A stretch of DNA of 64,000 bases from Candidatus Magasanikiibacteriota bacterium. GTDB lineage: Bacteria > Patescibacteriota > Patescibacteriia > Magasanikbacterales > UBA922. Both the position numbers and the translations under genes were made by a program. This document shows positions 1 to 64,000 of the stretch, one piece after another. The notes beneath the pieces are model-generated. The model was not told the origin of the DNA. It searched no databases and saw nothing but the letters and a program-made list of their open reading frames with translations. Each line of letters begins with the position of its first letter. Positions within the stretch are counted from its first letter, which is position 1. Location of the stretch: the NCBI GenBank assembly GCA_014729395.1, contig WJJZ01000001.1, positions 3,634 through 67,633 on the forward strand. The letters run 5' to 3'.

Positions 1-1208
1 TTGACCAACGGAAGACTGCTTTTCATCCCGGTTGAGTGAAGCATTGTCCCCCACTTCAAAAGCCCTATTGATGTCCCAAAAGACAAGTCCTTTACCTTAT
101 CAGCAGCCCCTTTTATATCGAGAGGATATCCCAAAGAAGCAGGCAAACCCATAATATCTTTTGAAAATTCAACCAAACCGCCGATTTTCGAACCGCCTCC
201 GGTAAAGAGAACACCTGCCGGTAATACTCCCGCTTTTTGCACTGAAGTTAATTCTTCATTTACTTTTTCTAAGATTTCCGCTACTCTTGCCCCAACAATC
301 TCAGCAACATATTTTTTTGAAACTTCTTCAAAAACTTCTGATCCGCAATCTTTTAAATTAATTTTTTCTTTTTTTAATATTTTATCGGCCTCACATTCAC
401 CAAAATAAATTTTAACTCTTTCAGCAACATCAATTGAACTTCTCAATCCTATCGCCACGTCGTTTGTTATGTGTTCTGACCCAACCGGAATTACAGCCGT
501 ATGAACAACATCACCATCTTCATAAACTACTAAACTGGTTGTGGATGATCCAATATTAACCACAACGACTCCTAATTCTTTTTGTCGCGGTGTTGTTACC
601 ACTTCACCATTGGCCAATATGGAAAGCACCAAATCATCTATATCAACTCCGGCTCTGTATACTGTTTTGGTAATATTTTTTATATGAGAGGATAATCCAT
701 AAATTATACGCGTATCCGCCTCTAGTCTTATTCCGGTCATACCCACAGGATCTTTTATTCCCGTTTGACCATCTACGGAAAAAGTCATTGGAATAACATG
801 CAATACTTCATAATTTAACGGAGCTGCCACAGTTCTCGCCGCCTCTACCGCTCTATCAACATCTTCGTCTTCGATTTCCCCATCGGTTTTGGCTACTGCA
901 ACCACACCTTTGCTCTCTTGAGAAATTATGTCGGTTCCTGATATGCCCACCCACAGATGCTCTATTGGGCAACCAATAGTTCTCTCTGTTTTTTCAAGCG
1001 CGTTTGATACGGAAGAAACACATTCTTCAATACTCGTAATAACACCCTTGTGAACACCTTCTGAGGGAACTTCAACCGCAGCTAAAATTTGAATATTTCT
1101 TTTATTTTTTTCATCCGGATCATATTGACCAACCACAACCCTAACAGCACTTGAGCCAATATCAATACCCGAAATTATTTCTAAATTTTGTTTCCTTTTG
1201 AATATCAT
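1..1208 (-). CDS. ftsA: cell division protein FtsA (actin-like ATPase); C-terminal end runs off the window edge
   Basis: Minus-strand translation from the ATG at 1206-1208 gives MIFKRKQNLEIISGIDIGSSAVRVV... Further in, the GSEHITNDVAIGL and VLFTGGGSKIGGL motifs are typical of FtsA. There is no stop before position 1, so it is missing from the ORF track as incomplete. Confidence 0.75.
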   Translation of the reverse strand, partial: MIFKRKQNLEIISGIDIGSSAVRVVVGQYDPDEKNKRNIQILAAVEVPSEGVHKGVITSIEECVSSVSNALEKTERTIGCPIEHLWVGISGTDIISQESKGVVAVAKTDGEIEDEDVDRAVEAARTVAAPLNYEVLHVIPMTFSVDGQTGIKDPVGMTGIRLEADTRIIYGLSSHIKNITKTVYRAGVDIDDLVLSILANGEVVTTPRQKELGVVVVNIGSSTTSLVVYEDGDVVHTAVIPVGSEHITNDVAIGLRSSIDVAERVKIYFGECEADKILKKEKINLKDCGSEVFEEVSKKYVAEIVGARVAEILEKVNEELTSVQKAGVLPAGVLFTGGGSKIGGLVEFSKDIMGLPASLGYPLDIKGAADKVKDLSFGTSIGLLKWGTMLHSTGMKSSLPLV

Positions 1209-1243
1209 AATCGCTTTTTTGCTGTAACATCTATAATAACATC

Positions 1244-1609
1244 TTACCAGATTATTTTAAATATATGGGGTAAAAAAATAAGTAAACCGACAATAAACGC
1301 TCCTGTCGAAGCGACAAAAACAGTGGCTGCCATAATATCCTTTATAAGCTTTACTTTATGATGGAGTCTGGGTTTTGTCACATCAACAAACAATTCAATA
1401 GCACTATTTATCAATTCCAAAATTAAGATTAATAAAATTAAAAGAATCAAAGCAATTCTTTCATAATCACCGATTGGAAAAATTATCATTCCCATGACAA
1501 CAATAAATGCTACAAAAATTTGAATTCTAAAATTTTGTTCATTTTTAAAAACGTAAACCAGTCCATGGATTGCGTTTTTAAAACCCTTAATTAATAATCT
1601 TATTTTCAT
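1244..1609 (-). CDS. dgkA: diacylglycerol kinase / undecaprenol kinase family membrane protein
   Basis: 121 aa with three hydrophobic helices and a DgkA-like N-terminus (GFKNAIHGL...NFRIQ). Sits in the conserved ybeY-dgkA neighbourhood. Confidence 0.65.
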   Translation of the reverse strand: MKIRLLIKGFKNAIHGLVYVFKNEQNFRIQIFVAFIVVMGMIIFPIGDYERIALILLILLILILELINSAIELFVDVTKPRLHHKVKLIKDIMAATVFVASTGAFIVGLLIFLPHIFKIIW

Positions 1610-2036
1610 AAATTTTTTTTACCATTTTTTCTTGTAGCGCAAACATTTTTTCCGCCTCTTTTTTATTTTGATGATCAAATCCAAGTAAATGCAAAAGTCC
1701 ATGAACAATTATTCTACTCAATTCCTGTTTGTACGGAACGGAAAATTTTTTGGCATTTTTTCTTACATATGGAACTGATATGAATATATCACCTATTTCT
1801 CCTGATCTTATTGGCATTTTATCACCCTCGTTCATTGTAAAAGCCAAAACGTCAGTATCTTTTTTTACTGCCCTAAACCGTTTATTTAATGACTTCATTT
1901 TATCCGAACCTACAAAATGAATACTGGTCTTACTTTGTGTTTTCTTTAAATTTTTAAATACCATTTCAACAATTTTTTGTATTTTTTTTTCAGACAATCC
2001 CGGTTTTGAAACTGTTGAATAAATATTTAATTCCAT
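1587..2036 (-). CDS. ybeY: rRNA maturation endoribonuclease YbeY
   Basis: 149 aa with the HGLLHLLGFDH zinc-binding motif diagnostic of YbeY. Confidence 0.85.
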   Translation of the reverse strand: MELNIYSTVSKPGLSEKKIQKIVEMVFKNLKKTQSKTSIHFVGSDKMKSLNKRFRAVKKDTDVLAFTMNEGDKMPIRSGEIGDIFISVPYVRKNAKKFSVPYKQELSRIIVHGLLHLLGFDHQNKKEAEKMFALQEKMVKKIYENKIIN

Positions 2037-2038
2037 AA

Positions 2039-3238
2039 TTATTGAGTACTAGTAGTCGTTGTGGTAACTTCAGGCTGCGGAATAATTTGAACTTGTTCCG
2101 GAATTTCTATATCTGTGTCTGACGGTCGAAAGCTTTGCATTATCATTTGCATTATATGTCGATAAGGAGCGGTAGCGGTAGTTCCGGGTTGATAAATAAT
2201 TACAAATACATAGTTGTCAGTTTCAAAATAAGCAACCAGATCATCATCGCGTCTATAGCCATCTTCCTGAAATCTATTTTCAAATTCAATCAAATCGCTA
2301 AAATTTTGTCCTTCCGCATTTCTACCAAACCATGCTCTAAAATTTTCTGTTGCTAATTTTTGAATTACACGAACCTCTACATAATCACCGGTAAAAGCAC
2401 TAAACAGAACTTGCTCATATTCATTATCAACCACACCGACTTGCCATACGGATGGATAATACAGTCTGTACTGCCATCTGGGATTTACATATTCTCTAAC
2501 CAATCCCGAATCAATTAACTTTGTCGGCGCAAAACCGATCGGACTGTATAAATTAAAGACTTCCTGTCCATCATAATACCCGTCTTCATCAGTATCCCAA
2601 ACAGATATTTCAGTATTAAAGACTTCCTCTTCCATGTCGGAAAGCGAATCTTCATCCGAGTCCGATGAATCAGTATAAGTCGACTGAGGGAAAGATAAAG
2701 CTTGAACCTCAAGTGATGGGGTTGTGGTAGGTACTTCCTCTGCTACACTTTGGGTAGAGGTCGCTTCTATAACCTCCTCCTCTTCTTCCTCTTCCGCTTC
2801 GGTTTCCTCCTCTGTTGTCTCTTCAACCGTTTCTGCAGGAGTAGTTTCAGTTTCCGTTTCTGATTGTCCACCGATAAAACCACTGCTATATAAATAATAT
2901 AAAACTATAGCCACTATACCAATAATTATTATAACCGCAAAAAGTAATACAAGTTTCAGATTGCTCTTTTTTCCGGGACCCGGTTTTGGAATTTTAGTCG
3001 TCTGGGGAGTAGGTGTCTGTTTTTTCTGTATTTGTTTTTCCTTTATGTTTTCGGTTGGTACTTTTTTTTCCAATGAAGCCGGTTCAGACTTTTTTTTCAA
3101 TTTTTTTTCCGCCACAGGAGATTTCTCATGATAAATTTCCGGATCAGCACCACCATAAAAAATATCCGGAATTGTCTTTATATTATAAGTATTCCCTTTA
3201 TTTTTATCATTTGATTCTGTTTTTTTACTGCCTAACAT
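2039..3238 (-). CDS. hypothetical single-pass membrane protein with Lys-rich N-terminus, E/T-rich acidic linker and C-terminal globular domain
   Basis: 399-aa ORF. TM segment LVLLFAVIIIIGIVAIVLYYLY. Acidic run ETETETTPAETVEETTEEETEAEEEEEEEV. Motif WDTDEDGYYDGQEV is related to the Ca-binding motif of the two upstream small proteins. Confidence 0.5.
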   Translation of the reverse strand: MLGSKKTESNDKNKGNTYNIKTIPDIFYGGADPEIYHEKSPVAEKKLKKKSEPASLEKKVPTENIKEKQIQKKQTPTPQTTKIPKPGPGKKSNLKLVLLFAVIIIIGIVAIVLYYLYSSGFIGGQSETETETTPAETVEETTEEETEAEEEEEEEVIEATSTQSVAEEVPTTTPSLEVQALSFPQSTYTDSSDSDEDSLSDMEEEVFNTEISVWDTDEDGYYDGQEVFNLYSPIGFAPTKLIDSGLVREYVNPRWQYRLYYPSVWQVGVVDNEYEQVLFSAFTGDYVEVRVIQKLATENFRAWFGRNAEGQNFSDLIEFENRFQEDGYRRDDDLVAYFETDNYVFVIIYQPGTTATAPYRHIMQMIMQSFRPSDTDIEIPEQVQIIPQPEVTTTTTSTQ

Positions 3239-3251
3239 ATTTTTTTATTTA

Positions 3252-4223
3252 TTATTGTTGGGTTGTTGTTGGTGGTTCAAACAATTTACCTTCTCCGGCC
3301 GGATTATAACCCGCTTTTATTTCTTCTCCGTCCAAATAACCATCACCATCTGAATCGGGATTCAAAGGATCAGTATTCCAAATTAAAACCTCGTCTCCAT
3401 CACTAACGCCATCATTATCCGTGTCTCTTTTATTGGGATCGGTTCCATAACTGGCCTCGCGATCATCATCCAATCTGTCGTTATCGGAATCAACCGGTTC
3501 GCCAAATAATAACTCATCATCTGCCATATCTTCTTCAACCTCATTTATTTGCTCAAGGTCTTCGGTATCAGTACTGCCGGTTGCCGGAATTACCGGTTCT
3601 TCAATCTCAAAACTCTCTTCTACTTGAGTGTTATCCGTTTCCATGTCTGTTTGTTCTTCCGTAGTAAAAATGTCGTCTTGCTCATCCACTTGAATAAACC
3701 TAACATAGACCAGCCAACCGCCACCGCCAATAATTAACAATACCACAACTGTGATAATAACTGCCATTAGTCCTTTACTCAAAACCGGTTCTTTCACAAC
3801 ATATGGTTGACTTTCTTCAGTACCGGCGGGTGTTTGCATACCGGCCCCGGGTGCTTGACCCGATCCTGAAGGTGCTGCAACAGACGGCGGAGAAGCAGGT
3901 GTCTGCGGAGGAGTCTGAATTTTTTGTTCTGGCATTTTCGGACTTGTATTAGTGCTCGGTGGCCGTGCTTTATTTGTATCAATCGGACTTGTTTCCGGAA
4001 CATCGTCCTTTGCTTTCATAACACCGGCTCCCAGAGCTGAAGGAACTTGTGCACTAGCTGAATTATCTTTATCACTTTGTTTTATATCCGGATTAGCCGG
4101 TTGATTTACGTTGTTTTGGGGAGCAGAATCATCTGTTCCGGAAAACATATCTTCAGGTTCACCCACAGGTAAATTACCGGGTACCTGGCCACCTGTATTT
4201 GGAATTGGTTTATCATCAAACAT
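3252..4223 (-). CDS. hypothetical Pro-rich single-pass membrane protein with thrombospondin-type-3-like Ca-binding repeats
   Basis: 323 aa. TM segment LMAVIITVVVLLIIGGGGWLV. C-terminal DTDNDGVSDGDEVLIWNTDPLNPDSDGDGYLDGEEIKAGYNPAG carries DxDxDG repeats. Confidence 0.55.
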   Translation of the reverse strand: MFDDKPIPNTGGQVPGNLPVGEPEDMFSGTDDSAPQNNVNQPANPDIKQSDKDNSASAQVPSALGAGVMKAKDDVPETSPIDTNKARPPSTNTSPKMPEQKIQTPPQTPASPPSVAAPSGSGQAPGAGMQTPAGTEESQPYVVKEPVLSKGLMAVIITVVVLLIIGGGGWLVYVRFIQVDEQDDIFTTEEQTDMETDNTQVEESFEIEEPVIPATGSTDTEDLEQINEVEEDMADDELLFGEPVDSDNDRLDDDREASYGTDPNKRDTDNDGVSDGDEVLIWNTDPLNPDSDGDGYLDGEEIKAGYNPAGEGKLFEPPTTTQQ

Positions 4224-4308
4224 AGTTTGGAATTTAAAATTTTGAATTTAGAATATAGAATCCAGACATTTTTCCAGATTCTAAATTCTATATTCCAGAT
4301 TCTAAATT
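4224..4308. repeat. AT-rich intergenic direct/inverted repeat cluster (AGATTCTAAATTCTATA units)
   Basis: GAATTTAGAATATAGAATCCAGA ... CCAGATTCTAAATTCTATATTCCAGATTCTAAATTCTATA. The unit is present twice directly, plus an inverted variant. Lies between two paralogous small genes. Confidence 0.5.
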
Positions 4309-4707
4309 CTATAAATCCCCTGCCCCTGCCGGGTTATATCCTTTTAAAACTTCCCAACCATCAGAGTAGCCATCACCGTCACTATCGACATTTTTGGGAT
4401 CTGTCTGCCAAACGTCTAACTCGGCCACATCACTCAAACCGTCACCATCTGAATCGTATTCCGTATCACTCGTACCCATAGCCGCCTCTTCTTCATCACT
4501 AATCCCATCTCTATCTTGATCACCGGGAGACAAATCAGGCTCCAAATTTTGCTGCTCCGGTTCTTGTGTTTCTTCTGTCTGAGTTTCGTCGACCGGCTGA
4601 TCCACCTTACTTCTCCGTATGAAAAAAGTCACAAAAAAAACCATTATTGCAGCTATTAGTATTAAACCTATTGTAATTAATATTTTTTTCATATTTATGG
4701 TGTACAA
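4309..4707 (-). CDS. small single-pass membrane protein with thrombospondin-type-3-like Ca-binding repeats (paralog of 3252-4223 C-terminus)
   Basis: 132 aa. TM segment ILITIGLILIAAIMVFFVTFFI. DSDGDGLSDVAELDVWQTDPKNVDSDGDGYSDGWEVLKGYNPAG is near-identical in motif to the 3252-4223 protein. An alternative start at the second Met (4692) would remove the overlap with the giant gene. Confidence 0.55.
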   Translation of the reverse strand: MYTINMKKILITIGLILIAAIMVFFVTFFIRRSKVDQPVDETQTEETQEPEQQNLEPDLSPGDQDRDGISDEEEAAMGTSDTEYDSDGDGLSDVAELDVWQTDPKNVDSDGDGYSDGWEVLKGYNPAGAGDL

Positions 4708-7700
4708 ATAGTATTGGGGGTATCATTTAAAACATCACAAAAACCGGTTTGAATTTGCTGAACAGGACTAATTCTCCAATCAAATTCCAAATTTTCCGAT
4801 TTCCATTCAAGATTGAATACATGCCAGTATCTTGCCGTTGGGTTGGATGATGACTGTGCACTCTTTATTGAAAAACTAGTAATCGGTTTGTAAACGGAGT
4901 GAGCTGGTACTTGTCCTTCGTGAAAAGTGTAAATATCCACAGTTAAATTGCTGTTTGTAAAATTGCTGATTGGTACCTCTCCCAAACTACCAATAGCTTC
5001 AACAAAAAACGCAATAGGTGGTCTCACTTCAAAAGTCCTGTTCAGATAATACCAACCATTGGTATCGATAGTCATGGCTTGAATAAACGTCTTGTCCAAA
5101 CTTTGAACCGGGTGTACAAAAAGCAATCTTGATTGATCACGTGTAAAATCATCACTTGGTCTGATAACTGTATATGGATTACATGCTGTTGGCCAGAAAT
5201 ATCTACCATGATTAAATTCTGTAGAATTATATTCAGCTTCTTCCTTATATGTAGTTTGCTCCATCTGATCGCAATACCATGGATCGGCGGGATTGGTGGT
5301 ATCGGAAATCGCTTCACTTAGATTCTTTATAAGAGCCTTTCTTTCTTCCAGATCTTCGGCGTTTTTGTCAAAAATCTGACTATACAAAACACCGTTAAAA
5401 ATTACATTACGATCATCTTCTTTATCTGTCCAACGCACAACCACCCTGAATACATTGTCAGGAACTGCCGGAGAAACGATATATTCGTGTTCAATCGGCC
5501 CTGTTTGTCCGCTAACCGGATAGCTGAAAAGGTCGCCGTAGTTTAATAATTGATCGCGATTATAGATATTTAGATTTACTGCGGGAGATTTTTTAATCTC
5601 AAGCGGTGAAAAATATAATTTATACTCATCAACACACAAAGCGTCGCTCTCAAGCCTAACCTTTTCACCGGATAAATTTTCACTACTACCTGAATTCCTA
5701 AGTGCTTCTTGAATTGTGTAGTCAAAATATATTGGAGTGCTGCCATTGCCGGTTGATCCCAATCTGCGCCAGCCAAAAGTATACCCGTCTTCAATACCAT
5801 CTCTGTCCGGGTCATACCAACGATACATCAAAACATGTTGGAGTCCGTCAAAATTTCTTTCCGGAAAAGCCCACCAATTTGTTCCTTCACCAAGAGTACT
5901 TTGCGGAACGCCACCACCTGTAATCGGATTTAGAAAGGCCATATTGGCAATGGTATTTATATTTTGATCCAAGCTGGCTGTACACTCAACGCAATTATTA
6001 TCCAATTTCTGACAACTTTCGCTACAGCTCACACTCCCCAAATCAGTACAGGTTAAGACATTGTTCTCATTACACAATGTATAGTTTGGTAAACATTCAC
6101 CATAAAATTGGACATCGTTTGTTATGTAATTCGATATATTATTACTATAATCCTCCTCTTTTAAGTCCAAGATCAAACCATCATCAGGAGCAAGGCAAGT
6201 TGTTTGGTCATTTGGGTCACAGATAATACTCGGATCCTCTGAACAGTGATAACCCAACATGTCTTCTAAATCCGCTTCTGAAGATAAATGGACAAGTGAC
6301 AGAACAAGCAGTTTGCAAGCAATCACTTTTGGATCGTCAAGATCTTCATCCAGCCAACTACAGATCGCATTCATATTATCTTCCGAATTTTCGAGCATTT
6401 CAGGATAGTACTGAACCCTAACCTTTCCATCGTTTAGTCTTCTGACAAAACTCGGGGCTACAGTCTGTGAACATACTTCGTCAGACACGATAATGTTTTC
6501 CCCAACAGTTTCACATTTTTCTCCATTTTCAGCTTGAACAATACCATCACCACAATAAGCGGTCGGTTCTCTAAACAATACATTTCTACAATCAGCCGAA
6601 CAATATGTACAATTTTGTCCATATTCAGGCTGACACGGAATACCATTCTGTGAGCCCAGATCACAAGCTTCCATTACCCCTTCGTTGTTTGGAGCCTGAA
6701 CCACATTATCACCACATGCACCGATATTTTCCGCTTCCACCCCTTGTTGAACAGGTCCTTCATATACACCCTCGCATTCTACCCTGTAACCATTGGAATT
6801 GGTAATATTTAGCTCAACACTGCATGAGTTATTACAATCATACCCACTACCATAACACCTGGTATAATAAACCAAAATATTAAATTCATCCAATTTACCG
6901 TATCGCTCCAAAACCTGATCACATGAAAGTCCATAACTGTGACAAATTTGATTACCGGTAATATTGCTTGTACATTCCGGGATAGCTTGACCCTCATAGT
7001 CCCCACTGGAACTGTCAAACACGTCGTAATTTCCTCTACTTATGTAAATATCGGTTGAATTATCTGCTGTAGAAGTTGTTAGATAAGGGCCTGCATTGTA
7101 ACAAGAATTATTCTCTCTTTCGCACTGCTCACTACAACCATCAAAATTATCTAGGTTGCCATCGTCACAGGTTTCATAATCAGGCTGGACTAAATTGTCT
7201 CCACAGTATCCACCATAACCTTGACAATCAATTGAGCAAGATTTTTCCATTTCAAAAGCATATTGCCCCCAAAGAGGTCTCATAGACCAATCACAAAACT
7301 CATATTCTTCTTGAAAAACTGTATCTCCGCAATAACCAAGTCCGGACAAAGCATTACAATCTTCACCACAATGACCATAAGAACCGTTTAATTCCCCATC
7401 ATCACACAACTCTCCTTGATCAACCACTCCGTTGCCGCAAATACCAACACCGGGGCATTCTGTTGGTTGCCAAGTGCACTGATCCGTACATATTCGACAA
7501 TTAGCCGCATCAACACGTCCGGGTGGATCACAGCTCTCACCTGCATTGACCACAGAATCACCGCACACCCCTCCTTCGGGAGTATGAGTTTGATTTGGCA
7601 CACAATATGGCTCTGTATCAAATCTACCCCTATTGATACCATATCTGTCTATTATAGAGTTATTTAAGCTTAAAAATTCAAGCGGGGCATGGAAAATATA

Positions 7701-10700
7701 ATTTTCATTTGATTCGTATTCATATTCATAGACGCTCATTTCTTGGGGGCATATATATTTTGATTGTTCTGCATTCCAGCATGTGTTCACCTCAACATTT
7801 GGATCAACAGCTTCACAACCGGTCCACTGATTGACCGGGTCAACCGCTACACCCTGTATATCCGAACCCAATCGATTACCCCAAGAAGGCCATTTTGATA
7901 CGGTATAACCGGGTATAAAAGTACCGGAAGATAAAAATGGATAGGTTCCGTTTTGACTTCGATATATATCCAAATTTCTTTGTGCGCCGGAAATATCCTC
8001 CAAACGATCCAAATCTCTTAAAAATTCAGTCCTGTCAGCATTACACTCCATATCAATCAAACCTGCATCCTGATCCTCGCATTGTGGTGGAACTGAATTA
8101 TCTTTTATACAACGGATATAACTACCATAATCCCCTTCAAGAGAAAGTCTATGTATCGTCGGAATATTTGAAACGAATTTTCTTACCCAATTACCCACCA
8201 AACTAGAACGTGAACTCCAATAAAAAGATATTGCCGGATTACCAAATAAACCACTTAAATCCGTAAAGCCGTTTGCAACAGCGTTAAAATTGGAAGCACC
8301 TCCGACTTTTAGTAATTCACCTTGATTGGTTCCTCTAAATCCAACGTCATCGGAACATAACTCACCCTCCGGACCCGGACCCAAGCCTTCACACATTCCC
8401 TCTTGTTCTTCTAATATTTTCCACTCTTCATCTGTCGGAATATGCCAGCCAACTGGACAAATCCCGCGACTTCCGGATATATTTGAATAATTCATTGACT
8501 CATCCCATCTGTACAATCCACCAAAATTGTTACAATTTGTTTCATTATTTTCCAAGCAATATTTTTCTATAATGTTGTTATCTGTCTGAGCTTGCGAAGA
8601 GTTAATCATGGTTCCAATATTAATATTTTCAGCCATCCAACATTGGCTTCCAATTTGGAGTGTACCGTACGATTGACCTTGATAATCAAGTTGATCACCG
8701 CAAGTAAATTCAGGAGGACATTCTATTGTTTGCTCCACCTCCATACTCGGACAATCGAAATCATTTAAACAAAACCCAGCCGGATCACCACCATCTACAG
8801 GTGTACAATAACGCAGGTCACTCATGTTTGTATTAAATTTCAAAGAATTAATCAATTGTTCAAACACCTGTCTTGTTTCTTGTGAAGCATTAATATTTAT
8901 ACTGAATAGATAAACATTTCTGTAAATAGTTGAATCTCCGGTTGCCTCCTCACCGGTCAAATTATATGCATTTATATAAAAGTTGTTATCATCAGCCAAA
9001 CCCTGGTAGCCGTCCACTTCAACTCGACGCATATTGTCAACATTTTCAAATCCTTTTGAACTGTACCATTCATTAATATTTAAAAAGTCCGGGTTGGAAA
9101 AAATTTGCACCCCGATAACATCATCATTTTTGTCATTGAAAAATAAAACTTGTTTTTGTGTATCCTCTGCCAATTCAATTTCTTGATCAATGTCAACAGG
9201 TCTGATAAAGGGCAAATCATCGAATGTCACACCGGATACCCCTGCATCCAAACAATAACTCATTGTGAAATAATAACCCTCCCTCTCAAAAACATCATAG
9301 GGACGCCACAGATCCCCCATCCTTTCCGGCCATGGTTTTTCACAAAACATAGCCGTCAAATCAAATAAGTCCGTAAATATAAGGCCGGTCTGATTATTTT
9401 GTGAATCAATATCAACAGTAATTTTCGCACTTAAAACTCCTGTTTCATACCCTTCAACCTCTCGAGATGCAATGTTCACAGTCTCCGCATTTGAATTATC
9501 ACCTTCTACAGGTATTGAAAAAACCCGGGAATCATTTGGTCCCCATGCCCATTCCCAATAATAGACACCGGGTATTCTAACGATTTCCTGTTCTATACCG
9601 GTTGGAGTTTCACTAATTGCCATAGCTATAAAATTGTATTCTTGTTGCGGAGCGTAAAATAAATGACTATCAGGCACAGCTTCAACCGCTTTAAGTTTAC
9701 AAATATCACTCCCGGTTCTAAATTGCCAAGCGTCGGAAATATTTGAATTTTCCGGATTTTTAATACCCACACCTCTTGTATCTCTTATTCCATCACCGCC
9801 GCCTGTAAGCAAAACCGCATAGGTTGTCTCGGGATCAAGTAAATCTTCTAAATATATCGAAACCGTACTGCTTCCAACCGTTCCGTCGGGCAAATAAGAA
9901 TAGCTAACTTCCGGTCTGGTACTAATAGCACCACTGCACCAAGTTTCGATTGCCGCATAGCTTTCATCACCGAAAAATTCTAAAAAGAAATTTTTAACTC
10001 GATGCCATAATCTAGCAAAAAAACTATCAGACTGATTATACGCCAAGGCTCCGTTTACAACACCTGTTACGTTTTGTTGGCCTTGTTCAGTACAATCAAA
10101 ATCTTGATCATCGGAACCACTTGCAATTATTAAATTTCCCGACAAGGTGTCATCGTCAATTTCACCATCAAAAGTAACACTGATCAAAGAGTTACGACAA
10201 ATAGAATTGGATCCGGACTCCGGATATTCATCAATCCTGGAAAGTCTCTCAAAACAACACGAATTTTCCGCCACACCATATATGTTATCGCTATTATCAG
10301 CGCAATCATTATACAAACCATCTCTTGGAGAATCATATTCGGTATAACCACATTGCAAATAATAATCAGCGTCTCCGACAACAGTGCCTGCCGGAAGATT
10401 TATTGGTGTAGTGGAAGTTCGCTGCATTACAGCTTCTGCTTCAATTTTTGCAAATTGCCTTAAAGTTTCTTCGTCTACCACACCTTCACCGATTGCCGTT
10501 GCCACCTGAATAGGATTTAAACCTGCCTGTAAATTTGCATCTAAAACTTCCAATTCACAATCGGAGCTTTCGCCTATTCCGACAACAGCATCACCACAAA
10601 GAGATGATTCCGAATAAGATACTGAGGATCCGGCCAAGGTGCATTCTTCCGTACAACCTTCAACTCCGGAATCACACTGACTAAACGGAGTGTCACATAC

Positions 10701-13700
10701 ATTAATAAATAAACAACGATCATTACAATTATTATCCGTTATTCCATTTATACCTATTTCGCACTGTTCCCCATCTTCAAGTACACCATTACCACAAACA
10801 CTGACTGCATTTAGACACTCAACACTACCTGAAAAAGCTGAATTACTACACCATGCTTGAGACAAAGGTGTACCCGTATGAAGACAAGAGTTTGAGCACC
10901 CATATTCACCGGTCAAAGACAGATCGCCGGCAAAAGAGGCATCATCCAAACTTATACCGATATCACAATCCTCACCTACTGTTACATCTCTGCTGCCGCA
11001 CCATGGTAAATCCAAATTTCCCTGGGGCTCCGCTGTACTGGATCCGCTCCAAGTACAATTATTATTACAAAACTCATTGAGTGCCGGATCACATTCTTCA
11101 CCCAAAGCGGTTTCTATTTCAGCATTTCCACAATTTTCACCTGTCGAACCCGGGCGCAAACAGTTTAGAGTACAGGACTTACCAACTTCTTCGCCTATTT
11201 TTGCTATGTCGCAATCTTCTCCGGGGTCAAGCACACCATTTCCGCACAAGAAAGGATCTCTTGTATAACTGTCTCTTTGTATATCCGATCCGGAAGGTAC
11301 GCAACCCAAATTACAAAATGAATTCGGATTCCCTTGAAGTGTAAAATCCGATAAATCGACAACCGATTCATCCAAACTGCGCCAATCCCAACCATAGTTC
11401 CAAGGGTTTAATTCTTGTCCATAGGGATTACAGGTATCCGGCGACCCATAAGAAAAAGCGCTATAGCGAGTTTTTTCTCCAATTACATTTGACACATGTG
11501 GATTGGGTTGTAGTCGAATATCGTTTATTTGACAATAGACATTGTCGGATTTTGTTCTAAATTTCCATGAAAAATCATCCGGCAAGGCTTTGCCGTCTCT
11601 TTGCTCGGGTTCAAACTGGCCAATCGATACAATCCCGGTTTGCCCTCCTCTTACCGTGACTTTATACCATGAATCTTTTTCCAAAACTTGGAGTGGTAAT
11701 AAATATGAATGCAGTTCGAAATAATTTTGATTATCAGCCGGAACATCCAAAGCTATCTCCGTCTCATCAACTTCGTTACACAACTCATCACTACATTTTT
11801 GCAAATAAATATTATTCTGGTATGTTTCCGGATTCATATGTCTACTGAACCGAACTCCGAAACCGGTATTTATACAGGCCTCTGCACAATCAGGCCAAAA
11901 ATCCACAACTTCAGGTTCTTGTAAATCAATTATCAATGTACTGGAAGCAATAATTTGATTCTCTACCAACACCCCTCCGGTAGTGGTGGAAATATCGGTC
12001 TGAGCTATAATTTGAACACTATCAGGTGCGGTATGAGCTTTTGCATCGCCTTTTGCTTTTGTGTCAGTATGATATTCATCAGACTCAACCTGAATTGTAG
12101 CAGCGGAATTATTATCCGTGGTCCAATCCCAACCGAGTCCATCCACGGGCAATACCGAACACTCTTGATTTCCTCGTCCCCATAAATAATAGTAAAAAGG
12201 AAGCTCGCCAAGAATTTCAGTAATATATTCCGGAGGGTTCATACCGGCTGCAGTTAAAGTACACAATTCACCACCGGTTTTAAAGTCAAAACAATAAGCC
12301 GTACCATCACCACAAGGTCTAGTTATCTGTAAAGGTTGTGACGGTACCTCGGCTACACCAAGGACGCTTTGTTGTGGTAGTGATCTGATCCCCTCAAGTA
12401 ATTCTACATGATACCAAGTATTAGGCTCCAGATTCTCGGTTGTCGACAATCTTATTACTTCCTCTTCATAATTTAAATTAATATCTTCAATCGCCACACT
12501 GTTTTCTTCGCAATCTATTTCTTCACCATTGCCACAACTGTATAGAAGCACATTATCCGTAAAAGAATTCTGATCCATAGGCAATGTGAACCTGACTGCA
12601 ATTTCTGAATTCAAACATGCTTGCCTACCTTTTCTCCATCTTTCCCAAGGTGTTGGTGACGGAAATTCCAATTGCAAGTCGGTATCAAACCAATCATCTT
12701 CTTCACAAGCTTCAACCACTTGAGGCACCTGAGGCATATAGCCTGTGGTAAAACGCCAAGTATATCCGGCAGATCGCACCTCACCCTTACAAGCGGTTCC
12801 AACCGGTCTCCATATTCCCGCATCTTCTCCGACCGTACAACATTTGTGAGTTTCTGAAATTGGTGAATCAGGATTTTCCCTACAATCTTCAACAGTATAT
12901 TGCACTCCATTACTTAAAATAGTTTGACCGTCTACTTCTATACCAACTCTGATCGGACCGGTCTCCATTGAATAATTATCATTTGTCTCCGGTATTAAAG
13001 TTATTATTTGATTATTTGAAGCGGAAATTAACCAATCACCGGGTGTCAAAGTTGAAAGCCAAGTATTGCTTACTTCTTGGACATTGGCATCTTTCCACCA
13101 AAAATATACAACCGGTGAAGTACCAAAGTTAATGCCGGTTATATCCAGACCTTCACTACCAACCGGCAAAGGCGCAGGACCGGTATTTGGACTGAGCCTA
13201 CATATACTTGGCAAAGCGGCACCATCTTCTACTGTTAGTGCCTCGACACCGTCAGTTTGTGCCAATACACCATCTACATTTACCGATAAATAATATGTTC
13301 CGACTGCGGTTTCTTCACCTATCTTTACCACTATTTGTTCATCACTCCAAGTATCACCGCAAACTGCCGGCAATATTGTTTCCGTGGGAATACAATTTTC
13401 ATCATTGCAAGCAATACCGGCTGTATCTGCCAAATGTACAGTTCCTGGATTTTGTCCCAAATTTCTTCCATATATGGTTAGATAACTGCCCGGTGTAATT
13501 ACCGTTGGACTTATGGATTCAACGACCGGTTCAGTGTCAGTGTCACCATCACCCAAAACTGTAAAAGGAATACCATTGCTTAAAACATCATTGACTGAAA
13601 CTTTTACAGCCACTTCTCCGGGGTTTAAACTTTCGGGAACAGAACTGTCAATGGAATTATCTGACCAAGCCGACACCTGTGATCTAAAATTTCCGAATTG

Positions 13701-15533
13701 GATAAAATTGTTTCCTTGATCACCCCCAAAAGCACTCCCCAAAGCCAATATTTCTGTCCCGGGCAAAGCAAAATCAACCGGCACTTCAGGAGATTGCACT
13801 TTTGTTTTAACACTACAAAGACCCGGTCTTGAAATGTCATTTTTTAAAAATAAACCATTTCTCGGACCATTGATCGGACCATTATTATTTATAGTTGTGT
13901 CAATCAATAAATCACCATTCATAGGAGCGCTTACCCGTATAGCGCTTTCAGACCCAAGCGGCAACCGATTGTCATCAGGAACCGCAACCACTATCCAATC
14001 GTTTGTCCACACTTGTGTATCACCGCAATCAGCCAAATTGGCTTCAACCCAATCATCACCAACAGAAAACTCAACCGTACCGATAACAGATCCAAAATTT
14101 CTACCCAAAACGGTAACAAAATTATTTGACGCCCCCTCCCACGGATCAACGTCAAGAATTACAGGTAAGTCCACACATTGATTGGTCTCAGGATCACAAA
14201 AACCTGATGCGCAATCCGAGTCATCAATACAATCATCACCACCCTGCCCCAAACATTCGTCCTCATATTCGGGTGATATTGGCCTACCGGAAGCGTCGCA
14301 ATGCTCACCCACAATCACAAAAGAACTCGTATCAACTGAAAAATTATGATCAATATCATAACCGACAGCTTCAACTATAAATCTCTGTCTCGCTTCTGTG
14401 GTAGTCGGAATCGTATATGAGTATTCAAAGCTGTATGAATCAGAGGAATCATCTGATAATCTCGGACCATCATATAGCGTTAAACCGTTGTCGGGTGTAG
14501 AATCTTCTTTGTAAATTTGAACTCTTATAAAAGAATTGCCAAAATTATCATTCATTTCCACTTCTATGGGGTAAGACCGACCTCTTCGCAAAACAACACC
14601 GTCATTGATATCATTATTGATCGAAATTTCTCCCATAACGGGATTATCGATATCTATATTATTGTCAGTATCAACTCCAAAAATCGCGGTCCTTGGATAA
14701 GTTCCGCAACTGGTATCAATTTCCAAAGGATTGCCCGATTCGTCGATGACATCTTGATTTACTTCAACTCTATAAGCACCGGAGCTAAAACAGGTTTCTT
14801 GTCTTTCAGCTGAACATAACTCATCAGTGTCATATGTCGCTTCGACAATGGATCTATTGCCGTCAACATAAACAGCATCAATAGCTTGAACATCTGTACC
14901 ATCCTTTAATACTTCAAAAACATCTGAAGCGGCAACGGTTCCATCTAATTCACGGCTGAAAATGACACGAACAGCAATATTATTCATTTCCAAAGAAGCT
15001 GTATTCGGAGTAATGCTTTTTACTACAAAATGTCTGTCTTCACAATTAGGAAAATCCCCTCCTCCACAAATATCCGGGTGTAAATTGTAAAAATTTGGAT
15101 CACTACATCTGGGATCTACTGTTTCTCCACCCGGTGTAGTTGTGAAACCGGTGGCATCAGATAATCTATTTAGAACGAACTGAGTAATAGCAAATGATGA
15201 TAAAATAATTGCCAAACCAATAGCACCATTAATTAAAATCTTTTTGGCAGTACTGATTTTCTCTTCATTACCCCCTGAAGTCATAAAAACAAAACCACCG
15301 TACAAAACGATCAAAACTGCAATAATCCCTAAAAATGTCAAAATAGCCCTGATAATTTTTGCAATTGTTATTCTAATGTCTTGTGATCCCAAAGCTATAT
15401 TCTCTTCAACTTCAGTTATTCCCAGTGTATCAGCTTGGGCATTTACCGTCTGAGCGACTGCAAAAAAACCGCCAAATATGACAAGCAATAAGAGAAAAAT
15501 AATAATATTTTTTTTCAATTTTTTTACGGTCAT
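4695..15533 (-). CDS. giant (3612 aa) secreted/membrane-anchored multidomain surface protein: N-terminal signal-anchor plus 2-TM module, about nine Myxococcus-type cysteine-rich repeats (CGNGxxxxGExCD), IPT/TIG-like and Ig-like domains, and a Fibrobacter-succinogenes-major-paralogous (FISUMP-like) domain
   Basis: Single uninterrupted ORF. Cys-rich repeats include CGNGVLDPGEDCD, CGNGVLEDGEQCE, CGDSVVNAGESCD, CGNGVVDQGELCDDGELN, CGDNLVQPDYETCDDGNLD, CGDNVVQAPNNEGVMEACD and CGDGIVQAENGEKCE. FISUMP-like segment is GGLYRWDESMNY...CPVGWHIPTDEEWKILE. TIG-like segments resemble ISPTVITPGSYLTIYGRNLG. Ig-like strands follow the IAVRFTLPMDQNSF pattern. Confidence 0.85.
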   Translation of the reverse strand: MTVKKLKKNIIIFLLLLVIFGGFFAVAQTVNAQADTLGITEVEENIALGSQDIRITIAKIIRAILTFLGIIAVLIVLYGGFVFMTSGGNEEKISTAKKILINGAIGLAIILSSFAITQFVLNRLSDATGFTTTPGGETVDPRCSDPNFYNLHPDICGGGDFPNCEDRHFVVKSITPNTASLEMNNIAVRVIFSRELDGTVAASDVFEVLKDGTDVQAIDAVYVDGNRSIVEATYDTDELCSAERQETCFSSGAYRVEVNQDVIDESGNPLEIDTSCGTYPRTAIFGVDTDNNIDIDNPVMGEISINNDINDGVVLRRGRSYPIEVEMNDNFGNSFIRVQIYKEDSTPDNGLTLYDGPRLSDDSSDSYSFEYSYTIPTTTEARQRFIVEAVGYDIDHNFSVDTSSFVIVGEHCDASGRPISPEYEDECLGQGGDDCIDDSDCASGFCDPETNQCVDLPVILDVDPWEGASNNFVTVLGRNFGSVIGTVEFSVGDDWVEANLADCGDTQVWTNDWIVVAVPDDNRLPLGSESAIRVSAPMNGDLLIDTTINNNGPINGPRNGLFLKNDISRPGLCSVKTKVQSPEVPVDFALPGTEILALGSAFGGDQGNNFIQFGNFRSQVSAWSDNSIDSSVPESLNPGEVAVKVSVNDVLSNGIPFTVLGDGDTDTEPVVESISPTVITPGSYLTIYGRNLGQNPGTVHLADTAGIACNDENCIPTETILPAVCGDTWSDEQIVVKIGEETAVGTYYLSVNVDGVLAQTDGVEALTVEDGAALPSICRLSPNTGPAPLPVGSEGLDITGINFGTSPVVYFWWKDANVQEVSNTWLSTLTPGDWLISASNNQIITLIPETNDNYSMETGPIRVGIEVDGQTILSNGVQYTVEDCRENPDSPISETHKCCTVGEDAGIWRPVGTACKGEVRSAGYTWRFTTGYMPQVPQVVEACEEDDWFDTDLQLEFPSPTPWERWRKGRQACLNSEIAVRFTLPMDQNSFTDNVLLYSCGNGEEIDCEENSVAIEDINLNYEEEVIRLSTTENLEPNTWYHVELLEGIRSLPQQSVLGVAEVPSQPLQITRPCGDGTAYCFDFKTGGELCTLTAAGMNPPEYITEILGELPFYYYLWGRGNQECSVLPVDGLGWDWTTDNNSAATIQVESDEYHTDTKAKGDAKAHTAPDSVQIIAQTDISTTTGGVLVENQIIASSTLIIDLQEPEVVDFWPDCAEACINTGFGVRFSRHMNPETYQNNIYLQKCSDELCNEVDETEIALDVPADNQNYFELHSYLLPLQVLEKDSWYKVTVRGGQTGIVSIGQFEPEQRDGKALPDDFSWKFRTKSDNVYCQINDIRLQPNPHVSNVIGEKTRYSAFSYGSPDTCNPYGQELNPWNYGWDWRSLDESVVDLSDFTLQGNPNSFCNLGCVPSGSDIQRDSYTRDPFLCGNGVLDPGEDCDIAKIGEEVGKSCTLNCLRPGSTGENCGNAEIETALGEECDPALNEFCNNNCTWSGSSTAEPQGNLDLPWCGSRDVTVGEDCDIGISLDDASFAGDLSLTGEYGCSNSCLHTGTPLSQAWCSNSAFSGSVECLNAVSVCGNGVLEDGEQCEIGINGITDNNCNDRCLFINVCDTPFSQCDSGVEGCTEECTLAGSSVSYSESSLCGDAVVGIGESSDCELEVLDANLQAGLNPIQVATAIGEGVVDEETLRQFAKIEAEAVMQRTSTTPINLPAGTVVGDADYYLQCGYTEYDSPRDGLYNDCADNSDNIYGVAENSCCFERLSRIDEYPESGSNSICRNSLISVTFDGEIDDDTLSGNLIIASGSDDQDFDCTEQGQQNVTGVVNGALAYNQSDSFFARLWHRVKNFFLEFFGDESYAAIETWCSGAISTRPEVSYSYLPDGTVGSSTVSIYLEDLLDPETTYAVLLTGGGDGIRDTRGVGIKNPENSNISDAWQFRTGSDICKLKAVEAVPDSHLFYAPQQEYNFIAMAISETPTGIEQEIVRIPGVYYWEWAWGPNDSRVFSIPVEGDNSNAETVNIASREVEGYETGVLSAKITVDIDSQNNQTGLIFTDLFDLTAMFCEKPWPERMGDLWRPYDVFEREGYYFTMSYCLDAGVSGVTFDDLPFIRPVDIDQEIELAEDTQKQVLFFNDKNDDVIGVQIFSNPDFLNINEWYSSKGFENVDNMRRVEVDGYQGLADDNNFYINAYNLTGEEATGDSTIYRNVYLFSININASQETRQVFEQLINSLKFNTNMSDLRYCTPVDGGDPAGFCLNDFDCPSMEVEQTIECPPEFTCGDQLDYQGQSYGTLQIGSQCWMAENINIGTMINSSQAQTDNNIIEKYCLENNETNCNNFGGLYRWDESMNYSNISGSRGICPVGWHIPTDEEWKILEEQEGMCEGLGPGPEGELCSDDVGFRGTNQGELLKVGGASNFNAVANGFTDLSGLFGNPAISFYWSSRSSLVGNWVRKFVSNIPTIHRLSLEGDYGSYIRCIKDNSVPPQCEDQDAGLIDMECNADRTEFLRDLDRLEDISGAQRNLDIYRSQNGTYPFLSSGTFIPGYTVSKWPSWGNRLGSDIQGVAVDPVNQWTGCEAVDPNVEVNTCWNAEQSKYICPQEMSVYEYEYESNENYIFHAPLEFLSLNNSIIDRYGINRGRFDTEPYCVPNQTHTPEGGVCGDSVVNAGESCDPPGRVDAANCRICTDQCTWQPTECPGVGICGNGVVDQGELCDDGELNGSYGHCGEDCNALSGLGYCGDTVFQEEYEFCDWSMRPLWGQYAFEMEKSCSIDCQGYGGYCGDNLVQPDYETCDDGNLDNFDGCSEQCERENNSCYNAGPYLTTSTADNSTDIYISRGNYDVFDSSSGDYEGQAIPECTSNITGNQICHSYGLSCDQVLERYGKLDEFNILVYYTRCYGSGYDCNNSCSVELNITNSNGYRVECEGVYEGPVQQGVEAENIGACGDNVVQAPNNEGVMEACDLGSQNGIPCQPEYGQNCTYCSADCRNVLFREPTAYCGDGIVQAENGEKCETVGENIIVSDEVCSQTVAPSFVRRLNDGKVRVQYYPEMLENSEDNMNAICSWLDEDLDDPKVIACKLLVLSLVHLSSEADLEDMLGYHCSEDPSIICDPNDQTTCLAPDDGLILDLKEEDYSNNISNYITNDVQFYGECLPNYTLCNENNVLTCTDLGSVSCSESCQKLDNNCVECTASLDQNINTIANMAFLNPITGGGVPQSTLGEGTNWWAFPERNFDGLQHVLMYRWYDPDRDGIEDGYTFGWRRLGSTGNGSTPIYFDYTIQEALRNSGSSENLSGEKVRLESDALCVDEYKLYFSPLEIKKSPAVNLNIYNRDQLLNYGDLFSYPVSGQTGPIEHEYIVSPAVPDNVFRVVVRWTDKEDDRNVIFNGVLYSQIFDKNAEDLEERKALIKNLSEAISDTTNPADPWYCDQMEQTTYKEEAEYNSTEFNHGRYFWPTACNPYTVIRPSDDFTRDQSRLLFVHPVQSLDKTFIQAMTIDTNGWYYLNRTFEVRPPIAFFVEAIGSLGEVPISNFTNSNLTVDIYTFHEGQVPAHSVYKPITSFSIKSAQSSSNPTARYWHVFNLEWKSENLEFDWRISPVQQIQTGFCDVLNDTPNTICTP

Positions 15534-15548
15534 CAGATTAATTAAAAT

Positions 15549-17585
15549 TTATGGCACTAAACTTCTAAGGTAGTCCAAACATTGTTCATTGTCAGGTACA
15601 ACACTTGCACCTTCATCCATAGTTTGAGCACAACCCGTATCATTTTCTTCGTCAAAACTGACATTTACACAATTTACAGTCTCAATAATATTCCCAAATT
15701 CATCTTCTACCACTTGACATTCGTTCATTTCGGCCGGTCCTCTTCCCGGGTATAGACATTGTTGGTTAAGAGATTTCACTGTACTCGGTATCGTTGGAAA
15801 ATAGAATAAATCCAAATTGTTGGCACCAAATTCACGGTGGGTTATATATAAATCACTTCCCCCGTCTTCTGTAATCTCCGTATAAGTGTGAAACCATATA
15901 TCATCCAAGCACTCATCCGGATCGTCCGGCAAACAGTAATTTGCCGGATATTCTTCTAAAACTACATCCGAAAACGTACTTGACCACATTTCTTTGTTAA
16001 AGTGAACAATAATAGGTGTATTAGCCGGTACGTTTTCTGCGTCAACCGGCGGAGTGATTTCACTAATGAATGGGATTGATCTATCTATGTTATTTTGGAC
16101 AATAAAACGCCAAAGATAATTATCCGCTTCTTGTTCTTCTCCGGATATTTCTCTATTATCGGGTACATTCGGCTTTCCATCGACCACACCATCAGCATTT
16201 CCGTCCAATGCATTTCCCGCCATATCCATAACTCCGGAAAAAGGTACGGCTTCGAACGAGTCCTCTGAATAGATTTGTGCAGTTCTAATTAAAGCCAAAT
16301 AAAAATTCAAGCATTCACTATCGTTTACAGCACAGTCAAATATAGGCAGACAATACATTGCATCTCCACAACTATTTGTACCGCACTGTTCTGCTGAAAC
16401 AAATTCAACTGTTTTATAACTATTGGTTAACGACCATTTACCTGCCGGAAGATCTTGGGAATTTTCAGCCGCATCCAATATTATATTTGTAAAATTTTCA
16501 GTTAAACCCTGAACCGCTGTAGGATCCATAGCTTCACTAAAATCAATTCTAATGATACTGTTTCTGGAAACAGTTCTTTCGTTTCTAGGATAAACCCGTG
16601 ATACTGTCGGAGGATCAAAATCAATGTTTGAACCTGTTTCAAATTCCCATAAATAGTGACCGCTTCTCTCATTTACAAAAGCACTTGTTTCTCCATCTTC
16701 AATTAAAATATTCTCAGTCAGATCCACACTATACCAAGTATCCGGTTCCAGCATTTCCAAAGGACGTAAAACAAAAGTATATGTACTGCTGGCATCTCCT
16801 TCATAAGAAGCCATAGCCGCGGCCGGCAATAATTCAACCGTTCCCGTGGTTGAACGATAAAGTCTGACAGCATTTTGATTTAATTGGTCACAATCAAGCG
16901 ACCAATCCAATATACCATCGTCCGGAACAATACAATCTCCAATAATTCCATTTTGATTGCTATCTTCAATTAAACTGCTGGCGTCAATCGCTTCTCTGAA
17001 TGTAAAAGCGATTTTGGTATTTCTTTTTACATCTGTTTGATTGCGTTCGGGATAATGATCTTTAACGATTCTACCGAGAGAACCACTACCGGAAAAAGTA
17101 TTAAAAGCAGGCCTGGTAATACCGCCTCCTCCTCCGGGAAAAGCTCCCGTAGCCCTCTGCAGACTGCTTAATACAAATTGAGTTATGGCAAAAGCCGACA
17201 AAATAATCGCAAGACCAATAGCACCGTTTATTAGTAATTTTTTACCACGCGCCACCTTTTCTTCATTTCCGGCCGAAGTCATTATTGTAAAACCCGCATA
17301 TATAACAATAATAAGAGCTATTATTCCCAAAAATCCTAAAACTGCTCTTATAATCCTGGCTATTATTATTCGAATATCACCTCCACCCAGGTTTAAACCG
17401 CTCTCGTCAACAATCTCCACCCCCAAAGCATCCCCTTCTGTCTGAGCGTTCACAATATCAAAATTTACAACAAAAAAAGTAAATATTAATAAAAAAATAC
17501 CTACTATCAAAACTATAGCAGTAATTTTCCTATTTTTATTAAATTGTCGAATCCGATAAGGTAGCATGGAAACCTCAGGACTCAT
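15549..17585 (-). CDS. large (678 aa) secreted/membrane-anchored protein with the same N-terminal signal-anchor plus 2-TM module as the giant protein, followed by bacterial Ig-like domains
   Basis: The N-terminal ~160 aa align with the giant protein N-terminus (DIRIIIARIIRAVLGFLGIIALIIVIYAGF...MTSAGNEEK...KKLLINGAIGLAIILSAFAITQFVL). Ig-like pattern IIRIDFSEAMDPTAV. Confidence 0.75.
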   Translation of the reverse strand: MSPEVSMLPYRIRQFNKNRKITAIVLIVGIFLLIFTFFVVNFDIVNAQTEGDALGVEIVDESGLNLGGGDIRIIIARIIRAVLGFLGIIALIIVIYAGFTIMTSAGNEEKVARGKKLLINGAIGLAIILSAFAITQFVLSSLQRATGAFPGGGGGITRPAFNTFSGSGSLGRIVKDHYPERNQTDVKRNTKIAFTFREAIDASSLIEDSNQNGIIGDCIVPDDGILDWSLDCDQLNQNAVRLYRSTTGTVELLPAAAMASYEGDASSTYTFVLRPLEMLEPDTWYSVDLTENILIEDGETSAFVNERSGHYLWEFETGSNIDFDPPTVSRVYPRNERTVSRNSIIRIDFSEAMDPTAVQGLTENFTNIILDAAENSQDLPAGKWSLTNSYKTVEFVSAEQCGTNSCGDAMYCLPIFDCAVNDSECLNFYLALIRTAQIYSEDSFEAVPFSGVMDMAGNALDGNADGVVDGKPNVPDNREISGEEQEADNYLWRFIVQNNIDRSIPFISEITPPVDAENVPANTPIIVHFNKEMWSSTFSDVVLEEYPANYCLPDDPDECLDDIWFHTYTEITEDGGSDLYITHREFGANNLDLFYFPTIPSTVKSLNQQCLYPGRGPAEMNECQVVEDEFGNIIETVNCVNVSFDEENDTGCAQTMDEGASVVPDNEQCLDYLRSLVP

Positions 17586-17622
17586 AAATTAAATGCGAAT
17601 TTTATTTGGTATAAAAAAACGC

Positions 17623-18072
17623 TTATTTGTTTTCTATTTTTTTCATTACAATCTCTCGAACAACAGATCCGTCAGCTGATGAACCAATCTTACTCATGAC
17701 CGCGCCCATTACCGGGCCCGGACTTAAGCTATCTTCACTTTTCATTTTTTCAATTTCTTCATCAACTATTTTTTCTATTTGCTCAGAACTTATCTGCTTA
17801 GGTAGATATTCTGACAAAAAATCAATTTCTTTTTCTGTTTTTGCAGCCAAATCAGCTCTGTCGCCTGATTTAAAATCAACAAGTGAATCTTTAAGTTGTT
17901 TCACTTGCTTTTTAGCTACTTTTTCCACATCTTTATCATCTAAAGATTCTTTCTTGTCAATCTCTTCATTTCTAATGGCCGACCAAAACATCCTTAAAGT
18001 GGATAACTTGTCATTATCCCCTTTCTTTAGGGCTGATTTAATATCAGCTTGTATTTTTTCTCTTAAAGTCAT
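17623..18072 (-). CDS. yqeY: GatB/YqeY domain protein
   Basis: 149 aa with YqeY-like sequence (REKIQADIKSALKKGD...LSTLRM...EYLPKQISSEQIEKIVDE...GPVMGAVMSKIGSSADG). Classic rpsU-yqeY pairing. Confidence 0.8.
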   Translation of the reverse strand: MTLREKIQADIKSALKKGDNDKLSTLRMFWSAIRNEEIDKKESLDDKDVEKVAKKQVKQLKDSLVDFKSGDRADLAAKTEKEIDFLSEYLPKQISSEQIEKIVDEEIEKMKSEDSLSPGPVMGAVMSKIGSSADGSVVREIVMKKIENK

Positions 18073-18075
18073 GGT

Positions 18076-18312
18076 TTATCTGGTAAATTTATCTTCTTCA
18101 GGAAGTTTACCAATTTTACGCAAATAATTGGTTTTACTAATTATCTGTCCTCTTTTTACCGCCTCTTTCTTCTTCATATTCTTACTTTTCTTTGGATCGT
18201 AAAATTGAATTTTCCTAGCTTGTAGTAACTTACCGGATTGAAGCCAGCGCTTTTTAACTCTACGCATAAAGACTTCAAAAGACTCTCCTTTTCTTCTTTT
18301 TACTTCTGACAC
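18076..18312 (-). CDS. rpsU: 30S ribosomal protein S21
   Basis: KRRKGESFEVFMRRVKKRW...KKEAVKR is typical of S21. Probable GTG start at 18312 preceded by AGGAGG. The ORF track extends to 18321. Confidence 0.8.
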   Translation of the reverse strand: MSEVKRRKGESFEVFMRRVKKRWLQSGKLLQARKIQFYDPKKSKNMKKKEAVKRGQIISKTNYLRKIGKLPEEDKFTR

Positions 18313-18415
18313 AAATTTCACCTCCTCGTGAAAAATTATTCGATTTATTAAAAATATTTCTGGTCTATTTGACCACCAAATATTGCCTAAATTATAAAAG
18401 ATTTTTTCGATTCAG

Positions 18416-19921
18416 TCAAATATTTTTACCATGTTTATCAAATATATCCGCAACCTTTTTCATCATCTGAGATTGATCTATAATTTCCTGTATTCCCGAA
18501 TCCATATCCCTTACTATTAAAGTTCCATCCTGAATCTCTTTTTGGCCTAAAATAAAGCAATATTTAACTCCGAATTTATTTGCCAACTCCAGTTGTGATT
18601 TCAGTGAATGTTTGGCCAGATTATGCTTTACCGCATAACCTTGTTTGCGCAACTCTTCAATCATCTTTAGGGCGCCTCTTCTTGCCAATTCACCCAATTG
18701 AGCAAAATATATCGGATTACTGACTTCTTTTTTTTCTTCATTTTCTTCTTTGTTCTCTTTTTTCTTCATAACCGAAACAATCCTCTCCAAACCCAGGGCA
18801 AATCCACATCCAGGAGTTTCCTGACCGCCAATCTGCTCAGACAATCCATTATACCTTCCTCCACCACCCAGAGCATTTTGCGATTTCTGTTCCTCGTCTT
18901 CTTCGTAAAACTCAAAAACCGTATCAGTATAATAATCCAAACCTCGAACCAAAGTTGATTGTAAAACATAAGGAACTTCCAACTCATCCAAATATTCCAA
19001 AACTTTCATAAAAAAATCTTTAGGCTTATCACTTAACCAATCGATTATTTGTGGTGCCTCTTCTATCACCGGCTGACATTGTTCTTGTTTGCAATCTAAA
19101 ACTCGTAAAGGGTTTTTATTGATTCTTCTTTTGCAATCATCACATAGATATCCACGTTTTGAACGCAAATACCCAACCAGTTCAATTATATAATTTTGAC
19201 GATCATCAAGTGTGCCAATACTATTAACATGGACTGTTGTATTAATACCCAAATCCTTTAAAAAATTATATGCGATAATAATCAGCTCTGCGTCGATTAC
19301 CGGATCATGTCCCCCTATTGACTCACACCCAAATTGATGAAATTGCCTGAACCTGCCGGCTTGTGGACGATCATGTCTGAACATTGGTCCCAAATACCAA
19401 ACCTTTACCGGTTGCGGAAGAGTCTGCATGCCATGACTGATATAAGACCTCATTACAGATGCGGTAGCCTCCGGTCTAAGGGCTATTTTTGTCTTATCTC
19501 TATCCTCAAATATATACATTTCTTTATCAACCACATCCGTTCCTCTGCCAATTGAACGCACAAAGAGACTGGCTTCCTCCATTATTGGTGTTTCGATTTT
19601 CCCATATCCATAAACATTGGATATACTCTCTGCTTCATGCCTCATTTTTAACCAATACTCCTCATCTTTTGGTAATAAATCTTTCATCCCTCTAAGAAGT
19701 GAAGGGGTTTTTGCTTTTTTATTAACTCTTATATCACCGGCAGTTTTCATTTTTTTAGTAGCGGCGGTTTTTTTTGCGGTCTTTTTCTTCTTTTTTGTTG
19801 TTGTCTTTCGCTTCGTCTTCTTTTTTGCCGGAGTTTTTTTCTTTGTGGTTTTTTTTCTGGCCGGCTTTCTTTTGGTGGTCTTTTTCTTTGTTGTTTTGGA
19901 TTTTGTTTTTTTTCTTGGCAT
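18416..19921 (-). CDS. hisS: histidyl-tRNA synthetase with ~75-aa Lys/Thr-rich N-terminal extension
   Basis: Class II aaRS motifs (LRGMKDLLP..., ALRPEATASVMRSY, GGGGRYNGL) and an anticodon-binding C-terminal domain. N-terminus is MPRKKTKSKTTKKKTTKRKPARKKTTKKK... Confidence 0.9.
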   Translation of the reverse strand: MPRKKTKSKTTKKKTTKRKPARKKTTKKKTPAKKKTKRKTTTKKKKKTAKKTAATKKMKTAGDIRVNKKAKTPSLLRGMKDLLPKDEEYWLKMRHEAESISNVYGYGKIETPIMEEASLFVRSIGRGTDVVDKEMYIFEDRDKTKIALRPEATASVMRSYISHGMQTLPQPVKVWYLGPMFRHDRPQAGRFRQFHQFGCESIGGHDPVIDAELIIIAYNFLKDLGINTTVHVNSIGTLDDRQNYIIELVGYLRSKRGYLCDDCKRRINKNPLRVLDCKQEQCQPVIEEAPQIIDWLSDKPKDFFMKVLEYLDELEVPYVLQSTLVRGLDYYTDTVFEFYEEDEEQKSQNALGGGGRYNGLSEQIGGQETPGCGFALGLERIVSVMKKKENKEENEEKKEVSNPIYFAQLGELARRGALKMIEELRKQGYAVKHNLAKHSLKSQLELANKFGVKYCFILGQKEIQDGTLIVRDMDSGIQEIIDQSQMMKKVADIFDKHGKNI

Positions 19922-19942
19922 AATAATTATAAAAATTGAAAA

Positions 19943-20599
19943 TTATAAATTGTAGTTGGGACTATCCAGAATATCAAACCTATTAAAGGGCCAACCTCGA
20001 AGCCAGGCTCTGCCCACTATTTCGTTTTTACTTACCGGGCCAAAACGTCTTGAGTCAAAACTGGCATCCCTATTATCACCCATCACAAAATATTGACCGG
20101 GCCCGAGAGCGATGGTGACTGAACCGGGAGTCACTTCTTCAAGATAAATTTCCTCAACAACAATACCCTGAGGGTGATCTTGGTTAAAAATTATTACCTT
20201 ATTATCTTCAACCTTGACTCTTTCACCCGGCAGTCCAATTATTCTTTTCAGATAATAATCTTTATCGCCGATTGGTGCCTTAAAGACAACCACTTCTCCA
20301 CGCATCGGTTCACGGAAACGATAACTTATTTCATCAATAATTAAATACTCTCTTTCAAAAAAATTAGGTTGCATTGATTCACCTTTGACATAAAAAGGTT
20401 TAAACAAAAAATATCGTACAAGGACTATGGTAATACCGGCCAGTATGACAATCTTTACCAATTCAAGGAAAAACAATCCAATCGTTGCCAGCACACCCTT
20501 TTCCACATCCGAGACTACTTTATTTTGTTCTGTCTCGTTTTTTATTTCAATTTCTTCAGTATCGATGTCATGCTCTTTTTTTTCTTCATTTTTTGGCAT
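19943..20599 (-). CDS. lepB: signal peptidase I
   Basis: SPase I boxes GESMQPNF, KRIIGLPGERV and VMGDNRDASFDSRRFGPV. N-terminal TM helix after an acidic lead. Confidence 0.85.
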   Translation of the reverse strand: MPKNEEKKEHDIDTEEIEIKNETEQNKVVSDVEKGVLATIGLFFLELVKIVILAGITIVLVRYFLFKPFYVKGESMQPNFFEREYLIIDEISYRFREPMRGEVVVFKAPIGDKDYYLKRIIGLPGERVKVEDNKVIIFNQDHPQGIVVEEIYLEEVTPGSVTIALGPGQYFVMGDNRDASFDSRRFGPVSKNEIVGRAWLRGWPFNRFDILDSPNYNL

Positions 20600-20693
20600 A
20601 AAGTAGGTAAATATAATACTATTTTACTGATAGATTATACACCAAAAATCAATAAAATGCAAATAAAAAAACCACTCGTAAAAAAGGGTTTTG

Positions 20694-20767
20694 TGGGCAA
20701 TCCAGGAATCGAACCTGGGACCTCAACATTATCAGTGTTGCGCTCTAACCAACTGAGCTAATTGCCC
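20694..20767 (-). tRNA. tRNA-Ile (anticodon GAT)
   Basis: Reverse complement GGGCAAT-TA-GCTC-AGTTGGTTA-GAGC-G-CAACA-CTGATAA-TGTTG-AGGTC-CCAGG-TTCGATT-CCTGG-ATTGCCC-A folds as a canonical cloverleaf. CCA is not encoded. Confidence 0.85.
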
Positions 20768-20798
20768 TTTTTTATAACTTTGTATTTTAATTGCCCAG

Positions 20799-20872
20799 TG
20801 GGTCTGAGCCGATTTGAACGGCTGACCTCTACGATGTCAACGTAGCGCTCTAACCAACTGAGCTACAGACCC
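20799..20872 (-). tRNA. tRNA-Val (anticodon GAC)
   Basis: Reverse complement GGGTCTG-TA-GCTC-AGTTGGTTAG-AGC-G-CTACG-TTGACAT-CGTAG-AGGTC-AGCCG-TTCAAAT-CGGCT-CAGACCC-A. CCA is not encoded. Confidence 0.85.
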
Positions 20873-21036
20873 CTTTTATTTCTAAAATCGGACTCTCAGC
20901 AACTGAAATATGCAATCAAACTTTTAAATAAACCGGGTGCTTGCCCGCCACAATGACACAAAAGCGGAAGCTATAGACCCTATTTATTGTCACTTAAACT
21001 GCTTAACATAATATACAAAAAAAACAAAAAAGTCAA

Positions 21037-21078
21037 GAAAAAAAACACCCCGTCAAAGACGGAGTGGTTTTGTTTTTT
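21037..21078. terminator. bidirectional rho-independent terminator after the rpsP-KH operon
   Basis: A-run, hairpin CACCCCGTC-AAA-GACGGAGTG, then GTTTTGTTTTTT. Lies just downstream (minus strand) of the KH gene stop. Confidence 0.55.
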
Positions 21079-21085
21079 GAAGTGT

Positions 21086-21400
21086 TTAGATCTGTAGATC
21101 ATCAACTGCACTTGTATCCACATCATCCATTGAAGAAGCTTTTGGACCACGACCACCTTCCGGTTCGTTGATCTTTAGATTAACGCGAGCGTTATTCTTT
21201 GCTCCAACAATTTTAAGCAATGTGCGAATAGCACGAGCAGTTTGACCTTGACGACCGATGACATATCCCATATCGCTTGGATTTACATCCAAAGTGATTA
21301 GAACGCCACGTTCATCAATCGTTCTTTCAGTCTTTACGTCATCCGGATTATTTACAATCGCTTTGACAACGTAATCAATAAATTCTTGATCTTTTTCCAT
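21086..21400 (-). CDS. KH-domain RNA-binding protein (KhpA/YlqC-like) with acidic C-terminal tail
   Basis: GXXG motif VIGRQGQTARAIRTLL. Conserved position downstream of rpsP. Confidence 0.75.
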   Translation of the reverse strand: MEKDQEFIDYVVKAIVNNPDDVKTERTIDERGVLITLDVNPSDMGYVIGRQGQTARAIRTLLKIVGAKNNARVNLKINEPEGGRGPKASSMDDVDTSAVDDLQI

Positions 21401-21556
21401 AATACATTAATTACAACTCAAACTGATTTTCTTATTTATAGACTGTCGACACTGTGAGATCTAAATCTCACCAGTTCTATGGTAGCAATATTATATCACA
21501 AAAAATGCCTATTGTCAATCCTTGAAAAAACCGCCCCTTGAAGGGACGGTTGCTCT

Positions 21557-22159
21557 TTATTTATCTTCACTTTTCTCTTGCTTTTCATCTTCACTTTTTT
21601 CATTGCTCTCATTTTTTTTCTGAACTTTTTTCTCTTCCGCTTCTTTATCGTTCTTTTCCGTTTCGTCTTTATTTTTTTCTTTTGATGGCTCAACTTTGTT
21701 ATTTTCAGATTCTTGGTTTTTCTCCTGGTTTGCCTCTTCTTTTACATCTTCCTTGACTTCTTGCTTCACGTCAGAGCCTTCCTCTGCTTTGACATCTTTT
21801 TTACTATCTTTCTTCTCTTCTTCCTTTGCGGATTCAGATTCTTCTTTTTCTTTTTTACTTTTTTCTTCTATTTTTGATCTCCTTTTGTCGGATATTGTCA
21901 CCGATTTCATTTTATCACCACTAATAATACCTTCTTTAATGAAAATATTGTTCACAGTGTTTGAAGGTTTTGCACCTTTCTCAATCCAATATTTTATTCT
22001 ATCCACTTTAAAATCAACTATTTTGGGAATAGCAACCGGATTATATAGACCTAGAATCTCCAAACTACCCGCCTGAGTGTCTTTTATTTTCTCAGATACT
22101 ATCAATCGATAATTTGGACTCTTTTTCTTCCCCATGCGTTGTAAACGAATTCGTAACAT
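21557..22159 (-). CDS. rpsP: 30S ribosomal protein S16 with ~120-aa K/E-rich C-terminal extension
   Basis: MLRIRLQRMGKKKSPNYRLIV...LGLYNP...RIKYWIEKGAKPS, then a low-complexity KEEEK tail. Confidence 0.85.
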   Translation of the reverse strand: MLRIRLQRMGKKKSPNYRLIVSEKIKDTQAGSLEILGLYNPVAIPKIVDFKVDRIKYWIEKGAKPSNTVNNIFIKEGIISGDKMKSVTISDKRRSKIEEKSKKEKEESESAKEEEKKDSKKDVKAEEGSDVKQEVKEDVKEEANQEKNQESENNKVEPSKEKNKDETEKNDKEAEEKKVQKKNESNEKSEDEKQEKSEDK

Positions 22160-22250
22160 AATTTAATTTATTAAGAGTTGTAAATTTTAGAGTTGTAGAT
22201 GTTATGTTTTTAAACTTACAACTTTATAACTTATTACTTACAACTGGTTA

Positions 22251-24326
22251 TTATTTCTTTCCCTCAATTATCTGCTGGGCTACATTTTGCGGAACTTCTT
22301 CATACTTCTCAAATTCCATGGAATAGTTGGCTCTACCCTGGGTCATGGAACGCAATGATGTAGCATACCCAAACATCTCTGCCAATGGTACCAAAGCATT
22401 GACAACTTTTGATTGTCCTCGCTCGGTCATCTCTTGAACTTGACCGCGCTTTGAACTCAAATCACCAATTACATCACCCATATATTCTTCCGGAGTAATG
22501 ACTTCCACCTTCATAATCGGCTCCAAAATTATTGGATTGGCTTTTTTAGCGGCAGCCTGGAAAGCCATACTACCGGCCATTTTAAAAGCCACTTCGGATG
22601 AATCAACTTCATGGTAACTACCGTCATAACAAGTAACCTTGACATCGACAACCGGATATCCGGCTGTTACACCTTTATCAATTGCTTCTTGTACTCCTTT
22701 TTGAATAGCAGGAATATACTCCTTTGGAATGATTCCACCTTTTATTTCATCCACAAACTCAAAACCTTCACCCCTATCAAGAGCTTCCAATCGCAACCAG
22801 CAATGTCCATATTGGCCTCGTCCACCCGATTGTTTGATATACTTTCCTTCAGCTTCTGCACTTTGTTTAACCGTTTCTTTATATGCAACTTGAGGAGCGC
22901 CGACATTTGCCTCAACTTTAAACTCTCGTTTCATTCTGTCAACAATAATGTCCAAATGCAGCTCGCCCATACCCTCAATAATCGTTTGTAATGTATCTTC
23001 ATCAGTATGAACTCTAAAAGTGGGATCCTCTTCTGCTAATTTTTGCAATGCAAGTGACATCTTTTCGGCATCCGCCTTGCTGTTTGGTTCAATTGCCACG
23101 GAAATAACCGGTTCAGGAAATGTGATATTCTCCAACATAACCGGACGTGACTCATCACAAAGCGTATCCCCGGTGGTTGTTCTTTTTAGTCCGATACCGG
23201 CTGCTATGTCTCCGGAGTACACCTCATCAACCTCTTCTCGACTATTGGCATGAAGCCTAACTATACGGCCTATACGCTCTTTGTCTCCGGTCGAAGTATT
23301 ATACACATAACTACCGGCCTTAAGTGTACCTGAATATACTCGAAAAAAAGTTAATTTACCTACAAATGGATCGGTGGCAATTTTAAAAGCCAAAGCTGTA
23401 AAAGCTTCGCTATCATCAACTTTAATAGGTATTTTTTTATCCGGGTCATTCGGATCAGTACCCTCTGCCGCCGGTACATCCAAAGGAGAAGGTAAAAAAC
23501 TTACAACCGCATCCAATACCGGTTGCACACCGATATTTTGTAAAGCCGTACCACACATAACCGGATACAAATCATCATTTAACACCATCTCACGGATACC
23601 TGCTTTTATATCTTCTATACTCAAATCAGAATTTTCCAAATATTTATTCATCAAATCCTCATTGGCTTCGGCAACTTTTTCCAGCATGTCCGCTCTGTAT
23701 TTTTCAACCTTATCTTTCATATCATCCGGTATGTCAATTTCAACTACGTTAATACCATAATCACCTTCAAATTTATATGCTTTCCTTTCAATTAAATCAA
23801 TAATTCCCGAAAAAGAAGCCTCGGCCCCAATCGGTAATTGAATAGCAAAAGCGTCAGGTGACAACCTTTCTTTAATCGAATCAAGACTCATATAAAAATC
23901 AGCACCTGTCTTGTCCATTTTATTTATAAAACAAATTCTTGGAACATGATATTTGTCTGCTTGTTTCCAAACTGTTTCTGATTGCGGCTCAACTCCCTGC
24001 GAACCATCAAAAACAGCAACCGCGCCGTCTAAAACACGTAAAGATCGTTCGACTTCAACTGTAAAATCTACGTGACCGGGTGTGTCAATTATATTTATTC
24101 TGTGATCTTTCCAAAAACAAGTGGTGGCGGCACTGGTTATGGTAATACCGCGTTCTTTTTCTTGTTCCATCCAGTCCATATCAGCTTGACCTTCATGAGT
24201 CTCACCTATTTTATGCTTTTTACCGGTATAATAAAGAATACGTTCAGTCACAGTTGTCTTCCCGGCGTCAATATGAGCCATGATGCCGATATTTCTAGTT
24301 TTTTCTAAAGTATATTCTCGAGCCAT
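22251..24326 (-). CDS. fusA: elongation factor G
   Basis: 691 aa with GTPase motifs [17 protein letters not shown] and NKMD, and EF-G domains. Confidence 0.95.
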
Positions 24327-24352
24327 AATAAAAAATTATTTGTATAAAATAA

Positions 24353-24832
24353 TTATCTTGCAAAACGTGCAAAATGAGCAAAAGCTTTATTAGCTTCGGC
24401 CATACGATGCACATCTTCTTTCTTTTTAGCAGCACCGCCAACACCTTCAACGGCATCTTCAAGTTCAAATGCCAATTTTTCCGTCATTGATTTACCTTTC
24501 CTGGCTTTTGCCGCTGCAATAATCCACCGAAAAGCCAGAGCATCCTGCCTTTTCCCACTTACCGGCATTGGTACTTGGTAGTTGGCACCACCAACTCGTC
24601 TTGATCTTACCTCTACCTGTGGTCTGATTGCTTCCAAAGCTTTTTCAAAAACTTTTAAAGGGTCTTTATCTTTATTTTTTTTAATAATATCAAAAGCTCC
24701 ATAAACAATTGATTGTGCTGTGGTCTTTTTTCCTCTTTCCATTATATAGTTAATGAATTTTGCAACCAATTCACTATTATATTTTGGATCAGGATCAATA
24801 GTTCTTTTTTGTGCGCTTTTTCCTCTTGCCAT
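24353..24832 (-). CDS. rpsG: 30S ribosomal protein S7
   Basis: [18 protein letters not shown]... matches S7 throughout. Follows the str operon order. Confidence 0.95.
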
Positions 24833-24924
24833 AATTTTAACTAATTAAATTATTTAGTTCGGAGTTAAAAGTTCTTAGTTTGGAGAAAAATACTGTGACT
24901 CCTATACCATGAACTCTAAAATGA

Positions 24925-25344
24925 TTATTTCTTGGGTTTCTTTGTTCCATATAGTGAACGACTCTTCTTTCTGCCTTCTACTCCCTGGGTATCATAAACA
25001 CCACGGACAACATGATATCTGACACCCGGCAAGTCTTTTACTCTCCCACCCCTTAGTAAAACTATAGAGTGTTCTTGCAAGTTATGCCCTTCTCCCGGAA
25101 TATATGCGATAACTTCTGAACCGTTTGATAATCTAACTTTGGCTACTTTACGCATAGCTGAGTTAGGCTTTTTTGGGGTAGTTGTATATACCTTTGTACA
25201 AACACCACGTTTAAATGGTGAACCTTTTCTTAAATATGTTTTCCTTCTGTGAAGACTGTCATATGTGAATTGCAAAGCAGGAGAAGCTGATTTCTCTTTC
25301 TTTGTTTTTCTTCCTTTTCGTAAAATTTGATTCATTGTTGGCAT
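24925..25344 (-). CDS. rpsL: 30S ribosomal protein S12
   Basis: [13 protein letters not shown]...PALQ...[14 protein letters not shown]. The ORF track start (25368) adds 8 aa encoded by a tandem repeat, so the start at the MPTMNQ Met is more likely. Confidence 0.9.
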
Positions 25345-25348
25345 AGAT

Positions 25349-25390
25349 TGACAATTAACAATTGACAATTAACAATTGACAATTTGTGTT
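25349..25390. repeat. 14-bp tandem repeat (CAATTGACAATTAA x3) carrying three TTGACA hexamers at the rpsL 5' end
   Basis: TTGACAATTAACAATTGACAATTAACAATTGACAATT read directly. Confidence 0.6.
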
Positions 25391-25567
25391 GATAATTATT
25401 TAAAAAATAAAATGTCCCCATTGGGGACGTTCGAAATTATTTCCCTATTTAGGCAAGGGTCGTATTCCGAACGTTAGTCCTGATTCAGTATCAGGATCAT
25501 CTTCACCCTATAAAAGGATTACTACGTTCAAATTTGTCTAATTTATAGTCAAAATCTGAGTATCAGA

Positions 25568-25596
25568 ATTATAGCAAATGGGTAAAAAACTGTCAA
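25568..25596 (-). promoter_or_regulatory. perfect sigma70-consensus promoter (TTGACA-N17-TATAAT) oriented toward rpsL-rpsG-fusA
   Basis: The minus-strand reading of 25596..25568 is TTGACAGTTTTTTACCCATTTGCTATAAT. It lies about 220 bp upstream of the rpsL start. Confidence 0.6.
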
Positions 25597-25610
25597 GTAT
25601 AATAATTCAG

Positions 25611-25770
25611 ATATGCGGATAATCCGAATCTACGGATCGTTTGGTCTATAGCCCGATAATTATATATTGTTATCCAATATCCGTAACAATAAAATTTTCG
25701 TATTTGGTAATAATATATTGGATTAAAATTATACTATCCGCAAATCTGGATTATCCGCATATCCGCATTA
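25611..25770. repeat. MITE-like intergenic element, copy 1 (~160 bp, terminal inverted repeats ATGCGGATAATCC...ACGGAT / GGATTATCCGCATATCCGCAT, DnaA-box-like TTATCCGCA 9-mers)
   Basis: Shares termini and internal blocks (GGATCGTTTGGTCTATAG ... ATTATACTATCCGCAAATCTGG) with the copies at 26847, 34756 and 50646. Copy 1 is inverted relative to copy 2. Confidence 0.6.
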
Positions 25771-25774
25771 TTAT

Positions 25775-26476
25775 TTAAAAGAAGCCAGCCCCTCCGGTAA
25801 ACAACAAATATAGATAGACTATGATTGGCGTTATCCACTGAAAAGCAAAAAATATAAAAAACAATAGTATAAAAAAGCCATATTGCTCCAAGTACATTCG
25901 AACTTTATACATGGAATCCGGCAAGATTGCGTATAAAATTTTGGAACCGTCAAGCGGTGGTATGGGAATCAAATTAAAGACCGCAAGAAGGACATTGGCA
26001 TAAATAATAATTGCAACAAGAGCATATAAAACGGCAAGAGGTGAGCCACTAGCTATATCTAATATATATTGAGGTTTACTGATAACAGCTAGTAATAAGT
26101 CAATCTTTATTTTATCCGACAACGGTAACACCCATGATACCAATGAAAACATCAGAGCGAGAATTATATTAGATGCTGGACCGGCTACTGCCACCAAAGC
26201 AGGTCCCCATTTTTGATCTTTTAAATTATATGGATTGAAAGGTACCGGTTTGGCATAAGCAAACAAAAATCTACCACCGGTTATGATAAATAAAATCAAT
26301 GGCATTAACAAAGTGCCCCACGGATCAATATGAACTTTGGGATTCAAAGATAATCGCCCTGCATATTTGGCGGTTGGGTCACCCAGCTGATTTGCCATCC
26401 AACCATGAGCATACTCATGCAAAATCGCTGAAGGTATTATTATAATAAAGAAAAATAATAATGGTATAATATCCAT
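25775..26476 (-). CDS. membrane zinc metalloprotease, peptidase M50 (site-2 protease) family
   Basis: HEYAHG (HExxH) followed by RLSLNPKVHIDPWGT and multiple TM helices. Confidence 0.7.
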   Translation of the reverse strand: MDIIPLLFFFIIIIPSAILHEYAHGWMANQLGDPTAKYAGRLSLNPKVHIDPWGTLLMPLILFIITGGRFLFAYAKPVPFNPYNLKDQKWGPALVAVAGPASNIILALMFSLVSWVLPLSDKIKIDLLLAVISKPQYILDIASGSPLAVLYALVAIIIYANVLLAVFNLIPIPPLDGSKILYAILPDSMYKVRMYLEQYGFFILLFFIFFAFQWITPIIVYLYLLFTGGAGFF

Positions 26477-26479
26477 ATA

Positions 26480-26508
26480 TTGACAAAATATTGCTTAAAG
26501 GCTATAAT
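26480..26508 (+). promoter_or_regulatory. perfect sigma70-consensus promoter upstream of rpmB
   Basis: TTGACA-AAATATTGCTTAAAGGC (17 nt)-TATAAT. Confidence 0.6.
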
Positions 26509-26642
26509 TTTTACGCTAGTTAAGTATACAATGCTAAAAGATCATAGTCAAAACCATACTAAAAGTTAATTGGAAATTGAAGATTAAGATTTATGATTTT
26601 TATTAAAGATTAGTAATTAAGTGAATTAATAATTTTAAATGT

Positions 26643-26807
26643 ATGTCCCGAACATGTGAAAAATGCGGAAAAGGACCAAAAAAAGCTGTTACAAGAAGTC
26701 ATTCAAAAATTAGAACTCTTAGAACACAAAAAGCTAATTTGCAAAAAATTAACGGAAAAAAACTCTGTACCGCTTGCATAAGAACAATGGTCAAAAAAAC
26801 CGCTTAA
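26643..26807 (+). CDS. rpmB: 50S ribosomal protein L28
   Basis: 54-aa ORF MSRTCEKCGKGPKKAVTRSHSKIRTLRTQKANLQKINGKKLCTACIRTMVKKTA with L28 Cys-pair zinc-ribbon pattern. Below the ORF-track size cut-off. Confidence 0.8.
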   Translation: MSRTCEKCGKGPKKAVTRSHSKIRTLRTQKANLQKINGKKLCTACIRTMVKKTA

Positions 26808-26813
26808 AAATAA

Positions 26814-26840
26814 CTCCCCTTTCGCGAGGGGATTTGTTAT
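26814..26840 (+). terminator. rho-independent terminator after rpmB
   Basis: CTCCCCT-TTCGCG-AGGGGAT hairpin followed by TTTGTT. Confidence 0.5.
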
Positions 26841-26846
26841 AATATG

Positions 26847-27007
26847 ATGCGGATATACGGATAATCCAGATTTACGGATAGTATGATTTTATCCCAATAT
26901 ATTATTTATAAATCCAAAGTTTCTATTGATGCGGATAGCAATATAAATTATTGGACTATAGATCAAACGATCCGAAAATCCGCATTATCCGTATATCCGT
27001 GTTATTA
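26847..27007. repeat. MITE-like intergenic element, copy 2
   Basis: Termini GCGGATATACGGATAATCCAGATTTACGGATAGTATGATT ... GATCCGAAAATCCGCATTATCCGTATATCCGTGTTATTA. Ends 5 bp before tRNA-Pro. Confidence 0.6.
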
Positions 27008-27011
27008 CAAA

Positions 27012-27088
27012 CGGGGTGTAGCTCAGTTGGCTAGAGCGCGCGCATGGGGTGCGTGAGGTCGCTGGTTCAAGTCCAGTCATCCCGACCA
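27012..27088 (+). tRNA. tRNA-Pro (anticodon GGG), CCA encoded
   Basis: CGGGGTG-TA-GCTC-AGTTGGCTAG-AGC-G-CGCGC-ATGGGGT-GCGTG-AGGTC-GCTGG-TTCAAGT-CCAGT-CATCCCG-A-CCA. Confidence 0.85.
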
Positions 27089-27089
27089 G

Positions 27090-27166
27090 CGGGATATGGC
27101 CTAATTGGCTAGGGCGCACGCTTCGGGTGCGTGAGGTTCCGGGTTCAAGTCCCGGTATCCCGACCA
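27090..27166 (+). tRNA. tRNA-Pro (anticodon CGG), CCA encoded
   Basis: CGGGATA-TG-GCCT-AATTGGCTA-GGGC-G-CACGC-TTCGGGT-GCGTG-AGGTT-CCGGG-TTCAAGT-CCCGG-TATCCCG-A-CCA. Starts 1 nt after the CCA of the preceding tRNA. Confidence 0.85.
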
Positions 27167-27367
27167 TTCGACTCGTCCCGACTCTGTCGGGACTCACTCA
27201 TGGTCTTCGACCTTATAATATAAATGAATTATTGCAAATAAAAAAGTCGAATACCCTGAGCGAACTAAAGGATTGGAAGATAACATTATGTTTATTTATC
27301 ATTATCTTCAAATCAAAATATATATTGCAAATCAACTTTTAATTTAAAAAATAGATTAAAGAACACA

Positions 27368-27396
27368 AAAAATACAAAAGCCCCTATAAAGGGGTT
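27368..27396 (+). terminator. rho-independent terminator downstream of the tRNA-Pro pair
   Basis: AAAAGCCCCT-ATAA-AGGGGTTTTTG. Confidence 0.55.
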
Positions 27397-27618
27397 TTTG
27401 TGTAACCTACATAAAAACGACATGATCGCCATCCCTAATGTACTAGGTGGGTAACCGCAATCTTAGCCCACGAGCCAAGATGATATAAGTTTCCCTATGA
27501 GACGATTTCGACGAATGAGATTATGCCGTTTTTTTGCTGTAGGTGATTTTATTATATATTTATAAAATCCTTGTGTCAAATCTTAAAAAAATTAATTGTT
27601 GTTAAGCTGTGAATTATT

Positions 27619-27657
27619 TAAAAAAAGCAGGCATGTAGAAAACACACCTGCTGGTTT
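27619..27657 (-). terminator. terminator after the ATP-grasp gene
   Basis: AAAAAAAGCAGG-loop-CCTGCTGGTTTTT. A-run and T-run flank the hairpin immediately past the gene stop at 27664. Confidence 0.45.
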
Positions 27658-27663
27658 TTACTA

Positions 27664-28941
27664 TCACACCAGACGAAGTTCCGCCTGATGAAACAGATCT
27701 ACGGCCTGATCAAATGTTGGGGCAATGGCAATCAAGCCGGCTTTACCAAGACCCAGTGAAATGAGCGGGGTGTGATACATGAGCACACCCGAAGTGGAAT
27801 TACCATGATAAAACAGATCATCCAGCAGGGCACGTGCCTCGCTGTAGTCTTTGATCGACTTTCTTACCGAGACATTAGCCATTGCGACTACCACACCGGA
27901 GTCAAAATTTTCGACCACTGACCGGTGAACACCGGCCGTGTACATAGAATTCGACGTCCGTGCGTTGCATTCCAACAGAAAAATGTCATCATACTCTGTT
28001 AGAAGCAAGTCTAGACCAATCTTACCACGATAACCTGAATTCTGTACTACGGACATAAGCGGCATTGTCAACTCAACCGCCCTTTTCACAATCAACCATG
28101 ATAACGGACCCAAGTCACTACCGAAAGAGCCGACAATATTACCGCGGTGAGGAATACCACGTTTTAAGTCTTCCATCTGAACCAATTCCCCCATCGGCAC
28201 ACCATCCAAGACTTGTAGAGAGAAGCAATGCAAATGAATATCCATATCACTGATTTCAAAAACCAAAGAAAATGGATAGTGCTCATAAGCCTCTTCTACA
28301 ATCAATCGACTCGAATTTAACTCAGAGAGATCTCTATTTGATAAATCCTCTCCGGGGCCCAAAAAAACCATACCTTCTGATGAAGCCGCATCCGGAACTT
28401 TTACCACGAAACCGTGCGCATTACAGCGTTTACGAAGAGCAGTTCCCAATTCACCGTTTCCCGAATTCACGACCCGATGCTCCGGAAACAAATGAGACAA
28501 ACCCTTGCTAGAGGAGACCTTTCGCAAGTAATCTTTTCTACCCCAAATGTCGGCTATTTCCCTCCGCGGTGTGCAGGTGGTATCCCAGTCGAGCTCGGCG
28601 TCTCGAATAAAATTTTCAGCAGCCGGAGAAGCGCAAAAAAGATCTATCTTCGAGCCCTTGGAAACCACTCCCCTTACCATTCTCAAACTTTTAGAATCAG
28701 ACAAGACCCCGCCGTAAAGACCGGTGCCATTTACCGGCACTTCCACAACTTTAACTTTGGAACTTTTTACACCTGCTTCTTCATAATCACGCAGAAGCAG
28801 GGAAAGTTCCTCGTCACCGGAAGGCACCACTACTGTTCTACCGCCCAACAAGAGAGCGCGATAGCAGTACCTCTCTATGCCATCCACACGCTGTAGGTGC
28901 GGAAAGTCACCCGCAACATCGTGTATCGTCACGTTTCCCAT
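27664..28941 (-). CDS. ATP-grasp fold ligase (carboxylate-amine/peptide ligase type), elevated GC
   Basis: VVKVPDAASSEGMVFL (ATP-grasp P-loop-like) and IGLDLLLTEYDDIFLLECNAR (E-x-N-x-R catalytic motif). GGAGG Shine-Dalgarno 5 nt before the ATG. GC is visibly higher than the flanks. Confidence 0.6.
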   Translation of the reverse strand: MGNVTIHDVAGDFPHLQRVDGIERYCYRALLLGGRTVVVPSGDEELSLLLRDYEEAGVKSSKVKVVEVPVNGTGLYGGVLSDSKSLRMVRGVVSKGSKIDLFCASPAAENFIRDAELDWDTTCTPRREIADIWGRKDYLRKVSSSKGLSHLFPEHRVVNSGNGELGTALRKRCNAHGFVVKVPDAASSEGMVFLGPGEDLSNRDLSELNSSRLIVEEAYEHYPFSLVFEISDMDIHLHCFSLQVLDGVPMGELVQMEDLKRGIPHRGNIVGSFGSDLGPLSWLIVKRAVELTMPLMSVVQNSGYRGKIGLDLLLTEYDDIFLLECNARTSNSMYTAGVHRSVVENFDSGVVVAMANVSVRKSIKDYSEARALLDDLFYHGNSTSGVLMYHTPLISLGLGKAGLIAIAPTFDQAVDLFHQAELRLV

Positions 28942-29041
28942 GATATCCTCCGTGATTTTTTCCTTAGTAACAAAGGACTGGTCATATTACCAATATAATC
29001 AATCCATTATTAATAATATTTGAATGAACTAAATTAAAAAA

Positions 29042-29824
29042 CTACGAAATTTGAATAGCTTTTTTCTGTTTAATTTTTTCTTTCTGTAATTGTTGCTCAC
29101 TAACATAATCTACAAATAGATGAAGAACTTTTGCCGCTTCAGGGGTGTCTTTAAAGTCTTCAAGCAGTTCTTCCATAGTTGTACCTTTGGGTACATAATT
29201 GGGAAATAATTTCAGTCTGGCTCTCATTCTTTCTTGATTTAATTCGGGATGAAACATCAAACCCCAGGCGGGTTTATTTTTTAATCGAAAAGCCTGACAC
29301 GATACTTTTTTCGTTTTTGCCAACTGTAGCAAATGCGAAGGTAAATTAATTGGAGTGGTTTTATGACCAAATTGTGCTAAAAAAGTCGACTTTAACCGAC
29401 TGAAAATCGGATCTTTTTCCGAGTCAGGCAGCAATTCAACTTGAAACGTTCCAACTTCTTGAAATTTTTCATCAGTACTAAGATCAGCGCCTTGATGAAA
29501 TGATAATAAATGCCCACCATAACAAACACCCATTAATGGAATATTTTTTTCAAGTATAGAATCAATAAAACGAAGAGTATTTCTTATCCATTCATTATTT
29601 TTTACCTCTTCGGTACTCAAATAAAATTGTCCACTGCCACCCATTATAACACCGGCTACATCTTCCGGAATAAATTCGGGCAGCTCGCCTTTCGCTGCGT
29701 TTACATAAAACAGATCATATCCACAAGCTTTTAATTCTTCATTATAACAATCCTGCTCTTGGGGCTCGGATGCGTCTGTGCGAAACTGCACAATATAAAT
29801 CTTCTTTAAAATTTCATCGGGCAT
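29042..29824 (-). CDS. class I glutamine amidotransferase domain protein (GuaA-like GATase1)
   Basis: MGVCYGGHLL catalytic Cys motif and LMFHPE His-Glu motif. Confidence 0.7.
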   Translation of the reverse strand: MPDEILKKIYIVQFRTDASEPQEQDCYNEELKACGYDLFYVNAAKGELPEFIPEDVAGVIMGGSGQFYLSTEEVKNNEWIRNTLRFIDSILEKNIPLMGVCYGGHLLSFHQGADLSTDEKFQEVGTFQVELLPDSEKDPIFSRLKSTFLAQFGHKTTPINLPSHLLQLAKTKKVSCQAFRLKNKPAWGLMFHPELNQERMRARLKLFPNYVPKGTTMEELLEDFKDTPEAAKVLHLFVDYVSEQQLQKEKIKQKKAIQIS

Positions 29825-30047
29825 AATTTTTCTATTATTGATTAAAATTAATTTAATTTTAAACCGCCTATTCTTTAGGCGGCAGTGTTTCCAAGTATTT
29901 TTTGTTTTTTCTAAATACGCAAATCACTGCCCCCGGGAACTAGGAGTATAATATAAATAAATACAATCCATTGTGGCATGTGATTTTGCATATTAAAATT
30001 ATTATACTAATTTCTTGATTCACTTTCAATACTTGATTGTGGATATA

Positions 30048-30068
30048 GTTTTAGTGTGGTAAAACACT
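30048..30068. repeat. 21-bp palindromic direct repeat, left copy (GTTTTAGTGTGGTAAAACACT)
   Basis: 20/21 identical to 30654-30674. Internal inverted arms AGTGT/ACACT and GTTTTA/TAAAAC. Confidence 0.6.
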
Positions 30069-30151
30069 CTTCCGCTTCACCTGCTCACAATAATTTTATG
30101 AACAAATTGCGCGGACCCTTCAGACTTGGCCGCGCCATACTGAAGGGCCGT

Positions 30152-30364
30152 TTAACCAGGCCGGACTGTATTATTCTGCATGGAATAATCCAACCCGACG
30201 ATCACTCGATCCCAACTGTCCAATTGGGCCTCGAGTACTCTAGCCTCCTTTGTGTCCTCTCTTTCCCAGGCACTCAAAAGTGCCTCTTCAACCCTCCTCA
30301 TTTCCTCACCTACTTCTTTTAGCTGTTGGGCATAAAAGTGATAGGCTTTTCCATATTTAGTCAT
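30152..30364 (-). CDS. small hypothetical protein (70 aa), elevated GC, own promoter and strong SD
   Basis: MTKYGKAYHFYAQQLKEVGEEMRRVEEALLSAWEREDTKEARVLEAQLDSWDRVIVGLDYSMQNNTVRPG. AAGGAGG 6 nt upstream of the ATG. An overlapping plus-strand ORF (30056..30322) cannot be excluded. Confidence 0.35.
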   Translation of the reverse strand: MTKYGKAYHFYAQQLKEVGEEMRRVEEALLSAWEREDTKEARVLEAQLDSWDRVIVGLDYSMQNNTVRPG

Positions 30365-30500
30365 GTTGCACCTCCTTGTTTTTTCGAACGATTATCCGTT
30401 CGTGAAAACCCTCCCGGCTTTCACGAAAAGATAATTCGCCTCAAATTAAAACCATCCTGGTCTTCTCAGGATGGTTTACTTATAATTTTTTTATGCTCTT

Positions 30501-30529
30501 TATATATACGCATACTTTGCTTTTGTCAA
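30501..30529 (-). promoter_or_regulatory. near-consensus sigma70 promoter (TTGACA-N17-TATATA) for the small high-GC ORF
   Basis: The minus-strand reading is TTGACAAAAGCAAAGTATGCGTATATATA. Confidence 0.45.
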
Positions 30530-30653
30530 GTAAACCATCCTCGATGCCGGAATTAGGTTAATCACAATATTCATCACAAAATATGCCTTCCAGCTGAGGT
30601 TGCCTGCATAAAAGCGAATTGTATGAGTAAAATTATTCATAATTTTTTCTTCA

Positions 30654-30674
30654 TGTTTTAGTGTAGTAAAACAC
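30654..30674. repeat. 21-bp palindromic direct repeat, right copy (GTTTTAGTGTAGTAAAACACT)
   Basis: See 30048-30068. The two copies flank ~600 bp of higher-GC DNA. Confidence 0.6.
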
Positions 30675-30739
30675 TAACAGATTGTCAACAGATTTATCCA
30701 CAACTACACAGTAACAAAACAACCTAACGCCTTCAATAA

Positions 30740-31219
30740 TTACTCCCTTTCATCCTCCATGTAAACATGAAGGTACTCGGTTTTATCGTAATCAAATATT
30801 TCTTCTTCTTTAAAAAATCTTGGGACTTCTTGTTTAGCGGTATCAACCGAATCCGAGCAATGGACTACATTGCACATACCCATTGCTAAATCCCCTCTAA
30901 TGGTACCACCATCGGCTTCACCTGCATTTGTAACGCCGGCTATCAAACGTACGGCTGCGACTGCATTTTTACCCTCGGCACAAACCACTACCACAGGAGA
31001 AGATTTCATAAATTCTTCCAATCCCGGATAAAAAGGTTTTTCAACATGATGAGCATAATGTTCACGAAGTTTTTCTGTATCCAAAATCATCATTTTTAAA
31101 CCCACAACTTTCAATCCTTTCATCTCCAATCTTTTAAGAATCTCACCAACTAAGCTGCGTTGTACAGCATCCGGTTTTAAAATAAGAAGAGTTTTTTCAT
31201 AAATGCCTTCAAAATTCAT
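30740..31219 (-). CDS. ndk: nucleoside diphosphate kinase
   Basis: LKPDAVQR, GTIRGD and NVVHCSDS (active-site His) motifs. Confidence 0.9.
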   Translation of the reverse strand: MNFEGIYEKTLLILKPDAVQRSLVGEILKRLEMKGLKVVGLKMMILDTEKLREHYAHHVEKPFYPGLEEFMKSSPVVVVCAEGKNAVAAVRLIAGVTNAGEADGGTIRGDLAMGMCNVVHCSDSVDTAKQEVPRFFKEEEIFDYDKTEYLHVYMEDERE

Positions 31220-31423
31220 ATAATTTGCTTTAATTTGTTAAAAAGTTTGGGTAATTATAGCGAAAAAGAGGGTGTTTGTCAAGGAAATCATGTCAAAGTC
31301 TATTTTTATCAAAAACCCCGCACGGACGAACCAATGCGGGGGTTTGGGGGTTGTGGCCAAAAATTGCAGCGAGGCGTCCCGATTTAGTCGGGACCAAAGA
31401 TCAATTTCAAGGACACCAAGCAA

Positions 31424-31912
31424 CTACTTGCGACGGAGAACCCGATCGTAGACGCCCCAGACGTCGTCGAGCCAGTACCAGTCCCGAACCCACTCCTCGA
31501 CGTTGTTCCAGTAAACGCGACCGGCGTGCTCGGGATGGTCGGGAAGACGCCAGTCCTGGATCACGAAGACGAACTTGCGGAACTCGGACGGGATGTCCTG
31601 CCGGTTTTTGAACAGGTACCGGCCTTCGTCCTCTCCGCAAGGGTGTCCAGTCATCGCGTCCGTTCGCTTGATCATCGTGTGACCGACGACCGAGATCTCG
31701 CCGTCCCGCAGGAAGGCGTGTACCTCGTACGAACGGTTCTCGGGACCGATGTTCTCCATCGTGAGGATGTCAGGCTTGCCACTCTTGAGAGCGGCACGCA
31801 GAACGGTCGCCAGCCGTCCCTGATCCTCGATAAAGGTTTGTTTCTCGCTGGTTGTAAGATCGTCAGGCAGTTGCCTGATGACCGATGCGACGAACTCTCT
31901 GTCCTGATTCAT
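31424..31912 (-). CDS. hypothetical protein encoded by a ~60% GC segment (probable horizontal acquisition)
   Basis: Continuous ORF. Start assigned to the internal Met (MNQDREFVAS...) because AAGGAG lies 7 nt upstream. The ORF track extends it to 31981 into low-GC DNA. No confident family assignment. Confidence 0.5.
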   Translation of the reverse strand: MNQDREFVASVIRQLPDDLTTSEKQTFIEDQGRLATVLRAALKSGKPDILTMENIGPENRSYEVHAFLRDGEISVVGHTMIKRTDAMTGHPCGEDEGRYLFKNRQDIPSEFRKFVFVIQDWRLPDHPEHAGRVYWNNVEEWVRDWYWLDDVWGVYDRVLRRK

Positions 31913-32178
31913 TTTCTTTCTCCTTGGGCTTACCCCTTTGGGCTTACCCTGCTTTGGTCGAGAGAAATCCCCAACCTTCATTTGAATAACAATATTTTGT
32001 TAGTCAAAAGAAAGCAAGGAAAATCTATAACTAAAGAACAAATTTAACGCTTAATTATGGCATAAAAGTGCTAATTTGTCAAGCTACTTTATAATAATCA
32101 AAAATAAAAAATAGCTAAATTTAGCCATTTTTAATAACCAATCAGAATAAAATCCTGCGAACTGATCACTGTGAACTG

Positions 32179-34191
32179 TTAAAGTTCATCAATGCCTTTC
32201 AAAAAACTGGTTCTTAGACCACCTTCGTCCATCGGCTCGTAGACAATATCATCAACGTCGTCACTGGGGTCAAGAAAGGCAGTGCTTTCTCCCAAAGACG
32301 AACCGGAAACCAGATCATTATCAAGTTCTTCCAAAAACAAACTGGGGCCTTGCAAATAACTGGTAATCCCTCCAACAATCGGATATGTTATGTGTAAATA
32401 TTTTTTAGCTCTGGTAACCGCTACATAAAATAAGCGTCTTTCTTCTTCCAAACCATCCTCAATCCTTGATCTCTCATTTGGGAACTGACCGGCAGCCAGA
32501 TTTATCACAAAAACAGCCTCCCATTCCAATCCTTTGGCCTGATGAATAGTGGATAAAACTATTTTTTCATCGTCAAATTCCGTTATGTCCCCCACCTGAC
32601 TACTGGCGTAACTCTCTTGCAAACTGGCTTCGGCCAAAAATCTATTTAAGTCACTTGCTCTCTCGGCAAATAAAGCCAACTGCTCAATATCTTGTATTCT
32701 CTCTCTATAGTCCGGATGTTCTGCTTCTAAATACTCAACATATTTTGATTTTAAAATTGCCCGGATCAAGTCAGTCGGTTTTTTTTCTTTTTCCTTTTCA
32801 AGTTCTTTCCAAATGGACAAAAAATCATTCCAGCCGATTATGGCCCTTGCCGGTAAAGAATTGGTTATCATACCCAAACCGGTTCCGCTTCTAACATCTT
32901 GGATTATCTTCTGTGCCGTGGCCGGACCAATACCGACTTGCATATTCAAAACTCTACTCCAAGCGATTGCGTCTTCAATATTATTTATGATTTTTAAATA
33001 AGCCAAAACATCTTTGATATGAGCCCTCTCAAAAAACCTAATTCCACCACGATAATCATAAGGTATGTCACGTTTGGCAAGTTCCATTTCCAAAGCTTGC
33101 GAATGAAAAGCGGCCCGAAATAAAACCGCAATTTTATTCAGTTCAACTCCTTCGTCACGCAATTCTAAAATTCTCTCAGCCACAAATTCCGCCTCTTCTT
33201 GGCTGTCGGCAAAAGCCTGCACTTCGGGCTTGGTAAATGCACCTAAAATACTTTTCAAATTTTTCTCGTATTGATTTTTGTTTCCGGCGATAATATTATT
33301 GGCAAGATCAAGTATATCCGGAGTGGATCTGTAATTTGTCTCCAAACGATAGACATGTGCATTTGGATATGTACGTTCAAAATCCAATATATTTTGAATA
33401 TTGGCCGCCCTAAAAGAATAAATACTTTGAGCATCGTCCCCCACAACCAATAAATTTTTGTGGTATGAAGCAAATAATTTTATTATGGAAGCCTGAATTT
33501 TATTTGTATCTTGATATTCATCCACCAAAACATATTCAAATTGTTCACTATATTTTTTTCTAACTCGCTCTGATTTTATGAGAAGCAAATATAAATTTAC
33601 AAGCAAATCATCAAAGTCCATTGCATTGGCCTGTTTTTTCCTTTTGCTGTATTCTTCGGCAATCCTAGCTATGGTATCCGACAAATCAATCCACTTTGGA
33701 TGTTTTAACTCCAGCACATCATGAATACTAATCTCGGCATTTCTGGCATAGCTGATGATAGACTGGATTACCTTTGCTGAAGGAAATCTTCTTTGTTTCC
33801 TGTTCACTCCTTCCAATTTTAAACAAATTTTTAATAAATCACGACTGTCCTCAGAATCTAAAATGGTAAAATTATTTTTATATCCCAAAAGCGGAGCATA
33901 GCGACGTAAAATTCTATACCCAACATGATGAAAAGTCCCGGACCAGGGCAATTTTATTTTACCGCCCGTGAGCTCTTGAACCCGCGACATCATCTCGCGG
34001 GCGGCTTTATTGGTAAAAGTAACCAATAATATATTATCCGGGCTAATTCCCTGCTCCAACAAATAGGCAACTCTAAAAGTAATTGTTCTTGTTTTGCCAC
34101 TTCCGGCCCCAGCCAAAACCAAACACGGACCATCGCCTTGGACCACCACTTTATATTGTTCTTTGTTTAAATCTTTTTTAAAATCAATCAT
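32179..34191 (-). CDS. UvrD/PcrA/Rep family ATP-dependent DNA helicase
   Basis: Walker A GAGSGKTRTITFRVAYLL, VDEYQDTN and SF1 motifs throughout the 670 aa. Confidence 0.85.
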   Translation of the reverse strand: MIDFKKDLNKEQYKVVVQGDGPCLVLAGAGSGKTRTITFRVAYLLEQGISPDNILLVTFTNKAAREMMSRVQELTGGKIKLPWSGTFHHVGYRILRRYAPLLGYKNNFTILDSEDSRDLLKICLKLEGVNRKQRRFPSAKVIQSIISYARNAEISIHDVLELKHPKWIDLSDTIARIAEEYSKRKKQANAMDFDDLLVNLYLLLIKSERVRKKYSEQFEYVLVDEYQDTNKIQASIIKLFASYHKNLLVVGDDAQSIYSFRAANIQNILDFERTYPNAHVYRLETNYRSTPDILDLANNIIAGNKNQYEKNLKSILGAFTKPEVQAFADSQEEAEFVAERILELRDEGVELNKIAVLFRAAFHSQALEMELAKRDIPYDYRGGIRFFERAHIKDVLAYLKIINNIEDAIAWSRVLNMQVGIGPATAQKIIQDVRSGTGLGMITNSLPARAIIGWNDFLSIWKELEKEKEKKPTDLIRAILKSKYVEYLEAEHPDYRERIQDIEQLALFAERASDLNRFLAEASLQESYASSQVGDITEFDDEKIVLSTIHQAKGLEWEAVFVINLAAGQFPNERSRIEDGLEEERRLFYVAVTRAKKYLHITYPIVGGITSYLQGPSLFLEELDNDLVSGSSLGESTAFLDPSDDVDDIVYEPMDEGGLRTSFLKGIDEL

Positions 34192-34193
34192 AA

Positions 34194-34544
34194 CTATTCT
34201 ATTTTGGCAAAACCATCAAAATGTATGGTTTCATCATTTTTTTTAAATACCTCCTCTACCCTATATTTACCACTTGTATAAATTTCATCGTCTAAAATAA
34301 AATGCCTAGCTTCCAGAATCACAATACTTGCCAGTGGGCGTGACAATTCCTGATTACCTTTGGTTTCCAATAAGGGAATTTCTCCCTCAAGCCAATAATT
34401 TCTCTGACCCTTCTTCAAAAAATTATAAACCTGTCCAACCACCAACTCATCCGAAATACATTCTTCTGCTTTTCTATTGCCATTTTTGAATTCAAAATAA
34501 TTTCTTAGAGCCAAATCCGGATTAAATTCTACTTGGATACCCAT
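34194..34544 (-). CDS. hypothetical small protein, translationally adjacent to the helicase
   Basis: 116-aa ORF ending 2 nt before the helicase start. Possible small nucleic-acid-binding beta-barrel (ASCH/PUA-like), weak. Confidence 0.35.
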   Translation of the reverse strand: MGIQVEFNPDLALRNYFEFKNGNRKAEECISDELVVGQVYNFLKKGQRNYWLEGEIPLLETKGNQELSRPLASIVILEARHFILDDEIYTSGKYRVEEVFKKNDETIHFDGFAKIE

Positions 34545-34615
34545 AAATAAAAATTATTATAATCAACTAATTAAACAAAAAGTAGGAATACAGACTCATC
34601 ACACAACAACGCTTT

Positions 34616-34641
34616 GTCATTCCCGCGAAGGCGGGAATGAC
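34616..34641. repeat. REP-like perfect palindrome GTCATTCCCGCGAAGGCGGGAATGAC
   Basis: 11-bp arms around a GAAG loop. The same unit is present twice, inverted, at 62672-62743. Confidence 0.6.
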
Positions 34642-34755
34642 ATGGCAACACTAAAATTTATCCAGTGAATCCGGAGCTAGAAAAAAGACTTTAAATCAAT
34701 CATAGTTAACTTAGTGTATCTAATATTGAAAAAATTAGCAAAAAAGGGTATTATA

Positions 34756-36125
<1,370 letters not shown>

Positions 36126-36130
36126 TGGGA

Positions 36131-36159
36131 TTGACAAAATCATCTAAATTTAGTAATTT
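36131..36159 (+). promoter_or_regulatory. near-consensus sigma70 promoter (TTGACA-N17-TAATTT)
   Basis: TTGACAAAATCATCTAAATTTAGTAATTT, directly after the tgt stop and upstream of two SD-preceded small ORFs. Confidence 0.45.
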
Positions 36160-36192
36160 TCAACTATCTTCAAATCACAGAAGGAGGGTGAC

Positions 36193-36306
36193 ATGTGGCT
36201 TTACAACAAAACAAGAGAAGTTATATTCAATATCATGATTTCTCTTATCGACCGTATGGGCGGAAGCGACCTTCTCTTCTTCGTCAGCAAAACACCAAAA
36301 CCATAA
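36193..36306 (+). CDS. small ORF (37 aa) with strong Shine-Dalgarno
   Basis: AAGGAGGGTGAC-ATG. MWLYNKTREVIFNIMISLIDRMGGSDLLFFVSKTPKP. Confidence 0.35.
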   Translation: MWLYNKTREVIFNIMISLIDRMGGSDLLFFVSKTPKP

Positions 36307-36321
36307 TCATAAGGAGATAAG

Positions 36322-36423
36322 ATGGAATTCATCTTACAAGTTCTTTTCTGGTTTTTTTTAGAGTATCAAACCGTATCATTTCATTCATACTCTAAAACGA
36401 GGGCTGGATATAATGGTATATGA
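36322..36423 (+). CDS. small hydrophobic ORF (33 aa) with strong Shine-Dalgarno
   Basis: TAAGGAGATAAG-ATG. MEFILQVLFWFFLEYQTVSFHSYSKTRAGYNGI. The stop overlaps the terminator hairpin. Confidence 0.35.
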   Translation: MEFILQVLFWFFLEYQTVSFHSYSKTRAGYNGI

Positions 36424-36458
36424 AAAACCCCATCTCAAAAGAGACGGGGTCTTTTTTA
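36423..36458. terminator. bidirectional rho-independent terminator (convergent tgt/small-ORF unit and adk)
   Basis: AAAAA-CCCCATCTC-AAAA-GAGACGGGG-TCTTTTTT. Confidence 0.6.
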
Positions 36459-36468
36459 TCATCTAAAA

Positions 36469-37128
36469 CTATTTTAACACCTGATCTATTTCTTTCTCCA
36501 CCTCTTCTATACTCTTCTCACCATCCACCTCTCTTAACAATCCCATATCTCTATAATAATCCAAAATCGGTTTTAAAGTCTTGTTACCCTGATCTTCAAT
36601 CCTCTTTTTTATAACTTCGGGCTTATCATCCTCTCTCACTTCCAAAGCCCCGCCGCATTCCGGACACTTGGTCATAGCTTCATTTTCCGGTGAGTATGGC
36701 AAAATATAACTACATTCAGCGCAAACCCTACGCTTGGTTAGCCTATTCCAACTGGATTCGTCGCTTATTTTCACTTCGATAACAATTATTTCATTTTTCA
36801 AGCCTTTCTCTTTAAAAAAATCATAATATTTTTTGGCTTGATCTAAATTACGAATTGCACCATCCAAAACCACGCCTTTATCTTGAGATAAATATTTTTC
36901 AATTTCTTTAAAAGCCAACTTGTAAATAAGTTCATCAGCCACGAGTCTCCCGGCTTTCATGTCTTCAAGCATTTTCTTATCCCCCGGATCCGCATTCTCG
37001 TCTTCTGCCAAAGCTCGCAATAAATCACCGGTTGAAATATGACCATAATTATATTTTTCAGAAATTTTTTTAGCTTGAGTACCCTTACCACTACCGGGGG
37101 CACCCATGAGTATTATTATTTTTTTCAT
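36469..37128 (-). CDS. adk: adenylate kinase (zinc-lid type)
   Basis: GAPGSGKGTQ P-loop. Lid CAECSYILPYSPENEAMTKCPECGG with four Cys. Confidence 0.9.
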   Translation of the reverse strand: MKKIIILMGAPGSGKGTQAKKISEKYNYGHISTGDLLRALAEDENADPGDKKMLEDMKAGRLVADELIYKLAFKEIEKYLSQDKGVVLDGAIRNLDQAKKYYDFFKEKGLKNEIIVIEVKISDESSWNRLTKRRVCAECSYILPYSPENEAMTKCPECGGALEVREDDKPEVIKKRIEDQGNKTLKPILDYYRDMGLLREVDGEKSIEEVEKEIDQVLK

Positions 37129-37173
37129 ATAATTTATAGTTGTAAGTAATGACTAAGAAACCAACTTACAGCT

Positions 37174-37518
37174 CTACAACTTACTATAATATTTTACAAA
37201 CACACTCATTAAATTGCCTTTATCAATCTTGCTGATTTTATTCTGTTTTTTTAATCGTGTTAGAACCTCATCAATTTGACGCAAAGAAATGCGGCCATCA
37301 CCACGGCGACGCTCAATTATCGCCTTTTCGACTAAAGTTTCTTCCAAGTGATTCAATGTCTTGACTTTTGTTTGCGAAACCAATTCCTTGATTTTATCAA
37401 TACTAAGCTGTTTTTCAGTTTGAGGATATTTTGAGGAAGAGCCAAATAATAAACTTAAAATGGACATAATGTTTTGATTTTGCCTAAATATATTAGCATA
37501 ATAAAAGCCTACTAACAA
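37174..37518 (-). CDS. hypothetical protein between secY and adk
   Basis: 114-aa ORF. The true start may be the internal Met (MSILSLLFGSS). No recognised family. Confidence 0.4.
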   Translation of the reverse strand: MLVGFYYANIFRQNQNIMSILSLLFGSSSKYPQTEKQLSIDKIKELVSQTKVKTLNHLEETLVEKAIIERRRGDGRISLRQIDEVLTRLKKQNKISKIDKGNLMSVFVKYYSKL

Positions 37519-37581
37519 ACAGTAGGATGTATATTTTTTTCAAATAGATAAACACGATACACGATATACTATAATATCGTA

Positions 37582-38853
37582 TTAGACACGATCATATTCG
37601 TGCATAGTGATTTGAGCATCAATTTGTTTGGCACTTTCAATCGCAACACTAACTACGATAAGCAAGCTGGTACCACCAATGACAAGTGATTGAGACTGAG
37701 TCACGGTTTGGAGCAATAGAGGTAAAACTGCGATTAAACCCAAAAATAACGCACCAACAAACACCAAGCGAGTCATAGTTTTTTGTAAGTATTCTTCAGT
37801 TTGCCTACCGGGTCGAATTCCAGGTATAAAAGCACCTTGTCTTTGTAAATTTTCAGCAATTTTCTGCGGATGGAAAATAACAGCTGTATAAAAATAAGTA
37901 AAACCAAACACCAGCAAAAAATATAAAGCTCCATAAAAAAACTGATTTGCAAAAAGATTCACAACCCCATTAGCCAATGAACCAACCCACCCGGGGTAAG
38001 TAATAAAAAACTGAGCAATCATTGAAGGAAAAATTATTATCGAAATGGCAAATATGATAGGAATTACTCCGGCCATATTCACTCTTAGCGGTAAATGACT
38101 CTTTGCACCACCACCAATTCTACTGCCTCTGATTTGTTTTGCATAACTAATAGGTATATTCCTTTGTCCCTCACTAATAATAACCACCGCTACCACCGTT
38201 ATTACGGCAACGGCAATGAATAATACATATGTAAATAAATCCGCGGGATTGTAATTTACAATCGCATTCTGAACAGCACCCGGTAATGCAGCAATTATGC
38301 CGGCAAAAATTAATAACGAAATCCCATTACCAACACCCTTTTCACTTATCAACTCGCCTATCCACATTAAAAATATAGTACCCGCAGTAATGGTAATTAT
38401 GATCGAAGCAATTTTAAAAGTATTCAAATCACCTAAAATATCATACTGAGACTGGCTCAACAATTTAATCATTGCAAAAGCTTGTAACACCGCCAGTGGC
38501 ACTGTCGATAATCTGGTATACATACTGATTTTCTGCTGACCTGACTCACCCTCTTTTTGCATTTCTTCCAATTTGGGTATAACCATTGTCAATAGTTGAA
38601 AAATAATCGAAGCGGTAATATATGGTGCTACCCCAAGCATTACAATCGAAAAATTTTCCATAGTACCACCTGAAAAAATATTCAAAAGACCCAATATTTG
38701 ATTACCCTCCAAAAAACTACGCAGGTTCTCAACATTTACTCCGGGGATCGGTACGTGTGCAGCAGCTCTAAAAATAACAAGCATCCCTAAAACAAAAAGG
38801 ATGCGGTTTCGCAAATCTTTAATTTTCCAAATACGTTGAAACTTTTCCCACAT
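37582..38853 (-). CDS. secY: preprotein translocase subunit SecY
   Basis: 423 aa, 10 TM helices, typical SecY sequence. Confidence 0.95.
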   Translation of the reverse strand: MWEKFQRIWKIKDLRNRILFVLGMLVIFRAAAHVPIPGVNVENLRSFLEGNQILGLLNIFSGGTMENFSIVMLGVAPYITASIIFQLLTMVIPKLEEMQKEGESGQQKISMYTRLSTVPLAVLQAFAMIKLLSQSQYDILGDLNTFKIASIIITITAGTIFLMWIGELISEKGVGNGISLLIFAGIIAALPGAVQNAIVNYNPADLFTYVLFIAVAVITVVAVVIISEGQRNIPISYAKQIRGSRIGGGAKSHLPLRVNMAGVIPIIFAISIIIFPSMIAQFFITYPGWVGSLANGVVNLFANQFFYGALYFLLVFGFTYFYTAVIFHPQKIAENLQRQGAFIPGIRPGRQTEEYLQKTMTRLVFVGALFLGLIAVLPLLLQTVTQSQSLVIGGTSLLIVVSVAIESAKQIDAQITMHEYDRV

Positions 38854-38863
38854 ATTGTTACAG

Positions 38864-38941
38864 ATTACGGATGAAACTAATTTACTGATTTACGAATCTT
38901 TAAAATGTATCCGTAAATCAGTTTCATCAGTAATCCGTAAT
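38864..38941. repeat. intergenic inverted repeat (ATTACGGATGAAACTAATTTACTGATTTACG / ATCCGTAAATCAGTTTCATCAGTAATCCGTAAT) between rplO and secY
   Basis: Two ~30-bp arms that are near-exact reverse complements, separated by AATCTTTAAAATGT. A related ...CAGTAATCCGT... motif lies at 41552-41576. Confidence 0.55.
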
Positions 38942-38954
38942 TTTTAATCCGTAA

Positions 38955-39395
38955 TTAAAAAATAATCTTACTTCCGCTCTTCTCTATTAATTCTATCGCT
39001 TTTTTGGTGGCAAGACAACCCTTGATTATAATTTTCTTCTTCAAATCACCATTAGCCAATATTTTTACTCCATTTTTGGGTCGGCTTATTAAACCTTTAC
39101 TCTTTAAAGAATAAGGTGTTACCAATTCACCATCTTTAAAATTTTTATCCAAGTCAGACAAAGATACGGTTTCCTTTTTTGGTTGACGACTATTAAACCC
39201 CCTCACTTTGGGAATTTTTTGCAGTGACTGTTTAAAACCACGCATCTTTGTACCGCTTTTTCCTCCGGATCTCGCTCTCTGTCCTTTCAAACCACGACCT
39301 GAATAAGTCCCTTTGCCTGAAGAATTTCCTCTACCGACCCTTTTCTTTGTTTTTTTTGAGTCAGTTGATTTAATTTTATGTAATTCTATTGCCAT
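38955..39395 (-). CDS. rplO: 50S ribosomal protein L15
   Basis: KRVGRGNSSGKGTYSGRGLKGQ... is typical of L15. Confidence 0.9.
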   Translation of the reverse strand: MAIELHKIKSTDSKKTKKRVGRGNSSGKGTYSGRGLKGQRARSGGKSGTKMRGFKQSLQKIPKVRGFNSRQPKKETVSLSDLDKNFKDGELVTPYSLKSKGLISRPKNGVKILANGDLKKKIIIKGCLATKKAIELIEKSGSKIIF

Positions 39396-39427
39396 AGTCT
39401 TAATTTATCTTATCAATTACAGAAATA

Positions 39428-40009
39428 TTACTTTTTTTCTTGTTTCTCTTTTTTTTCATCTTTTTTAATTTTTTTCTCTGTCTGATTCTTTTTTTGCTTT
39501 TTTACTTTATTTTTCGTTATAGTTTCCTTCGCTTTTGGCAAAAATGATTCCAAACAAACAAAAGTAGCTTTAATATTATTTATTTTATTATTGGTTTTAC
39601 CAAGAATTTTAGCAGAAGCATTCGGTACACCGGCCAATTCCAAAACAACCCTCACTGAGCTACCGGCTATTACACCGCTACCGCGAGGAGCCGGTTTTAG
39701 CATGACTTTGGCTGCGCTGTATTTTCCATCTACGCGGTGTGGAATACTATCATTCACTATTGGTACTCTTATCATGTTTTTCTTTGCTTTGTTCACCGCT
39801 TTTTCAACAGCAATTTGTACATCTTTGCCTTTGTCCACTCCATACCCAACTCTGCCTTTATGATCACCAATTACCACACAGGCTCTAAAACTTAGTTGTT
39901 TACCACCTTTTGTTACCCTGGTAACGCGCGCCAAATCAACGATTTGTTGGTCAAATTCTGGTTTTTCTCTTTTTCTTCTTCGTTTTCCTTTACCTTTATG
40001 GAACGCCAT
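39428..40009 (-). CDS. rpsE: 30S ribosomal protein S5 with K-rich C-terminal tail
   Basis: S5 dsRBD and core (VTRVTKGGKQLSFRACVVIGDHKGRVGYG). Directly followed 32 bp later by rplO, with no L30 gene. Confidence 0.9.
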   Translation of the reverse strand: MAFHKGKGKRRRKREKPEFDQQIVDLARVTRVTKGGKQLSFRACVVIGDHKGRVGYGVDKGKDVQIAVEKAVNKAKKNMIRVPIVNDSIPHRVDGKYSAAKVMLKPAPRGSGVIAGSSVRVVLELAGVPNASAKILGKTNNKINNIKATFVCLESFLPKAKETITKNKVKKQKKNQTEKKIKKDEKKEKQEKK

Positions 40010-40035
40010 AAACTATTATTATATTACTAATTTTT

Positions 40036-40416
40036 TTAAAAAATTAAGCCACCGTCTCTAGCTCCATCAGCTGCCGCTTTAACTCTCCCGTGATATCTGT
40101 TCCCGGATCTATCAAAGACGATTTTTTCAATACCAATTTTTTTTGCCTTCTCAGCTATTGCTTTGCCAAGCAAATATGCTTGTGCAACTTTGGTCGTTTT
40201 ACCCTCCACTTTGGCATTTTTCTTTATATCTTTTTTGGAGTTAACACTAGCTAAAGTCTTCATTTTTTCATCATCTATCAACTGAATATACATACCTTGC
40301 AAAGTCCTGGAAACTGCCATTCTTGGAATATCTGAAGTACCGGATATTTCAGCTCTAATCCTCTTTTTTCTACTTATCTTTTTATCTCTTTTTTCTTCAA
40401 TTCTTTTATTTTTCAT
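40036..40416 (-). CDS. rplR: 50S ribosomal protein L18
   Basis: L18 sequence. spc operon position. Confidence 0.9.
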   Translation of the reverse strand: MKNKRIEEKRDKKISRKKRIRAEISGTSDIPRMAVSRTLQGMYIQLIDDEKMKTLASVNSKKDIKKNAKVEGKTTKVAQAYLLGKAIAEKAKKIGIEKIVFDRSGNRYHGRVKAAADGARDGGLIF

Positions 40417-40428
40417 ATAATTATTTTA

Positions 40429-40974
40429 CTATTCAGCTGTCTTAGCCGCTTTACCGGCTTTTCTCCTGATTATTTCATCCATATACTTAATGCCCTTTCC
40501 TTTGTATGGTTCCGGTTTTCTAATTGATCTGATTTCGGCTACAGCCCTACCCAATGCTTCTTTGTCCGGACTTTCCAAAGTAATTACATTTTTTTCTACA
40601 GACGCTGATACTTTTTCATCTAACTTATATAATACCGGATGGGAATAACCAACTTCCAATTTCAAATCCTTACCCTGCATTGCCACTTTATAACCCACAC
40701 CATTAACTTCCAGTTGCTTTTTAAAGCCTTCAGTGACACCCTCAATCATATTTTTTATATGAGAAGCATAAGTACCCCAAAGTGATCTTTCCTTTTTATT
40801 CTCTTCATTCTCAACTCTTACCTTGACCTCATTATCTTCAACACTGATTTTTACCAAATCATTTAAATCTCTTTCAAGTTCGCCTTTCGGTCCTTTTACC
40901 ACAATTCGGCCGTCTTTTATATCAACGGTTACACCATTTGGTATTTCAATTTTCTGTTTGCCTATTCTAGACAT
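40429..40974 (-). CDS. rplF: 50S ribosomal protein L6
   Basis: MSRIGKQKIEIPNGVTV... Start placed at the internal Met. The ORF track extends to 41016. Confidence 0.9.
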   Translation of the reverse strand: MSRIGKQKIEIPNGVTVDIKDGRIVVKGPKGELERDLNDLVKISVEDNEVKVRVENEENKKERSLWGTYASHIKNMIEGVTEGFKKQLEVNGVGYKVAMQGKDLKLEVGYSHPVLYKLDEKVSASVEKNVITLESPDKEALGRAVAEIRSIRKPEPYKGKGIKYMDEIIRRKAGKAAKTAE

Positions 40975-41063
40975 ATTTTCATTATTACTGTTTTTTACAC
41001 AAATTACACTGAGCAAATGATTATTAAATCAATAATCCTACCTAATCAGTATAATCTGTGTTA

Positions 41064-41453
41064 TTAATAAACTGAACAAATAACCTCACCGCCGACTTTT
41101 TTACTACGAGCTTCTTTGTCTGTCATCAAACCGAAAGAGGTAGATATCACAGCCGTACCATAACCGTTTAGTATGTATGGTATCTCATCTGACTTTTTAT
41201 ATACTCTATGTCCGGGTTTGCTTACTCTTTGCAAATCACTAATATAAGGTTTCTTGTCTTTATATTTTAATCCGATTTTAATTATTTTTCTCGATTCACC
41301 CAACACTTCTACAGAATCCAGGTAACCCTCTCTACTCAAAATTTCAGCGATATTTTTCTTTAAATTCGAAAAAGGAATTTCAACAAAAGACTTATGCACC
41401 ATTTGTGCATTCCTTATGCGTGTTAACATGTCAGCAATTGGATCGGTCATCAT
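41064..41453 (-). CDS. rpsH: 30S ribosomal protein S8
   Basis: MMTDPIADMLTRIRNAQ... is typical of S8. Confidence 0.9.
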   Translation of the reverse strand: MMTDPIADMLTRIRNAQMVHKSFVEIPFSNLKKNIAEILSREGYLDSVEVLGESRKIIKIGLKYKDKKPYISDLQRVSKPGHRVYKKSDEIPYILNGYGTAVISTSFGLMTDKEARSKKVGGEVICSVY

Positions 41454-41579
41454 AATAGTTTATTTTAGTTGATAGTTTTAATTAATTAATTACAAATTAC
41501 TGATAATACTGATTTACACCCGCCTGCATATACAGGAATAGTTGAATCTACGGTAAAACAGTTTGATCAGTAATCCGTC

Positions 41580-41765
41580 TTACCAGCTTGACTTTCGTAC
41601 TCCCGGTAACTTTCCATCATTGGCCAATTCTCTAAAACAAATACGACATAGGCCAAATTTTCTCATATAAGCTCTTTTTCTACCACACTTCCAACATCTC
41701 CTCACTATTCTGGTGCTGAATTTGGGTTTCTTATTAGATTTTGCTATTTGTGCTTTGGTAGCCAT
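41580..41765 (-). CDS. rpsN: 30S ribosomal protein S14 (zinc-binding type Z)
   Basis: 61 aa with the [23 protein letters not shown] Cys4 motif. Confidence 0.9.
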
Positions 41766-41778
41766 AATTATTATTTTT

Positions 41779-42324
41779 TTATTTTTTCTTAAACGGAAAA
41801 CCTAACTTTTCCAGCAACGTTTTGGCTTCTTTTTTATTTTCAGCGCTTGTACACACAACCACTTCCAAACCATGGATATTATCCACCGCATCAGTATCAA
41901 TCTCCGGGAAAGCGATATTCTCTTTAAAGCCGATTGTATAATTTCCTTGTTCATCAAAACTTTTTGGGTTGATTCCTCTAAAATCACGAACGCGAGGTAA
42001 TGTTACACTAACCAATTTATCAACAAAATCATACATTTTTTTACCACGCAAAGTAACAGACGCACCCACATTCATTCCCTCTCTTATTTTAAAATTGGAA
42101 ATCGATTTTTTTGCTTTATTATGAATAGGTTTTTGTCCGGTTATAAGTTTAATTGTTTCCTCGACATTATCAACATAAGCTTTATCTTTCACATGCCTGC
42201 CATAACCAACATTTACCACAACCTTTTCCAATTTTGGCACTTCCATTGCATTTTTATAACCATACTCCTTTATGAGAGCCGGTACAATATTTTTTTTGTA
42301 TTCTTTATATAATCTAGAACTCAT
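41779..42324 (-). CDS. rplE: 50S ribosomal protein L5
   Basis: L5 sequence and position. Confidence 0.9.
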
Positions 42325-42329
42325 AACAA

Positions 42330-42653
42330 TTAATCTAAAAATTCACCGCTTTTTTTACTAACCCTTTTCATTTCTTTACCTTCTTTTTTAAAACCAACTC
42401 TGGTTGCCTTATTAATTTTAGGGTCAATCAACATGACATTACTAATATGCAAAGGAGCGGATAACTCAATAATTTGACCCTTCTCAGATCTCTGACTGGG
42501 TCTCATGTGTTTTTTTAATTTATTAATTCCTTCCACCACAACATAAACCTGATTGGTTTTTTTATTTTTCATAACCTGAATAACCTTGCCGGTTTTTCCG
42601 CGATCTTTTCCACTCAATACTTTTACATTGTCACCTGTTTTTATTTTCATCAT
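42330..42653 (-). CDS. rplX: 50S ribosomal protein L24
   Basis: KIKTGDNVKVLSGKDRGKTGKV KOW motif. Confidence 0.9.
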   Translation of the reverse strand: MMKIKTGDNVKVLSGKDRGKTGKVIQVMKNKKTNQVYVVVEGINKLKKHMRPSQRSEKGQIIELSAPLHISNVMLIDPKINKATRVGFKKEGKEMKRVSKKSGEFLD

Positions 42654-42674
42654 ACTAATATTGTCTGATTCATT

Positions 42675-43046
42675 TTATAAAACCTCCGGTGCCAGAGACA
42701 CAATTTTTCTGAATCCTTTTGTTCTTAATTCTCTGGCAACAGGACCGAATATTCTGGTAGCTTTCGGCTCTTTTGTTTCTTTGTCTATAACAACAGCTGC
42801 ATTTTCATCAAATCTGATATAAGTCCCGTCTTTACGTCTGCTTTCTTTTTTTGTTCTCACAATAACAGCATGGACCACTTCTCCCTTTTTTACAGTTCCT
42901 CTGGGTGCGGCTTCTTTTACAGAACAAGTTACAACATCGCCTATTTTAGCATATCTTTTCCTATATCCTCCCAATACCCTAATACACATAAGCTTTTTAG
43001 CTCCGCTATTGTCTGCAACTTTTAGAATCGATCTATGCTGAATCAT
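42675..43046 (-). CDS. rplN: 50S ribosomal protein L14
   Basis: [18 protein letters not shown]... is typical of L14. Confidence 0.95.
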
Positions 43047-43057
43047 ATCTTACAAAA

Positions 43058-43327
43058 TTATTTATTTTTTTTAACAATTTTAATTAATCTCCACCTCTTT
43101 GTCTTACTAATCGGTCTGCATTCTTCAAATAATACAATATCACCGACACCGGCCTCTTGTTTTTCATCATGTACGGGATATTTATCATCAACTCTGTACT
43201 GTTTTTCGTATTTGCTATGCCATTTTTTCTTGCTCACCAAAACATTGATTGTTTTGTTTCCCTTTGTTGAAACAACCTCGCCCTGATGCTGTCTTTTAAT
43301 TATTTTTTTGTCGTCGTCTTTTGTCAT
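43058..43327 (-). CDS. rpsQ: 30S ribosomal protein S17
   Basis: S17 OB-fold sequence and position after rpmC. Confidence 0.9.
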   Translation of the reverse strand: MTKDDDKKIIKRQHQGEVVSTKGNKTINVLVSKKKWHSKYEKQYRVDDKYPVHDEKQEAGVGDIVLFEECRPISKTKRWRLIKIVKKNK

Positions 43328-43329
43328 AA

Positions 43330-43581
43330 TTATTTTTTATCTTTTTCATTATTTTCTTTGTTGGTTTCAATCACTTTTTTCTGTTTTTGCTCTCCTCTTT
43401 GTCTCATTTTCAGCATTGTTAAAATTCTTGCAACTGTTTTTTTTGCCTGTTTTATCTTTGACGGATCTTTCAACTGCCTTTCACTGGCTTTGAAGTATAA
43501 CTCACGCACCAGTTCTCTTTTCTCGTGTAGTAAATCCCGTAATTCTTTTTCAGTTTTATATTGTAAATCTTCAAATTCCAT
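43330..43581 (-). CDS. rpmC: 50S ribosomal protein L29 with K-rich C-terminal tail
   Basis: L29 helix-rich N-terminal 60 aa, then a KKVIETNKENNEKDKK tail. Confidence 0.85.
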   Translation of the reverse strand: MEFEDLQYKTEKELRDLLHEKRELVRELYFKASERQLKDPSKIKQAKKTVARILTMLKMRQRGEQKQKKVIETNKENNEKDKK

Positions 43582-43583
43582 AT

Positions 43584-43997
43584 TTATTGTCTAGTAACAA
43601 ATTTTACTTTAACCGGAAGCTTATGTCCTGCAAGCGTCATAGCTTCTCTGGCTTTTTCTTCGGGAATTCCGCCCATTTCAAACATAACTGTCCCCGGTTT
43701 TACGGTGCAGACATATCTATCAGGCGCGCCTTTACCACCGCCCATAGGTAACTCATTACCCTTTTTTGTAACCGGACGATCGGGAAAAATTCTTATCCAA
43801 ATTTTACCACCTCTTCTAACGTATCTTGTCATTACACGCCTGGCAGCTTCAATTTGCCTGGAACTGACCCATGCATGGCCTAATGATTTTAAGCCATAAG
43901 ATCCGAAAGATACGGTGTTGGTTCTACTGGCTACACCTTTATTTCTTCTTCTCAATTTATGCCATTTTCTATGTTTTACTTTTTTTGGTATCAACAT
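43584..43997 (-). CDS. rplP: 50S ribosomal protein L16
   Basis: [14 protein letters not shown]... is typical of L16. Confidence 0.95.
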
Positions 43998-44001
43998 ATC
44001 A

Positions 44002-44739
44002 TTACTTTCTATTCTGCTTATTTATTTTTTTATTACTCTTTTGTTTGTTTTCTTCAGAATCACTGAATTTATCTTTTCTGCCAAACACTTCCCCATGACA
44101 TATCCAAACTTTAATTCCAATCTTTCCATAAATCGTATGTGCCTCAACAAAAGAATAATCAACATCGCTTCTTAGAGTTATTAGCGGTACCGTTCCGGCT
44201 GATAAAACTTCTGTACGAGCTATTTCCACACCATTCAACCGACCGGACATCATAATTTTAACACCCTTGGCTCCTGCTTTCATTACTCTATCTATTCCCT
44301 GTTTCATTACTCTTCTAAAAGGAATACGTCTTTCTATTTCACTGGCCATACTCTGAGCCATTACAGAAGATGATAAAGCCGGTGATCTAACCTCTTTTAT
44401 ATTCAATTTCACTTTTAAAGACATTTGCAAAAATTTCCTTTCGATATGTTTACGAACCATCTCCAAGCCTTGCCCACCGCGTCCAATTATGAAACCGGGT
44501 TTAGCAGCAAATATGGTTATTTTCATATTTTTGGGACCTCGTTCAATTCCAATCGAATCAATATGCGCATCCTTGAATTTTTTCATCAAAAATTCACGGA
44601 TACGAATATCCTGCTCGGAATACTTGGCATATTTATCTTTGCTATACCACTTTGAATCCCATGTATATATTACCTGGGTTCTGTGTATTTTTGGATGCAC
44701 TTTATGTCCCATAAATATTTTATCTTTCTTTAGTACCAC
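44002..44739 (-). CDS. rpsC: 30S ribosomal protein S3
   Basis: KH plus S3-C domains. C-terminal K-rich tail. Confidence 0.95.
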
Positions 44740-44757
44740 TGTACTAGATAGAATTAA

Positions 44758-45237
44758 TTAATTATTTTTTTCTTTGTTATTCTCTTTACTCTCTTTATTC
44801 ACTTTTTTATCTTTCTTCTTATCGCTCTTTTTTTCTTGTTTCTCTTTTTTTTCATCTTTCTTTACATCTTTTTTATCTTTTTTTGATTTTTTTTCTTCAG
44901 CATCTCCCTCTAACACGATTGTTATGTGAGATGTTCTCTTTCTGATAGGGGTCGCTCTACCCATTGCTCTTGGCATCCATCTTTTCAATACCGGCCCACC
45001 ATCGACAAAAGCTTTTTTTATTACTAATGTATCTTTTTTCATTTCATGATTGTGTTCTGCATTTGCAATTGCACTGTTTAAAAGTTTTAAAAGCGGCTTT
45101 GCAGCATCCTTTTTTGAAAACATCAGTTGCTCTATCGCTTTTTCCACTTTCATGCCACGTATAAGATCGGCCAATAGTCTTACTTTTCTTGGTCCTATTC
45201 TTAAAAATCTTAATTTTGCTTGTGTTTGCATTTTCAT
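44758..45237 (-). CDS. rplV: 50S ribosomal protein L22 with K-rich C-terminal tail
   Basis: L22 core through ITIVLEG, then a KKSKKDKKDVKKDEKKEKQ tail. Confidence 0.9.
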   Translation of the reverse strand: MKMQTQAKLRFLRIGPRKVRLLADLIRGMKVEKAIEQLMFSKKDAAKPLLKLLNSAIANAEHNHEMKKDTLVIKKAFVDGGPVLKRWMPRAMGRATPIRKRTSHITIVLEGDAEEKKSKKDKKDVKKDEKKEKQEKKSDKKKDKKVNKESKENNKEKNN

Positions 45238-45239
45238 AA

Positions 45240-45530
45240 TTATTGCATTGGTTTACCCTGCTCTTTTGCCATTTTACCACCATGAACAACAAACTTTCTT
45301 GTTGGGGCAAATTCACCTAATTTATGTCCGACCATGTTTTCTTCTATAAATACATTTAAAAAATCCTTACCATTGTGAACCAAAAAAGTCATACCAACCA
45401 TTTCAGGTGTAATTGTGCTTGCTCTGGCCCATGTTTTAATGGGTTTTCGATCACCTGAATTTTTTGCCTTCTCCACCTTTTTCATCAATTTTTCATCTAC
45501 AAAAGGTCCTTTTTTTAAACTTCTTGACAT
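45240..45530 (-). CDS. rpsS: 30S ribosomal protein S19
   Basis: [19 protein letters not shown]... is typical of S19. Confidence 0.95.
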
Positions 45531-45614
45531 ATTAACATTGATTTATACAGAGTATCGTTGATTACACGGATTTATGTGGATCATTTCAAACCCTGAACTT
45601 GTTTAATCCACACA

Positions 45615-45656
45615 AATCTGTGTAATCTGTGATTTAATCTGTGTAATCTGTGATTT
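45615..45656. repeat. 21-bp tandem repeat x2 (AATCTGTGTAATCTGTGATTT) in the rplB-rpsS spacer, next to a TGTGGAT...ATCCACA inverted repeat
   Basis: Read directly. The 124-bp gap inside the S10 operon is unusual. Confidence 0.55.
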
Positions 45657-46503
45657 ATTTTTTTCTTTTCTTCTTTCTGGGGGATAGAATAAATTTATTG
45701 CTCCATTTTTTCTTATTTCTACTTTTAACACCAAGAGCTTTCTTTCCCCACTTTGTTTTTGGTCCACCACGTAACCCAATCGGAGAATGGCCTTCACCAC
45801 CGCCATGGGGATGATCAACCGGATTCATATTCTTACCCTTAACTGTCGGTCTCCAACCTAATTTTCTTTTTCTACCCGCTTTACCAAGCCTCACCAGCTT
45901 GTGATCGGGATTACTTACTTTGCCCACTGTGGCCATACATTCCTTACTTATCAGTCTAACCTCTCCGGAAGGTAATTTCAACTGTGCGTACTTACCCTCT
46001 ACAACTTGCAACTGAGCTCCATTTCCCGCTCCTCGAACAATTTGTCCGCCGTTTCCGGGGTTTAATTCCACATTATATACAAACATACCAACCGGTATAT
46101 GCTTTAAAGGCATTCTTACACCCAATTCTGCTTCAATCTTTTTTTCTGAACTAATAACTTTGTTCCCAACCTTCATCCCTTCAGCTGCTAAAATATAACT
46201 CTTATTTCCATTTTCATATTTTATCAGGGCAATTCTTGCACCCCTGTTTGGGTCATACTCAATCGACTCAACTATTGCCGGAATATCAAAAATATTACGT
46301 TTAAAATCAATTTTACGATATAATCTTTTTACACCACCACCACGATGCCTAACGGTAATTTTACCCATATTATTTCTTCCGGCCTTTTTCTTTATCGGCG
46401 CAACCAGGGACTTATCCGGTCTTTTTTTTGTTATATCAGAAAAATCCTCAACACTTGCTTTACGTCGTCCGGGTGTGGTTGGTTTGTATTTCTTTACTGC
46501 CAT
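45655..46503 (-). CDS. rplB: 50S ribosomal protein L2
   Basis: L2 sequence (GRNNMGKITVRHRGGG..., HPHGGGEG). Confidence 0.95.
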   Translation of the reverse strand: MAVKKYKPTTPGRRKASVEDFSDITKKRPDKSLVAPIKKKAGRNNMGKITVRHRGGGVKRLYRKIDFKRNIFDIPAIVESIEYDPNRGARIALIKYENGNKSYILAAEGMKVGNKVISSEKKIEAELGVRMPLKHIPVGMFVYNVELNPGNGGQIVRGAGNGAQLQVVEGKYAQLKLPSGEVRLISKECMATVGKVSNPDHKLVRLGKAGRKRKLGWRPTVKGKNMNPVDHPHGGGEGHSPIGLRGGPKTKWGKKALGVKSRNKKKWSNKFILSPRKKKRKK

Positions 46504-46521
46504 ATTATATTAAACAATACT

Positions 46522-47004
46522 TTATACACCTTCATGAATATTTATGCTTTGTCCTTCAGCTAATGTTATAATAGCTTTTTTCCAATCACTTCTTTTTCCG
46601 GAATATCTTCCAAATCTAACCGTCTTTCCTTCCATATTCATTACTCTTACTTTCTTGGGGGTTATTCCGTATATTTGTTCGATTGCTCTTTTAATATCAA
46701 ACTTGTTAGCTGTTCTATGGACTACAAAAGTATAAACACCTTTTGATTCCAAACCGGCGGCCTTTTCGCTTATTACAGGTCTAATCAAAATTTTATAGGC
46801 GTTTCCTTTTTTGGATTTCTTTACGGTTTTTTTCTTCGCTGTTTTTTTGCTTTTTTTCTGATCAGTCGGCTTACTAGACTTTGTCTTTGTGTGTTCTTTT
46901 TTCTTAGAGGCAACTTTTTTCTCAACCTCTTTTTTAGAACCGTCTTCAACTTCCTCCAACTGTCTTTTTTTTAATTTCTTTGTCCACTTATTTAAAAAAC
47001 TCAT
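46522..47004 (-). CDS. rplW: 50S ribosomal protein L23 with ~65-aa K-rich N-terminal extension
   Basis: L23 core (YKILIRPVISEKA...) preceded by a low-complexity KKEVEKKVASKKKEHTKTK lead. Confidence 0.9.
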   Translation of the reverse strand: MSFLNKWTKKLKKRQLEEVEDGSKKEVEKKVASKKKEHTKTKSSKPTDQKKSKKTAKKKTVKKSKKGNAYKILIRPVISEKAAGLESKGVYTFVVHRTANKFDIKRAIEQIYGITPKKVRVMNMEGKTVRFGRYSGKRSDWKKAIITLAEGQSINIHEGV

Positions 47005-47006
47005 AC

Positions 47007-47648
47007 TTACTTATTATTTTTTTCTGAAAATCTTTCCTCTAAAACTTTTACAGCTTTTTTGTCCAAAATTAAATATTGATGATGCAATAAATCAATTATA
47101 TTTACATCCTGAACTCTTTTTACTTCAATATTCGGGATATTTCTTACAGATCTTATTAATTTTTCATCCTTTTTATCAACTAAAATCGCAGTCTTTTTTC
47201 CGACAGAAGGTAACTTATTCAGTACATCAGCTACAGTCTTTGTCTTTCCGTCAAATTTAATCTGTTCCATTATAATCAATTTATCATTCGACACTTTATC
47301 TGACAGACACATCCTGGTAGCAATACTTTTTAATTTTCTATTTATTTTTTTCTTAAAATTTCTGGCTTTTAACGGACCAAAAGTCACACCACCACCAGAC
47401 CACAAAGGAGACCTGATTGAACCATGTCTGGCTCTACCGGTACCTTTTTGCCTCCACGGTTTTCTACCACCACCACGCACTTCAGACCTATCTTTGGCGT
47501 GAGCTAATTTTTGACGTCTATTTGACATGGCTGCAGAATAAACCTGATGTACTACCAACTCTTTTACTTTCTGACCAAAAACAAAATCGCTAAGCTTAAC
47601 ACTTCCTTTTTCATTTCCCTCTAGATTGTAAATCTTAACTTCTGCCAT
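47007..47648 (-). CDS. rplD: 50S ribosomal protein L4
   Basis: L4 sequence and position. Confidence 0.9.
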   Translation of the reverse strand: MAEVKIYNLEGNEKGSVKLSDFVFGQKVKELVVHQVYSAAMSNRRQKLAHAKDRSEVRGGGRKPWRQKGTGRARHGSIRSPLWSGGGVTFGPLKARNFKKKINRKLKSIATRMCLSDKVSNDKLIIMEQIKFDGKTKTVADVLNKLPSVGKKTAILVDKKDEKLIRSVRNIPNIEVKRVQDVNIIDLLHHQYLILDKKAVKVLEERFSEKNNK

Positions 47649-47657
47649 AACATTTAT

Positions 47658-48578
47658 TTATTTGTCTTGTTTTTGTTCAGATGTACTTTCATTCTTCTTA
47701 TCACCTTTATCTTTGTTGGCTGTTTCATCTTTTTTATCGTTTTTTTCTTCTTTTTTATCAGTATTACCCTCTTTTGGTTTTATTTCTTTTTCTTTTTTTG
47801 AGCCATCATCCTCTTTTTTATTTTCTTTACTGTCTTTACTATCTTTGGCTTCTTTTTTATTATTGTCTTGACTTTCATCATTGCTTTTATCTATATCCTT
47901 TTTTTCTTTGGAACTTGTCGCTTTTTCTTCCTCTTTTTGTATTTCAATCTCACCTTCACCGGTACTGATTACCAATAAAGAACCGCGAGCACCGGGCAAA
48001 GCTCCTTTTATCATCAACTCATCTTCTTCCGGATGAACTTCTATAATTTCCAAGTTTTTAACGGTCACTCTATTATCTCCCATGTGTCCAGGCATCCTTT
48101 TTCCTTTGAAGACTCTCGCAGGATCTGTTGCACCAATACTACCCGGCATCCTTAATTGATCTTTATGACCATGACTGGCCGGTGAACCGGCAAAACGATG
48201 TCTTTTAACCACACCTTGGAAACCATGTCCTTTTGCATACCCCATTACAGCCACTTTTTCACCCGGACTAAAAATTCCTACACCAAACTTATCACCCACC
48301 TTTAGCTTGTTTTCGGCATCAACCGTAAAATCTTTCAGATACCTCACAGTTTTATCGCCTTTACTGACTGCCTTAAGATGATTTTTTTGAGACTTGTTTA
48401 ATCTAAATACTTTTTGTTCGCCAAACCCAACTTGAACGGCATTCTTTGCGTCTTTTTCTTTACTTTTTACCTGTGTAATCACACAAGGTCCGGCTTTTAC
48501 TCGAGTAACAGGAACAACATTCCCGTCATCTTTGAAAACCTGAGTCATTTCCATTTTTTTTCCCAAAATAAATTTCAT
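47658..48578 (-). CDS. rplC: 50S ribosomal protein L3 with ~100-aa K/E/D-rich C-terminal extension
   Basis: L3 core for ~200 aa, then a low-complexity tail to 306 aa. Confidence 0.9.
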   Translation of the reverse strand: MKFILGKKMEMTQVFKDDGNVVPVTRVKAGPCVITQVKSKEKDAKNAVQVGFGEQKVFRLNKSQKNHLKAVSKGDKTVRYLKDFTVDAENKLKVGDKFGVGIFSPGEKVAVMGYAKGHGFQGVVKRHRFAGSPASHGHKDQLRMPGSIGATDPARVFKGKRMPGHMGDNRVTVKNLEIIEVHPEEDELMIKGALPGARGSLLVISTGEGEIEIQKEEEKATSSKEKKDIDKSNDESQDNNKKEAKDSKDSKENKKEDDGSKKEKEIKPKEGNTDKKEEKNDKKDETANKDKGDKKNESTSEQKQDK

Positions 48579-48600
48579 ATAAATCTAGTTTGTTAGATTC

Positions 48601-48669
48601 AAAAAACTAGAAGGAAGTACTAATAAATATCTAATAATCCATTAGAATTTCCTTCTAGCCTTTTTCTGC
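48601..48669. promoter_or_regulatory. strong hairpin (10-bp stem CTAGAAGGAA/TTCCTTCTAG, 32-nt loop) flanked by A-run and T-run, 25 bp upstream of the rplC start
   Basis: Read directly. Lies inside an unusual 260-bp spacer between rpsJ and rplC. Candidate attenuator or leader structure. Confidence 0.5.
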
Positions 48670-48838
48670 TTTCCGCAGTAGGCTGTATATTGTGTAAAAT
48701 TTTTACAAATTATCACCTCTTGATTATTCGTCAAATGCGGCAGATGTTTTCTCTAATTTTAGAGATCTTATCTGCTTTAAATGCGAATAATATAACGGGC
48801 TTATTTTAATGCAATTTGAAAATTATGTCAAGAGCTAA

Positions 48839-49222
48839 TTAAGACATTTTTATCTCTACATCCACACCACTTGGCAAATTTAGATTCATTAGCGCATCGA
48901 TTGCCTTTGGGTTGGGATTCAAAATATCGATTAACCTCTTATGCGTTCTCATCTCATACTGTTCGGATGAAGTTTTATGCACAAAAGTTGACCGATTTAC
49001 ACTGAATTTATTTTTCTCGGTTGGCAATGGAACAGGCCCTACCACCTTGGCATTATTTCTTTCTGCCGTTTCGATAATTGTTTTCGTAGCTTGATCAATT
49101 ATTTTATGATCATAAGCTCTGATTTTTATACGAATCTTTTGTCCGATTTCCGGTTTCTTTGCCGTTGTTTGTGTGTCTGCTTTTTTTGTATCAGTTTTTT
49201 TGCTCTTTGTTGTCGTTGTCAT
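48839..49222 (-). CDS. rpsJ: 30S ribosomal protein S10 with ~25-aa K/T-rich N-terminal extension
   Basis: S10 core ([16 protein letters not shown]...) after the [25 protein letters not shown] lead. Confidence 0.9.
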
Positions 49223-49234
49223 AATTTATAATCC

Positions 49235-49279
49235 CTTTAAAGAACAACCCCGCCTCTCTCAAGAGACGGGGTCTGTTTA
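49235..49279 (-). terminator. terminator/attenuator hairpin between tuf and rpsJ
   Basis: CCCCGCCTCTC-TCAA-GAGACGGGG with T-rich minus-strand tail. Only 61 bp between the genes. Confidence 0.5.
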
Positions 49280-49283
49280 AATT

Positions 49284-50474
49284 TTAATTAATAATTTTTG
49301 TAACCACACCTGCACCAACAGTTCTTCCGCCTTCACGAATAGCGAATCTCATTTTTTCTTCCATTGCAACAGGTACGATTAACTTAATCTTGATGTTTAC
49401 AGTGTCACCAGGCATGACCATTTCAGTACCTTCCGGTAGTGTGACTTCTCCGGTTACATCTGTAGTTCTGATATAAAACTGAGGTTTATATCCATTAAAA
49501 AATGGTTTGTGTCTACCACCTTCTTCTTTGGTAAGAGCATATACTTCTGCTTCAAATTCAGTATGCGGAGTAATAGTACCCGGTTTAGCAAGAACCTGAC
49601 CTCTTTCAACATCATCCTTTTTGGTACCTCTTAAGAGAATACCGGCATTATCTCCGGCCTGACCTTGGTCAAGACTCTTGTTAAACATTTCCACTCCGGT
49701 GACAGTGGTCTTGGTAGTATCTCTTCCCATTCCAACAATCTCTATTTCTTCCCCAACTTTTACAACACCTCTGTCTATACGACCAGTGACAACAGTACCT
49801 CTACCTTCAATAGAAAAGACATCTTCAATAGGCATCAAGAAATCTTTGTCCAGATCTCTTTCCGGTTCAGGAATATATTCATCCAATTTATTTAGCAATT
49901 CCATAATTGGTTTACTTGCCTCTTCATCTCCCGGATTTTCCAAGGCTTTCAGGGCTGAACCGCGAATTATCGGGGTAGTATCCCCAGGGAATTCGTATTT
50001 CTTTAATAGATCTTTGATCTCTTCTTCAACCAAATCTATTAATTCCGGGTCACTAACCTGATCGACTTTATTTAAAAATACCACAATATAAGGAACACCA
50101 ACTTGTCTGGCAAGCAGGATATGTTCTCTGGTTTGAGGCATAGGACCATCGGCGGCAGAGACCACCATAATCGCACCGTCCATTTGTGCTGCACCTGTAA
50201 TCATGTTTTTTACGTAGTCCGCATGTCCGGGACAGTCTACGTGAGCATAGTGACGTTTTTCAGTTTCATACTCAACATGAGCGGTAGCAATTGTAATGCC
50301 ACGCTCTTTTTCCTCCGGAGCGGCATCGATCTCATCAACTCCTTTTGTTTGAGCTGATAAACCATGCGCTTCTGCAACTTTTAAAATTGCAGCCGTAAGA
50401 GTCGTTTTACCATGGTCAACGTGACCAATAGTACCAACGTTAACGTGTGGCTTTGTTCTTTGAAAATCTGCCAT
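49284..50474 (-). CDS. tuf: elongation factor Tu
   Basis: 396 aa with [18 protein letters not shown] and NKVD motifs. Confidence 0.97.
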
Positions 50475-50645
50475 ACTATTAACTTATGTCCGCACTATTT
50501 CCGAGTGGTCGGAATAGATTTGTAACCCAGCGGTAATAATTTATTTAAATTTAGTAAATTTATTACATTTATGTAATAAAAATAGACGCTTTTAAAGCGC
50601 CTTGATTATATACTAATTCAAAAAATTCGTCAAGGGATAGCCTTT

Positions 50646-50853
50646 GGATAACCTGCGGATAAATACGACACGGATTTTCGTATAAATTCAGATTTACGGA
50701 TCGTTGAATTATGAACCAATGGAATATTTAGATATACTTTAATATAAAAAAATAATCCTTTGTTTGTTAATGATATACTGGACTAATACCAATCTATCCG
50801 AAAATCCGCACCTGCCTGCCGGCAGGCAGGTTATCCGTATATCCGCATTATTA
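50646..50853. repeat. MITE-like intergenic element, copy 4 (with embedded CCTGCCTGCCGGCAGGCAGG palindrome)
   Basis: GGATAACCTGCGGATAAATACG...CAGATTTACGGATCGTTG ... CTATCCGAAAATCCGCACCTGCCTGCCGGCAGGCAGGTTATCCGTATATCCGCATTATTA. Lies between the tuf 5' region and the 50851 gene. Confidence 0.6.
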
Positions 50854-51318
50854 AATAGGTTCCTCTAAAAAAACCGGATCCTCATCAGGTAAAGGTTCTT
50901 CTTCCCATTCATCAACCGGACCTTGGTCTGATTTATTTTCAATATCATCATAGTGAATGTCCTGATCACCAACACTCTGATCCGCTTGATCGACTGATTT
51001 ATAAAGCTCTGATTCATCGCCGGATGGTAAATCGCTGAAATTTTCAAAAACATTTTCATCACCTTGACTTTCCATTTCAGGTATATCGTATTTATCTCCA
51101 AGAACATCACCCGCTCGATGCCAGTCATCATCAGAATCTAAATCATAGTCATTTTCAAATCCTTCAAACAAAAAATCGTTATCATAAGATTGAACCATGG
51201 CTTCATAATCATCAAAATCCATAATTACAAAACCTGTATCATTTTGTGAATCATGAATTATTAACCTGTCACCGGTTTTTTTTATTAAATTTATGTATCT
51301 GTCTATATTATTATTCAT
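50851..51318 (-). CDS. hypothetical protein: YefM/Phd-antitoxin-like N-terminal segment fused to a ~110-aa highly acidic tail
   Basis: Start placed at the internal Met (MNNNIDRYINLIKKTGDRLIIHDSQNDTGFVIMDFDDYEAMV), resembling the YefM beta-alpha N-terminus. The remainder is D/E-rich. The ORF-track extension to 51423 is hydrophobic low-complexity read through AT-rich DNA. Confidence 0.45.
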   Translation of the reverse strand: MNNNIDRYINLIKKTGDRLIIHDSQNDTGFVIMDFDDYEAMVQSYDNDFLFEGFENDYDLDSDDDWHRAGDVLGDKYDIPEMESQGDENVFENFSDLPSGDESELYKSVDQADQSVGDQDIHYDDIENKSDQGPVDEWEEEPLPDEDPVFLEEPI

Positions 51319-51440
51319 AAAAAATATATTAATTATTATAGCATTATACCTATATATCATTGCACAAGTCAATATCGATAAAATATGAAAAATATAAAAA
51401 AAATATAAAAAAACGAATATCAAAAATAAATATTTATATC

Positions 51441-51470
51441 AAAAAAACCGCTATATAGCGGTTTTCCATT
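51441..51470. terminator. bidirectional rho-independent terminator ~220 nt downstream of the 16S 3' end
   Basis: AAAAAAA-CCGCTATATAGCGG-TTTT, a perfect 14-bp palindrome. Confidence 0.6.
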
Positions 51471-51526
51471 AAATCAAAATCTAATCCTCCTCCACCCTCA
51501 CTTAGTTCGGGTTTCGGCGGACATGT

Positions 51527-51610
51527 AAAAACTTCACATCAAAAACGTGACCCGCCTTCGTCCTTTGGACTTCGGCGAGGCAGGCAAAAACTTCACATCA
51601 AAAACGTGAC
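51527..51610. repeat. two identical 25-bp direct repeats (AAAAACTTCACATCAAAAACGTGAC) in the 16S 3' trailer
   Basis: Copies at 51527-51551 and 51586-51610, separated by a GC-rich 34-bp segment. Confidence 0.6.
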
Positions 51611-51687
51611 AAAAACCAGGTCTATTCCCTCTATATAAAAATATAGAGTCAACGGAAATATCTGCCTTCCGACAGAATAACTCCAGA

Positions 51688-53175
51688 AAGGAGGTGATCC
51701 ATCCACAGCTTCCGCTACGGATGCCTTGTTACGACTTCACCCTGATCACTGATCCTGCCTTCGTCCCAAAATTGAGCCTTCGGGCATTACCAGCTTTCGT
51801 GGTGTGACGGGCGGTGAGTACAAGACCCGAGAACGTATTCAACGCGCCGTGGCTGATGCGCGTTTACTAGCGATTCCAACTTCATGAAGGCGAATTGCAG
51901 CCTTCAATCCGAACTGAGACCGGTTTTGTGGGATTAGCTCCACCTTGCGGCTTGGCTGCCCATTGTACCGGCCATTGTATCATGTGTGTAGCCCTGGACG
52001 TAAGAGCCATGCTGATTTGACGTCGTCCCCACCTTCCTCCTCGTTGCCAAGGCAGTCTCCTGTGTACATTTAACACAGAATGGGGGTTGCGCTCGTTACC
52101 CGACTTAACGGTACACCTCACGGCACGAGCTGACGGCAACCATGCAGCACCTGTGTAGCACCCTCGAAGGCGGCCTCTATTTCTAGAGGCTTGCAGCTAC
52201 ATGTCAAGTCCAGGTAAGGTTCGCCGCGTATCATCGAATTAAACCACATGATCCACCGCTTGTGCGGGTCCCCGTCTATTCCTTTGAGTTTTAATCTTGC
52301 GATCGTACTCCCCAGGCGGCGCACTTAACGCGTTAGCTTTTTTTAAGCGGCACTGAGAGGGTCGATACTCTCAATACCTAGTGCGCATCGTTTACAGCGT
52401 GGACTACTGGGGTATCTAATCCCATTCGCTACCCACGCTTTCGTCCATGAGTGTCAGGCACGTTCTAGCAAGCTGCCTTCGCCTTTGGTGTTCCTATCGA
52501 TATCAGCGCTTATTACGACTACACCGATAGTTCCGCTTGCCTCTTCCGGCCTCTAGCCTACCAGTATTAATGGCAGTCTCGGAGTTAAGCCCCGAGATTT
52601 GACCATTAACTTATGTAGGCCACCTGCGGACCCTTTACGCCCAATAAATCCGGACAACGTTTGGGGTCTCTGTATTACCGAGGCTTCTGGCACAGAGTTA
52701 GCCACCCCTTATTCCTCAGGTACCGTCACGAATTCTTCCCTGAGAAAAGCAGTTTACACCCCGAAGGGCGTCTTCCTGCACGCGGCGTCGCTCCATCACC
52801 CTTTCGGGCATTGTGGAATATTCTTGACTGCAGCCTCCCGTAGGAGTCTGGGCAGTGTCTCAGTCCCAGTGAGGCAGGTCACGCTCTCACGCCTGCTACT
52901 GATCATTGCCTTGGTAGGCCATTACCCTACCAACAAGCTAATCAGACATAGGCCCCTCTTTGAGCCCCGGAGGATTTATTCTATTCTCTTGAGAAAATAG
53001 AAACTATCGGGTATTAATCCCTGTTTCCAAGGGCTATCCCCGTCTCAAAGGTAGGTTACCAGTGTGTTACTCACCCGTTTGCCGGTCCGTATCCCAACCG
53101 AAGCTGGGCCGATCCCTCGACTTGCATGCCTTAGACACGCCGCCAACGTTCGTCCTGAGCCAGGATCAAACTCTC
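51688..53175 (-). rRNA. rrs: 16S ribosomal RNA (complete, ~1.49 kb, no insertions), not linked to 23S/5S in this window
   Basis: Minus-strand 5' end GAGAGTTTGATCCTGGCTCAGGACGAACG (rc of 53147-53175). 3' end ...GTCGTAACAAGGCATCCGTAGCGGAAGCTGTGGATGGATCACCTCCTTT (rc of 51688-51735). Internal conserved blocks such as GGATTAGATACCCCAGTAGTCC are present. Confidence 0.92.
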
Positions 53176-53601
53176 AATTAAGATGAGCTAAGCGAGTCTT
53201 AATTGACCCTGAGCGAGTTCCGACGAAGTCGGAACGAGCCGAAGGGTTTTAATATTCGCTAAGCTCAATGATGTTAAAACTGTTTAAAACAATTTTAACA
53301 TGAGAATTTTATCCCTTTAATTAAAAAGGTTTATTTTAAGTACTTTTTTTTGAAATAGACTCTGGATGTTTTTGTCACATTTCTAATGTGAACCTTACTT
53401 ATGTATTGCATATTTCAATTTGATTGGTTTTTATGCAATTGTATATTGGTTGCTAAATTGTAAAGAATTGATTCCTTCCAAGAAAAAAAGAGGAACCTGC
53501 TTTACTTCCTGAAAACTATCAAGAAATAAATTTGGTTACTCTTTTCCTAGTATCCCATTTTGGGGACTGGGGAAAACATAAATTGTTGCATTAGTAAAAA
53601 G

Positions 53602-53630
53602 ATTATATACATAAATATATAATATGTCAA
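53602..53630 (-). promoter_or_regulatory. perfect sigma70-consensus promoter ~430 bp upstream of the 16S 5' end
   Basis: The minus-strand reading is TTGACATATTATATATTTATGTATATAAT (TTGACA-N17-TATAAT). Confidence 0.55.
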
Positions 53631-53739
53631 GAGGATAATATGGGGAAGATATGGGGATAAAAAAATGTCTAATATCTATTTCATCCAATAACCAATAAAA
53701 ATCTAATGACTAAAATTAAACATTTTTAAATTAGATATT

Positions 53740-54468
53740 TTAAAACTGTTTTTTCCGCCACTCTTCTACCCGCCTATGATCTCCCGAAAGCAAAACGTCC
53801 GGTACTTTCCAACCCTTAAAATTTGCCGGTTTGGTGTATTGCGAATATTCTTTTTGCGTCTCGGATTGCTGCTTGCTGCTTGCTACTGGCTGCCGAAGTC
53901 CAAACGTCTCTTCATCCAGTGAGGCCGGATTACCAAGCATCCCCGGAACTAAACGGGACACAGCTTCAATAATTACCAGAGCTCCAAGTTCTCCACCGGC
54001 TAAAACGTAAGGTCCGATTGAAATTTCTTCGTCCACCATATGGTCAACCACGCGCTGATCAACTCCCTCATAACGACCGGATACGAAAGTTATTTCATCA
54101 AGCTTGGAAAATTTTTCCGCCATTTCTTGATTAAATTGTTTGCCGCGAGGAGATAACAAAAATGTTCTTTTTTTCTTTTTCAAACTACCATTAAATACTT
54201 TTTTTATTTTTGTAAGCCCATCTACTTTTCTAAAAGGGATTGCATCAATGCTTTTTAAAGCTTTATAAATTGGCTCCGGCTTCATTACCATGCCCGGACC
54301 ACCACCATAAGGTGTATCATCAACGCTTTTATGCTTATCTTCTGTAAAGTCACGCAGATTGATCGAATTAATTTCGATCAATTTATTTTCTTGGGCACGC
54401 TTAAGAATACTCTCGCTGCAGTATTGAGTTATTAAATCGGGAAAAATTGTGATTATGTTGAATTTCAT
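53740..54468 (-). CDS. trmD: tRNA (guanine37-N1)-methyltransferase
   Basis: MKFNIITIFPDL...DDTPYGGGPGMVMKPEP... is the TrmD SPOUT fold. C-terminal extension. Confidence 0.9.
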   Translation of the reverse strand: MKFNIITIFPDLITQYCSESILKRAQENKLIEINSINLRDFTEDKHKSVDDTPYGGGPGMVMKPEPIYKALKSIDAIPFRKVDGLTKIKKVFNGSLKKKKRTFLLSPRGKQFNQEMAEKFSKLDEITFVSGRYEGVDQRVVDHMVDEEISIGPYVLAGGELGALVIIEAVSRLVPGMLGNPASLDEETFGLRQPVASSKQQSETQKEYSQYTKPANFKGWKVPDVLLSGDHRRVEEWRKKQF

Positions 54469-54477
54469 ATTTTAACA

Positions 54478-54527
54478 GTTCTTCCCGCCCTTCGCGAAGG
54501 GCGAGATTGGCTGTGAACTGTTCACTA
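54478..54527. repeat. nested palindrome ACAGTTC-TTCCCGCCCTTCGCGAAGGGCGAGATTGG-CTGTGAACTGT between the methyltransferase gene and trmD
   Basis: Inner perfect 18-bp palindrome CGCCCTTCGCGAAGGGCG. Outer 7-bp arms. Likely terminator or REP-like element. Confidence 0.5.
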
Positions 54528-54536
54528 CTTACTGTT

Positions 54537-55487
54537 TTACTTCTCAAACAAAAACTGCCCAACTCCATTACATTCTTTAGCGATAAATTTAAAATTTCTC
54601 TCCTCAAAAAAATTAACCAAACCGTCAGCATCATAAACCCTAATGGTAATAAGATCAACAATTGTACCGGGCAATAAGGTTACGGTTCTACCATCAAAAC
54701 AAACCACTGTCTTTTTTAAAATCTTAAAGCGAAAAATAAACTTTAAATCATTTAAATTTTCTTCTTTAATCATAGAAAGAAACATCTCCCCATTTTCATA
54801 AGGTATACCAATCTCTTTCAAAGGGCGGAAATAAAAATCACGTCTTACATCTTGATCCAGATACTTCAAGTATCTTTCGAACAATAACATATCACCTTTT
54901 TCATTAATTTCACTTCTAACAGCCACTTCCATCCACAGTTTGTCTCCTTTTTCCAGCATATCGTACAAAATATCAGCCATATAGTCTTGCTCCACATTAC
55001 CAAAAGTACAGCCCAAAAAAGCATAAACCTTTACATCAAAGTCAGCCAATTCATGCTTTAATTTTTTTATAAAATCCTCTTTGCTGAAATCCGCACACAA
55101 TAATTTATAATCAAATTTACTTTCAGACAAATTCTTTTCAGCTAATTCAATCATACCTTCAGAAGAGTCCACCCCAAATAATTTAAAATTAAAACCGTCT
55201 TTATAAAATCTTCCAAATATATCTTTTTCCTTTCCGGCATTTCCACAACCTAAACTTATTACAGCAACTTTTTTATCCTTGTTTTTGCAGCAATTTCTTC
55301 TTAAAAACGGATAATACTTTTCCTTTAGCGCCAAAAGGTGGGGTTTTTTTGCAGGAGAAAGATCATAATACATACAAGCACCTTTATCCACATAAAAAGC
55401 CGTTTGCTTAAAAACTTTAAATTCCTTGAAATGCTTGTAAATTTCTTTTTTCAATTCCTGCTCAGAATTGAATTTGCTTATTTTCAT
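54537..55487 (-). CDS. SAM-dependent methyltransferase, EgtD-like (Methyltransf_33-type) by motif
   Basis: KVAVISLGCGNAGKE (motif I) and VYAFLGCTFGNVEQD resemble the histidine-Nalpha-methyltransferase family. Assignment is tentative. Confidence 0.4.
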   Translation of the reverse strand: MKISKFNSEQELKKEIYKHFKEFKVFKQTAFYVDKGACMYYDLSPAKKPHLLALKEKYYPFLRRNCCKNKDKKVAVISLGCGNAGKEKDIFGRFYKDGFNFKLFGVDSSEGMIELAEKNLSESKFDYKLLCADFSKEDFIKKLKHELADFDVKVYAFLGCTFGNVEQDYMADILYDMLEKGDKLWMEVAVRSEINEKGDMLLFERYLKYLDQDVRRDFYFRPLKEIGIPYENGEMFLSMIKEENLNDLKFIFRFKILKKTVVCFDGRTVTLLPGTIVDLITIRVYDADGLVNFFEERNFKFIAKECNGVGQFLFEK

Positions 55488-55574
55488 AATATTTGCAATT
55501 AATAAATTTTGTTAATTGGGTGATCAGGCAATTGGATAACTTGAATAGAAAAACCCAATTATCTAATCATCCAA

Positions 55575-56468
55575 TTATTGACCCTCATAAGAGGATATCC
55601 CAAGTTTTACATTGTCAATCACTACACCTTGTTTAAATTGAAAAGCAGCATTAAACCAATCTCTATTTCCCGAAATAGATAAAAAACGGATCTTGCCTTG
55701 CAATGAATCCGTTTCACAAATTTTTTTAAATGTATCAAAATCTGAAATTTTCCAGATAATATTGGCCGTATCACCGTAAATTAGACCGAACATACCTTCA
55801 CTAAAGGTTTCAAACGACTCATTAATTAAAGCTCGCTTTGCCTGTTGGGGAGATTGTAAATTATTCTTTTTAATATATTTCTCATATAAATTTTGCGCTT
55901 TCTTTACTGAAACACTCTCATCATACTTAAGTATTCTACGCAAAGGTCTGTATATTGCTTGTGTCTCAAAGGCCATTCTTACCTGTTTTTTGTGTTTAAG
56001 GTAATTAATCGTTTTCAAATTATTTTCCCTGTCAGCTATTTTTAAAAGTAAAACCCGGACGTCTTTTCTTCCCGCCCAAAGCAAACGCTCCACCTTACTT
56101 TCAAAAATTTTGTCCGGATATTCAAAAAAATCAATTAACCTTTTGGTATTTGCGTCAACAATAAAACCAGCTTCCCTGCCAAATTTATTATAAATATCTT
56201 CTCGTGATACTTCCTCACAATCTTCCACCACATCATGAAGTAAAGCCGCTACTGTCAACTGAATATCATTGTATTTGTTATGAAGCTTTATCGCAATCGC
56301 TATCGGGTGAACAATATAGGGATCACCGGATTTACGAAATTGACAATCATGCGACGAAATAGCAAAATCAAAAGCTTGTTTTATTTTTTCAGCTTTTTCC
56401 ACAGACAATTGACTGATTATATCCTTTAGCTTTTTCTCATTCAGATTGTATAAGTCTTTTTTGTCCAT
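55575..56468 (-). CDS. HD-domain protein of the RelA/SpoT hydrolase type (small alarmone hydrolase-like)
   Basis: HPIAIAIKLHNKYNDIQLTVAALLHDVVEDC is the (p)ppGpp hydrolase HD motif. No synthetase domain. Confidence 0.65.
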   Translation of the reverse strand: MDKKDLYNLNEKKLKDIISQLSVEKAEKIKQAFDFAISSHDCQFRKSGDPYIVHPIAIAIKLHNKYNDIQLTVAALLHDVVEDCEEVSREDIYNKFGREAGFIVDANTKRLIDFFEYPDKIFESKVERLLWAGRKDVRVLLLKIADRENNLKTINYLKHKKQVRMAFETQAIYRPLRRILKYDESVSVKKAQNLYEKYIKKNNLQSPQQAKRALINESFETFSEGMFGLIYGDTANIIWKISDFDTFKKICETDSLQGKIRFLSISGNRDWFNAAFQFKQGVVIDNVKLGISSYEGQ

Positions 56469-56509
56469 AAATATCCCAATTAAGATATTTAATACTATAA
56501 TAGAAAAAT

Positions 56510-57586
56510 TTAATTATGTAAAGCCAAATTTAATGCTATTTTAGCTAAATTTTCCAAATCGCTAACCTTGAGCTCTTCTTCCATACTATGAGAATATTTG
56601 GACCCATCAGCTAAATTCAGTATTTTTATGCCTTTATCATAAAAAATATTAGCATCAAAGCAGCCATAAACTTTCATAGTTTTTGACGAAATGTTCATCT
56701 CATCCATAATTTTTTTTGCCCTGACAACCAGTTCATCATTTTCACCGAATATGAAACCGGGATTTTCTTGTAATGTTTTATATTCAATATTACCGCCAAA
56801 TAATTTTGCTTTTAAATCAAATATATCTATGATTTTATCAGTATTTGACCTGGCTTTTTCTTCATAAAAACTTCTCACCTCACCTTTTAAAACCAACTCA
56901 CCCGGAATAGTATTTCTAACATGACCGCCCTCCAGTGTTCCAATATTGCAAATCGTATCATTATCAACCCTTCCTAATGTAATTTCTTTAAGCGCTTCAT
57001 GAAATATATTCAGTGCATTTACCGCTTTTTCAGGTACACTGGCGTGATTGGCACGTCCCAATATTTTTATATCAAAACGATAATAAAAAGGTGATCCGAT
57101 AATTATTCCACCAATGGGATTACTGGAATCAAAAGAAAAACCGCTTTTTGCTCTTAACATTGAATAATCTAAATTCACAGCCCCCCAATTGGCGGTTTCT
57201 TCACTCAAGGTAAAGACTAAATCCAAAGGTTTGGCAATCAAATTATTTTCTTTGATAACTTGTAAAATTTCCAAAACAGCGGCTACAGCATTCTTGTTGT
57301 CCGCTCCCAAAATTGTTTTACCACGACTTTTGATAAGACCGTTTTCAACAATCGGTTCAATTCCTCTTCCGGGCTCCACTGTATCCAAATGTACTGCCAG
57401 AACAATAGGCTCTCCATCTCCATCCGTATGAGCGATTACATTACCAAAACTATCTTTTTCATATTTAATATTCAAATCGTCCAGGCGTTTTATAATATCG
57501 ACTACCATCTCCCCTTCTTCACCGGAGGGGCTATCAATCCGAACAATCTCCAAAAATGTATTAACCAGTCTTTCTGTGTTTATCAT
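56510..57586 (-). CDS. M20 family metallopeptidase (PepT-like)
   Basis: HLDTV and GADNKNAVA motifs. 358 aa. Confidence 0.6.
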   Translation of the reverse strand: MINTERLVNTFLEIVRIDSPSGEEGEMVVDIIKRLDDLNIKYEKDSFGNVIAHTDGDGEPIVLAVHLDTVEPGRGIEPIVENGLIKSRGKTILGADNKNAVAAVLEILQVIKENNLIAKPLDLVFTLSEETANWGAVNLDYSMLRAKSGFSFDSSNPIGGIIIGSPFYYRFDIKILGRANHASVPEKAVNALNIFHEALKEITLGRVDNDTICNIGTLEGGHVRNTIPGELVLKGEVRSFYEEKARSNTDKIIDIFDLKAKLFGGNIEYKTLQENPGFIFGENDELVVRAKKIMDEMNISSKTMKVYGCFDANIFYDKGIKILNLADGSKYSHSMEEELKVSDLENLAKIALNLALHN

Positions 57587-57670
57587 AAAAAATATTATTA
57601 ATTATGTTAATGATTATATAAATTTTTAGGCCGGCCGGCAATATTTCTATTACCGACCGACCCTGAAATC

Positions 57671-58264
57671 CTAATGAAACAAAGGCCAGCGAACCTGAGT
57701 TACACAAGGACCTTCCAAATTATGTTCCAAGCGACAAGAATTATCGCCACATTGATCAAAACAGCTTGCTTCATAACAAAGCGGAACTCTAACAGTATGC
57801 GGCAAATCGACATAAGAAAGGGTTACAAAGCCGAGCACGTTCGCGATATGAACAACCTTTGGGTTTTTTGTGGTATGAACCAGCACACCCGTAGGGTGTA
57901 ATACCGAAATCGCTCTATAAATCTCAAAACCCAATTTCCTATCCCGATATTCCGGTGGCACAAAAACCGAGCCTAGCTCCCACCACTGTAAACCGTCGTT
58001 TTGACCGGATTCATAAGTGGTGGCAAAACCACATGGATTTTGATTATGACCCAAAAGCAAAGCACAGAGTCCCAACCGAAGTTGATTGAAGACCCGTTCT
58101 TGTTCTTGAATCAAGAGCGGCTCCCCTCTTTCAACCGCTTCTCTTGTCCAATTTGAAATCAAATTAGACAAATACTCCAAACGGTTTTGCAGCACAGGCT
58201 CGTTACCCCTGTATGCGCTAACTTGAAACGGAACACACGAAACCATGTTTGCGCTGATCATCAT
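57671..58264 (-). CDS. GNAT family acetyltransferase with Cys-rich C-terminal tail, elevated GC
   Basis: VFVPPEYRDRKLGFEIYRAI is GNAT motif A. AAAGGAGG precedes the start. GC is noticeably above the flanks. Confidence 0.5.
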   Translation of the reverse strand: MMISANMVSCVPFQVSAYRGNEPVLQNRLEYLSNLISNWTREAVERGEPLLIQEQERVFNQLRLGLCALLLGHNQNPCGFATTYESGQNDGLQWWELGSVFVPPEYRDRKLGFEIYRAISVLHPTGVLVHTTKNPKVVHIANVLGFVTLSYVDLPHTVRVPLCYEASCFDQCGDNSCRLEHNLEGPCVTQVRWPLFH

Positions 58265-58470
58265 ACCTCCTTTTTCAGCTAAATTTTGGTCTCATCTAAA
58301 AAAATCTTAAATCAGACCAAAATTAAAAAATCCCGCCTCTGCGGGACGATTTTATTTTTAAAAACAAAAACTATCCCGCGGGCAGGATCTTCTTCTTTGT
58401 GTCTTTTAAACTTAAAATCAAATTCATATAAAATAATTTTAGCAAAACCAAAACGCTTTGTAAAGTTTAA

Positions 58471-61400
58471 TCAAGGACTGATTTTCTCTGCTTCGTCCAC
58501 TTTTACACTCAAAAGTTTGCTTATGCCATCATTACCCATTGTCACACCATATAAAATATCGGCTGCATGCATAGTAGCTCTATTGTGAGTAATAATAATA
58601 AATTGAGATTGCTCTGCCAACTCACGTAAAATTTTTGTAAAACGCAAACTGTTGGCTTCATCAAGAGCAGCTTCAACTTCATCAAGAACTACAAAAGGAG
58701 ACGGATTAGTGTGCAGTATTGCACACACCAAGGCAATCGATGTCATTGTCCTCTCTCCCCCGGAAAGTGCTTGGATATTTTTAATTTTTTTACCGGGCGG
58801 ACAGGCTGTTATATCTATACCTTGTAAAATTTTCTTTTCCTGTCCTTTTTCTTTTTTAATATTTTTTTCTTCTTCCTCGGACTCATCTTCTTCATCATCT
58901 TTTTCTTCTCCGTATAATTCAATTATATCAGCACTACCCCCTTCAAATAATAATTCAAAATATCTTTTGAATTCAATTCTTATCTGCTTAAAAGCTTTAT
59001 CCCTTTTTTTCTTCATCAACAAATCCAATTCGCTTATTAATTCGCGGGTATCTTTCATAGCTTTTTCCAAATCTTTCAACTGATCATTTAATTCATCATG
59101 ACGTTCTTTGGTCTCTCCATATTCGGAAACAACCTCCTCATCTATACCACCTATCAAAGATAACTTATATTTTAATTTTTGTATTTTTTCTTCAAATTTT
59201 CGCGCTTCATCAACAGAAACAATATTAATATTCTTTTCCACAATGGAATCAATTGAAATTTTCATCTCTGCATAAACTTCATTGCTTAAATTCTCCTGCC
59301 TTGTTTCCAGTTTTGCCAGATCAACCCTGGCTTCATTTCTTTTATCAACCACTTCATTCAATTGTGTCTGCTCAGCCTGCATGGCATCCTGTAAGGCGAA
59401 TATTCTTTCTTTTTTTTCTTCTTCCTCTTTATTAAAATGATTAATTTTATTCTGTATATCCTTCAACTGATTGTCAATTTTTTTGATTTCTCTATCCAAA
59501 TCTTCTTTTTCTTGAGAAACTTTATTCATTGCAACATTAAAATCATCCTTGCTTAATGAGTGCAAGGAAGATTCTTGTTCCAAAGACGCCAATTCTTTGC
59601 TCAGTTTATTTTTCTGAGCTTCAAGAATTTCCTCTTTACTACTTATTGCGCTAAATTTTGACTGCATTTCATACAATTTTTTTTGCTCAGCCTCTTCAGT
59701 TTCTTCCAGTTTATTCAATTTAACTTGCAAACTTTTCTTTTTCTCTTCCAACTCATCAGCTTTATTTCTTGTTAAATAAGGAGAAGAACCTTGGCCAAAA
59801 CTAAGTCCTTTTTGTTTTTTTCTGCGATGCCCACCTTTCATACTGCCGCTTAATTCCATTACATCACCATCAAGAGTAACCATGCGGACTGTACCTATCC
59901 CAATTTTCCGCGCAATGTCCATATCTTCCACTATCAAAGTATTTCCAAATACATATGAAAAAATATCACTAAACTTATCGTCATAATCTGCCAAATCCAC
60001 TGCCAGGCCATGTACCCCTTCCACTCCCAAAAAATCTTCTATATTTTGAGAAATCGGTCTTGGTTTAATTTTGTTTAGAGGTAAAAAAGTAGCATAACCC
60101 TGTTTCTCAACTCTTAAATATTCAATTGCTTTTTGAGCGGTCTTGTCATTATCAACCACTAGAGAAGCTACAGATCCGCCTGTGGCAACATCCATTGCCA
60201 GTTGATATTTTTCATCTACATCGGCCAACTGCGCAACCGCGCCATATACTGTGCCGAACTGGTGTCTTTCTTCTAAAATTACTTGAACCGCTCTAATATT
60301 GGTAAACTGACTGACGGTTTTTTCATACCTGGCTTCAGTTATATCTTGATCCAAACCGATAATGGCGTTTTTTATTTCGGTTTTTTCCGATGATATTTCT
60401 TCCAATTTATTTTTAATTTCCTGAACATTGTTTAAAAATTCCTGTTTCTCTTTTTTTATCTTTTTCAAATCATTCAAACCGGAATATTCCTCCTGTTTTA
60501 AAGATTCTATCTTGTTCGTCAACCAACCCAAGTTTTGTTTTCCGGCTCTGGAATATTCTATCTGCAATTTTCCCTGTAAAACCGCCTTTTCACGTTCCAT
60601 TTCATTTTTTCTTTTCAAAATAGTTTGATAATCTTGCTGTAAAGTCTCAAATATTACTTGTCTGGTTTCTGCCTTGGCCAAAGCTGCCAACTCTTTTTGA
60701 ATGGCGGTTAAGTTTTCCTTACTTTGAGTAAATTCACTATCTACACCTTTTAAAACTTGCTTCAAATTATTAATTTTTTCCTGGTTTGATGTCCAAAGAC
60801 TACTATAATATATCTCTTGAGTTTCTCTTAGTTCCATATCAACCGCTTGTCTTTGTTCCAATTTTTTTACCTGTCTTGATAAACTTTTTAATCTGGGAGT
60901 GATTTCATTCAACAAAATACCGGCTTGTTCAGTATTATCTTTTGTTCTTTGTAATTTTAAAATCGCCTGGTGCCTTTTTATCTGAAATTCTTTGATACCG
61001 GAGGCTTCGTCAAAAAACTGTTTTCTCTCTTGAGGTGTTTGCAATAAAAGCCTATCAATCATACCCTGCCCGATAACACTATAAGAACCCTGACCAAATT
61101 GACATTTTGCCAAAAGTAATTGCAGATCAAGCAAACGAACTCTTTTCGCATTAATATAGTATTCATTTTCTCCGGATCGATATAATTTTCTGGTAATAAC
61201 CAATTCTTCCATTTCAATCGGAGCTTTTTTATCACTGTTATCGAGGGTCATAGTTACGGAACTAGCCCCCATTTTTCCCTTGGATTCAGAACCGGAAAAA
61301 ATTATATCCTGACTTTTTTTGCCTCGCAGAGCTTTTAGACTTGTCTCACCCATTACCCACCGGATTGCATCCGATATATTACTTTTTCCCGCGCCGTTTG

Positions 61401-61512
61401 GCCCTACAATCGCTGTAACACTTTCTCTACCGTCCTTATTTCCTTTGAATTCTAAAACAGTCTTTTGGGCAAAAGACTTAAATCCATTTAGTTCTAGAGA
61501 TTTCAAATACAT
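58471..61512 (-). CDS. smc: chromosome segregation protein SMC
   Basis: N-terminal Walker A (GPNGAGKSN), long coiled coils, hinge, and C-terminal LSGGERT / D-loop. Start placed at MYLKSLELNGF. The ORF track extends to 61560. Confidence 0.9.
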   Translation of the reverse strand: MYLKSLELNGFKSFAQKTVLEFKGNKDGRESVTAIVGPNGAGKSNISDAIRWVMGETSLKALRGKKSQDIIFSGSESKGKMGASSVTMTLDNSDKKAPIEMEELVITRKLYRSGENEYYINAKRVRLLDLQLLLAKCQFGQGSYSVIGQGMIDRLLLQTPQERKQFFDEASGIKEFQIKRHQAILKLQRTKDNTEQAGILLNEITPRLKSLSRQVKKLEQRQAVDMELRETQEIYYSSLWTSNQEKINNLKQVLKGVDSEFTQSKENLTAIQKELAALAKAETRQVIFETLQQDYQTILKRKNEMEREKAVLQGKLQIEYSRAGKQNLGWLTNKIESLKQEEYSGLNDLKKIKKEKQEFLNNVQEIKNKLEEISSEKTEIKNAIIGLDQDITEARYEKTVSQFTNIRAVQVILEERHQFGTVYGAVAQLADVDEKYQLAMDVATGGSVASLVVDNDKTAQKAIEYLRVEKQGYATFLPLNKIKPRPISQNIEDFLGVEGVHGLAVDLADYDDKFSDIFSYVFGNTLIVEDMDIARKIGIGTVRMVTLDGDVMELSGSMKGGHRRKKQKGLSFGQGSSPYLTRNKADELEEKKKSLQVKLNKLEETEEAEQKKLYEMQSKFSAISSKEEILEAQKNKLSKELASLEQESSLHSLSKDDFNVAMNKVSQEKEDLDREIKKIDNQLKDIQNKINHFNKEEEEKKERIFALQDAMQAEQTQLNEVVDKRNEARVDLAKLETRQENLSNEVYAEMKISIDSIVEKNINIVSVDEARKFEEKIQKLKYKLSLIGGIDEEVVSEYGETKERHDELNDQLKDLEKAMKDTRELISELDLLMKKKRDKAFKQIRIEFKRYFELLFEGGSADIIELYGEEKDDEEDESEEEEKNIKKEKGQEKKILQGIDITACPPGKKIKNIQALSGGERTMTSIALVCAILHTNPSPFVVLDEVEAALDEANSLRFTKILRELAEQSQFIIITHNRATMHAADILYGVTMGNDGISKLLSVKVDEAEKISP

Positions 61513-61592
61513 AAACAAGAAAACTTGCCCTATTATACCACGCTTGACATACGGCAACAAGTTGGATATAATTATCTGCTAAAACAAATATT

Positions 61593-62564
61593 ATGTTTCG
61601 TACAGCCAAATTAATAGACAATTCAATCAAAGAATCCAAACACATCTTGCTTGTACCCCACCAAAACCCTGACGGAGACGCCCTTGGGTCTGTTACGGCT
61701 ATGATTAGATATTTTGATAAAAATAAAAAAAAGTATTCCACTTATTGCAAAACCGATATACCGGAAAGATTCGACTATTTGCCTCACAGTCATGAAATTG
61801 GAAACGAAGATTCAGTCTGGAATAATAGCGATATTGATCTGATAATTATACTTGACTCCGGTGATCTAAAATATGCCGGAATCGATGATTACATTAAAAA
61901 AATAAAAAATAAACCAAAAATAATTAATATAGATCATCACGCCACCAATGAATTTTATGGCGATCACAATTTAGTTTTACCCCATGCTTCCTCCACCGCC
62001 GAGGTTCTTTTTAACTATTTTCGTTATAATAGAATTCAAATCTGCAAAAAAATGGCTACTTCTTTGCTTACAGGAATAATTACCGATACTGATAATTTTA
62101 CCAATGCCGCTACTACTGTAACTTCGCTTTCCGCTGCCAGTTATTTGATAAAATCCGGTGGTGACCTTTCTCAAATAAAAGAATCGATATTAAAAGATAG
62201 ATCTCTGGCTTCATTAAAGTTATGGGGTGTGGTTTTGTCCAGATTGACAATGCACGAAAAAACTGAAATCGCCCATACTTATCTTAGTCAAAAAGATTTA
62301 AAAAAACATAAAGTAAACGAAGAAGAAGCCGAAGGTATTGCCAATTTTTTAAATAATCTAAGTGACGGTAAAGCGAGTTTAATTCTAAAAGAAGCTAGTG
62401 ACAATAAAATCAAAGGCAGTCTTCGTACGACAAGAGATGATATTGATGTGTCTGAAATTGCGAAAAAATTTGGAGGAGGAGGACACAAAAAAGCGGCTGG
62501 ATTTACTGTTGATGGACCAATGGATAAAGCAGTGAGCCAAGTATTTAGAGAAATCGGGGAATAA
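61593..62564 (+). CDS. DHH/DHHA1 phosphoesterase (NrnA-like oligoribonuclease / pAp phosphatase)
   Basis: DHH motifs (HQNPDGDALGS, ILDSGD, IDHHATN) and DHHA1 GGGGHKKAAGF. Confidence 0.75.
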   Translation: MFRTAKLIDNSIKESKHILLVPHQNPDGDALGSVTAMIRYFDKNKKKYSTYCKTDIPERFDYLPHSHEIGNEDSVWNNSDIDLIIILDSGDLKYAGIDDYIKKIKNKPKIINIDHHATNEFYGDHNLVLPHASSTAEVLFNYFRYNRIQICKKMATSLLTGIITDTDNFTNAATTVTSLSAASYLIKSGGDLSQIKESILKDRSLASLKLWGVVLSRLTMHEKTEIAHTYLSQKDLKKHKVNEEEAEGIANFLNNLSDGKASLILKEASDNKIKGSLRTTRDDIDVSEIAKKFGGGGHKKAAGFTVDGPMDKAVSQVFREIGE

Positions 62565-62671
62565 GTCACAGTGGTTGTGTGGTCGTAAAAATTGGTGACT
62601 AGCCACGCAAACCTTGAACAAGCACTAAAACCTGCTATACTAATTAAATAATATACTTATATTAACATCGT

Positions 62672-62743
62672 GTCATTCCCGCGAAGGCGGGAATCCAGTA
62701 TGCGGAGTCCGTTCTCCTGGATTCCCGCCTTCGCGGGAATGAC
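62672..62743. repeat. REP-like element: two inverted copies of the GTCATTCCCGCGAAGGCGGGAAT(CCAG) unit around an 18-bp centre
   Basis: GTCATTCCCGCGAAGGCGGGAATCCAG-TATGCGGAGTCCGTTCTC-CTGGATTCCCGCCTTCGCGGGAATGAC. Same unit as 34616-34641. Confidence 0.6.
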
Positions 62744-62836
62744 ATTACAAAAAAATTAATTGACACTAATACTCTATTTTATCTTCTTTTAGAGAAAAAC
62801 AGATATTAACTTAATACCAATTCAAGCAAAAAATTT

Positions 62837-63460
62837 ATGACAACTACAAACACAAAATCCGAATATCCAATCGATATTAAATCACAGCATTTAATTCCAA
62901 CTGTAATTGAAAAAACCAGTCACGGTGAGAGAGCCTATGATATTTATTCCCGTCTGTTAAAGGACAGAATTATTTTTCTTGGCAGCCAAATTAATGATGT
63001 GGTCGCCAATACTGTCATCGCTCAAATGTTATTCTTGGAAAACCAAGATCCTGACAAAGATATAAAACTATATATAAATTCCCCCGGCGGTTCGGTTACA
63101 GCCGGTATGGCCATATATGACACCATGCAGTATTTAAAAGCTGATGTTTCAACCATTTGTATAGGCATGGCCGCCAGCATGGCATCGGTTTTACTTGCAG
63201 CCGGAGCCAAGGATAAGCGATTTTGTCTGCCAAACAGCGAGGTTATGATTCACCAAGTTATGGGTGGAATGGAAGGACAAGCCAGTGATATCAAAATTCA
63301 TGCTGAGAGAATCCTGAAAATTAAGGAAAATCTTAATAAAATATTAGCTAAACACACCGGAAAAGACCTTAAAACCATAGAAAAAGACTCGGACAGAGAT
63401 TATTTTATGAGTGCGGAAGAAGCCACAAAATACGGACTTGTTGACAAGGTGATTGAATAA
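62837..63460 (+). CDS. clpP: ATP-dependent Clp protease proteolytic subunit
   Basis: ClpP catalytic triad context (GMAASMAS Ser, MIHQ His) and overall sequence. Confidence 0.92.
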
Positions 63461-63484
63461 AGAGTTGTAAAGTAGTAAGTTGTA

Positions 63485-63512
63485 AAAAACCGTCGTTTCA
63501 GGCGGTTTTTTA
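63485..63512 (+). terminator. putative rho-independent terminator after clpP
   Basis: AAAAAACCG-TCGTTTCAGG-CGGTTTTTT. Confidence 0.4.
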
Positions 63513-63687
63513 ATATAATAAAAATTTGCCTTATTTTAGTAAAATTATGTCGATTTAACCTTGACAAAAGGCCTTTTTTGTGATATAATAATTTGTATTT
63601 TTGTGCCTAATCCTAGCTCTATTTTAGGTCTATTTATAGGCTTGAGATAGGGTTACGAAACAAAAACGTTCTTTACAGGAGGTATGT

Positions 63688-64000
63688 ATGAAAACGCGCA
63701 TAACCATTCTTTCTCTTTTTCTTGTATTCCTAACAGGTATTTTGATCGGTTCATTTCTAGGTGCTGAGAAAAAAGATATAGAGCATCAAAATCTAAGAAC
63801 CAAGAAAATGCAGGATAAGAACCCGGTAGTCATGTTCCCGAGCTTAGATCCCGATGGTGACAACTGGTTTTCTCAGGGGGACCAAAGTACCCGGCCCGAA
63901 GCCTTGTGCGAAGGATGGCCGGAATGCGAGATCGCCATGCGTTCCAGCGGACTACTCGGTGGTGGTGACTGTGACAATTTTTCATTTGATGACCCAAAGT
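63688..64000 (+). CDS. secreted hypothetical protein, N-terminal part only (runs off window), elevated GC
   Basis: GGAGG 5 nt before the ATG. MKTRITILSLFLVFLTGILIGSFLGA signal-peptide-like N-terminus. No stop before the window end. Confidence 0.45.
   Translation, partial: MKTRITILSLFLVFLTGILIGSFLGAEKKDIEHQNLRTKKMQDKNPVVMFPSLDPDGDNWFSQGDQSTRPEALCEGWPECEIAMRSSGLLGGGDCDNFSFDDPK

Follow-up and report, generated by a model that had tools for sequence, protein, structure and literature searches.

A conserved five-gene block of Candidatus Magasanikbacteria that may encode a cell-surface protein complex headed by VirB2-like pilin hairpins

The locus lies in a 64 kb window (the whole stretch of DNA that was analysed) from the genome of a Candidatus Magasanikbacteria member, an ultra-small bacterium of the Patescibacteria (CPR) whose group is placed in class ABY1 by an entry in the supplement of PMC12102498. 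Five genes, A to E, were found by ORF check on the minus strand at exactly the coordinates given in a preliminary description of this DNA, which had also reported tight spacing and the presence of ybeY, dgkA and ftsA downstream on the same strand; both were found here (Table 1), with gaps of 15, 2, 85, 13 and 2 nt along the block. The most likely start of C is the ATG at 4692 (127 aa), two bases past the stop codon of B; the TTG at 4707 (132 aa) is a less likely start. Scores from promoter and terminator scans of the locus were no better than those of shuffled sequence. A strong intergenic hairpin is located between C and D in the genome studied, and it counts against co-transcription of A–E.

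Table 1. Coordinates of the genes, domains and neighbouring genes of the A–E locus within the window
Feature	Coordinates	Strand	Description or evidence
yqeY, conserved upstream neighbour	17623..18072	-	Pfam YqeY 9.7e-38; position kept in 6/6 loci
Gene A (678 aa)	15549..17585	-	Signal peptide, VirB2-like pilin hairpin, 3-4 Ig-like (Big_5) domains
Pilin hairpin of A, residues 68-146	17148..17384	-	Two TM helices joined by loop TSAGNEEKVARGKK
Gene B (3,612 aa, 142 Cys)	4695..15533	-	Signal peptide, VirB2-like pilin hairpin, giant multidomain ectodomain
Pilin hairpin of B, ~residues 50-128	15150..15386	-	T4SS_pilin residues 56-120, 29.7 bits
IPT/TIG repeat region of B, ~residues 460-880	12894..14156	-	Pfam TIG 8.8e-18, two stretches and a weaker third
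Big_5 Ig-like domain of B, residues 973-1053	12375..12617	-	Pfam
First cysteine-rich repeat block of B, ~residues 1400-1700	10434..11336	-	Cys density map, direct reading of sequence
Fib_succ_major (FISUMP) domain of B, residues 2293-2477	8103..8657	-	Pfam 9.1e-24, TIGR02145 1.8e-24
Second cysteine-rich repeat block of B, ~residues 2600-3200	5934..7736	-	Cys density; DUF4215 1e-4; TIGR02232 4.8e-7
C-terminal region of B, ~residues 3200-3612	4698..5933	-	Conserved in giants of L001, L002 and L004
Gene C (127 aa)	4309..4692	-	N-terminal TM helix, three TSP3 Ca-binding repeats
Gene D (323 aa)	3252..4223	-	N-terminal peptide, low-complexity cytoplasmic region, one TM, acidic linker, three TSP3 repeats
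Gene E (399 aa)	2039..3238	-	N-terminal peptide, Lys-rich cytoplasmic region, one TM, acidic linker, 1-2 TSP3-like repeats, PsbP-like domain
PsbP/Mog1/DcrB-like domain of E, residues 246-375	2114..2503	-	Predicted structure, Foldseek
ybeY-dgkA-ftsA downstream block	1..2036	-	ybeY-dgkA after E wherever the contig extends
ybeY, conserved downstream neighbour	1587-2036	-	
dgkA, conserved downstream neighbour	1244-1609	-	
ftsA, conserved downstream neighbour	1-1208	-	Cut by window edge

All five products are predicted envelope proteins, as had been proposed, with a signal peptide or TM helix and Cys-rich or acidic Ca-binding ectodomains. The Ig-like nature of A was confirmed (Pfam Big_5, E 2.3e-18), and its Ig-like part contains 12 conserved Cys. 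The AF2 model of A (pLDDT 88) gave S-layer SbsC and LdtMt2 Ig-like domains as top Foldseek matches, the former being generic to Ig-like repeats (query TM-score 0.14). At least 500 homologues of A were found, the top 120 of which span 87–100% of the query. The description of B as a giant Cys-rich repeat protein also stood (Cys content 3.9%), and its whole-length orthologues in other genomes are giants of 3,395–3,781 aa. Weaker Big_5-like stretches occur in B near residues 1206–1303 and 1770–1940, and these, together with the Big_5 domain, also align to the ectodomain of A; the two ectodomains are otherwise unrelated. The first cysteine-rich block is made of CGNG-x-[LV]-[DE]-x-GE-x-CD repeats with only sub-threshold Pfam matches (Attractin, E 0.007–0.024). 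The FISUMP domain is a lineage-variable insert, which is missing from the giant of locus L001 and is replaced by LVIVD or BNR-like modules in those of L086 and L087. The C-terminal region gave no family match and no Pfam match, and possesses a single TSP3-like motif, DPDRDGIEDG, at residue 3241. B has no C-terminal anchor and begins with an N-terminal hairpin.

This hairpin, a feature that the preliminary description had missed, follows a signal peptide at the head of both A and B and belongs to the VirB2/TrbC-type T4SS pilin family (PF18895). The matches to PF18895 exceed the cut-off in both proteins (27.2 bits for A, cut-off 26.6), and those to the NCBIfam Mbov_0395 pilin-like family (38.4 bits for A and 30.7 bits for B) are below its cut-off of 40. 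In the model of A, the hairpin helices span residues 71–102 and 108–146. The N-terminal modules of A and B share 63% identity over 118 aa, and the hairpins alone share 72%; within a genome, the identity between the two hairpins (69–78%) equals that between orthologues from different genomes. The hairpin is also the most conserved part of the A family, with a top-residue frequency of 0.71 compared with 0.55 for the ectodomain and 0.29 for the signal-peptide region. Being all but interchangeable and better conserved than the ectodomains, the hairpins are unlikely to be passive anchors. A search with the hairpin profile placed the module at the N-terminus of tens of thousands of proteins that differ widely in length, including at least 50 giants of 3,000–5,008 aa among the best 150 of 33,991 representatives. 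Related poly-pilin proteins with seven tandem hairpins per chain were also found, one of which matches TrbC/VirB2 PF04956 as well (1e-14).

The three small proteins had been described as paralogues sharing a W-x-TDP-x-N-x-DSDGDGY motif, which holds for C and D but not for E. C and D each possess three TSP3_bac repeats (Pfam, E 7e-17 and 4e-17, respectively) and are 54% identical over 72 aa. The motif is missing from E, which shows no Pfam TSP3 match, aligns to D with a pairwise E-value of only 0.001, and contains one exact D-x-D-x-D-G-x-x-D motif with a degenerate one upstream; its PsbP-like domain also sets it apart from a simple paralogue. In the predicted structure, block-mean pLDDT over this domain is mostly ~65–90, with a dip near residues 351–360, and Foldseek matched it to BT_1490 (3hlz), CyanoP (2xb3 and 2lnj) and Mog1p (1eq6) with probability 1.0 and target TM-scores of ~0.5. 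No OmpA or peptidoglycan-binding domain was detected by Pfam in C, D or E, which speaks against their being OmpA-type anchors. D and E carry sharply conserved N-terminal peptides beside otherwise unconserved cytoplasmic regions, namely MFDDxP..vPxNLPxGEPEDiF in D (consensus of 50 orthologues) and iPxxFYGGxDPxiY in E. The topology of C is ambiguous under the positive-inside rule. Orthologues of C in matching position number 43, and 107 relatives of E were found in metagenomes.

In the synteny survey that the preliminary description had proposed, the five genes co-localise with their order kept in all related loci that could be judged. The common order is (S21-like)-yqeY-A-B-C-D-E-ybeY-dgkA-ftsA-ftsZ in all related loci that extend far enough: A adjoins B in 6/6 loci (six genomes), the order B-C-D-E-ybeY-dgkA is identical in all of the ~45 loci that reach the giant, and ftsA and ftsZ follow in 49/49 and 43/44 loci, respectively. 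The block does not result from chance, since dozens of other contigs carry 1:1 orthologues of each of the five genes in identical order. The genes are apparently single-copy and vertically inherited, and their neighbours are housekeeping genes in all loci examined; A–E form a vertically inherited and probably co-transcribed operon in Magasanikbacteria. That A–E are functionally unrelated envelope proteins brought together by historical accident, with the hairpin as a generic CPR membrane anchor, is very improbable. The wide occurrence of the module at the head of proteins of very different lengths would suit such an explanation, as would the fact that interaction among A–E rests on inference; against it, gene order and orientation are kept in all loci examined at identities as low as ~34% for E and B, very little DNA separates one gene from the next, and a passive anchor would not be expected to be the most conserved segment, far above the signal-peptide region.

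On balance, A–E are somewhat more readily understood as components of a cell-surface protein complex, most likely with a role in host or substrate contact or adhesion, than in any other way. A and B would leave through the Sec pathway, with signal peptidase I cleaving at a conserved V-x-A|Q site, and the VirB2/TrbC-type hairpin would insert into the cytoplasmic membrane so that its two ends face outward and its Lys-rich loop faces the cytoplasm. An Ig-like rod (A) or a disulfide-rich ectodomain of ~3,480 residues (B) with IPT/TIG, Big_5, FISUMP and Cys-rich modules would then project from the cell. Like pilin subunits, the hairpins of A and B probably pack against one another, or both against a single partner. 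C, D and E could be N-in/C-out single-pass proteins whose extracellular TSP3 repeats bind Ca2+ and which may organise or tether the A and B ectodomains at the membrane surface; the PsbP-like domain of E may have a protein-binding role, and D and E could link the complex to a partner in the cytoplasm through their N-terminal peptides on that side. In this view, a host cell or substrate would be contacted or adhered to by binding modules that vary among lineages and sit on a conserved scaffold. No site for ligand binding or catalysis was identified in the A–E proteins. The attachment organelle of an episymbiont suggested earlier is a plausible function. A structural envelope role is equally possible, since the block has been passed down vertically within a cluster of housekeeping and cell-division genes.

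Against a host-contact role stand the strictly vertical inheritance, the 1:1 orthology over the full length of the giant and the site between yqeY and ybeY-dgkA-ftsA-ftsZ, which suit a housekeeping envelope or division role at least as well as a host-specific adhesin, a type of protein that would usually vary more. In one such alternative, which we regard as quite unlikely, A–E form not a host-contact device but a structural envelope layer, either S-layer-like or a scaffold in the wall zone, that is assembled in step with growth and division, with A and B as an outer lattice cross-linked by Ca2+ bound to C, D and E, and the N-terminal peptides of D and E docking onto the divisome (FtsA/FtsZ) encoded just downstream. 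Ca2+ dependence is common among S-layers, which accords with this arrangement. The invariant linkage to ybeY-dgkA-ftsA-ftsZ and the apparently single-copy, vertically inherited genes point the same way, although ftsA adjacency may instead reflect insertion into an old rpsU-yqeY...ybeY-dgkA cluster. SbsC is among the closest structural matches to the ectodomain of A, but as a generic repeat match of low TM-score, and Pfam detected neither SLH nor any other domain known to anchor S-layers or form their lattice. The sharply conserved peptides of D and E also favour docking, and vPxNLP of D may resemble INLLP, the peptide of PilN that binds the FtsA-like PilM. With its 3,612 residues, many domains and variable FISUMP, LVIVD or BNR inserts, B is more like a binding protein than a lattice subunit.

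As to the hairpin itself, it may serve as a mere anchor or may load A and B onto a T4SS pilus. The latter underlies a further alternative, rather unlikely in our estimate, in which A and B are modular VirB2-type pilins whose hairpin is extracted from the membrane by a T4SS encoded elsewhere in the genome, so that A and B become minor or tip subunits of the pilus and present their ectodomains to the host. In F-type and T-type pili the two ends of the pilin point outwards, which would leave room topologically for an extension at the C-terminus; still, the C-terminus of canonical pilins is free or cyclised, and extensions of 530–3,480 residues are far beyond any known VirB2-type pilin. The hairpin is strongly conserved, loop included, which suggests that it interacts with lipid or a machine, but the seven-hairpin poly-pilins suggest that the module can function while embedded in the membrane. 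The Pfam family of the hairpin has been used to detect Patescibacteria T4SS pilins, and two Magasanikbacteria genomes in Table S1 of the same study are marked VirB4-positive (PMC12102498); against this, no VirB4, VirB6, VirD4 or other T4SS gene is present within the 64 kb window, and in all loci it is housekeeping genes that make up the conserved neighbourhood. In Southlakia the pilin arrays are essential (PMC10633639; PMC12857230), and among type IV pili the modular design of pilins, as in PilB of Streptococcus sanguinis, is well established (PMC8179133), but a T4SS pilus has so far been seen in no Patescibacterium (PMC12857230).

No description of a surface contact structure of the A–E kind was found in the literature. 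The earlier statement that the locus matches no described system was nevertheless too strong, as the modules at the head of A and B fall in the VirB2-like pilin family, which has already been reported for the T4SS of Patescibacteria (PMC12102498, PMC10633639). Among giant adhesins and S-layer proteins, SiiE, the 7,651-residue adhesin of Mobiluncus and SbsC are likewise very large, repeat-rich, Ig-like and cell-projecting, and the Ig rod of A resembles SbsC domains; these proteins are exported and anchored in other ways (type I secretion and a retention module, LPXTG plus sortase, or SLH domains), whereas A and B have a VirB2-like hairpin at the N-terminus and no anchor at the C-terminus, and B is also rich in disulfide-type Cys repeats. 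The C-terminal domain of E is predicted to adopt the alpha-beta sandwich of the PsbP/Mog1/DcrB (DUF1795, Eag chaperone) fold, with no sequence-level Pfam family match, and differs in being fused to a TM helix, an acidic linker and a TSP3-like repeat. This fold is typically used for protein–protein interaction or assembly. C and D carry the same Ca2+-binding repeat (TSP3, PF18884) as the Myxococcus surface proteins CglD and MtsD, their best NCBIfam matches, over the repeat region only and at 28 and 22 bits, far below the family cut-offs of 400 and 800; unlike CglD and MtsD, they are tiny single-pass proteins with no other domain, OmpA-type domains included.

A and B share with the VirB2-like (PF18895/PF04956) T4SS pilins of Patescibacteria the Pfam family, the signal peptide and two-helix hairpin, the phylum and an arrangement as tandem paralogues. 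Those pilins lie near virB4 in 1,135/1,948 assemblies and average 25% identity within arrays (Quinonero-Coronel et al. 2025, PMC12102498; Wang et al. 2023, PMC10633639), in contrast to A and B, whose hairpins are ~72% identical, which carry 530 and 3,480 extra residues, respectively, and which lie among housekeeping genes away from any T4SS gene in the window. The design of an N-terminal pilin carrier with a functional or adhesive module at its C-terminus is the same as that of the modular type IV pilins PilB and PilC of Streptococcus sanguinis, and is frequent in CPR genomes (Raynaud et al. 2021, PMC8179133). Type IV pilins possess a class III signal peptide and a single alpha-1 helix and use the type IV pilus machinery, in contrast to the VirB2/TrbC two-helix hairpin of A and B, and the largest modular pilin cited in that work has 860 residues compared with the 3,612 of B; the grafting of functional modules onto pilins is itself already established for type IV pili (PMC8179133).

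Open reading frame (ORF) calling in the window recovered five consecutive minus-strand genes, here designated A to E in order, in exact agreement with the positions and strand reported in the preliminary description. These genes, which are presumably co-transcribed, are separated by gaps of 15 nt (A–B), 85 nt (C–D), and 13 nt (D–E), with 2 nt between E and ybeY; the alternative ATG start of C is more likely than the TTG start, and the B–C gap is 2 nt provided that C begins at this ATG. The genes lepB, hisS, an 81-aa S21-like ORF, and yqeY are located on the 5' side of A, and ybeY, dgkA, and ftsA on the 3' side of E. Approximately 30 further window ORFs scanned with Pfam are all housekeeping genes, including those for S12, S7, EF-G, EF-Tu, SecY, Adk, SMC, ClpP, and TrmD. 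Among the approximately 35 Pfam-scanned window ORFs, which lie outside the ribosomal-protein cluster at ~39-49 kb, no type IV secretion (T4SS), sortase, or pilus-assembly genes were found.

Positions of genes A to E in the window, and features of the giant protein B by residue
Feature	Position	Strand	Remarks
A	15549-17585	minus	678 aa
B	4695-15533	minus	3,612 aa
C	4309-4707	minus	ORF from TTG at 4707; alternative ATG start at 4692
D	3252-4223	minus	323 aa
E	2039-3238	minus	399 aa
B signal peptide	residues 1-33		
B pilin hairpin	residues ~50-128		
B DUF4625-like Ig domain	residues ~288-380		
B IPT/TIG repeats	residues ~460-880		
B Big_5	residues 973-1053		weaker near 1206-1303 and 1770-1940
B Cys-rich acidic repeat block 1	residues ~1400-1700		
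B FISUMP (Fib_succ_major) domain	residues 2293-2477 (window 8103-8657)	minus	
B Cys-rich acidic repeat block 2	residues ~2600-3200		DUF4215 and TIGR02232 matches
B family-less C-terminal region	residues 3200-3612		one TSP3-like motif

The 81-aa ORF between hisS and yqeY (18076-18321, minus; KRRKGESFEVFMRRVKKR...) has a GTG start, resembles ribosomal protein S21, and gave no Pfam match; an unannotated ORF of 66-83 aa occupies the same position in the related loci L001, L002, L085, L086, and L087. The region's best sigma-70-like promoter match (11/12 positions) lies just upstream of this ORF at 18419-18391, and the promoter and terminator scans gave results no better than those from shuffled sequence. 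The RNA of the C–D gap (4224-4308, minus) can fold into a strong hairpin (-30.7 kcal/mol; z = -6.7 vs shuffles), which is composed of two copies of a tagaatttagaatctggaa unit and has an A/U-rich tail behind it. This hairpin may act as an attenuator inside the operon or affect mRNA stability; it has no conserved counterpart in the other loci, where the median C–D gap is 26 nt. Elsewhere in the window, the minus-strand ORFs at 27664-28941 (425 aa) and 31424-31981 (185 aa) gave no Pfam match at E <= 0.01, and one 16S rRNA gene and four tRNA genes are present. The 16S rRNA gene is complete (51687-53181, minus), with EF-Tu ~1.2 kb downstream; since neither 23S nor 5S rRNA genes occur anywhere in the 64 kb, the rRNA genes appear to be unlinked, at least on that side. 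Horizontal transfer of the locus was rejected based on its GC content (0.38-0.42, vs 0.35-0.37 in the flanks), its unchanged strand skew, and the conserved synteny. A phage origin was rejected because a PHROGs search gave no matches, and a defence system because PADLOC returned only weak, low-complexity PD-T4-6 matches (16-19 bits).

The family of A comprises at least 500 members; the best 120 cover 87-100% of the query with 40-67% identity (besides the 100% self-match), nearly all of them possess PF18895 and PF13205, and most of the named ones are from Magasanikbacteria or Patescibacteria. Some homologues are already named 'pilin' in databases. Six genomes share the order lepB-hisS-(S21-like)-yqeY-A-giant, in which the giants (3,395-3,781 aa) also start with the T4SS_pilin module. 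The giant of the window is 57% identical to that of L002 over ~3,050 aa and 38% identical to that of L001 over ~2,290 aa, plus the C-terminus. Because the middle third of B as a query retrieved nothing but truncated giants, the longest of 2,057 aa, orthology was established from the locus DNA, and these alignments show the giants to be orthologous from end to end. A DNA-level metagenome scan with the E alignment gave 107 relatives, vs 6 matches for the C-terminal half of E in a word-indexed protein search; 80 of the 107 were taken on for ORF calling on their loci followed by blastp. In all of the ~45 loci that reach the giant, the genes lie on one strand in the order giant, small thrombospondin type 3 (TSP3) protein (mostly 123-187 aa), D (241-466 aa), E (340-457 aa), ybeY, and dgkA; ftsA follows dgkA in 49/49 loci, and ftsZ is next in 43/44. 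A scan of a genome collection with the C-terminus of the giant gave only two loci, both with the same gene order. Scattered homologues, which the preliminary description had named as a counter-case, are clearly not what is observed, since the five genes co-localise in the same order in every locus that is long enough. The block appears to sit inside an old rpsU-yqeY ... ybeY-dgkA housekeeping cluster of the kind known from Firmicutes. That A to E are merely unrelated neighbours is very improbable beside their invariable order. Among the public records, L003 and L004 (MAGs CAYSPW01 and CAZMHV01) are labelled 'uncultured Gammaproteobacteria' and yet carry a Magasanikbacteria-type locus, and the P0042 record, with the same locus type, is labelled 'Candidatus Kapabacteria'; these labels probably reflect mis-assigned taxonomy or mis-binned contigs.

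The N-termini of A and B, whose pilin modules were overlooked in the preliminary description, are alike in hydropathy. Each opens with a hydrophobic signal peptide, from which export is predicted; after a brief variable stretch come two long hydrophobic helices connected by a Lys-rich loop with the consensus TS.GNEEK..GKK. Both match the VirB2/TrbC-type family PF18895 (T4SS_pilin) above its curated cut-off of 26.6 bits, by a small margin (A, 27.2 bits; B, 27.1-29.7 bits), and match the NCBIfam model of the mycoplasma ICE 'Mbov_0395 pilin-like conjugal transfer protein' below its cut-off of 40 (38.4 and 30.7 bits, respectively). The modules are 63% identical over 118 aa, and the remainder of the two proteins shares only weak Big_5-type similarity. 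In the AlphaFold2 model of A (84 homologues; mean pLDDT 88, pTM 0.77), helices span residues 12-40, 71-102, and 108-146, of which the last two form the hairpin, so that the signal peptide, paired hydrophobic helices, and short basic loop of VirB2/TrbC pilins are found by both hydropathy and modelling. A47-Q48 is nearly invariant in the A family at the predicted cleavage site. Two further features of these pilins are absent: the predicted mature form is not essentially the hairpin alone with a free or cyclised C-terminus, as ~530 residues follow it in A and ~3,480 in B, and no linkage to virB4 or other T4SS genes was seen among the Pfam-scanned ORFs of the window or in six other genomes, whose flanks are housekeeping. 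Among the entries of Table S1 covered here (PMC12102498), in which Magasanikbacteria stand as GTDB class ABY1, VirB4 is marked present in both Magasanikbacteria genomes. That A and B are true modular pilins shown on a T4SS pilus would suit the family match and the presence of VirB4 in such genomes; set against the long ectodomains and the housekeeping surroundings, this is possible but doubtful.

The hairpin is the most conserved segment of the A family, with a mean top-residue frequency of 0.71 and an entropy of 1.15 bits, compared with 0.55 and 1.89 bits for the ectodomain and a frequency of 0.29 for the signal-peptide region. The identity between the A and B hairpins inside one genome (69-78%) equals that of A–A or B–B pairs between genomes (64-81%), which indicates that the two hairpins are constrained to a single shared sequence; identity between the ectodomains has fallen to 38-48%. 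Such a constraint would be expected of hairpins that interact with one another or with a shared partner. Searching 1.84 billion proteins with a profile of the module recovered 33,991 cluster representatives, 8,494 of them at E <= 1e-10, and the best 150 representatives include 50 giants of 3,000-5,008 aa and 52 proteins of 500-900 aa. The conservation of the hairpin, its sameness in A and B, and the breadth of the module argue against a passive anchor. The same search revealed 'poly-pilins' (P0146, P0148, P0154, P0169, P0228, and P0258) with 6-8 tandem VirB2-like hairpins per polypeptide. One of them, P0146 (606 aa), possesses seven (PF18895 x7, 159 bits) and matches TrbC/VirB2 PF04956 at 1e-14, which ties the A/B module to classical VirB2. 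The tandem architecture suggests that the module can work side by side within the membrane; the poly-pilins may be precursor polyproteins from which pilins are released, or hairpin bundles that stay embedded in the membrane.

Behind the hairpin, the model of A shows three to four Ig-like domains arranged as a rod, which the predicted N-out/C-out topology of the hairpin places outside the cell, and 12 cysteines of this ectodomain are invariant or nearly so across the family alignment. B contains 142 cysteines and no C-terminal anchor; around its residue 3241 (window ~5784-5813, minus) lies a TSP3-like DPDRDGIEDG, a motif type common to C, D, and E. A sequence search of the PDB gave no solved structure related to the A profile or to B. 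The orthologous giants carry lineage-specific inserts: the FISUMP domain is present in the window and L002 and absent from L001, and faint BNR/sortilin-like matches and LVIVD repeats occur in the giants of L086 (12129-22100) and L087 (12426-22415), respectively. Compared with one another, these giants keep the scaffold and differ in their presumed binding modules. The best PDB matches of the A model in Foldseek are S-layer SbsC and the Ig-like domains of LdtMt2, both generic Ig-repeat matches. An S-layer-like or division-coupled envelope scaffold, to which the SbsC match and the adjoining ftsA-ftsZ genes might point, is rather improbable; the SbsC likeness to A is only generically Ig-like (query TM-score 0.14), and the SLH or other anchoring/lattice domains of S-layer proteins were not detected here with Pfam.

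C and D each possess one transmembrane helix and three TSP3_bac (PF18884) repeats with the D-x-D-x-D-G-x-x-D-x-x-E motif, scoring 61.3 and 62.2 bits, respectively, against a Pfam cut-off of 25, and their repeat regions are 54% identical. Thrombospondin type 3 repeats are known to bind Ca2+, and by analogy C and D presumably do so. E has no Pfam TSP3 match and contains one exact Ca-binding motif with a degenerate one upstream, so that it alone lacks the TSP3 repeat feature; the initial grouping of three paralogous proteins thus applies to C and D, and E, which has an extra PsbP-like domain, is not a simple paralogue. This separate domain (residues 246-375), modelled from only 7 sequences with a block-mean pLDDT mostly of ~65-90, is predicted to adopt a PsbP/Mog1/DcrB-like fold (Foldseek probability 1.0, E 1e-4 to 3e-3, target TM-score 0.33-0.54) based on the targets 3hlz (BT_1490), 2xb3 and 2lnj (CyanoP), 1eq6 (Mog1p), and 1v2b. 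The small proteins are not recognisable as ordinary OmpA-type anchors, the other counter-case originally raised, as Pfam and NCBIfam searches of all three at E <= 0.01 detected neither OmpA nor any other peptidoglycan-binding family. NCBIfam matches of E to IcmG/DotF (20 bits vs 200) and VirB10 (17 vs 400) were rejected as compositional because they fall on its Lys/Pro/Glu-rich low-complexity region, and its Pfam matches to CrgA and DUF7261 did not reach the cut-offs. When 43 C, 50 D, and 63 E orthologues were aligned, sharply conserved extreme N-terminal peptides emerged in D (MFDDq......g.vP.NLP.gEPeDiF) and E (MFg.kkk...iP..FYGgkDPviy), abutting otherwise unconserved low-complexity regions, predicted to be cytoplasmic, in the orthologues L003-L084. 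These peptides may be short docking motifs for a cytoplasmic partner; the NLP core of D presumably resembles the INLLP peptide of PilN, which binds FtsA-like PilM.

The gene structure, domain content, predicted folds, conservation, and synteny of the locus are computational results, from which export, cleavage, topology, Ca2+ binding, complex formation, co-transcription, and function are inferred. On balance, A to E probably form one conserved operon whose products make up a surface complex anchored by pilin modules. Co-packing VirB2-like hairpins would hold A and B in the membrane, C, D, and E would serve as Ca2+-binding and PsbP-like accessory tethers, and host or substrate contact would be the probable role of a conserved scaffold with variable binding modules. 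The surface locus of the preliminary description is real, and a dedicated surface structure is a reasonable though tentative reading of it; as the block is strictly conserved, the observation is stronger than was then known. A more speculative and unlikely extension is that the hairpins polymerise, via the Patescibacteria T4SS or alone, into a filament or membrane lattice displaying a 3,500-residue adhesin and wired to FtsA/FtsZ via the D and E peptides. If the polymerising adhesin were real, it would be the first 'modular conjugative-type pilin' and a T4SS-derived host-contact organelle in a monoderm; if the FtsA/FtsZ wiring were real, the contact structure would be built or inherited at division.

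Patescibacteria (CPR) represent a very large, mostly uncultivated share of bacterial diversity, and the cultivated members are attached to host cells. Their host contact is known in outline only, from Saccharibacteria, in which type IV pili take part together with some adhesins and an essential T4SS that includes a VirB2-like pilin array. The present locus, relevant to both CPR and T4SS biology, shows that very large surface proteins of a further CPR lineage bear a VirB2-like pilin module as their N-terminal carrier, within a five-gene unit that occupies ~1% of a roughly 1 Mb genome and is conserved like the adjoining cell-division genes; the module heads at least tens of 3,000-5,000-residue giants in public data. 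Should the hairpin truly serve in assembly, these proteins would be concrete candidate cargo for the T4SS and pilins of Patescibacteria; if it is an anchor only, it would be a widespread CPR-specific means of surface tethering besides lipoproteins and sortase substrates.

VirB2-like pilins are documented from 1,948 Patescibacteria assemblies, where they frequently form arrays of 2-11 genes close to virB4 and share 25% identity on average within an array (PMC12102498), and the pilin array is essential in Southlakia (PMC10633639, PMC12857230). In the literature covered, which is incomplete and whose silence is not proof, neither VirB2-type modules fused to large ectodomains nor an A–E operon was found described; the pilin-plus-ectodomain architecture is visible in database annotations. 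Functional modules grafted onto pilins are well described for type IV pili, including CPR examples (PMC8179133), which belong to a pilin superfamily other than that of the VirB2-type module. Modular type IV pilins (IPR012902) possess a class III signal peptide, an N-methylation motif, and a single alpha-1 helix, for which A and B gave no family match in Pfam or NCBIfam; in A and B, a Sec-type signal peptide precedes a VirB2-like hairpin of two helices.

Follow-up and report, generated by a model that had tools for sequence, protein, structure and literature searches.

VirB2-like pilins of Pfam family PF18895 have recently been identified as components of the Patescibacteria type IV secretion system (T4SS). 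Described members are about 110-150 aa long and are often encoded in arrays of 2-11 genes and often near virB4, with a within-array identity that averages only 25% (PMC12102498). The arrays were surveyed by Quinonero-Coronel et al. 2025 (PMC12102498), a study that found no PrgB-like adhesins in Patescibacteria, and in Southlakia epibionticum the T4SS cluster includes an essential pilin array (Wang et al. 2023, PMC10633639). These pilins are puzzling in that they proved essential in the only species where this was tested, yet a monoderm T4SS "should" have no pilus; in the literature searched, a pilus has been demonstrated for no PF18895 protein. Against this background, the pilin family is known, whereas its fusion to giant proteins as a conserved pair, found in at least 64 related species, seems to be new. 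An earlier note on this DNA had stated that such a fusion was undescribed, and this held up in the literature searched.

The window analysed here is a 64-kb stretch of DNA from an ultra-small Patescibacteria bacterium. It carries two large ORFs, B and, 15 nt downstream of the B stop codon, A. Two tandem genes of this kind amount to a minimal "array". The features of the two ORFs are as follows.

15549..17585, minus strand: ORF B, 678 aa (ORF list); signal peptide, VirB2-like hairpin and Gly-rich linker, then four Big_5 Ig-like domains
17445..17585, minus strand: signal peptide of B, aa 1-47, predicted site VNA/Q
17166..17378, minus strand: two-helix hairpin of B, the PF18895 domain, aa 70-140
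4695..15533, minus strand: ORF A, 3612 aa (ORF list); signal peptide and VirB2-like hairpin, followed by a very large, putatively extracellular region that is acidic and rich in Cys
15438..15533, minus strand: Sec-type signal peptide of A, aa 1-32, predicted signal peptidase I site VNA/Q
15381..15437, minus strand: short acidic segment at the mature N-terminus of A, aa 33-51, predicted as extracellular
15168..15380, minus strand: two-helix membrane hairpin of A, the PF18895 domain, aa 52-122

Cleavage is predicted between A32 and Q33 in A and between A47 and Q48 in B, and the "AQ" that ends the hydrophobic leader is kept across the family alignment (alignment A1). The acidic segment of A contains a D-x-x-G...L-G motif that is partly conserved in the same alignment, in a region of low pLDDT in the AlphaFold2 (AF2) model. 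In this model, helix 1 of A comprises aa 53-84, the loop TSGGN aa 85-89 and helix 2 aa 90-128, the latter beginning with polar residues (EEKISTAKK) and extending six residues beyond the 15168..15380 segment, to nt 15150. The mean pLDDT of the hairpin is 89-95 for the blocks between residues 61 and 120 and 78-79 in both end blocks. The only hydrophobic segments of A and B are the leader and the two helices, with a Lys-rich N-terminus and loop, and hydropathy reveals no further transmembrane segment in A. Sequence, hydropathy and the AF2 model bear out the topology proposed in the earlier note, namely a signal peptide and, after it, a pair of hydrophobic helices linked through a short loop.

Both ORFs are present as the earlier note had described them, with an N-terminal module in common. 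The 70-residue stretches that it quoted are identical at 53/70 positions (75.7%), and BLASTP yields one strong local match between residues 4-129 of A and 19-147 of B (57% identity, E = 6e-30). A six-frame HMM scan of the window detects the module in these two ORFs only. The further assertion that the rest of the two proteins is unrelated is inexact, since several Big_5 domains occur in each and weak local matches outside the module reach E = 0.001 (BLASTP). After the hairpin, about 540 aa follow in B and about 3480 aa in A. The Pfam matches of A are PF18895, three Big_5, two TIG and Fib_succ_major, with DUF4215 below threshold (20.2 bits vs a cut-off of 27); NCBIfam adds a FISUMP domain and a cysteine-rich acidic repeat. 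ORF A has 142 Cys and is strongly acidic (D+E 15.6% vs K+R 5.5%). The Big_5, TIG and FISUMP domains, the cysteines and this acidity argue for an extracellular cargo, and the term "adhesin", as used below, is taken solely from the domain types.

By profile score, the module of A and B belongs to PF18895 (T4SS_pilin), whose gathering score of 26.6 bits is passed by both isolated modules (A, 32.7; B, 32.0) and by both full-length proteins (27.1 and 27.2 bits), the match spanning residues 56-120 of A and 74-138 of B. A and B share with the Patescibacteria PF18895 pilins the family, the leader, the two-helix hairpin, the conserved loop and the phylum, and short members are 36-68% identical to their modules. 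The difference lies in size, the described pilins being small as opposed to 3612 and 678 aa, and in arrangement, A and B forming a fixed pair in a housekeeping block. The best NCBIfam match for both modules is the model for the Mbov_0395 family pilin-like conjugal transfer protein of mycoplasma integrative elements (ICEs; NF045849, cut-off 40), with 41.8 bits for the B module and 37.4 for that of A, falling to 38.4 and 30.7 bits for the full-length proteins. Mbov_0395 is likewise a two-helix protein, and belongs to a monoderm T4SS; unlike A and B, it is short and ICE-encoded, and only the isolated B module reaches the cut-off.

The relationship to the classical TrbC/VirB2/TraA conjugative pilins of Gram-negative T4SS, exemplified by Agrobacterium VirB2, is more distant. 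PF04956 (gathering score 27.9 bits) leaves a trace in B only (10.6 bits, E = 0.7). Alignment A1 compared by hhalign with 18 genuine VirB2 proteins gives a colinear match over 57 columns with a probability of 72% (E = 3.4e-5, score 35.8), whereas none of 62 controls, reversed or shuffled, exceeds 5.6% probability or a score of 22.6. This profile-profile match supports relatedness to VirB2 at the superfamily level, short of membership in the TrbC/VirB2 family, and fold searches return hairpin matches that do not separate the module from other helical hairpins. The likeness to VirB2/TrbC pilins suggested by the earlier note therefore stands as regards the kind of pilin (PF18895, NF045849, hhalign and the CONJScan virB2 scoring of a B orthologue in the published survey), but not as regards the family it had named, PF04956. 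The classical pilins resemble A and B in a long leader cut at A/Q (predicted in A and B), in two hydrophobic helices and in a short loop with a basic residue; they differ in that A and B give no significant PF04956 match, have a loop longer by 8 residues, reside in a monoderm host and are encoded outside a T4SS operon. VirB2 and TrbC pilins undergo head-to-tail cyclisation, which is not possible for A and B because a large domain takes the place of the free C-terminus.

The earlier note had also proposed a comparison with Flp and type IV pilins. A module of that type would have a class III signal peptide cut by a prepilin peptidase, and PilB/PilC assembly. Neither protein has an N_methyl or Flp match in Pfam, the leader is a classical Sec signal with an AXA-type site (VNA/Q) rather than G/F-T-L-x-E, and two helices follow it instead of one. 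Two of three array loci of related standalone hairpins (L001 and L086) do adjoin N_methyl pilin genes of type IV pili, L001 also a T2SSE ATPase gene, but the sequences of A and B contradict this assignment and we consider it highly improbable. A looser analogy is provided by the modular type IV pilins, such as Streptococcus sanguinis PilB and PilC, in which a pilin module is fused to a functional domain. Like A and B, they combine a polymerisation or anchor module with an adhesive or enzymatic cargo. This is an analogy and not membership, since type IV pilins have an unrelated fold and assembly machine, a class III signal peptide and a single N-terminal helix.

B followed by A occurs as a pair in 64 of the 80 loci retrieved from reference genomes, with homologues of the C-terminal region of B in all 64 pair loci and of that of A in 61. 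The seven pair-carrying source genomes found in the published survey all belong to class ABY1. The pair is vertically inherited and is preceded by a block of housekeeping genes, listed here with the genes that follow A.

17623..20599, minus strand: upstream block lepB - hisS - rpsU (S21-like) - yqeY (Pfam)
2039..4707, minus strand: three genes downstream of A, each encoding a single-pass membrane protein with acidic low-complexity regions

The gene order is lepB-hisS-rpsU-yqeY-B-A, and homologues of the upstream genes are found in the same order in 43-60 of the 64 pair loci; we regard this block as context, without a demonstrated functional link. A search for T4SS genes of the kind proposed in the earlier note detected no virB4, virB6 or virD4 within the 64-kb window, whose genes are housekeeping ones, and virB4 lies beside the pair in none of the loci examined. 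VirB4 is present in six of the seven pair-carrying genomes covered by the published survey, an observation that we counted in favour of a T4SS link. The same survey lists a 723-aa orthologue of B (KKQ27636.1) as "VirB2" in a table, via the CONJScan MPF-T virB2 profile, its size unremarked and its "VirB4 proximity" flagged "No"; its UniRef name is "SbsA Ig-like domain-containing protein", a name taken from an S-layer protein. HMM surveys count these giants as "VirB2", and the present result corrects the way in which such matches are tallied.

The pair is not a rarity of this genome, nor is fusion confined to it. The module is found in 90,684 cluster representatives at E <= 0.001, alone, in tandem copies or fused to different domains, and among the best 150 representatives 35 are proteins of 1000-5008 aa with the module at the N-terminus. 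Natural polyproteins carry 2-17 tandem hairpins after one signal peptide, which makes self-association of the hairpins plausible. Of 158 members in the array loci, 134 extend no more than 40 aa beyond the hairpin; array members have an extra domain between signal peptide and hairpin, while in A and B the cargo follows the hairpin. The earlier note had weighed against its own proposal that the module might be a common lineage-specific signal-anchor. In part this is what we find, given the number of representatives and the variety of fusions, and the family similarity to pilins stands.

Such a signal-anchor could be all that the hairpin is: a pilin-derived device, typical of the lineage, that holds surface or coat (S-layer-like) proteins without a specific partner or functional tie to type IV secretion. 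The abundance and versatility of the module in Patescibacteria, the conserved synteny of the pair in its housekeeping context and the SbsA-derived name of the B orthologue are in keeping with this. An anchor of some other kind is in any case needed, as A and B both lack LPXTG or a C-terminal hydrophobic segment for sortase anchoring and have no SLH domain by Pfam, only Big_5 (SbsA-type Ig-like) being common with S-layer proteins. A passive lipid anchor, however, would be expected among the least conserved segments, and in both proteins no other part is as conserved as the hairpin, which exceeds the rest by a factor of 2-3. The hairpin of A has a mean identity of 65% to 14 orthologues vs 21% for the remainder of the protein, and that of B 60% to 64 orthologues vs 32%; the polar loop and the D-I-R motif preceding helix 1 are included in this conservation. 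With 55-68% identity across species, the hairpins of A and B are far more conserved than the described array pilins, and among the loci examined the most conserved PF18895 hairpins are the N-termini of the B-A pair.

The two hairpins also co-vary. Their mean identity is 0.68 within a genome vs 0.55-0.585 between genomes, and in 55 of 65 genomes the A-B identity exceeds the mean identity to foreign A hairpins. In the window, codon identity at identical residues (0.37) is at the background level (0.39), so that the 76% identity between the A and B hairpins does not stem from recent gene conversion. Across the family, the fraction of same codons is 0.49 within genomes vs 0.39 between them, and up to 0.83 at some loci; old or occasional gene conversion could thus be an alternative source of the likeness, just as constraint from membrane insertion or processing could be an alternative cause of the strong conservation. 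Taking both conservation and co-variation into account, we judge a purely passive anchor to be quite unlikely. Even so, it would represent a main way of holding wall-bearing giants devoid of sortase motifs on the cell.

We favour, at about even chances, a model in which A and B are modular VirB2-type pilins whose hairpin serves as an anchor and also docks with others of its kind, displaying an adhesin-like ectodomain outside the cell. Both proteins would be exported through their Sec signal peptides, predicted to be removed by signal peptidase I at VNA/Q. The mature hairpin would then span the cytoplasmic membrane, its two ends facing outwards and the loop TSGGN and the charged EEKISTAKK facing the cytoplasm. 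As the hairpin is the sole membrane attachment, the Ig-like, Cys-rich and very acidic C-terminal region would be held on the cell surface, where it would most likely bind a partner cell or surface. Because the hairpin is the most conserved part and tracks its neighbour in each genome, we infer specific packing between hairpins of the same kind. A would dock with B, and probably also with free VirB2-like pilins or a T4SS base encoded elsewhere in the genome. Surface display, adhesion, docking and any T4SS link are all features that we infer. The position of the pair in a housekeeping block, seen in 56-60 of the 64 loci, and away from virB4, together with the very large cargo, lead us to place A and B in the membrane, where they would stay, rather than on a pilus. 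The modular-pilin idea has hitherto been limited to type IV pili; this model carries it over to T4SS pilins, whose fold is unrelated.

Alternatively, the VirB4 machinery could extract the hairpins of A and B and build them, together with short pilins, into a VirB2-type fibre that carries its own adhesins, with A and B as its first (tip) layer or as rare minor subunits. They would then stand in for VirB5 and the PrgB-type adhesins, of which Patescibacteria have no detectable counterparts. The pilus-tip protein VirB5 and PrgB, a surface adhesin of Gram-positive conjugation, possibly share with A and B a role in target-cell contact, but they are not pilin fusions and have no sequence relationship to them. 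Solved conjugative pili expose both termini of the pilin on their surface. Both ends of the A and B hairpins are predicted to lie outside, so that cargo is possible at either end, as found in the array members and in A and B. The survey result on PrgB-like adhesins, the conservation and co-variation of the hairpins, the distribution of VirB4 and the family that A and B share with the T4SS pilins essential in Saccharibacteria all count in favour of pilus-borne adhesins. Yet, besides the want of a demonstrated PF18895 pilus and the separation of the pair (and of the flagged B orthologue) from virB4, a roughly 70-aa pilin bearing some 3500 aa of cargo has no known precedent among the VirB2 type. 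Nor does virB4 neighbour the three large arrays of close relatives that are standalone proteins; these adjoin a solute-binding protein gene. We regard incorporation into a pilus as rather unlikely.

A specific version, unlikely on our assessment, is that the monoderm T4SS of ABY1 builds a short fibre or stalk with the two conserved pilin-adhesin fusions, B and the giant A, as its tip layer. If true, it would supply the "missing" VirB5/PrgB-type adhesin, show that VirB2-type pilins can be modular and explain how host contact is coupled to an essential secretion machine in host-dependent cells. For ABY1 as a whole class the B-A pair is a core trait of the chromosome, and it provides concrete candidates for the contact-making part of the system.

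Further candidates may lie directly downstream. Of the three membrane proteins encoded there, the two nearest A (3252-4223 and 4309-4707) have bacterial, calcium-binding TSP3 repeats (Pfam PF18884) at the C-terminus, while the third (2039-3238) matches no Pfam family above threshold. A homologue of these genes directly follows A in 11 of 31 evaluable loci, and the three proteins are possible partners of A and B, the association being partial.

The window is part of a small bacterial chromosome of low GC content (about 0.37), with a 16S rRNA gene, tRNAs, a ribosomal-protein cluster and further core genes. Two neighbouring genes within it encode large proteins that begin with the same module, made of a signal peptide, an acidic segment and a hairpin of two membrane helices:

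15549-17585, minus strand: ORF B, 678 aa
4695-15533, minus strand: ORF A, 3612 aa, 15 nt downstream of ORF B

The N-termini of A and B are 57% identical across 129 residues (BLASTP, E = 6e-30), and the 70-residue stretches quoted in the earlier note match at 53 of 70 positions; the common module that it described does exist, lies where the note put it, and shows a similarity well above what chance would give. A six-frame HMM scan of the window returned no third copy besides those of A and B. The remainder of the two proteins had been taken as unrelated, which does not hold, several Big_5 Ig-like domains being present in both: B carries four of them, and A combines Big_5 with TIG and FISUMP domains and a cysteine-rich acidic repeat.

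Taken alone, the modules of A and B score 32.7 and 32.0 bits against PF18895 ('Type IV secretion system pilin'), and the full proteins 27.1 and 27.2 bits, for a gathering cut-off of 26.6 bits. Among NCBIfam models, the highest scores come from a family of mycoplasma ICEs, the 'Mbov_0395 family pilin-like conjugal transfer protein', with 41.8 bits for one module and 37.4 for the other, against a cut-off of 40. The Pfam search gave no significant match to PF04956 (TrbC/VirB2; E = 0.7). A remote VirB2 relationship is supported by the comparison by hhalign of a 31-sequence module alignment with a profile of 18 genuine PF04956 pilins, for which an Agrobacterium VirB2 sequence, 98% identical to a database VirB2, served as bait only. 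The two profiles align over 57 colinear columns covering both helices, with a probability of 72%, E = 3.4e-5 and a score of 35.8; none of 62 reversed or column-shuffled controls exceeds a probability of 5.6% or a score of 22.6. Independently, the CONJScan MPF-T virB2 profile, 82% of which was covered, led a published survey of Patescibacteria T4SS to score a 723-aa B orthologue, KKQ27636.1, as 'VirB2' (PMC12102498). We place the module in PF18895 and regard it as remotely related to VirB2/TrbC. The VirB2-like pilin of the earlier note survives at the superfamily level, but the Pfam family that it named, PF04956, is not significantly matched. Structure comparison is uninformative, since a two-helix hairpin resembles thousands of others, and the PDB matches obtained by sequence-profile search are artefacts only ('Pizza' repeat proteins, whose score is summed over six chance 18-residue matches). 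Membership of the type IV pilus or Flp pilins is excluded, since the sequence lacks both a class III leader and an N_methyl match; LPXTG adhesin and SLH S-layer membership are likewise ruled out on their defining features.

Both proteins start with a Lys-rich N-terminus followed by a hydrophobic leader that ends in VNA-Q, a classical signal peptidase I site at which the precursors would be cleaved (predicted between A32 and Q33 in A, and between A47 and Q48 in B). The 'AQ' at the end of the leader is kept throughout the family, and a comparable A-Q ends the leader of genuine, Agrobacterium-type VirB2. An acidic segment some 20 residues long and a D-I-R motif come next. In the AlphaFold2 model of A, helix 1 (residues 53-84) and helix 2 (90-128, with the polar start EEKISTAKK) are joined by the loop TSGGN (85-89); block-mean pLDDT is 89-95 for residues 61-120 and 78-79 in the flanking blocks. 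Apart from the leader and the two helices, A and B have no hydrophobic segment, and neither an LPXTG motif nor an anchor at the C-terminus was found. Because the positive-inside rule places both hairpin ends outside and the loop inside, the entire C-terminal region is predicted to be extracellular, and its composition fits this placement; A contains 142 cysteines, with 15.6% acidic vs 5.5% basic residues.

Searched with a profile, 1.84 billion cluster representatives yielded 90,684 family members (E <= 0.001). Among the best 150 matches, 35 are 1000-5008 aa long and carry just one module, within residues 1-135, and several others are about the size of B. A one-genome-per-species scan with a single peptide pattern found at least 577 relatives, of which the best 80 loci were fetched; 64 of these 80 contain exactly two modules arranged as in the window, in a protein of about 600-1000 aa and, directly after it, a same-strand neighbour whose length ranges from about 1500 to over 3400 aa (the 10-kb flank truncates a large number of these second proteins). 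The fusion, which had been assumed to be rare, is instead very common. The C-terminal parts are homologous as well (64/64 loci for B, 61/64 for A), and the upstream order lepB-hisS-rpsU-yqeY recurs, with homologues of rpsU, hisS and lepB in 56-60 and of yqeY in 43 of the 64 loci. The genome titles name Magasanikbacteria, Uhrbacteria, Falkowbacteria, Buchananbacteria and relatives, and all seven pair genomes found in the survey's genome table belong to class ABY1. From this arrangement, C-terminal homology, synteny and distribution, we conclude that B-A is a vertically inherited core chromosomal pair of ABY1 and not a mobile T4SS island. Many pair-carrying reference MAGs (L004, L005, L006 and L010 among them; MAG TPA_asm) bear the title 'uncultured Gammaproteobacteria bacterium', although they have the gene content and synteny of Patescibacteria; such titles seem to be placeholder mislabels.

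The hairpin is the most conserved portion of both proteins. Its mean identity is 65% to 14 complete A orthologues, vs 21% for the remainder of A, and 60% over 64 B orthologues, vs 32% for the remainder of B; the A/B hairpins are the best conserved in this analysis. The hairpins of the two proteins were also compared with each other, in the window and in 64 other loci:

15168-15380, minus strand: hairpin of A
17166-17378, minus strand: hairpin of B

A-B identity within a genome averages 0.68, vs 0.585 (A-A), 0.55 (B-B) and 0.55 (A-B) between genomes, and the within-genome excess is seen in 55 of 65 genomes. Recent gene conversion as the source of the 76% A-B hairpin identity in the window was rejected, codon identity at identical residues being at background (0.37 vs 0.39). 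Family-wide, codon identity is 0.49 within genomes vs 0.39 between genomes, a comparison that is ambiguous because shared codon usage raises the within-genome values. The conservation pattern also bears on the possibility that the hairpin merely holds a surface protein in the membrane, in the manner of an S-layer. A passive lipid anchor is expected to be less conserved than the remainder of its protein, and the pattern found here misfits this expectation; such a role, which would agree with the housekeeping context of the pair and with the name 'SbsA Ig-like' of a B orthologue, is in our view quite improbable.

We favour, at an even chance of being right, a reading of A and B as modular VirB2-type pilins that stay in the membrane. 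The hairpin would remain in the cytoplasmic membrane and serve as the anchor of A/B; it would dock specifically with like hairpins, A with B, or either of them with free pilins or with the base of the T4SS; and a large adhesin-like ectodomain would be presented at the cell surface. Alternatively, the A/B hairpins could be extracted and become tip subunits or minor subunits of a T4SS fibre. The predicted topology permits this and, if it were true, A/B would be the missing VirB5/PrgB-type adhesin, PrgB-like adhesins having gone undetected in the survey (PMC12102498). We do not place this pilus-borne reading first, and hold it to be rather unlikely, because of where the genes lie, how large the cargo is and the absence of a demonstrated pilus. 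That A and B are pilus-tip adhesin fusions would be of high interest if true, and is unlikely. VirB2-like pilins are a recognised, widespread component of the Patescibacteria T4SS, which derives from monoderm conjugation systems; they occur in 1948 assemblies, in 1135 of these near virB4, frequently as arrays of 2-11 genes with a mean identity of 25% (PMC12102498). The pilin array of Southlakia epibionticum is essential (PMC10633639), and a recent review stresses that it would be remarkable for a monoderm T4SS to have a pilus, and that such a pilus remains unproven (PMC12857230).

The pair itself is not linked to T4SS genes, since no such gene is present in the window (the approximately 40 ORFs that were scanned or recognised as the ribosomal cluster are all housekeeping) and KKQ27636.1, the B orthologue, is marked in the survey as not near virB4 (PMC12102498). 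VirB4 occurs in six of the seven surveyed pair-carrying genomes, the exception being a 619-kb assembly. Supplementary Table S3 of the survey lists KKQ27636.1, an Ig-like-domain protein (gene 531 of GCA_000990355.1; L023:7802-9970), as 'VirB2', so HMM-survey pilin counts include large fusion proteins; the adjoining giant A orthologue is absent from this table (PMC12102498). The ABY1 type-species description notes unusually long proteins and does not mention their N-termini (PMC11809585). Our literature search, which covered few subscription journals, found no earlier description of fusions between pilins and giant proteins in CPR, and within that literature the claim of novelty in the earlier note holds. 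The module (PF18895) and proteins of this kind, as database entries, are already known; what appears to be new is the architecture and its conservation, with surface proteins of large or giant size that begin with the hairpin and form a fixed pair across a whole class.

The genes around the pair provide further context:

19943-20599, minus strand: lepB, signal peptidase I, four genes upstream of B
4309-4707 and 3252-4223, minus strand: the two genes nearest A, with C-terminal bacterial TSP3 calcium-binding repeats
2039-3238, minus strand: third downstream gene, without significant Pfam match

LepB substrates include VirB2-type propilins, and lepB homologues occupy the equivalent position in 56 of the 64 pair loci; a conserved housekeeping block may be the whole reason for this linkage. 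Promoter-like sites (82 vs 61.5 +/- 8.7) and terminator-like sites (12 vs 13.7) are at chance level in a scan of the window, and the one strong promoter-like site upstream of rpsU and the terminator-free yqeY-B-A stretch are a weak hint only. The products of the three consecutive downstream genes (2039-4707) are membrane proteins that span the membrane once and have long, acidic regions of low complexity, and a homologue directly follows A in 11 of 31 evaluable loci. Given the strongly acidic, Cys-rich character of A, a surface complex that depends on calcium is conceivable. Elsewhere in the window, two minus-strand ORFs (27664-28941, 425 aa; 31424-31981, 185 aa) matched no Pfam family at E <= 0.01.

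The hairpin occurs in other architectures. About 90 of the best 150 matches carry tandem copies (for example P0051, P0052, P0056, P0065 and P0100), in polyproteins with one leader and 2-17 hairpins: P0051 (552 aa) has one signal peptide, six hairpins and 12 predicted membrane helices, and P0056 (1775 aa) has 17 copies. The existence of such polyproteins suggests side-by-side packing of hairpins; the polyproteins may be covalent 'pilin bundles', or else precursors cut between repeats. Close standalone relatives are found in arrays of 9-12 PF18895 genes on three independent contigs, each adjoining an ABC-type solute-binding gene (SBP_bac_1/SBP_bac_8):

L001:4585-15067
L084:5074-10962
L086:5450-13901

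Type IV pilus genes lie near two of the three arrays (N_methyl in L001 and L086, T2SSE in L001), and no virB4 was found within 10 kb of any of them; the name 'T4SS pilin' is therefore not proof of function. Most members of array-type loci (134 of 158) end at most 40 residues past the hairpin. Longer members of 285-559 aa (L001, L044, L047, L077, L086) have the hairpin at the C-terminus and their extra domain mostly between leader and hairpin, an orientation opposite to that of A/B, so that cargo is possible at either hairpin end, but only the B-A pair has a giant cargo on the C-terminal side. Small genes of PF05635 ('23S rRNA intervening sequence protein'), also present in L002 and L003, stand among the pilin-array genes of L001:

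L001:1846-2094
L001:4166-4540
L001:10537-10902

Diversity-generating retroelements are common in CPR, and since PF05635 is a four-helix family that includes their Avd accessory proteins, targeted diversification of array members is a possibility.

Follow-up and report, generated by a model that had tools for sequence, protein, structure and literature searches.

Inserted inverted-repeat elements in Candidatus Magasanikbacteria share tandem-box arms with GxxExxY nuclease genes

The closest described counterparts of the elements reported here are the REPIN-RAYT systems of Pseudomonas and Enterobacteria, in which short repeats are dispersed between genes as inverted doublets and singlets (PMC3116915, PMC3337134, PMC5581495). 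Inverted copies of these repeats also stand on either side of one small gene, which is apparently inherited vertically at a fixed junction, while gene-less repeats spread. The repeat unit, REP, is a short imperfect palindromic hairpin with a GTAG head, and RAYT is a Y1/HUH tyrosine transposase. Correia elements of Neisseria and ERIC MITEs are likewise small non-coding sequences (100-250 bp) with inverted repeats at their termini; they lie between genes, often directly upstream of them, differ in presence between relatives, and have strong foldback potential and possibly promoter-like ends (PMC10969869). Rickettsia palindromic elements (RPEs), selfish palindromic repeats of a small reduced genome, have no associated gene and occur in frame within genes, where such copies are typical of selfish palindromic elements (PMC10969869).

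Here, we describe a family of repeats from a CPR bacterium, four gene-less members of which, 170-225 bp each, lie within 25 kb of the 64-kb stretch of DNA analysed (the window). Terminal inverted repeats and an interior of ~95 nt are common to all four. An initial annotation had placed the copies correctly, and their boundaries have been refined to include the AT-rich tip TAATA/TATTA; the shared termini and internal blocks that it described were borne out by a four-way MAFFT alignment that holds over the full length, with a mean column identity of 66%. Copy 1 (25600..25773; all elements are given without strand) has a 98-nt interior, flanked on the left by a minus-sense arm (25605-25637) and on the right by a second arm (25736-25768). 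Copy 2 (26840..27007; left arm 26847-26879 in minus sense, right arm 26970-27002) is indeed inverted relative to copy 1, the two being complementary over 101 nt at 81% and over 62 nt at 82%, with ~80% identity that is uniform along their length. In copy 3 (~34751..34964), each arm is interrupted by a nested 20-nt GC palindrome: the left arm (34753-34768 and 34789-34809) by a degenerate form at 34769-34788, and the right arm (34905-34920 and 34941-34960) by the exact palindrome CCTGCCTGCCGGCAGGCAGG at 34921-34940. Copy 4 (~50634..50858) combines a degenerate left arm at 50670-50702, from which further CGGAT boxes extend out to ~50636, with a right arm (50795-50810 and 50831-50850) split around the palindrome at 50811-50830. 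The perfect palindrome that had been noted in copies 3 and 4 is thus exact in both right arms, nested between boxes 2 and 3; the window holds two exact matches and one with two mismatches, against 0 expected.

The arms are 33-38 nt long and 79-89% alike between copies. When the pair of copies 1 and 2 is compared with that of copies 3 and 4, the arms are 63-89% identical and the interior only 51-56%; the overall divergence of the copies (51-89% identity) indicates that they are old, and no sign of recent activity was seen. The motif TTATCCGYATATCCG, allowing up to two mismatches, has seven matches in the window (0.14 expected), and a profile search of the 64 kb with nhmmer returned only eight significant arms, those of the four copies. 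The window also contains two degenerate relics: a compact arm pair with ATCCG/ATCAG boxes in the secY|rplO spacer (38855..38955, no strand), with a weak arm-profile match at 38865-38953 (E 0.2-11), and an arm-like palindrome in a ribosomal-protein operon spacer (41488..41585, no strand), matched weakly at 41498-41517 (E 0.04). No ORF was found within the copies.

An arm consists of 33 nt in four tandem boxes of 8-9 bp, ATCYGTAA-ATCYGNATT-ATCCGNAT-ATCCGNAT, followed by the AT-rich tip TATTA. In 75 distinct arm instances, information is confined to positions -8 to +24, and the four ATCCG-type boxes are spaced 9, 9 and 8 nt apart. The boxes stand in direct tandem, and any hairpin within an arm would be interrupted by its variable positions. 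This construction separates the family from its counterparts, since the REP unit is itself a hairpin, leaving only the REPIN doublet as an analogous arrangement, and the inverted repeats here, unlike those of Correia and ERIC elements, are built of tandem sub-repeats. The divergence between copies is a further difference from the latter two, and the sequences are unrelated to those of RPEs.

As the initial annotation had stated, the copies are intergenic and lie beside the rpsL operon, tRNA-Pro, tgt and tuf. Three of the four have a promoter or terminator on one side and the next gene on the other. Copy 1 occupies the space between the stop codon of an M50 protease gene (25775-25777) and the -35 hexamer of the rpsL-rpsG-fusA operon promoter, a perfect sigma-70-type TTGACA-17-TATAAT on the minus strand (25568..25596). 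This promoter is host DNA: it lies 3 nt outside the element, and an equivalent is present in relatives that lack the element. On one side of copy 2 are the L28 terminator (26815-26832) and a TATAAT (26838-26843); on the other, tRNA-Pro(GGG) begins at 27012. The right end of copy 3 is 3-5 nt from the tgt ATG (34968), and a promoter-like TTGAAA-17-TATTAT (34726-34754) adjoins its left end, while the left end of copy 4 adjoins the -35 of a TTGACG-17-TATAAT promoter upstream of tuf (50633..50605, minus strand).

Comparison with related genomes established that the four elements are insertions. One relative (L116) is colinear with window positions 15000-38000 at 66-96% identity (~70-75% overall at the nucleotide level), a region that includes both tRNA-Pro genes, L28, M50, S12 and tgt. 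No arm was found in L116, where the spacers at M50|S12, L28|tRNA-Pro and UvrD|tgt are all short and free of elements; in the second of these, ~70 nt long, a TATAAT precedes the tRNA by 10 nt. No element lies beside tgt in L102, L103 or L116, no arm was found in L103, L104 or L105, and L102 and L107 hold only degenerate arms, located elsewhere. All three copy sites that could be tested are empty in L116 and other syntenic relatives, and six such relatives in all (L116 and five others) lack elements at the orthologous sites. The empty sites by which the initial annotation had proposed to recognise mobility therefore exist, and its alternative of conserved regulatory regions at orthologous positions falls, because the elements are missing there in colinear relatives. 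Comparison of filled and empty sites gave no unambiguous direct repeat as a target-site duplication, the termini and flanks being AT-only (TAATA/TATTA), so that direct and inverted repeats look the same.

Beyond the window, the arm was found in contigs that are mostly of Magasanikbacteria type, five from genomes and 88 from metagenomes, and the host range of the family is Candidatus Magasanikbacteria and related CPR bacteria. The 16S gene of one arm-bearing contig shares only 89% identity with that of the window, and the ~95-nt interior of the window copies occurs in none of the other arm-bearing contigs. Arms pair outward only: among neighbouring arms up to 700 nt apart, the orientation <> was seen 17 times, >< never, >> once and << three times. 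The gaps between neighbours fall into three classes (6-33, 90-98 and 397-456 nt), and the family comprises compact palindromes with arms 6-33 nt apart, 160-225 bp elements with a genome-specific interior, gene-carrying pairs, and solo arms, the commonest form, which occupy operon spacers in either orientation. Arms lie 0-7 nt from stop codons in 25 cases and 2-11 nt from start codons in 16, pointing at the 3' ends of genes more often than at 5' ends. Others are in frame inside genes: in dus (L024, L035 and L042) and in two other genes (on L078 and L019), whereas the window copies, unlike RPEs, are all intergenic. In Dus, the 33-nt arm reads as 11 codons, SGY[TSP]DNPDL[RQ]I, and in the dus genes of three species it is conserved at 30/30 specified positions. 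Such conservation inside coding DNA could instead mean host selection for the site.

The same arms bracket a gene for a GxxExxY/PDDEXK_3 nuclease of ~133 aa in at least eight independent contexts, so that the arms are physically linked to these genes. In this gene-carrying form, the arms stand ~400-455 nt apart and enclose one GxxExxY gene, which ends in the right arm, with the TAA of box 1 serving as its stop codon. Bracketed genes were found at the gatA|LOG (L043, L056), gap|pgk (L045), gpmI|gpmI (L095) and methyltransferase|nusA (L041) junctions. Two of these are empty in L105, which reads gap-TAATT-ATG-pgk and gpmI-TAAATT-ATG-gpmI with nothing between. Homologues chosen by protein similarity alone proved to be bracketed likewise (P0142 in L109/L110 and P0136 in L111-L115). 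Around a Falkowbacteria homologue (50% identical) lies an inverted repeat of 29 nt (86%) that consists of different boxes, ATACTAAT. Examination of the flanks of two non-CPR GxxExxY genes showed a bracketing inverted repeat at only one of them. When six-frame translations were searched by profile, neither the window nor the copies within it yielded a GxxExxY gene or a remnant of one. It is nonetheless very probable that the genome of the window carries such a gene, because the accession of one GxxExxY protein, MBD3311134.1, lies only 242 numbers from that of the window's S12, MBD3310892.1.

GxxExxY proteins form a widespread family for which we know of no function. Searches of Pfam and NCBIfam with the bracketed gene returned PF13366 (E 6e-25; 88-91 bits against a cut-off of 22) and TIGR04256 (E 9e-23; 81 bits against a cut-off of 35) only. 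The D...E-x-K motif is intact, with D71, E81 and K83 invariant in 35 sequences, and the structure model (pLDDT 91) has a fold that matches Cas4, lambda exonuclease, Hjc and restriction enzymes. Judging from sequence and model, the protein looks like an active PD-(D/E)XK nuclease. The gene itself may be vertically inherited rather than mobile, because those that share a junction group with one another (70-74% identity; 55-68% in other comparisons). A comparable architecture is known from intervening sequences of 23S rRNA genes, which consist of an inverted repeat, a small ORF of ~120-135 aa and a second inverted repeat. The present elements differ in lying in mRNA operon spacers and promoter regions rather than in rRNA, with no need for excision at the RNA level. 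On one contig, a PF05635 23S_rRNA_IVP gene was observed in a neighbouring operon spacer.

We consider it likely that the four elements are non-autonomous members of a REPIN/MITE-like selfish family, in which the arms serve the GxxExxY nuclease as binding arrays. The arms might instead be binding-site arrays for a host protein, be it a global regulator, a nucleoid protein or an insulator protein, with GxxExxY merely one of many flanked genes. The model for such binding is MetJ, small dimers of which bind cooperatively to two to five abutting, near-palindromic 8-bp met boxes. The box here is also close to a palindrome (ATCCGGAT), a likeness in manner of working only, and four tandem ATCCGNAT boxes could be bound in this way and kept at transcription-unit boundaries by host need. 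Conservation falls on the boxes and variation on the positions between them, and the two arms of an element agree at 27.6 of 33, no better than arms paired at random (26.5), which implies that sequence is selected, not pairing. The persistence of arms across distant lineages and in coding DNA, their closeness to stop and start codons, and the position of the window copies beside rpsL, tuf, tRNA-Pro and tgt would also suit a host protein. However, the six syntenic relatives keep the same genes and promoters at their empty sites, and unlike met boxes, the arrays form outward-facing pairs that behave as insertions. Strictly outward orientation, an interior common to the window copies and found in no other genome, a preference for 3' over 5' ends, in-frame copies within genes, a nuclease gene bracketed in context after context (in part among homologues picked by protein alone) and different boxes at a diverged homologue all disfavour the regulator module that the initial annotation had offered as an equal alternative. 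No RHH or other regulator was identified, and we regard a host-protein function as unlikely.

A role in RNA or expression deserves comparison with it, since elements may be kept as portable promoters or foldback leaders, or as long hairpins that are cut by RNase III or protect mRNA ends, as for Correia and REP; Correia elements contain promoters and serve as substrates of RNase III (PMC10969869). Single-strand folding is strong (RNA z-scores of -8.4 for copy 2 and -6.1 for copy 3; DNA z-score of -3.9 for copy 1). A -10-like hexamer adjoins the left end of copies 1-3 (TATAAT, TATAAT and TATTAT), so these copies are probably transcribed, and tRNA-Pro and tgt start 5 nt past the element end, too close to it for either gene to have its own promoter in between. 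If transcribed, the copies would add a foldback leader of 160-210 nt to tRNA-Pro and tgt. Yet solo arms cannot form a hairpin and sit in operon spacers in either orientation, no compensatory conservation was detected between paired arms, and the arm itself contains no conserved pair of sigma-70 hexamers. Arm-to-start spacing varies from 5 to 13 nt, which makes a fixed leaderless start unlikely; nor do the boxes stand in for a ribosome-binding site, since the 16S tail has the canonical CCUCC. No Rfam family matched, and relatives express the same genes without an element; selection for such a role seems quite improbable. The DnaA boxes proposed in the initial annotation fare worse still. The 9-mers TTATCCGCA and TTATCCGTA are indeed one or two mismatches from TTATCCACA, which might make the elements DnaA-titrating or DnaA-regulated modules, but they are fragments of the tandem ATCCGNAT boxes, namely T plus box 3 (TATCCGNA) of the four-box array. 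Sites within one mismatch of TTATCCACA are not enriched (36 in the window against 23 +/- 5 expected, three of them inside elements), GC skew does not switch at the elements, and no origin-type features are present there. Relatives lack the elements, and the Falkowbacteria equivalent uses ATACTAAT boxes; a DnaA function is thus highly implausible.

The MITE-like character initially assigned to the copies stands in most respects: they are small, non-coding and dispersed, have terminal inverted repeats and a shared non-arm interior, are missing at orthologous sites and have gene-carrying relatives with the same ends. It does not extend to the partner, as a 133-aa nuclease without an extra DNA-binding domain is, to our knowledge, not a known transposase, and, in contrast to Correia and ERIC elements, no DDE transposase partner is known. 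For the proposed selfish family served by the GxxExxY nuclease, we infer, in conditional terms, recognition of the boxes by the enzyme and its driving of mobility, together with the reaction chemistry and any effect on expression. The nuclease would bind the box arrays, synapse or cut the two element ends, and mobilise or maintain gene-less copies in trans, while the gene-carrying copy would be inherited mostly vertically. Such a scheme would parallel REPINs and their RAYT transposase with a different enzyme, in a CPR host and with arms that also occur in frame inside genes.

A REPIN/MITE-like selfish DNA system of this kind looks new. More tentatively, and with the balance leaning slightly against it, GxxExxY proteins (PF13366/TIGR04256) at large could be the enzymes of an undescribed class of bacterial selfish elements, in which a minimal PD-(D/E)XK gene lies between inverted arrays of 8-9-bp boxes that its product recognises, mobilising or maintaining arm pairs and solo arms in trans. 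If so, a REPIN-RAYT-like system would have been built on a different catalytic fold, and would have colonised the operon junctions, promoters and even reading frames of tiny CPR genomes.

Four elements are present in the window as the initial annotation described them, and re-reading of the sequence placed copy 1 at 25600-25773 (beside the rpsL promoter), copy 2 at 26840-27007 (beside tRNA-Pro), copy 3 at ~34751-34964 (beside tgt) and copy 4 at ~50634-50858 (beside the tuf promoter). The feature is real: the copies belong to a repeat family bounded by inverted repeats, the ends of which (hereafter arms) are arrays of tandem boxes. Their similarity survives proper alignment, with all four copies aligning end to end, and copies 1 and 2 indeed lie in opposite orientations, being reverse complements over 101 nt (81%) and 62 nt (82%). 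With up to two mismatches allowed, TTATCCGYATATCCG has 7 matches in the window against 0.14 expected, and a 20-nt palindrome occurs there twice exactly and once with two mismatches, where none is expected. Copies 1 and 2 are uniformly ~80% identical, arms and interior alike; between pairs (1,2) and (3,4), the arms are 63-89% identical but the interiors only 51-56%, and the copies therefore form two subfamilies with common ends. A profile search of the window with the arm returned only these eight arms as significant matches, and no Rfam family matches the elements at gathering thresholds. Two weak, degenerate arm-like palindromes with ATCAG/ATCCG boxes, at 38865-38953 (38855-38955) in the secY-rplO spacer and at 41498-41517 (41488-41585) in another ribosomal-protein operon spacer, are probably decayed members of the same family.

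When public contigs from genomes and metagenomes were scanned with two patterns of the arm, 5 and 88 loci were returned, nearly all of them Magasanikbacteria-like. Across 75 distinct arm instances, the information content is confined to 33 positions, and the adjoining DNA is unconserved. The consensus, ATCYGTAA-ATCYGNATT-ATCCGNAT-ATCCGNAT, comprises four boxes whose starts are spaced 9, 9 and 8 nt. The 9-mers previously likened to DnaA boxes turn out to be a T followed by box 3 of the arm; they are not enriched in the window as DnaA boxes, and a reading of the elements as such is not supported. In the window copies, the inverted repeat is prolonged by an AT-rich tip (TAATAAT ... ATTATTA). The 20-nt GC palindrome of copies 3 and 4, CCTGCCTGCCGGCAGGCAGG (34769-34788, 34921-34940 and 50811-50830), is nested exactly between boxes 2 and 3, at the same arm position in both copies, and could be either a mini-insert in its own right or a hairpin with a function. 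A related palindrome, CCTGCCTGTCGGCAAACAGG, is found in another genome (locus L094, ~4160-4190) without being part of an arm.

Syntenic relatives were picked via S12, independently of the arm motif. One such locus, L116, is colinear with window positions ~15000-38000 at 66-96% nucleotide identity, over a stretch that covers both tRNA-Pro genes, L28, M50, S12-S7-EF-G, UvrD and tgt, and it carries no arms. Loci L103, L104 and L105 are likewise syntenic and free of arms, while L102 and L107 each carry one degenerate arm or pair at other positions. In L116, the M50 stop codon lies ~15 nt from the S12 -35, the gap that is filled by copy 1 in the window; the L28-to-tRNA-Pro spacer measures ~70 nt, with a TATAAT 10 nt ahead of the tRNA, and in the window copy 2 lies between a TATAAT and tRNA-Pro; and tgt and UvrD are 65 nt apart, against 776 nt in the window, where a 116-aa ORF and copy 3 intervene. 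Empty counterparts of copies 1-3 have thus been found in this relative, and the window elements are insertions. They are not conserved regulatory regions at orthologous positions, the M50-S12, L28-tRNA-Pro and UvrD-tgt spacers of L116 all being without them. The element termini are AT-only, and comparison of filled with empty sites showed no clear-cut direct repeat. Searches with blastn-short and nhmmer found the ~95-nt window interior in none of the other fetched loci; therefore, the long form was amplified within this lineage.

Some further differences accompany these sites. The 116-aa ORF (34194-34544, minus strand, between UvrD and copy 3) has no Pfam match, is absent from L116, and may have come together with copy 3 or independently. 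Only 1 nt separates the two tRNA-Pro genes of the window (27012-27166), against 283 nt in L116 (8340-8773), where an 81-aa ORF is called between them. In L102 and L103, tgt is preceded by an ordinary sigma-70 promoter, and its ~20-nt leader lacks a Shine-Dalgarno sequence.

Insertions of the family are located at gene boundaries, inside promoters and in frame within genes. Adjacent arms up to 700 nt apart form 17 outward-facing and 4 tandem pairs and no inward-facing ones, and the gaps between paired arms are of three size classes, namely 6-33 nt, 90-98 nt (the class of this window) and 397-456 nt. The outer arm end (..ATATCCGNAT) is directed toward the flanking gene in every case; in 25 cases a gene reads into the arm and has its stop codon within ~0-7 nt of it, in 16 the arm precedes a start codon by 2-11 nt, and a solo arm, in either orientation, can form the whole spacer between two operon genes. 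In the Dus proteins of three species, a reverse arm in frame encodes SGY[TSP]DNPDL[RQ]I directly after the GNPW motif, beyond which the protein sequence resumes normally, and two more genes contain one in-frame arm apiece. Arms taken from the same element resemble each other scarcely more than random arms do (27.6 vs 26.5 of 33 positions), indicating that the boxes are conserved, and not the pairing. An RNA or DNA hairpin as the conserved feature was rejected on this ground and on the frequency of solo arms. No arms were found in viral contigs. Within the dus reading frame of locus L042 (1504-1553), the outer boxes of two arms are joined head to head; this, the sole inward-facing junction seen, may speculatively be compared to the abutted ends in a circular transposition intermediate.

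The gene-carrying form of the family encodes a PD-(D/E)XK nuclease that is predicted to be active. Every gap of the 397-456-nt class holds the same ~133-aa ORF, at the gatA-LOG (L043/L053 and L056), gap-pgk (L045), gpmI-gpmI (L095) and methyltransferase-nusA (L041/L091) junctions. Its product is a GxxExxY protein (PF13366 PDDEXK_3, E 6e-25; TIGR04256, E 9e-23), in which D71, E81 and K83 are invariant across the homologue alignment; the structure model (pLDDT 91) has Cas4, lambda-type exonucleases, Hjc and restriction enzymes as its closest solved folds, and a search by sequence found no solved structure. Two homologues chosen by protein similarity alone, P0142 and P0136, are likewise bracketed by arms, both between gap and pgk. 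The TAA within ATCCGTAA, the first right-arm box, serves as the stop codon of the ORF. Empty sites are seen in L105 (gap-TAATT-ATG-pgk and gpmI-TAAATT-ATG-gpmI), and L094 has kept the right arm alone, 9 nt ahead of pgk. Because proteins sharing a junction cluster together (70-74% identity vs 55-68% otherwise), the gene-carrying copy is suggested to descend mostly vertically.

No GxxExxY gene was detected in the window by tblastn; the Candidatus Magasanikbacteria MAG to which the window belongs very probably encodes one, MBD3311134.1, which lies 242 accession numbers away from MBD3310892.1, a protein 100% identical to the window S12. Decay of a GxxExxY gene was rejected as the origin of the element interior: a profile of 50 homologues gave nothing better than E 0.2 against six-frame peptides of the window, and this best match falls elsewhere, outside the copies.

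Outside Magasanikbacteria, a Falkowbacteria homologue (50% identical) between argS and glyS is enclosed by an inverted repeat (29 nt, 86%) built of different boxes, ATACTAAT (L117, 3959-3987 / 4413-4441), and a copy on a Treponema saccharophilum plasmid is bracketed by ACACGGATTCG / CGAATCCGTGT (L118, 1449-1464 / 1894-1909). The flanks of a Persicobacter copy (L119) hold no bracketing inverted repeat. The arrangement of inverted repeat, small ORF and inverted repeat resembles that of rRNA intervening sequences. On the P0136 contig (JGI sample 3300072015, genes 5001-7106), GxxExxY lies between gap and pgk and PF05635 '23S_rRNA_IVP' between pgk and SIMPL, such that two small-ORF families known from rRNA intervening sequences occupy adjacent operon spacers.

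As single strands, the elements fold strongly (z-scores of -8.4, -6.1 and -3.9 for copies 2, 3 and 1). Copies 1-3 each have a -10-like hexamer adjoining their left end, and the starts of tRNA-Pro and tgt lie ~5 nt beyond the right ends of copies 2 and 3; hence, transcription probably yields long foldback leaders from these two copies, which would be a side effect. A -10 at the NNTTAT of ..CCGNATTATTA would place +1 exactly at nucleotide 1 of tRNA-Pro and, for tgt, at the A of its ATG. As a general role, an outward promoter for leaderless transcripts was rejected: arm-to-ATG spacing ranges over 5-13 nt in the 16 gene-start cases, and 25 arms point into gene 3' ends. A secondary effect as a portable promoter or in RNA processing is possible and has precedent in Correia elements (PMC10969869), but such a role does not fit solo arms, variable spacing to start codons and arms pointing into gene 3' ends. 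A role of the boxes in place of a ribosome-binding site was also rejected, since the 16S rRNA has the canonical 3' end GGATCACCTCCTTTCT. Despite this tail, many genes in these genomes lack a Shine-Dalgarno sequence, including tgt (34968), rpmB (26643) and starts in L002, L003, L047 and L071, as do starts 5-13 nt downstream of an arm.

Other signals were noted in passing. A terminator-like hairpin with a T-run (AGGCGCTTTAAAAGCGTCT ATTTTTATT; 50584-50602, minus strand) directly downstream of the tuf-upstream promoter -10 could represent a leader or an attenuator. The window also holds another hairpin repeat, TGTCATTCCCGCGAAGGCGGGAATGACA, which is unrelated to the arm family; one occurrence lies upstream of copy 3 (34615-34642), another consists of a perfect inverted pair of 28 nt with 18-nt spacing (62671-62698 / 62717-62744), and similar 'gtcattgcgag...' hairpins are found in L093 and L100. 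Nine S12 homologues of ~200 aa (P0001-P0009, ENA contigs <2 kb) outscore the exact 139-aa match and hence carry N-terminal extensions, probably because gene calling continued into the upstream spacer.

Box conservation would be explained if the arms were a site array for a host regulator or nucleoid protein, as in the global-regulator module once offered as an alternative. That reading is unlikely, as it leaves unexplained that the elements are missing in syntenic relatives, that their arms pair only outward, that the copies have a lineage-specific interior in common, that the arms are linked to a nuclease gene, and that the Falkowbacteria homologue has different boxes. The MITE-like interpretation was essentially correct, the elements showing most hallmarks of MITEs, with two exceptions, namely a target duplication that can be demonstrated and a transposase of a recognised type. 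The search for a cognate transposase did uncover a gene-carrying form with the same arms, but the enzyme is a PD-(D/E)XK nuclease, and no recognised transposase came to light; this probable partner enzyme is the unexpected part of the finding. The nuclease would bind the boxes, with several small subunits per arm, join the two outward-facing arms, and then cut, and it may serve gene-less copies, such as the four in the window, in trans. Movement could occur by cut-and-paste, by copy-by-repair after cleavage (homing-like), or by resolution of an extruded cruciform.

Among known systems, REPIN-RAYT (PMC3116915, PMC3337134, PMC5581495) offers the nearest working analogy, although the elements fall outside that system, the enzyme here being no Y1 transposase and the repeat no REP hairpin. 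In-frame arm copies recall the Rickettsia palindromic elements. Neither these arms nor an association of GxxExxY with repeats is described in the searchable literature, in which GxxExxY, PF13366 and PDDEXK_3 receive only incidental mentions and 'Magasanikbacteria' with 'inverted repeat' returns nothing; a 2024 review of prokaryotic MITEs lists no dispersed repeats for CPR/Patescibacteria (PMC10969869). That the elements mark a new class of nuclease-driven, REPIN-like element is a plausible proposal that stops somewhat short of probable.

Genomes of CPR/Patescibacteria are ~1 Mb and very gene-dense, and dispersed repeats are unexpected in them. The present family occupies core housekeeping loci, namely rpsL, tuf, tRNA-Pro, tgt, the glycolysis operon and dus. 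Its arms can mislead gene callers, adding 11 in-frame codons to real proteins and supplying stop codons, and its elements put 160-210-nt foldbacks between promoters and genes, which is relevant to the annotation and reconstruction of expression signals in CPR MAGs. The nuclease link offers a concrete candidate function, the binding or cutting of ATCCGNAT box arrays, for a family whose function is listed as unknown (PMC3424549); if true, it would constitute a second, independent instance of a REPIN-RAYT way of life, one that relies on a different enzyme.
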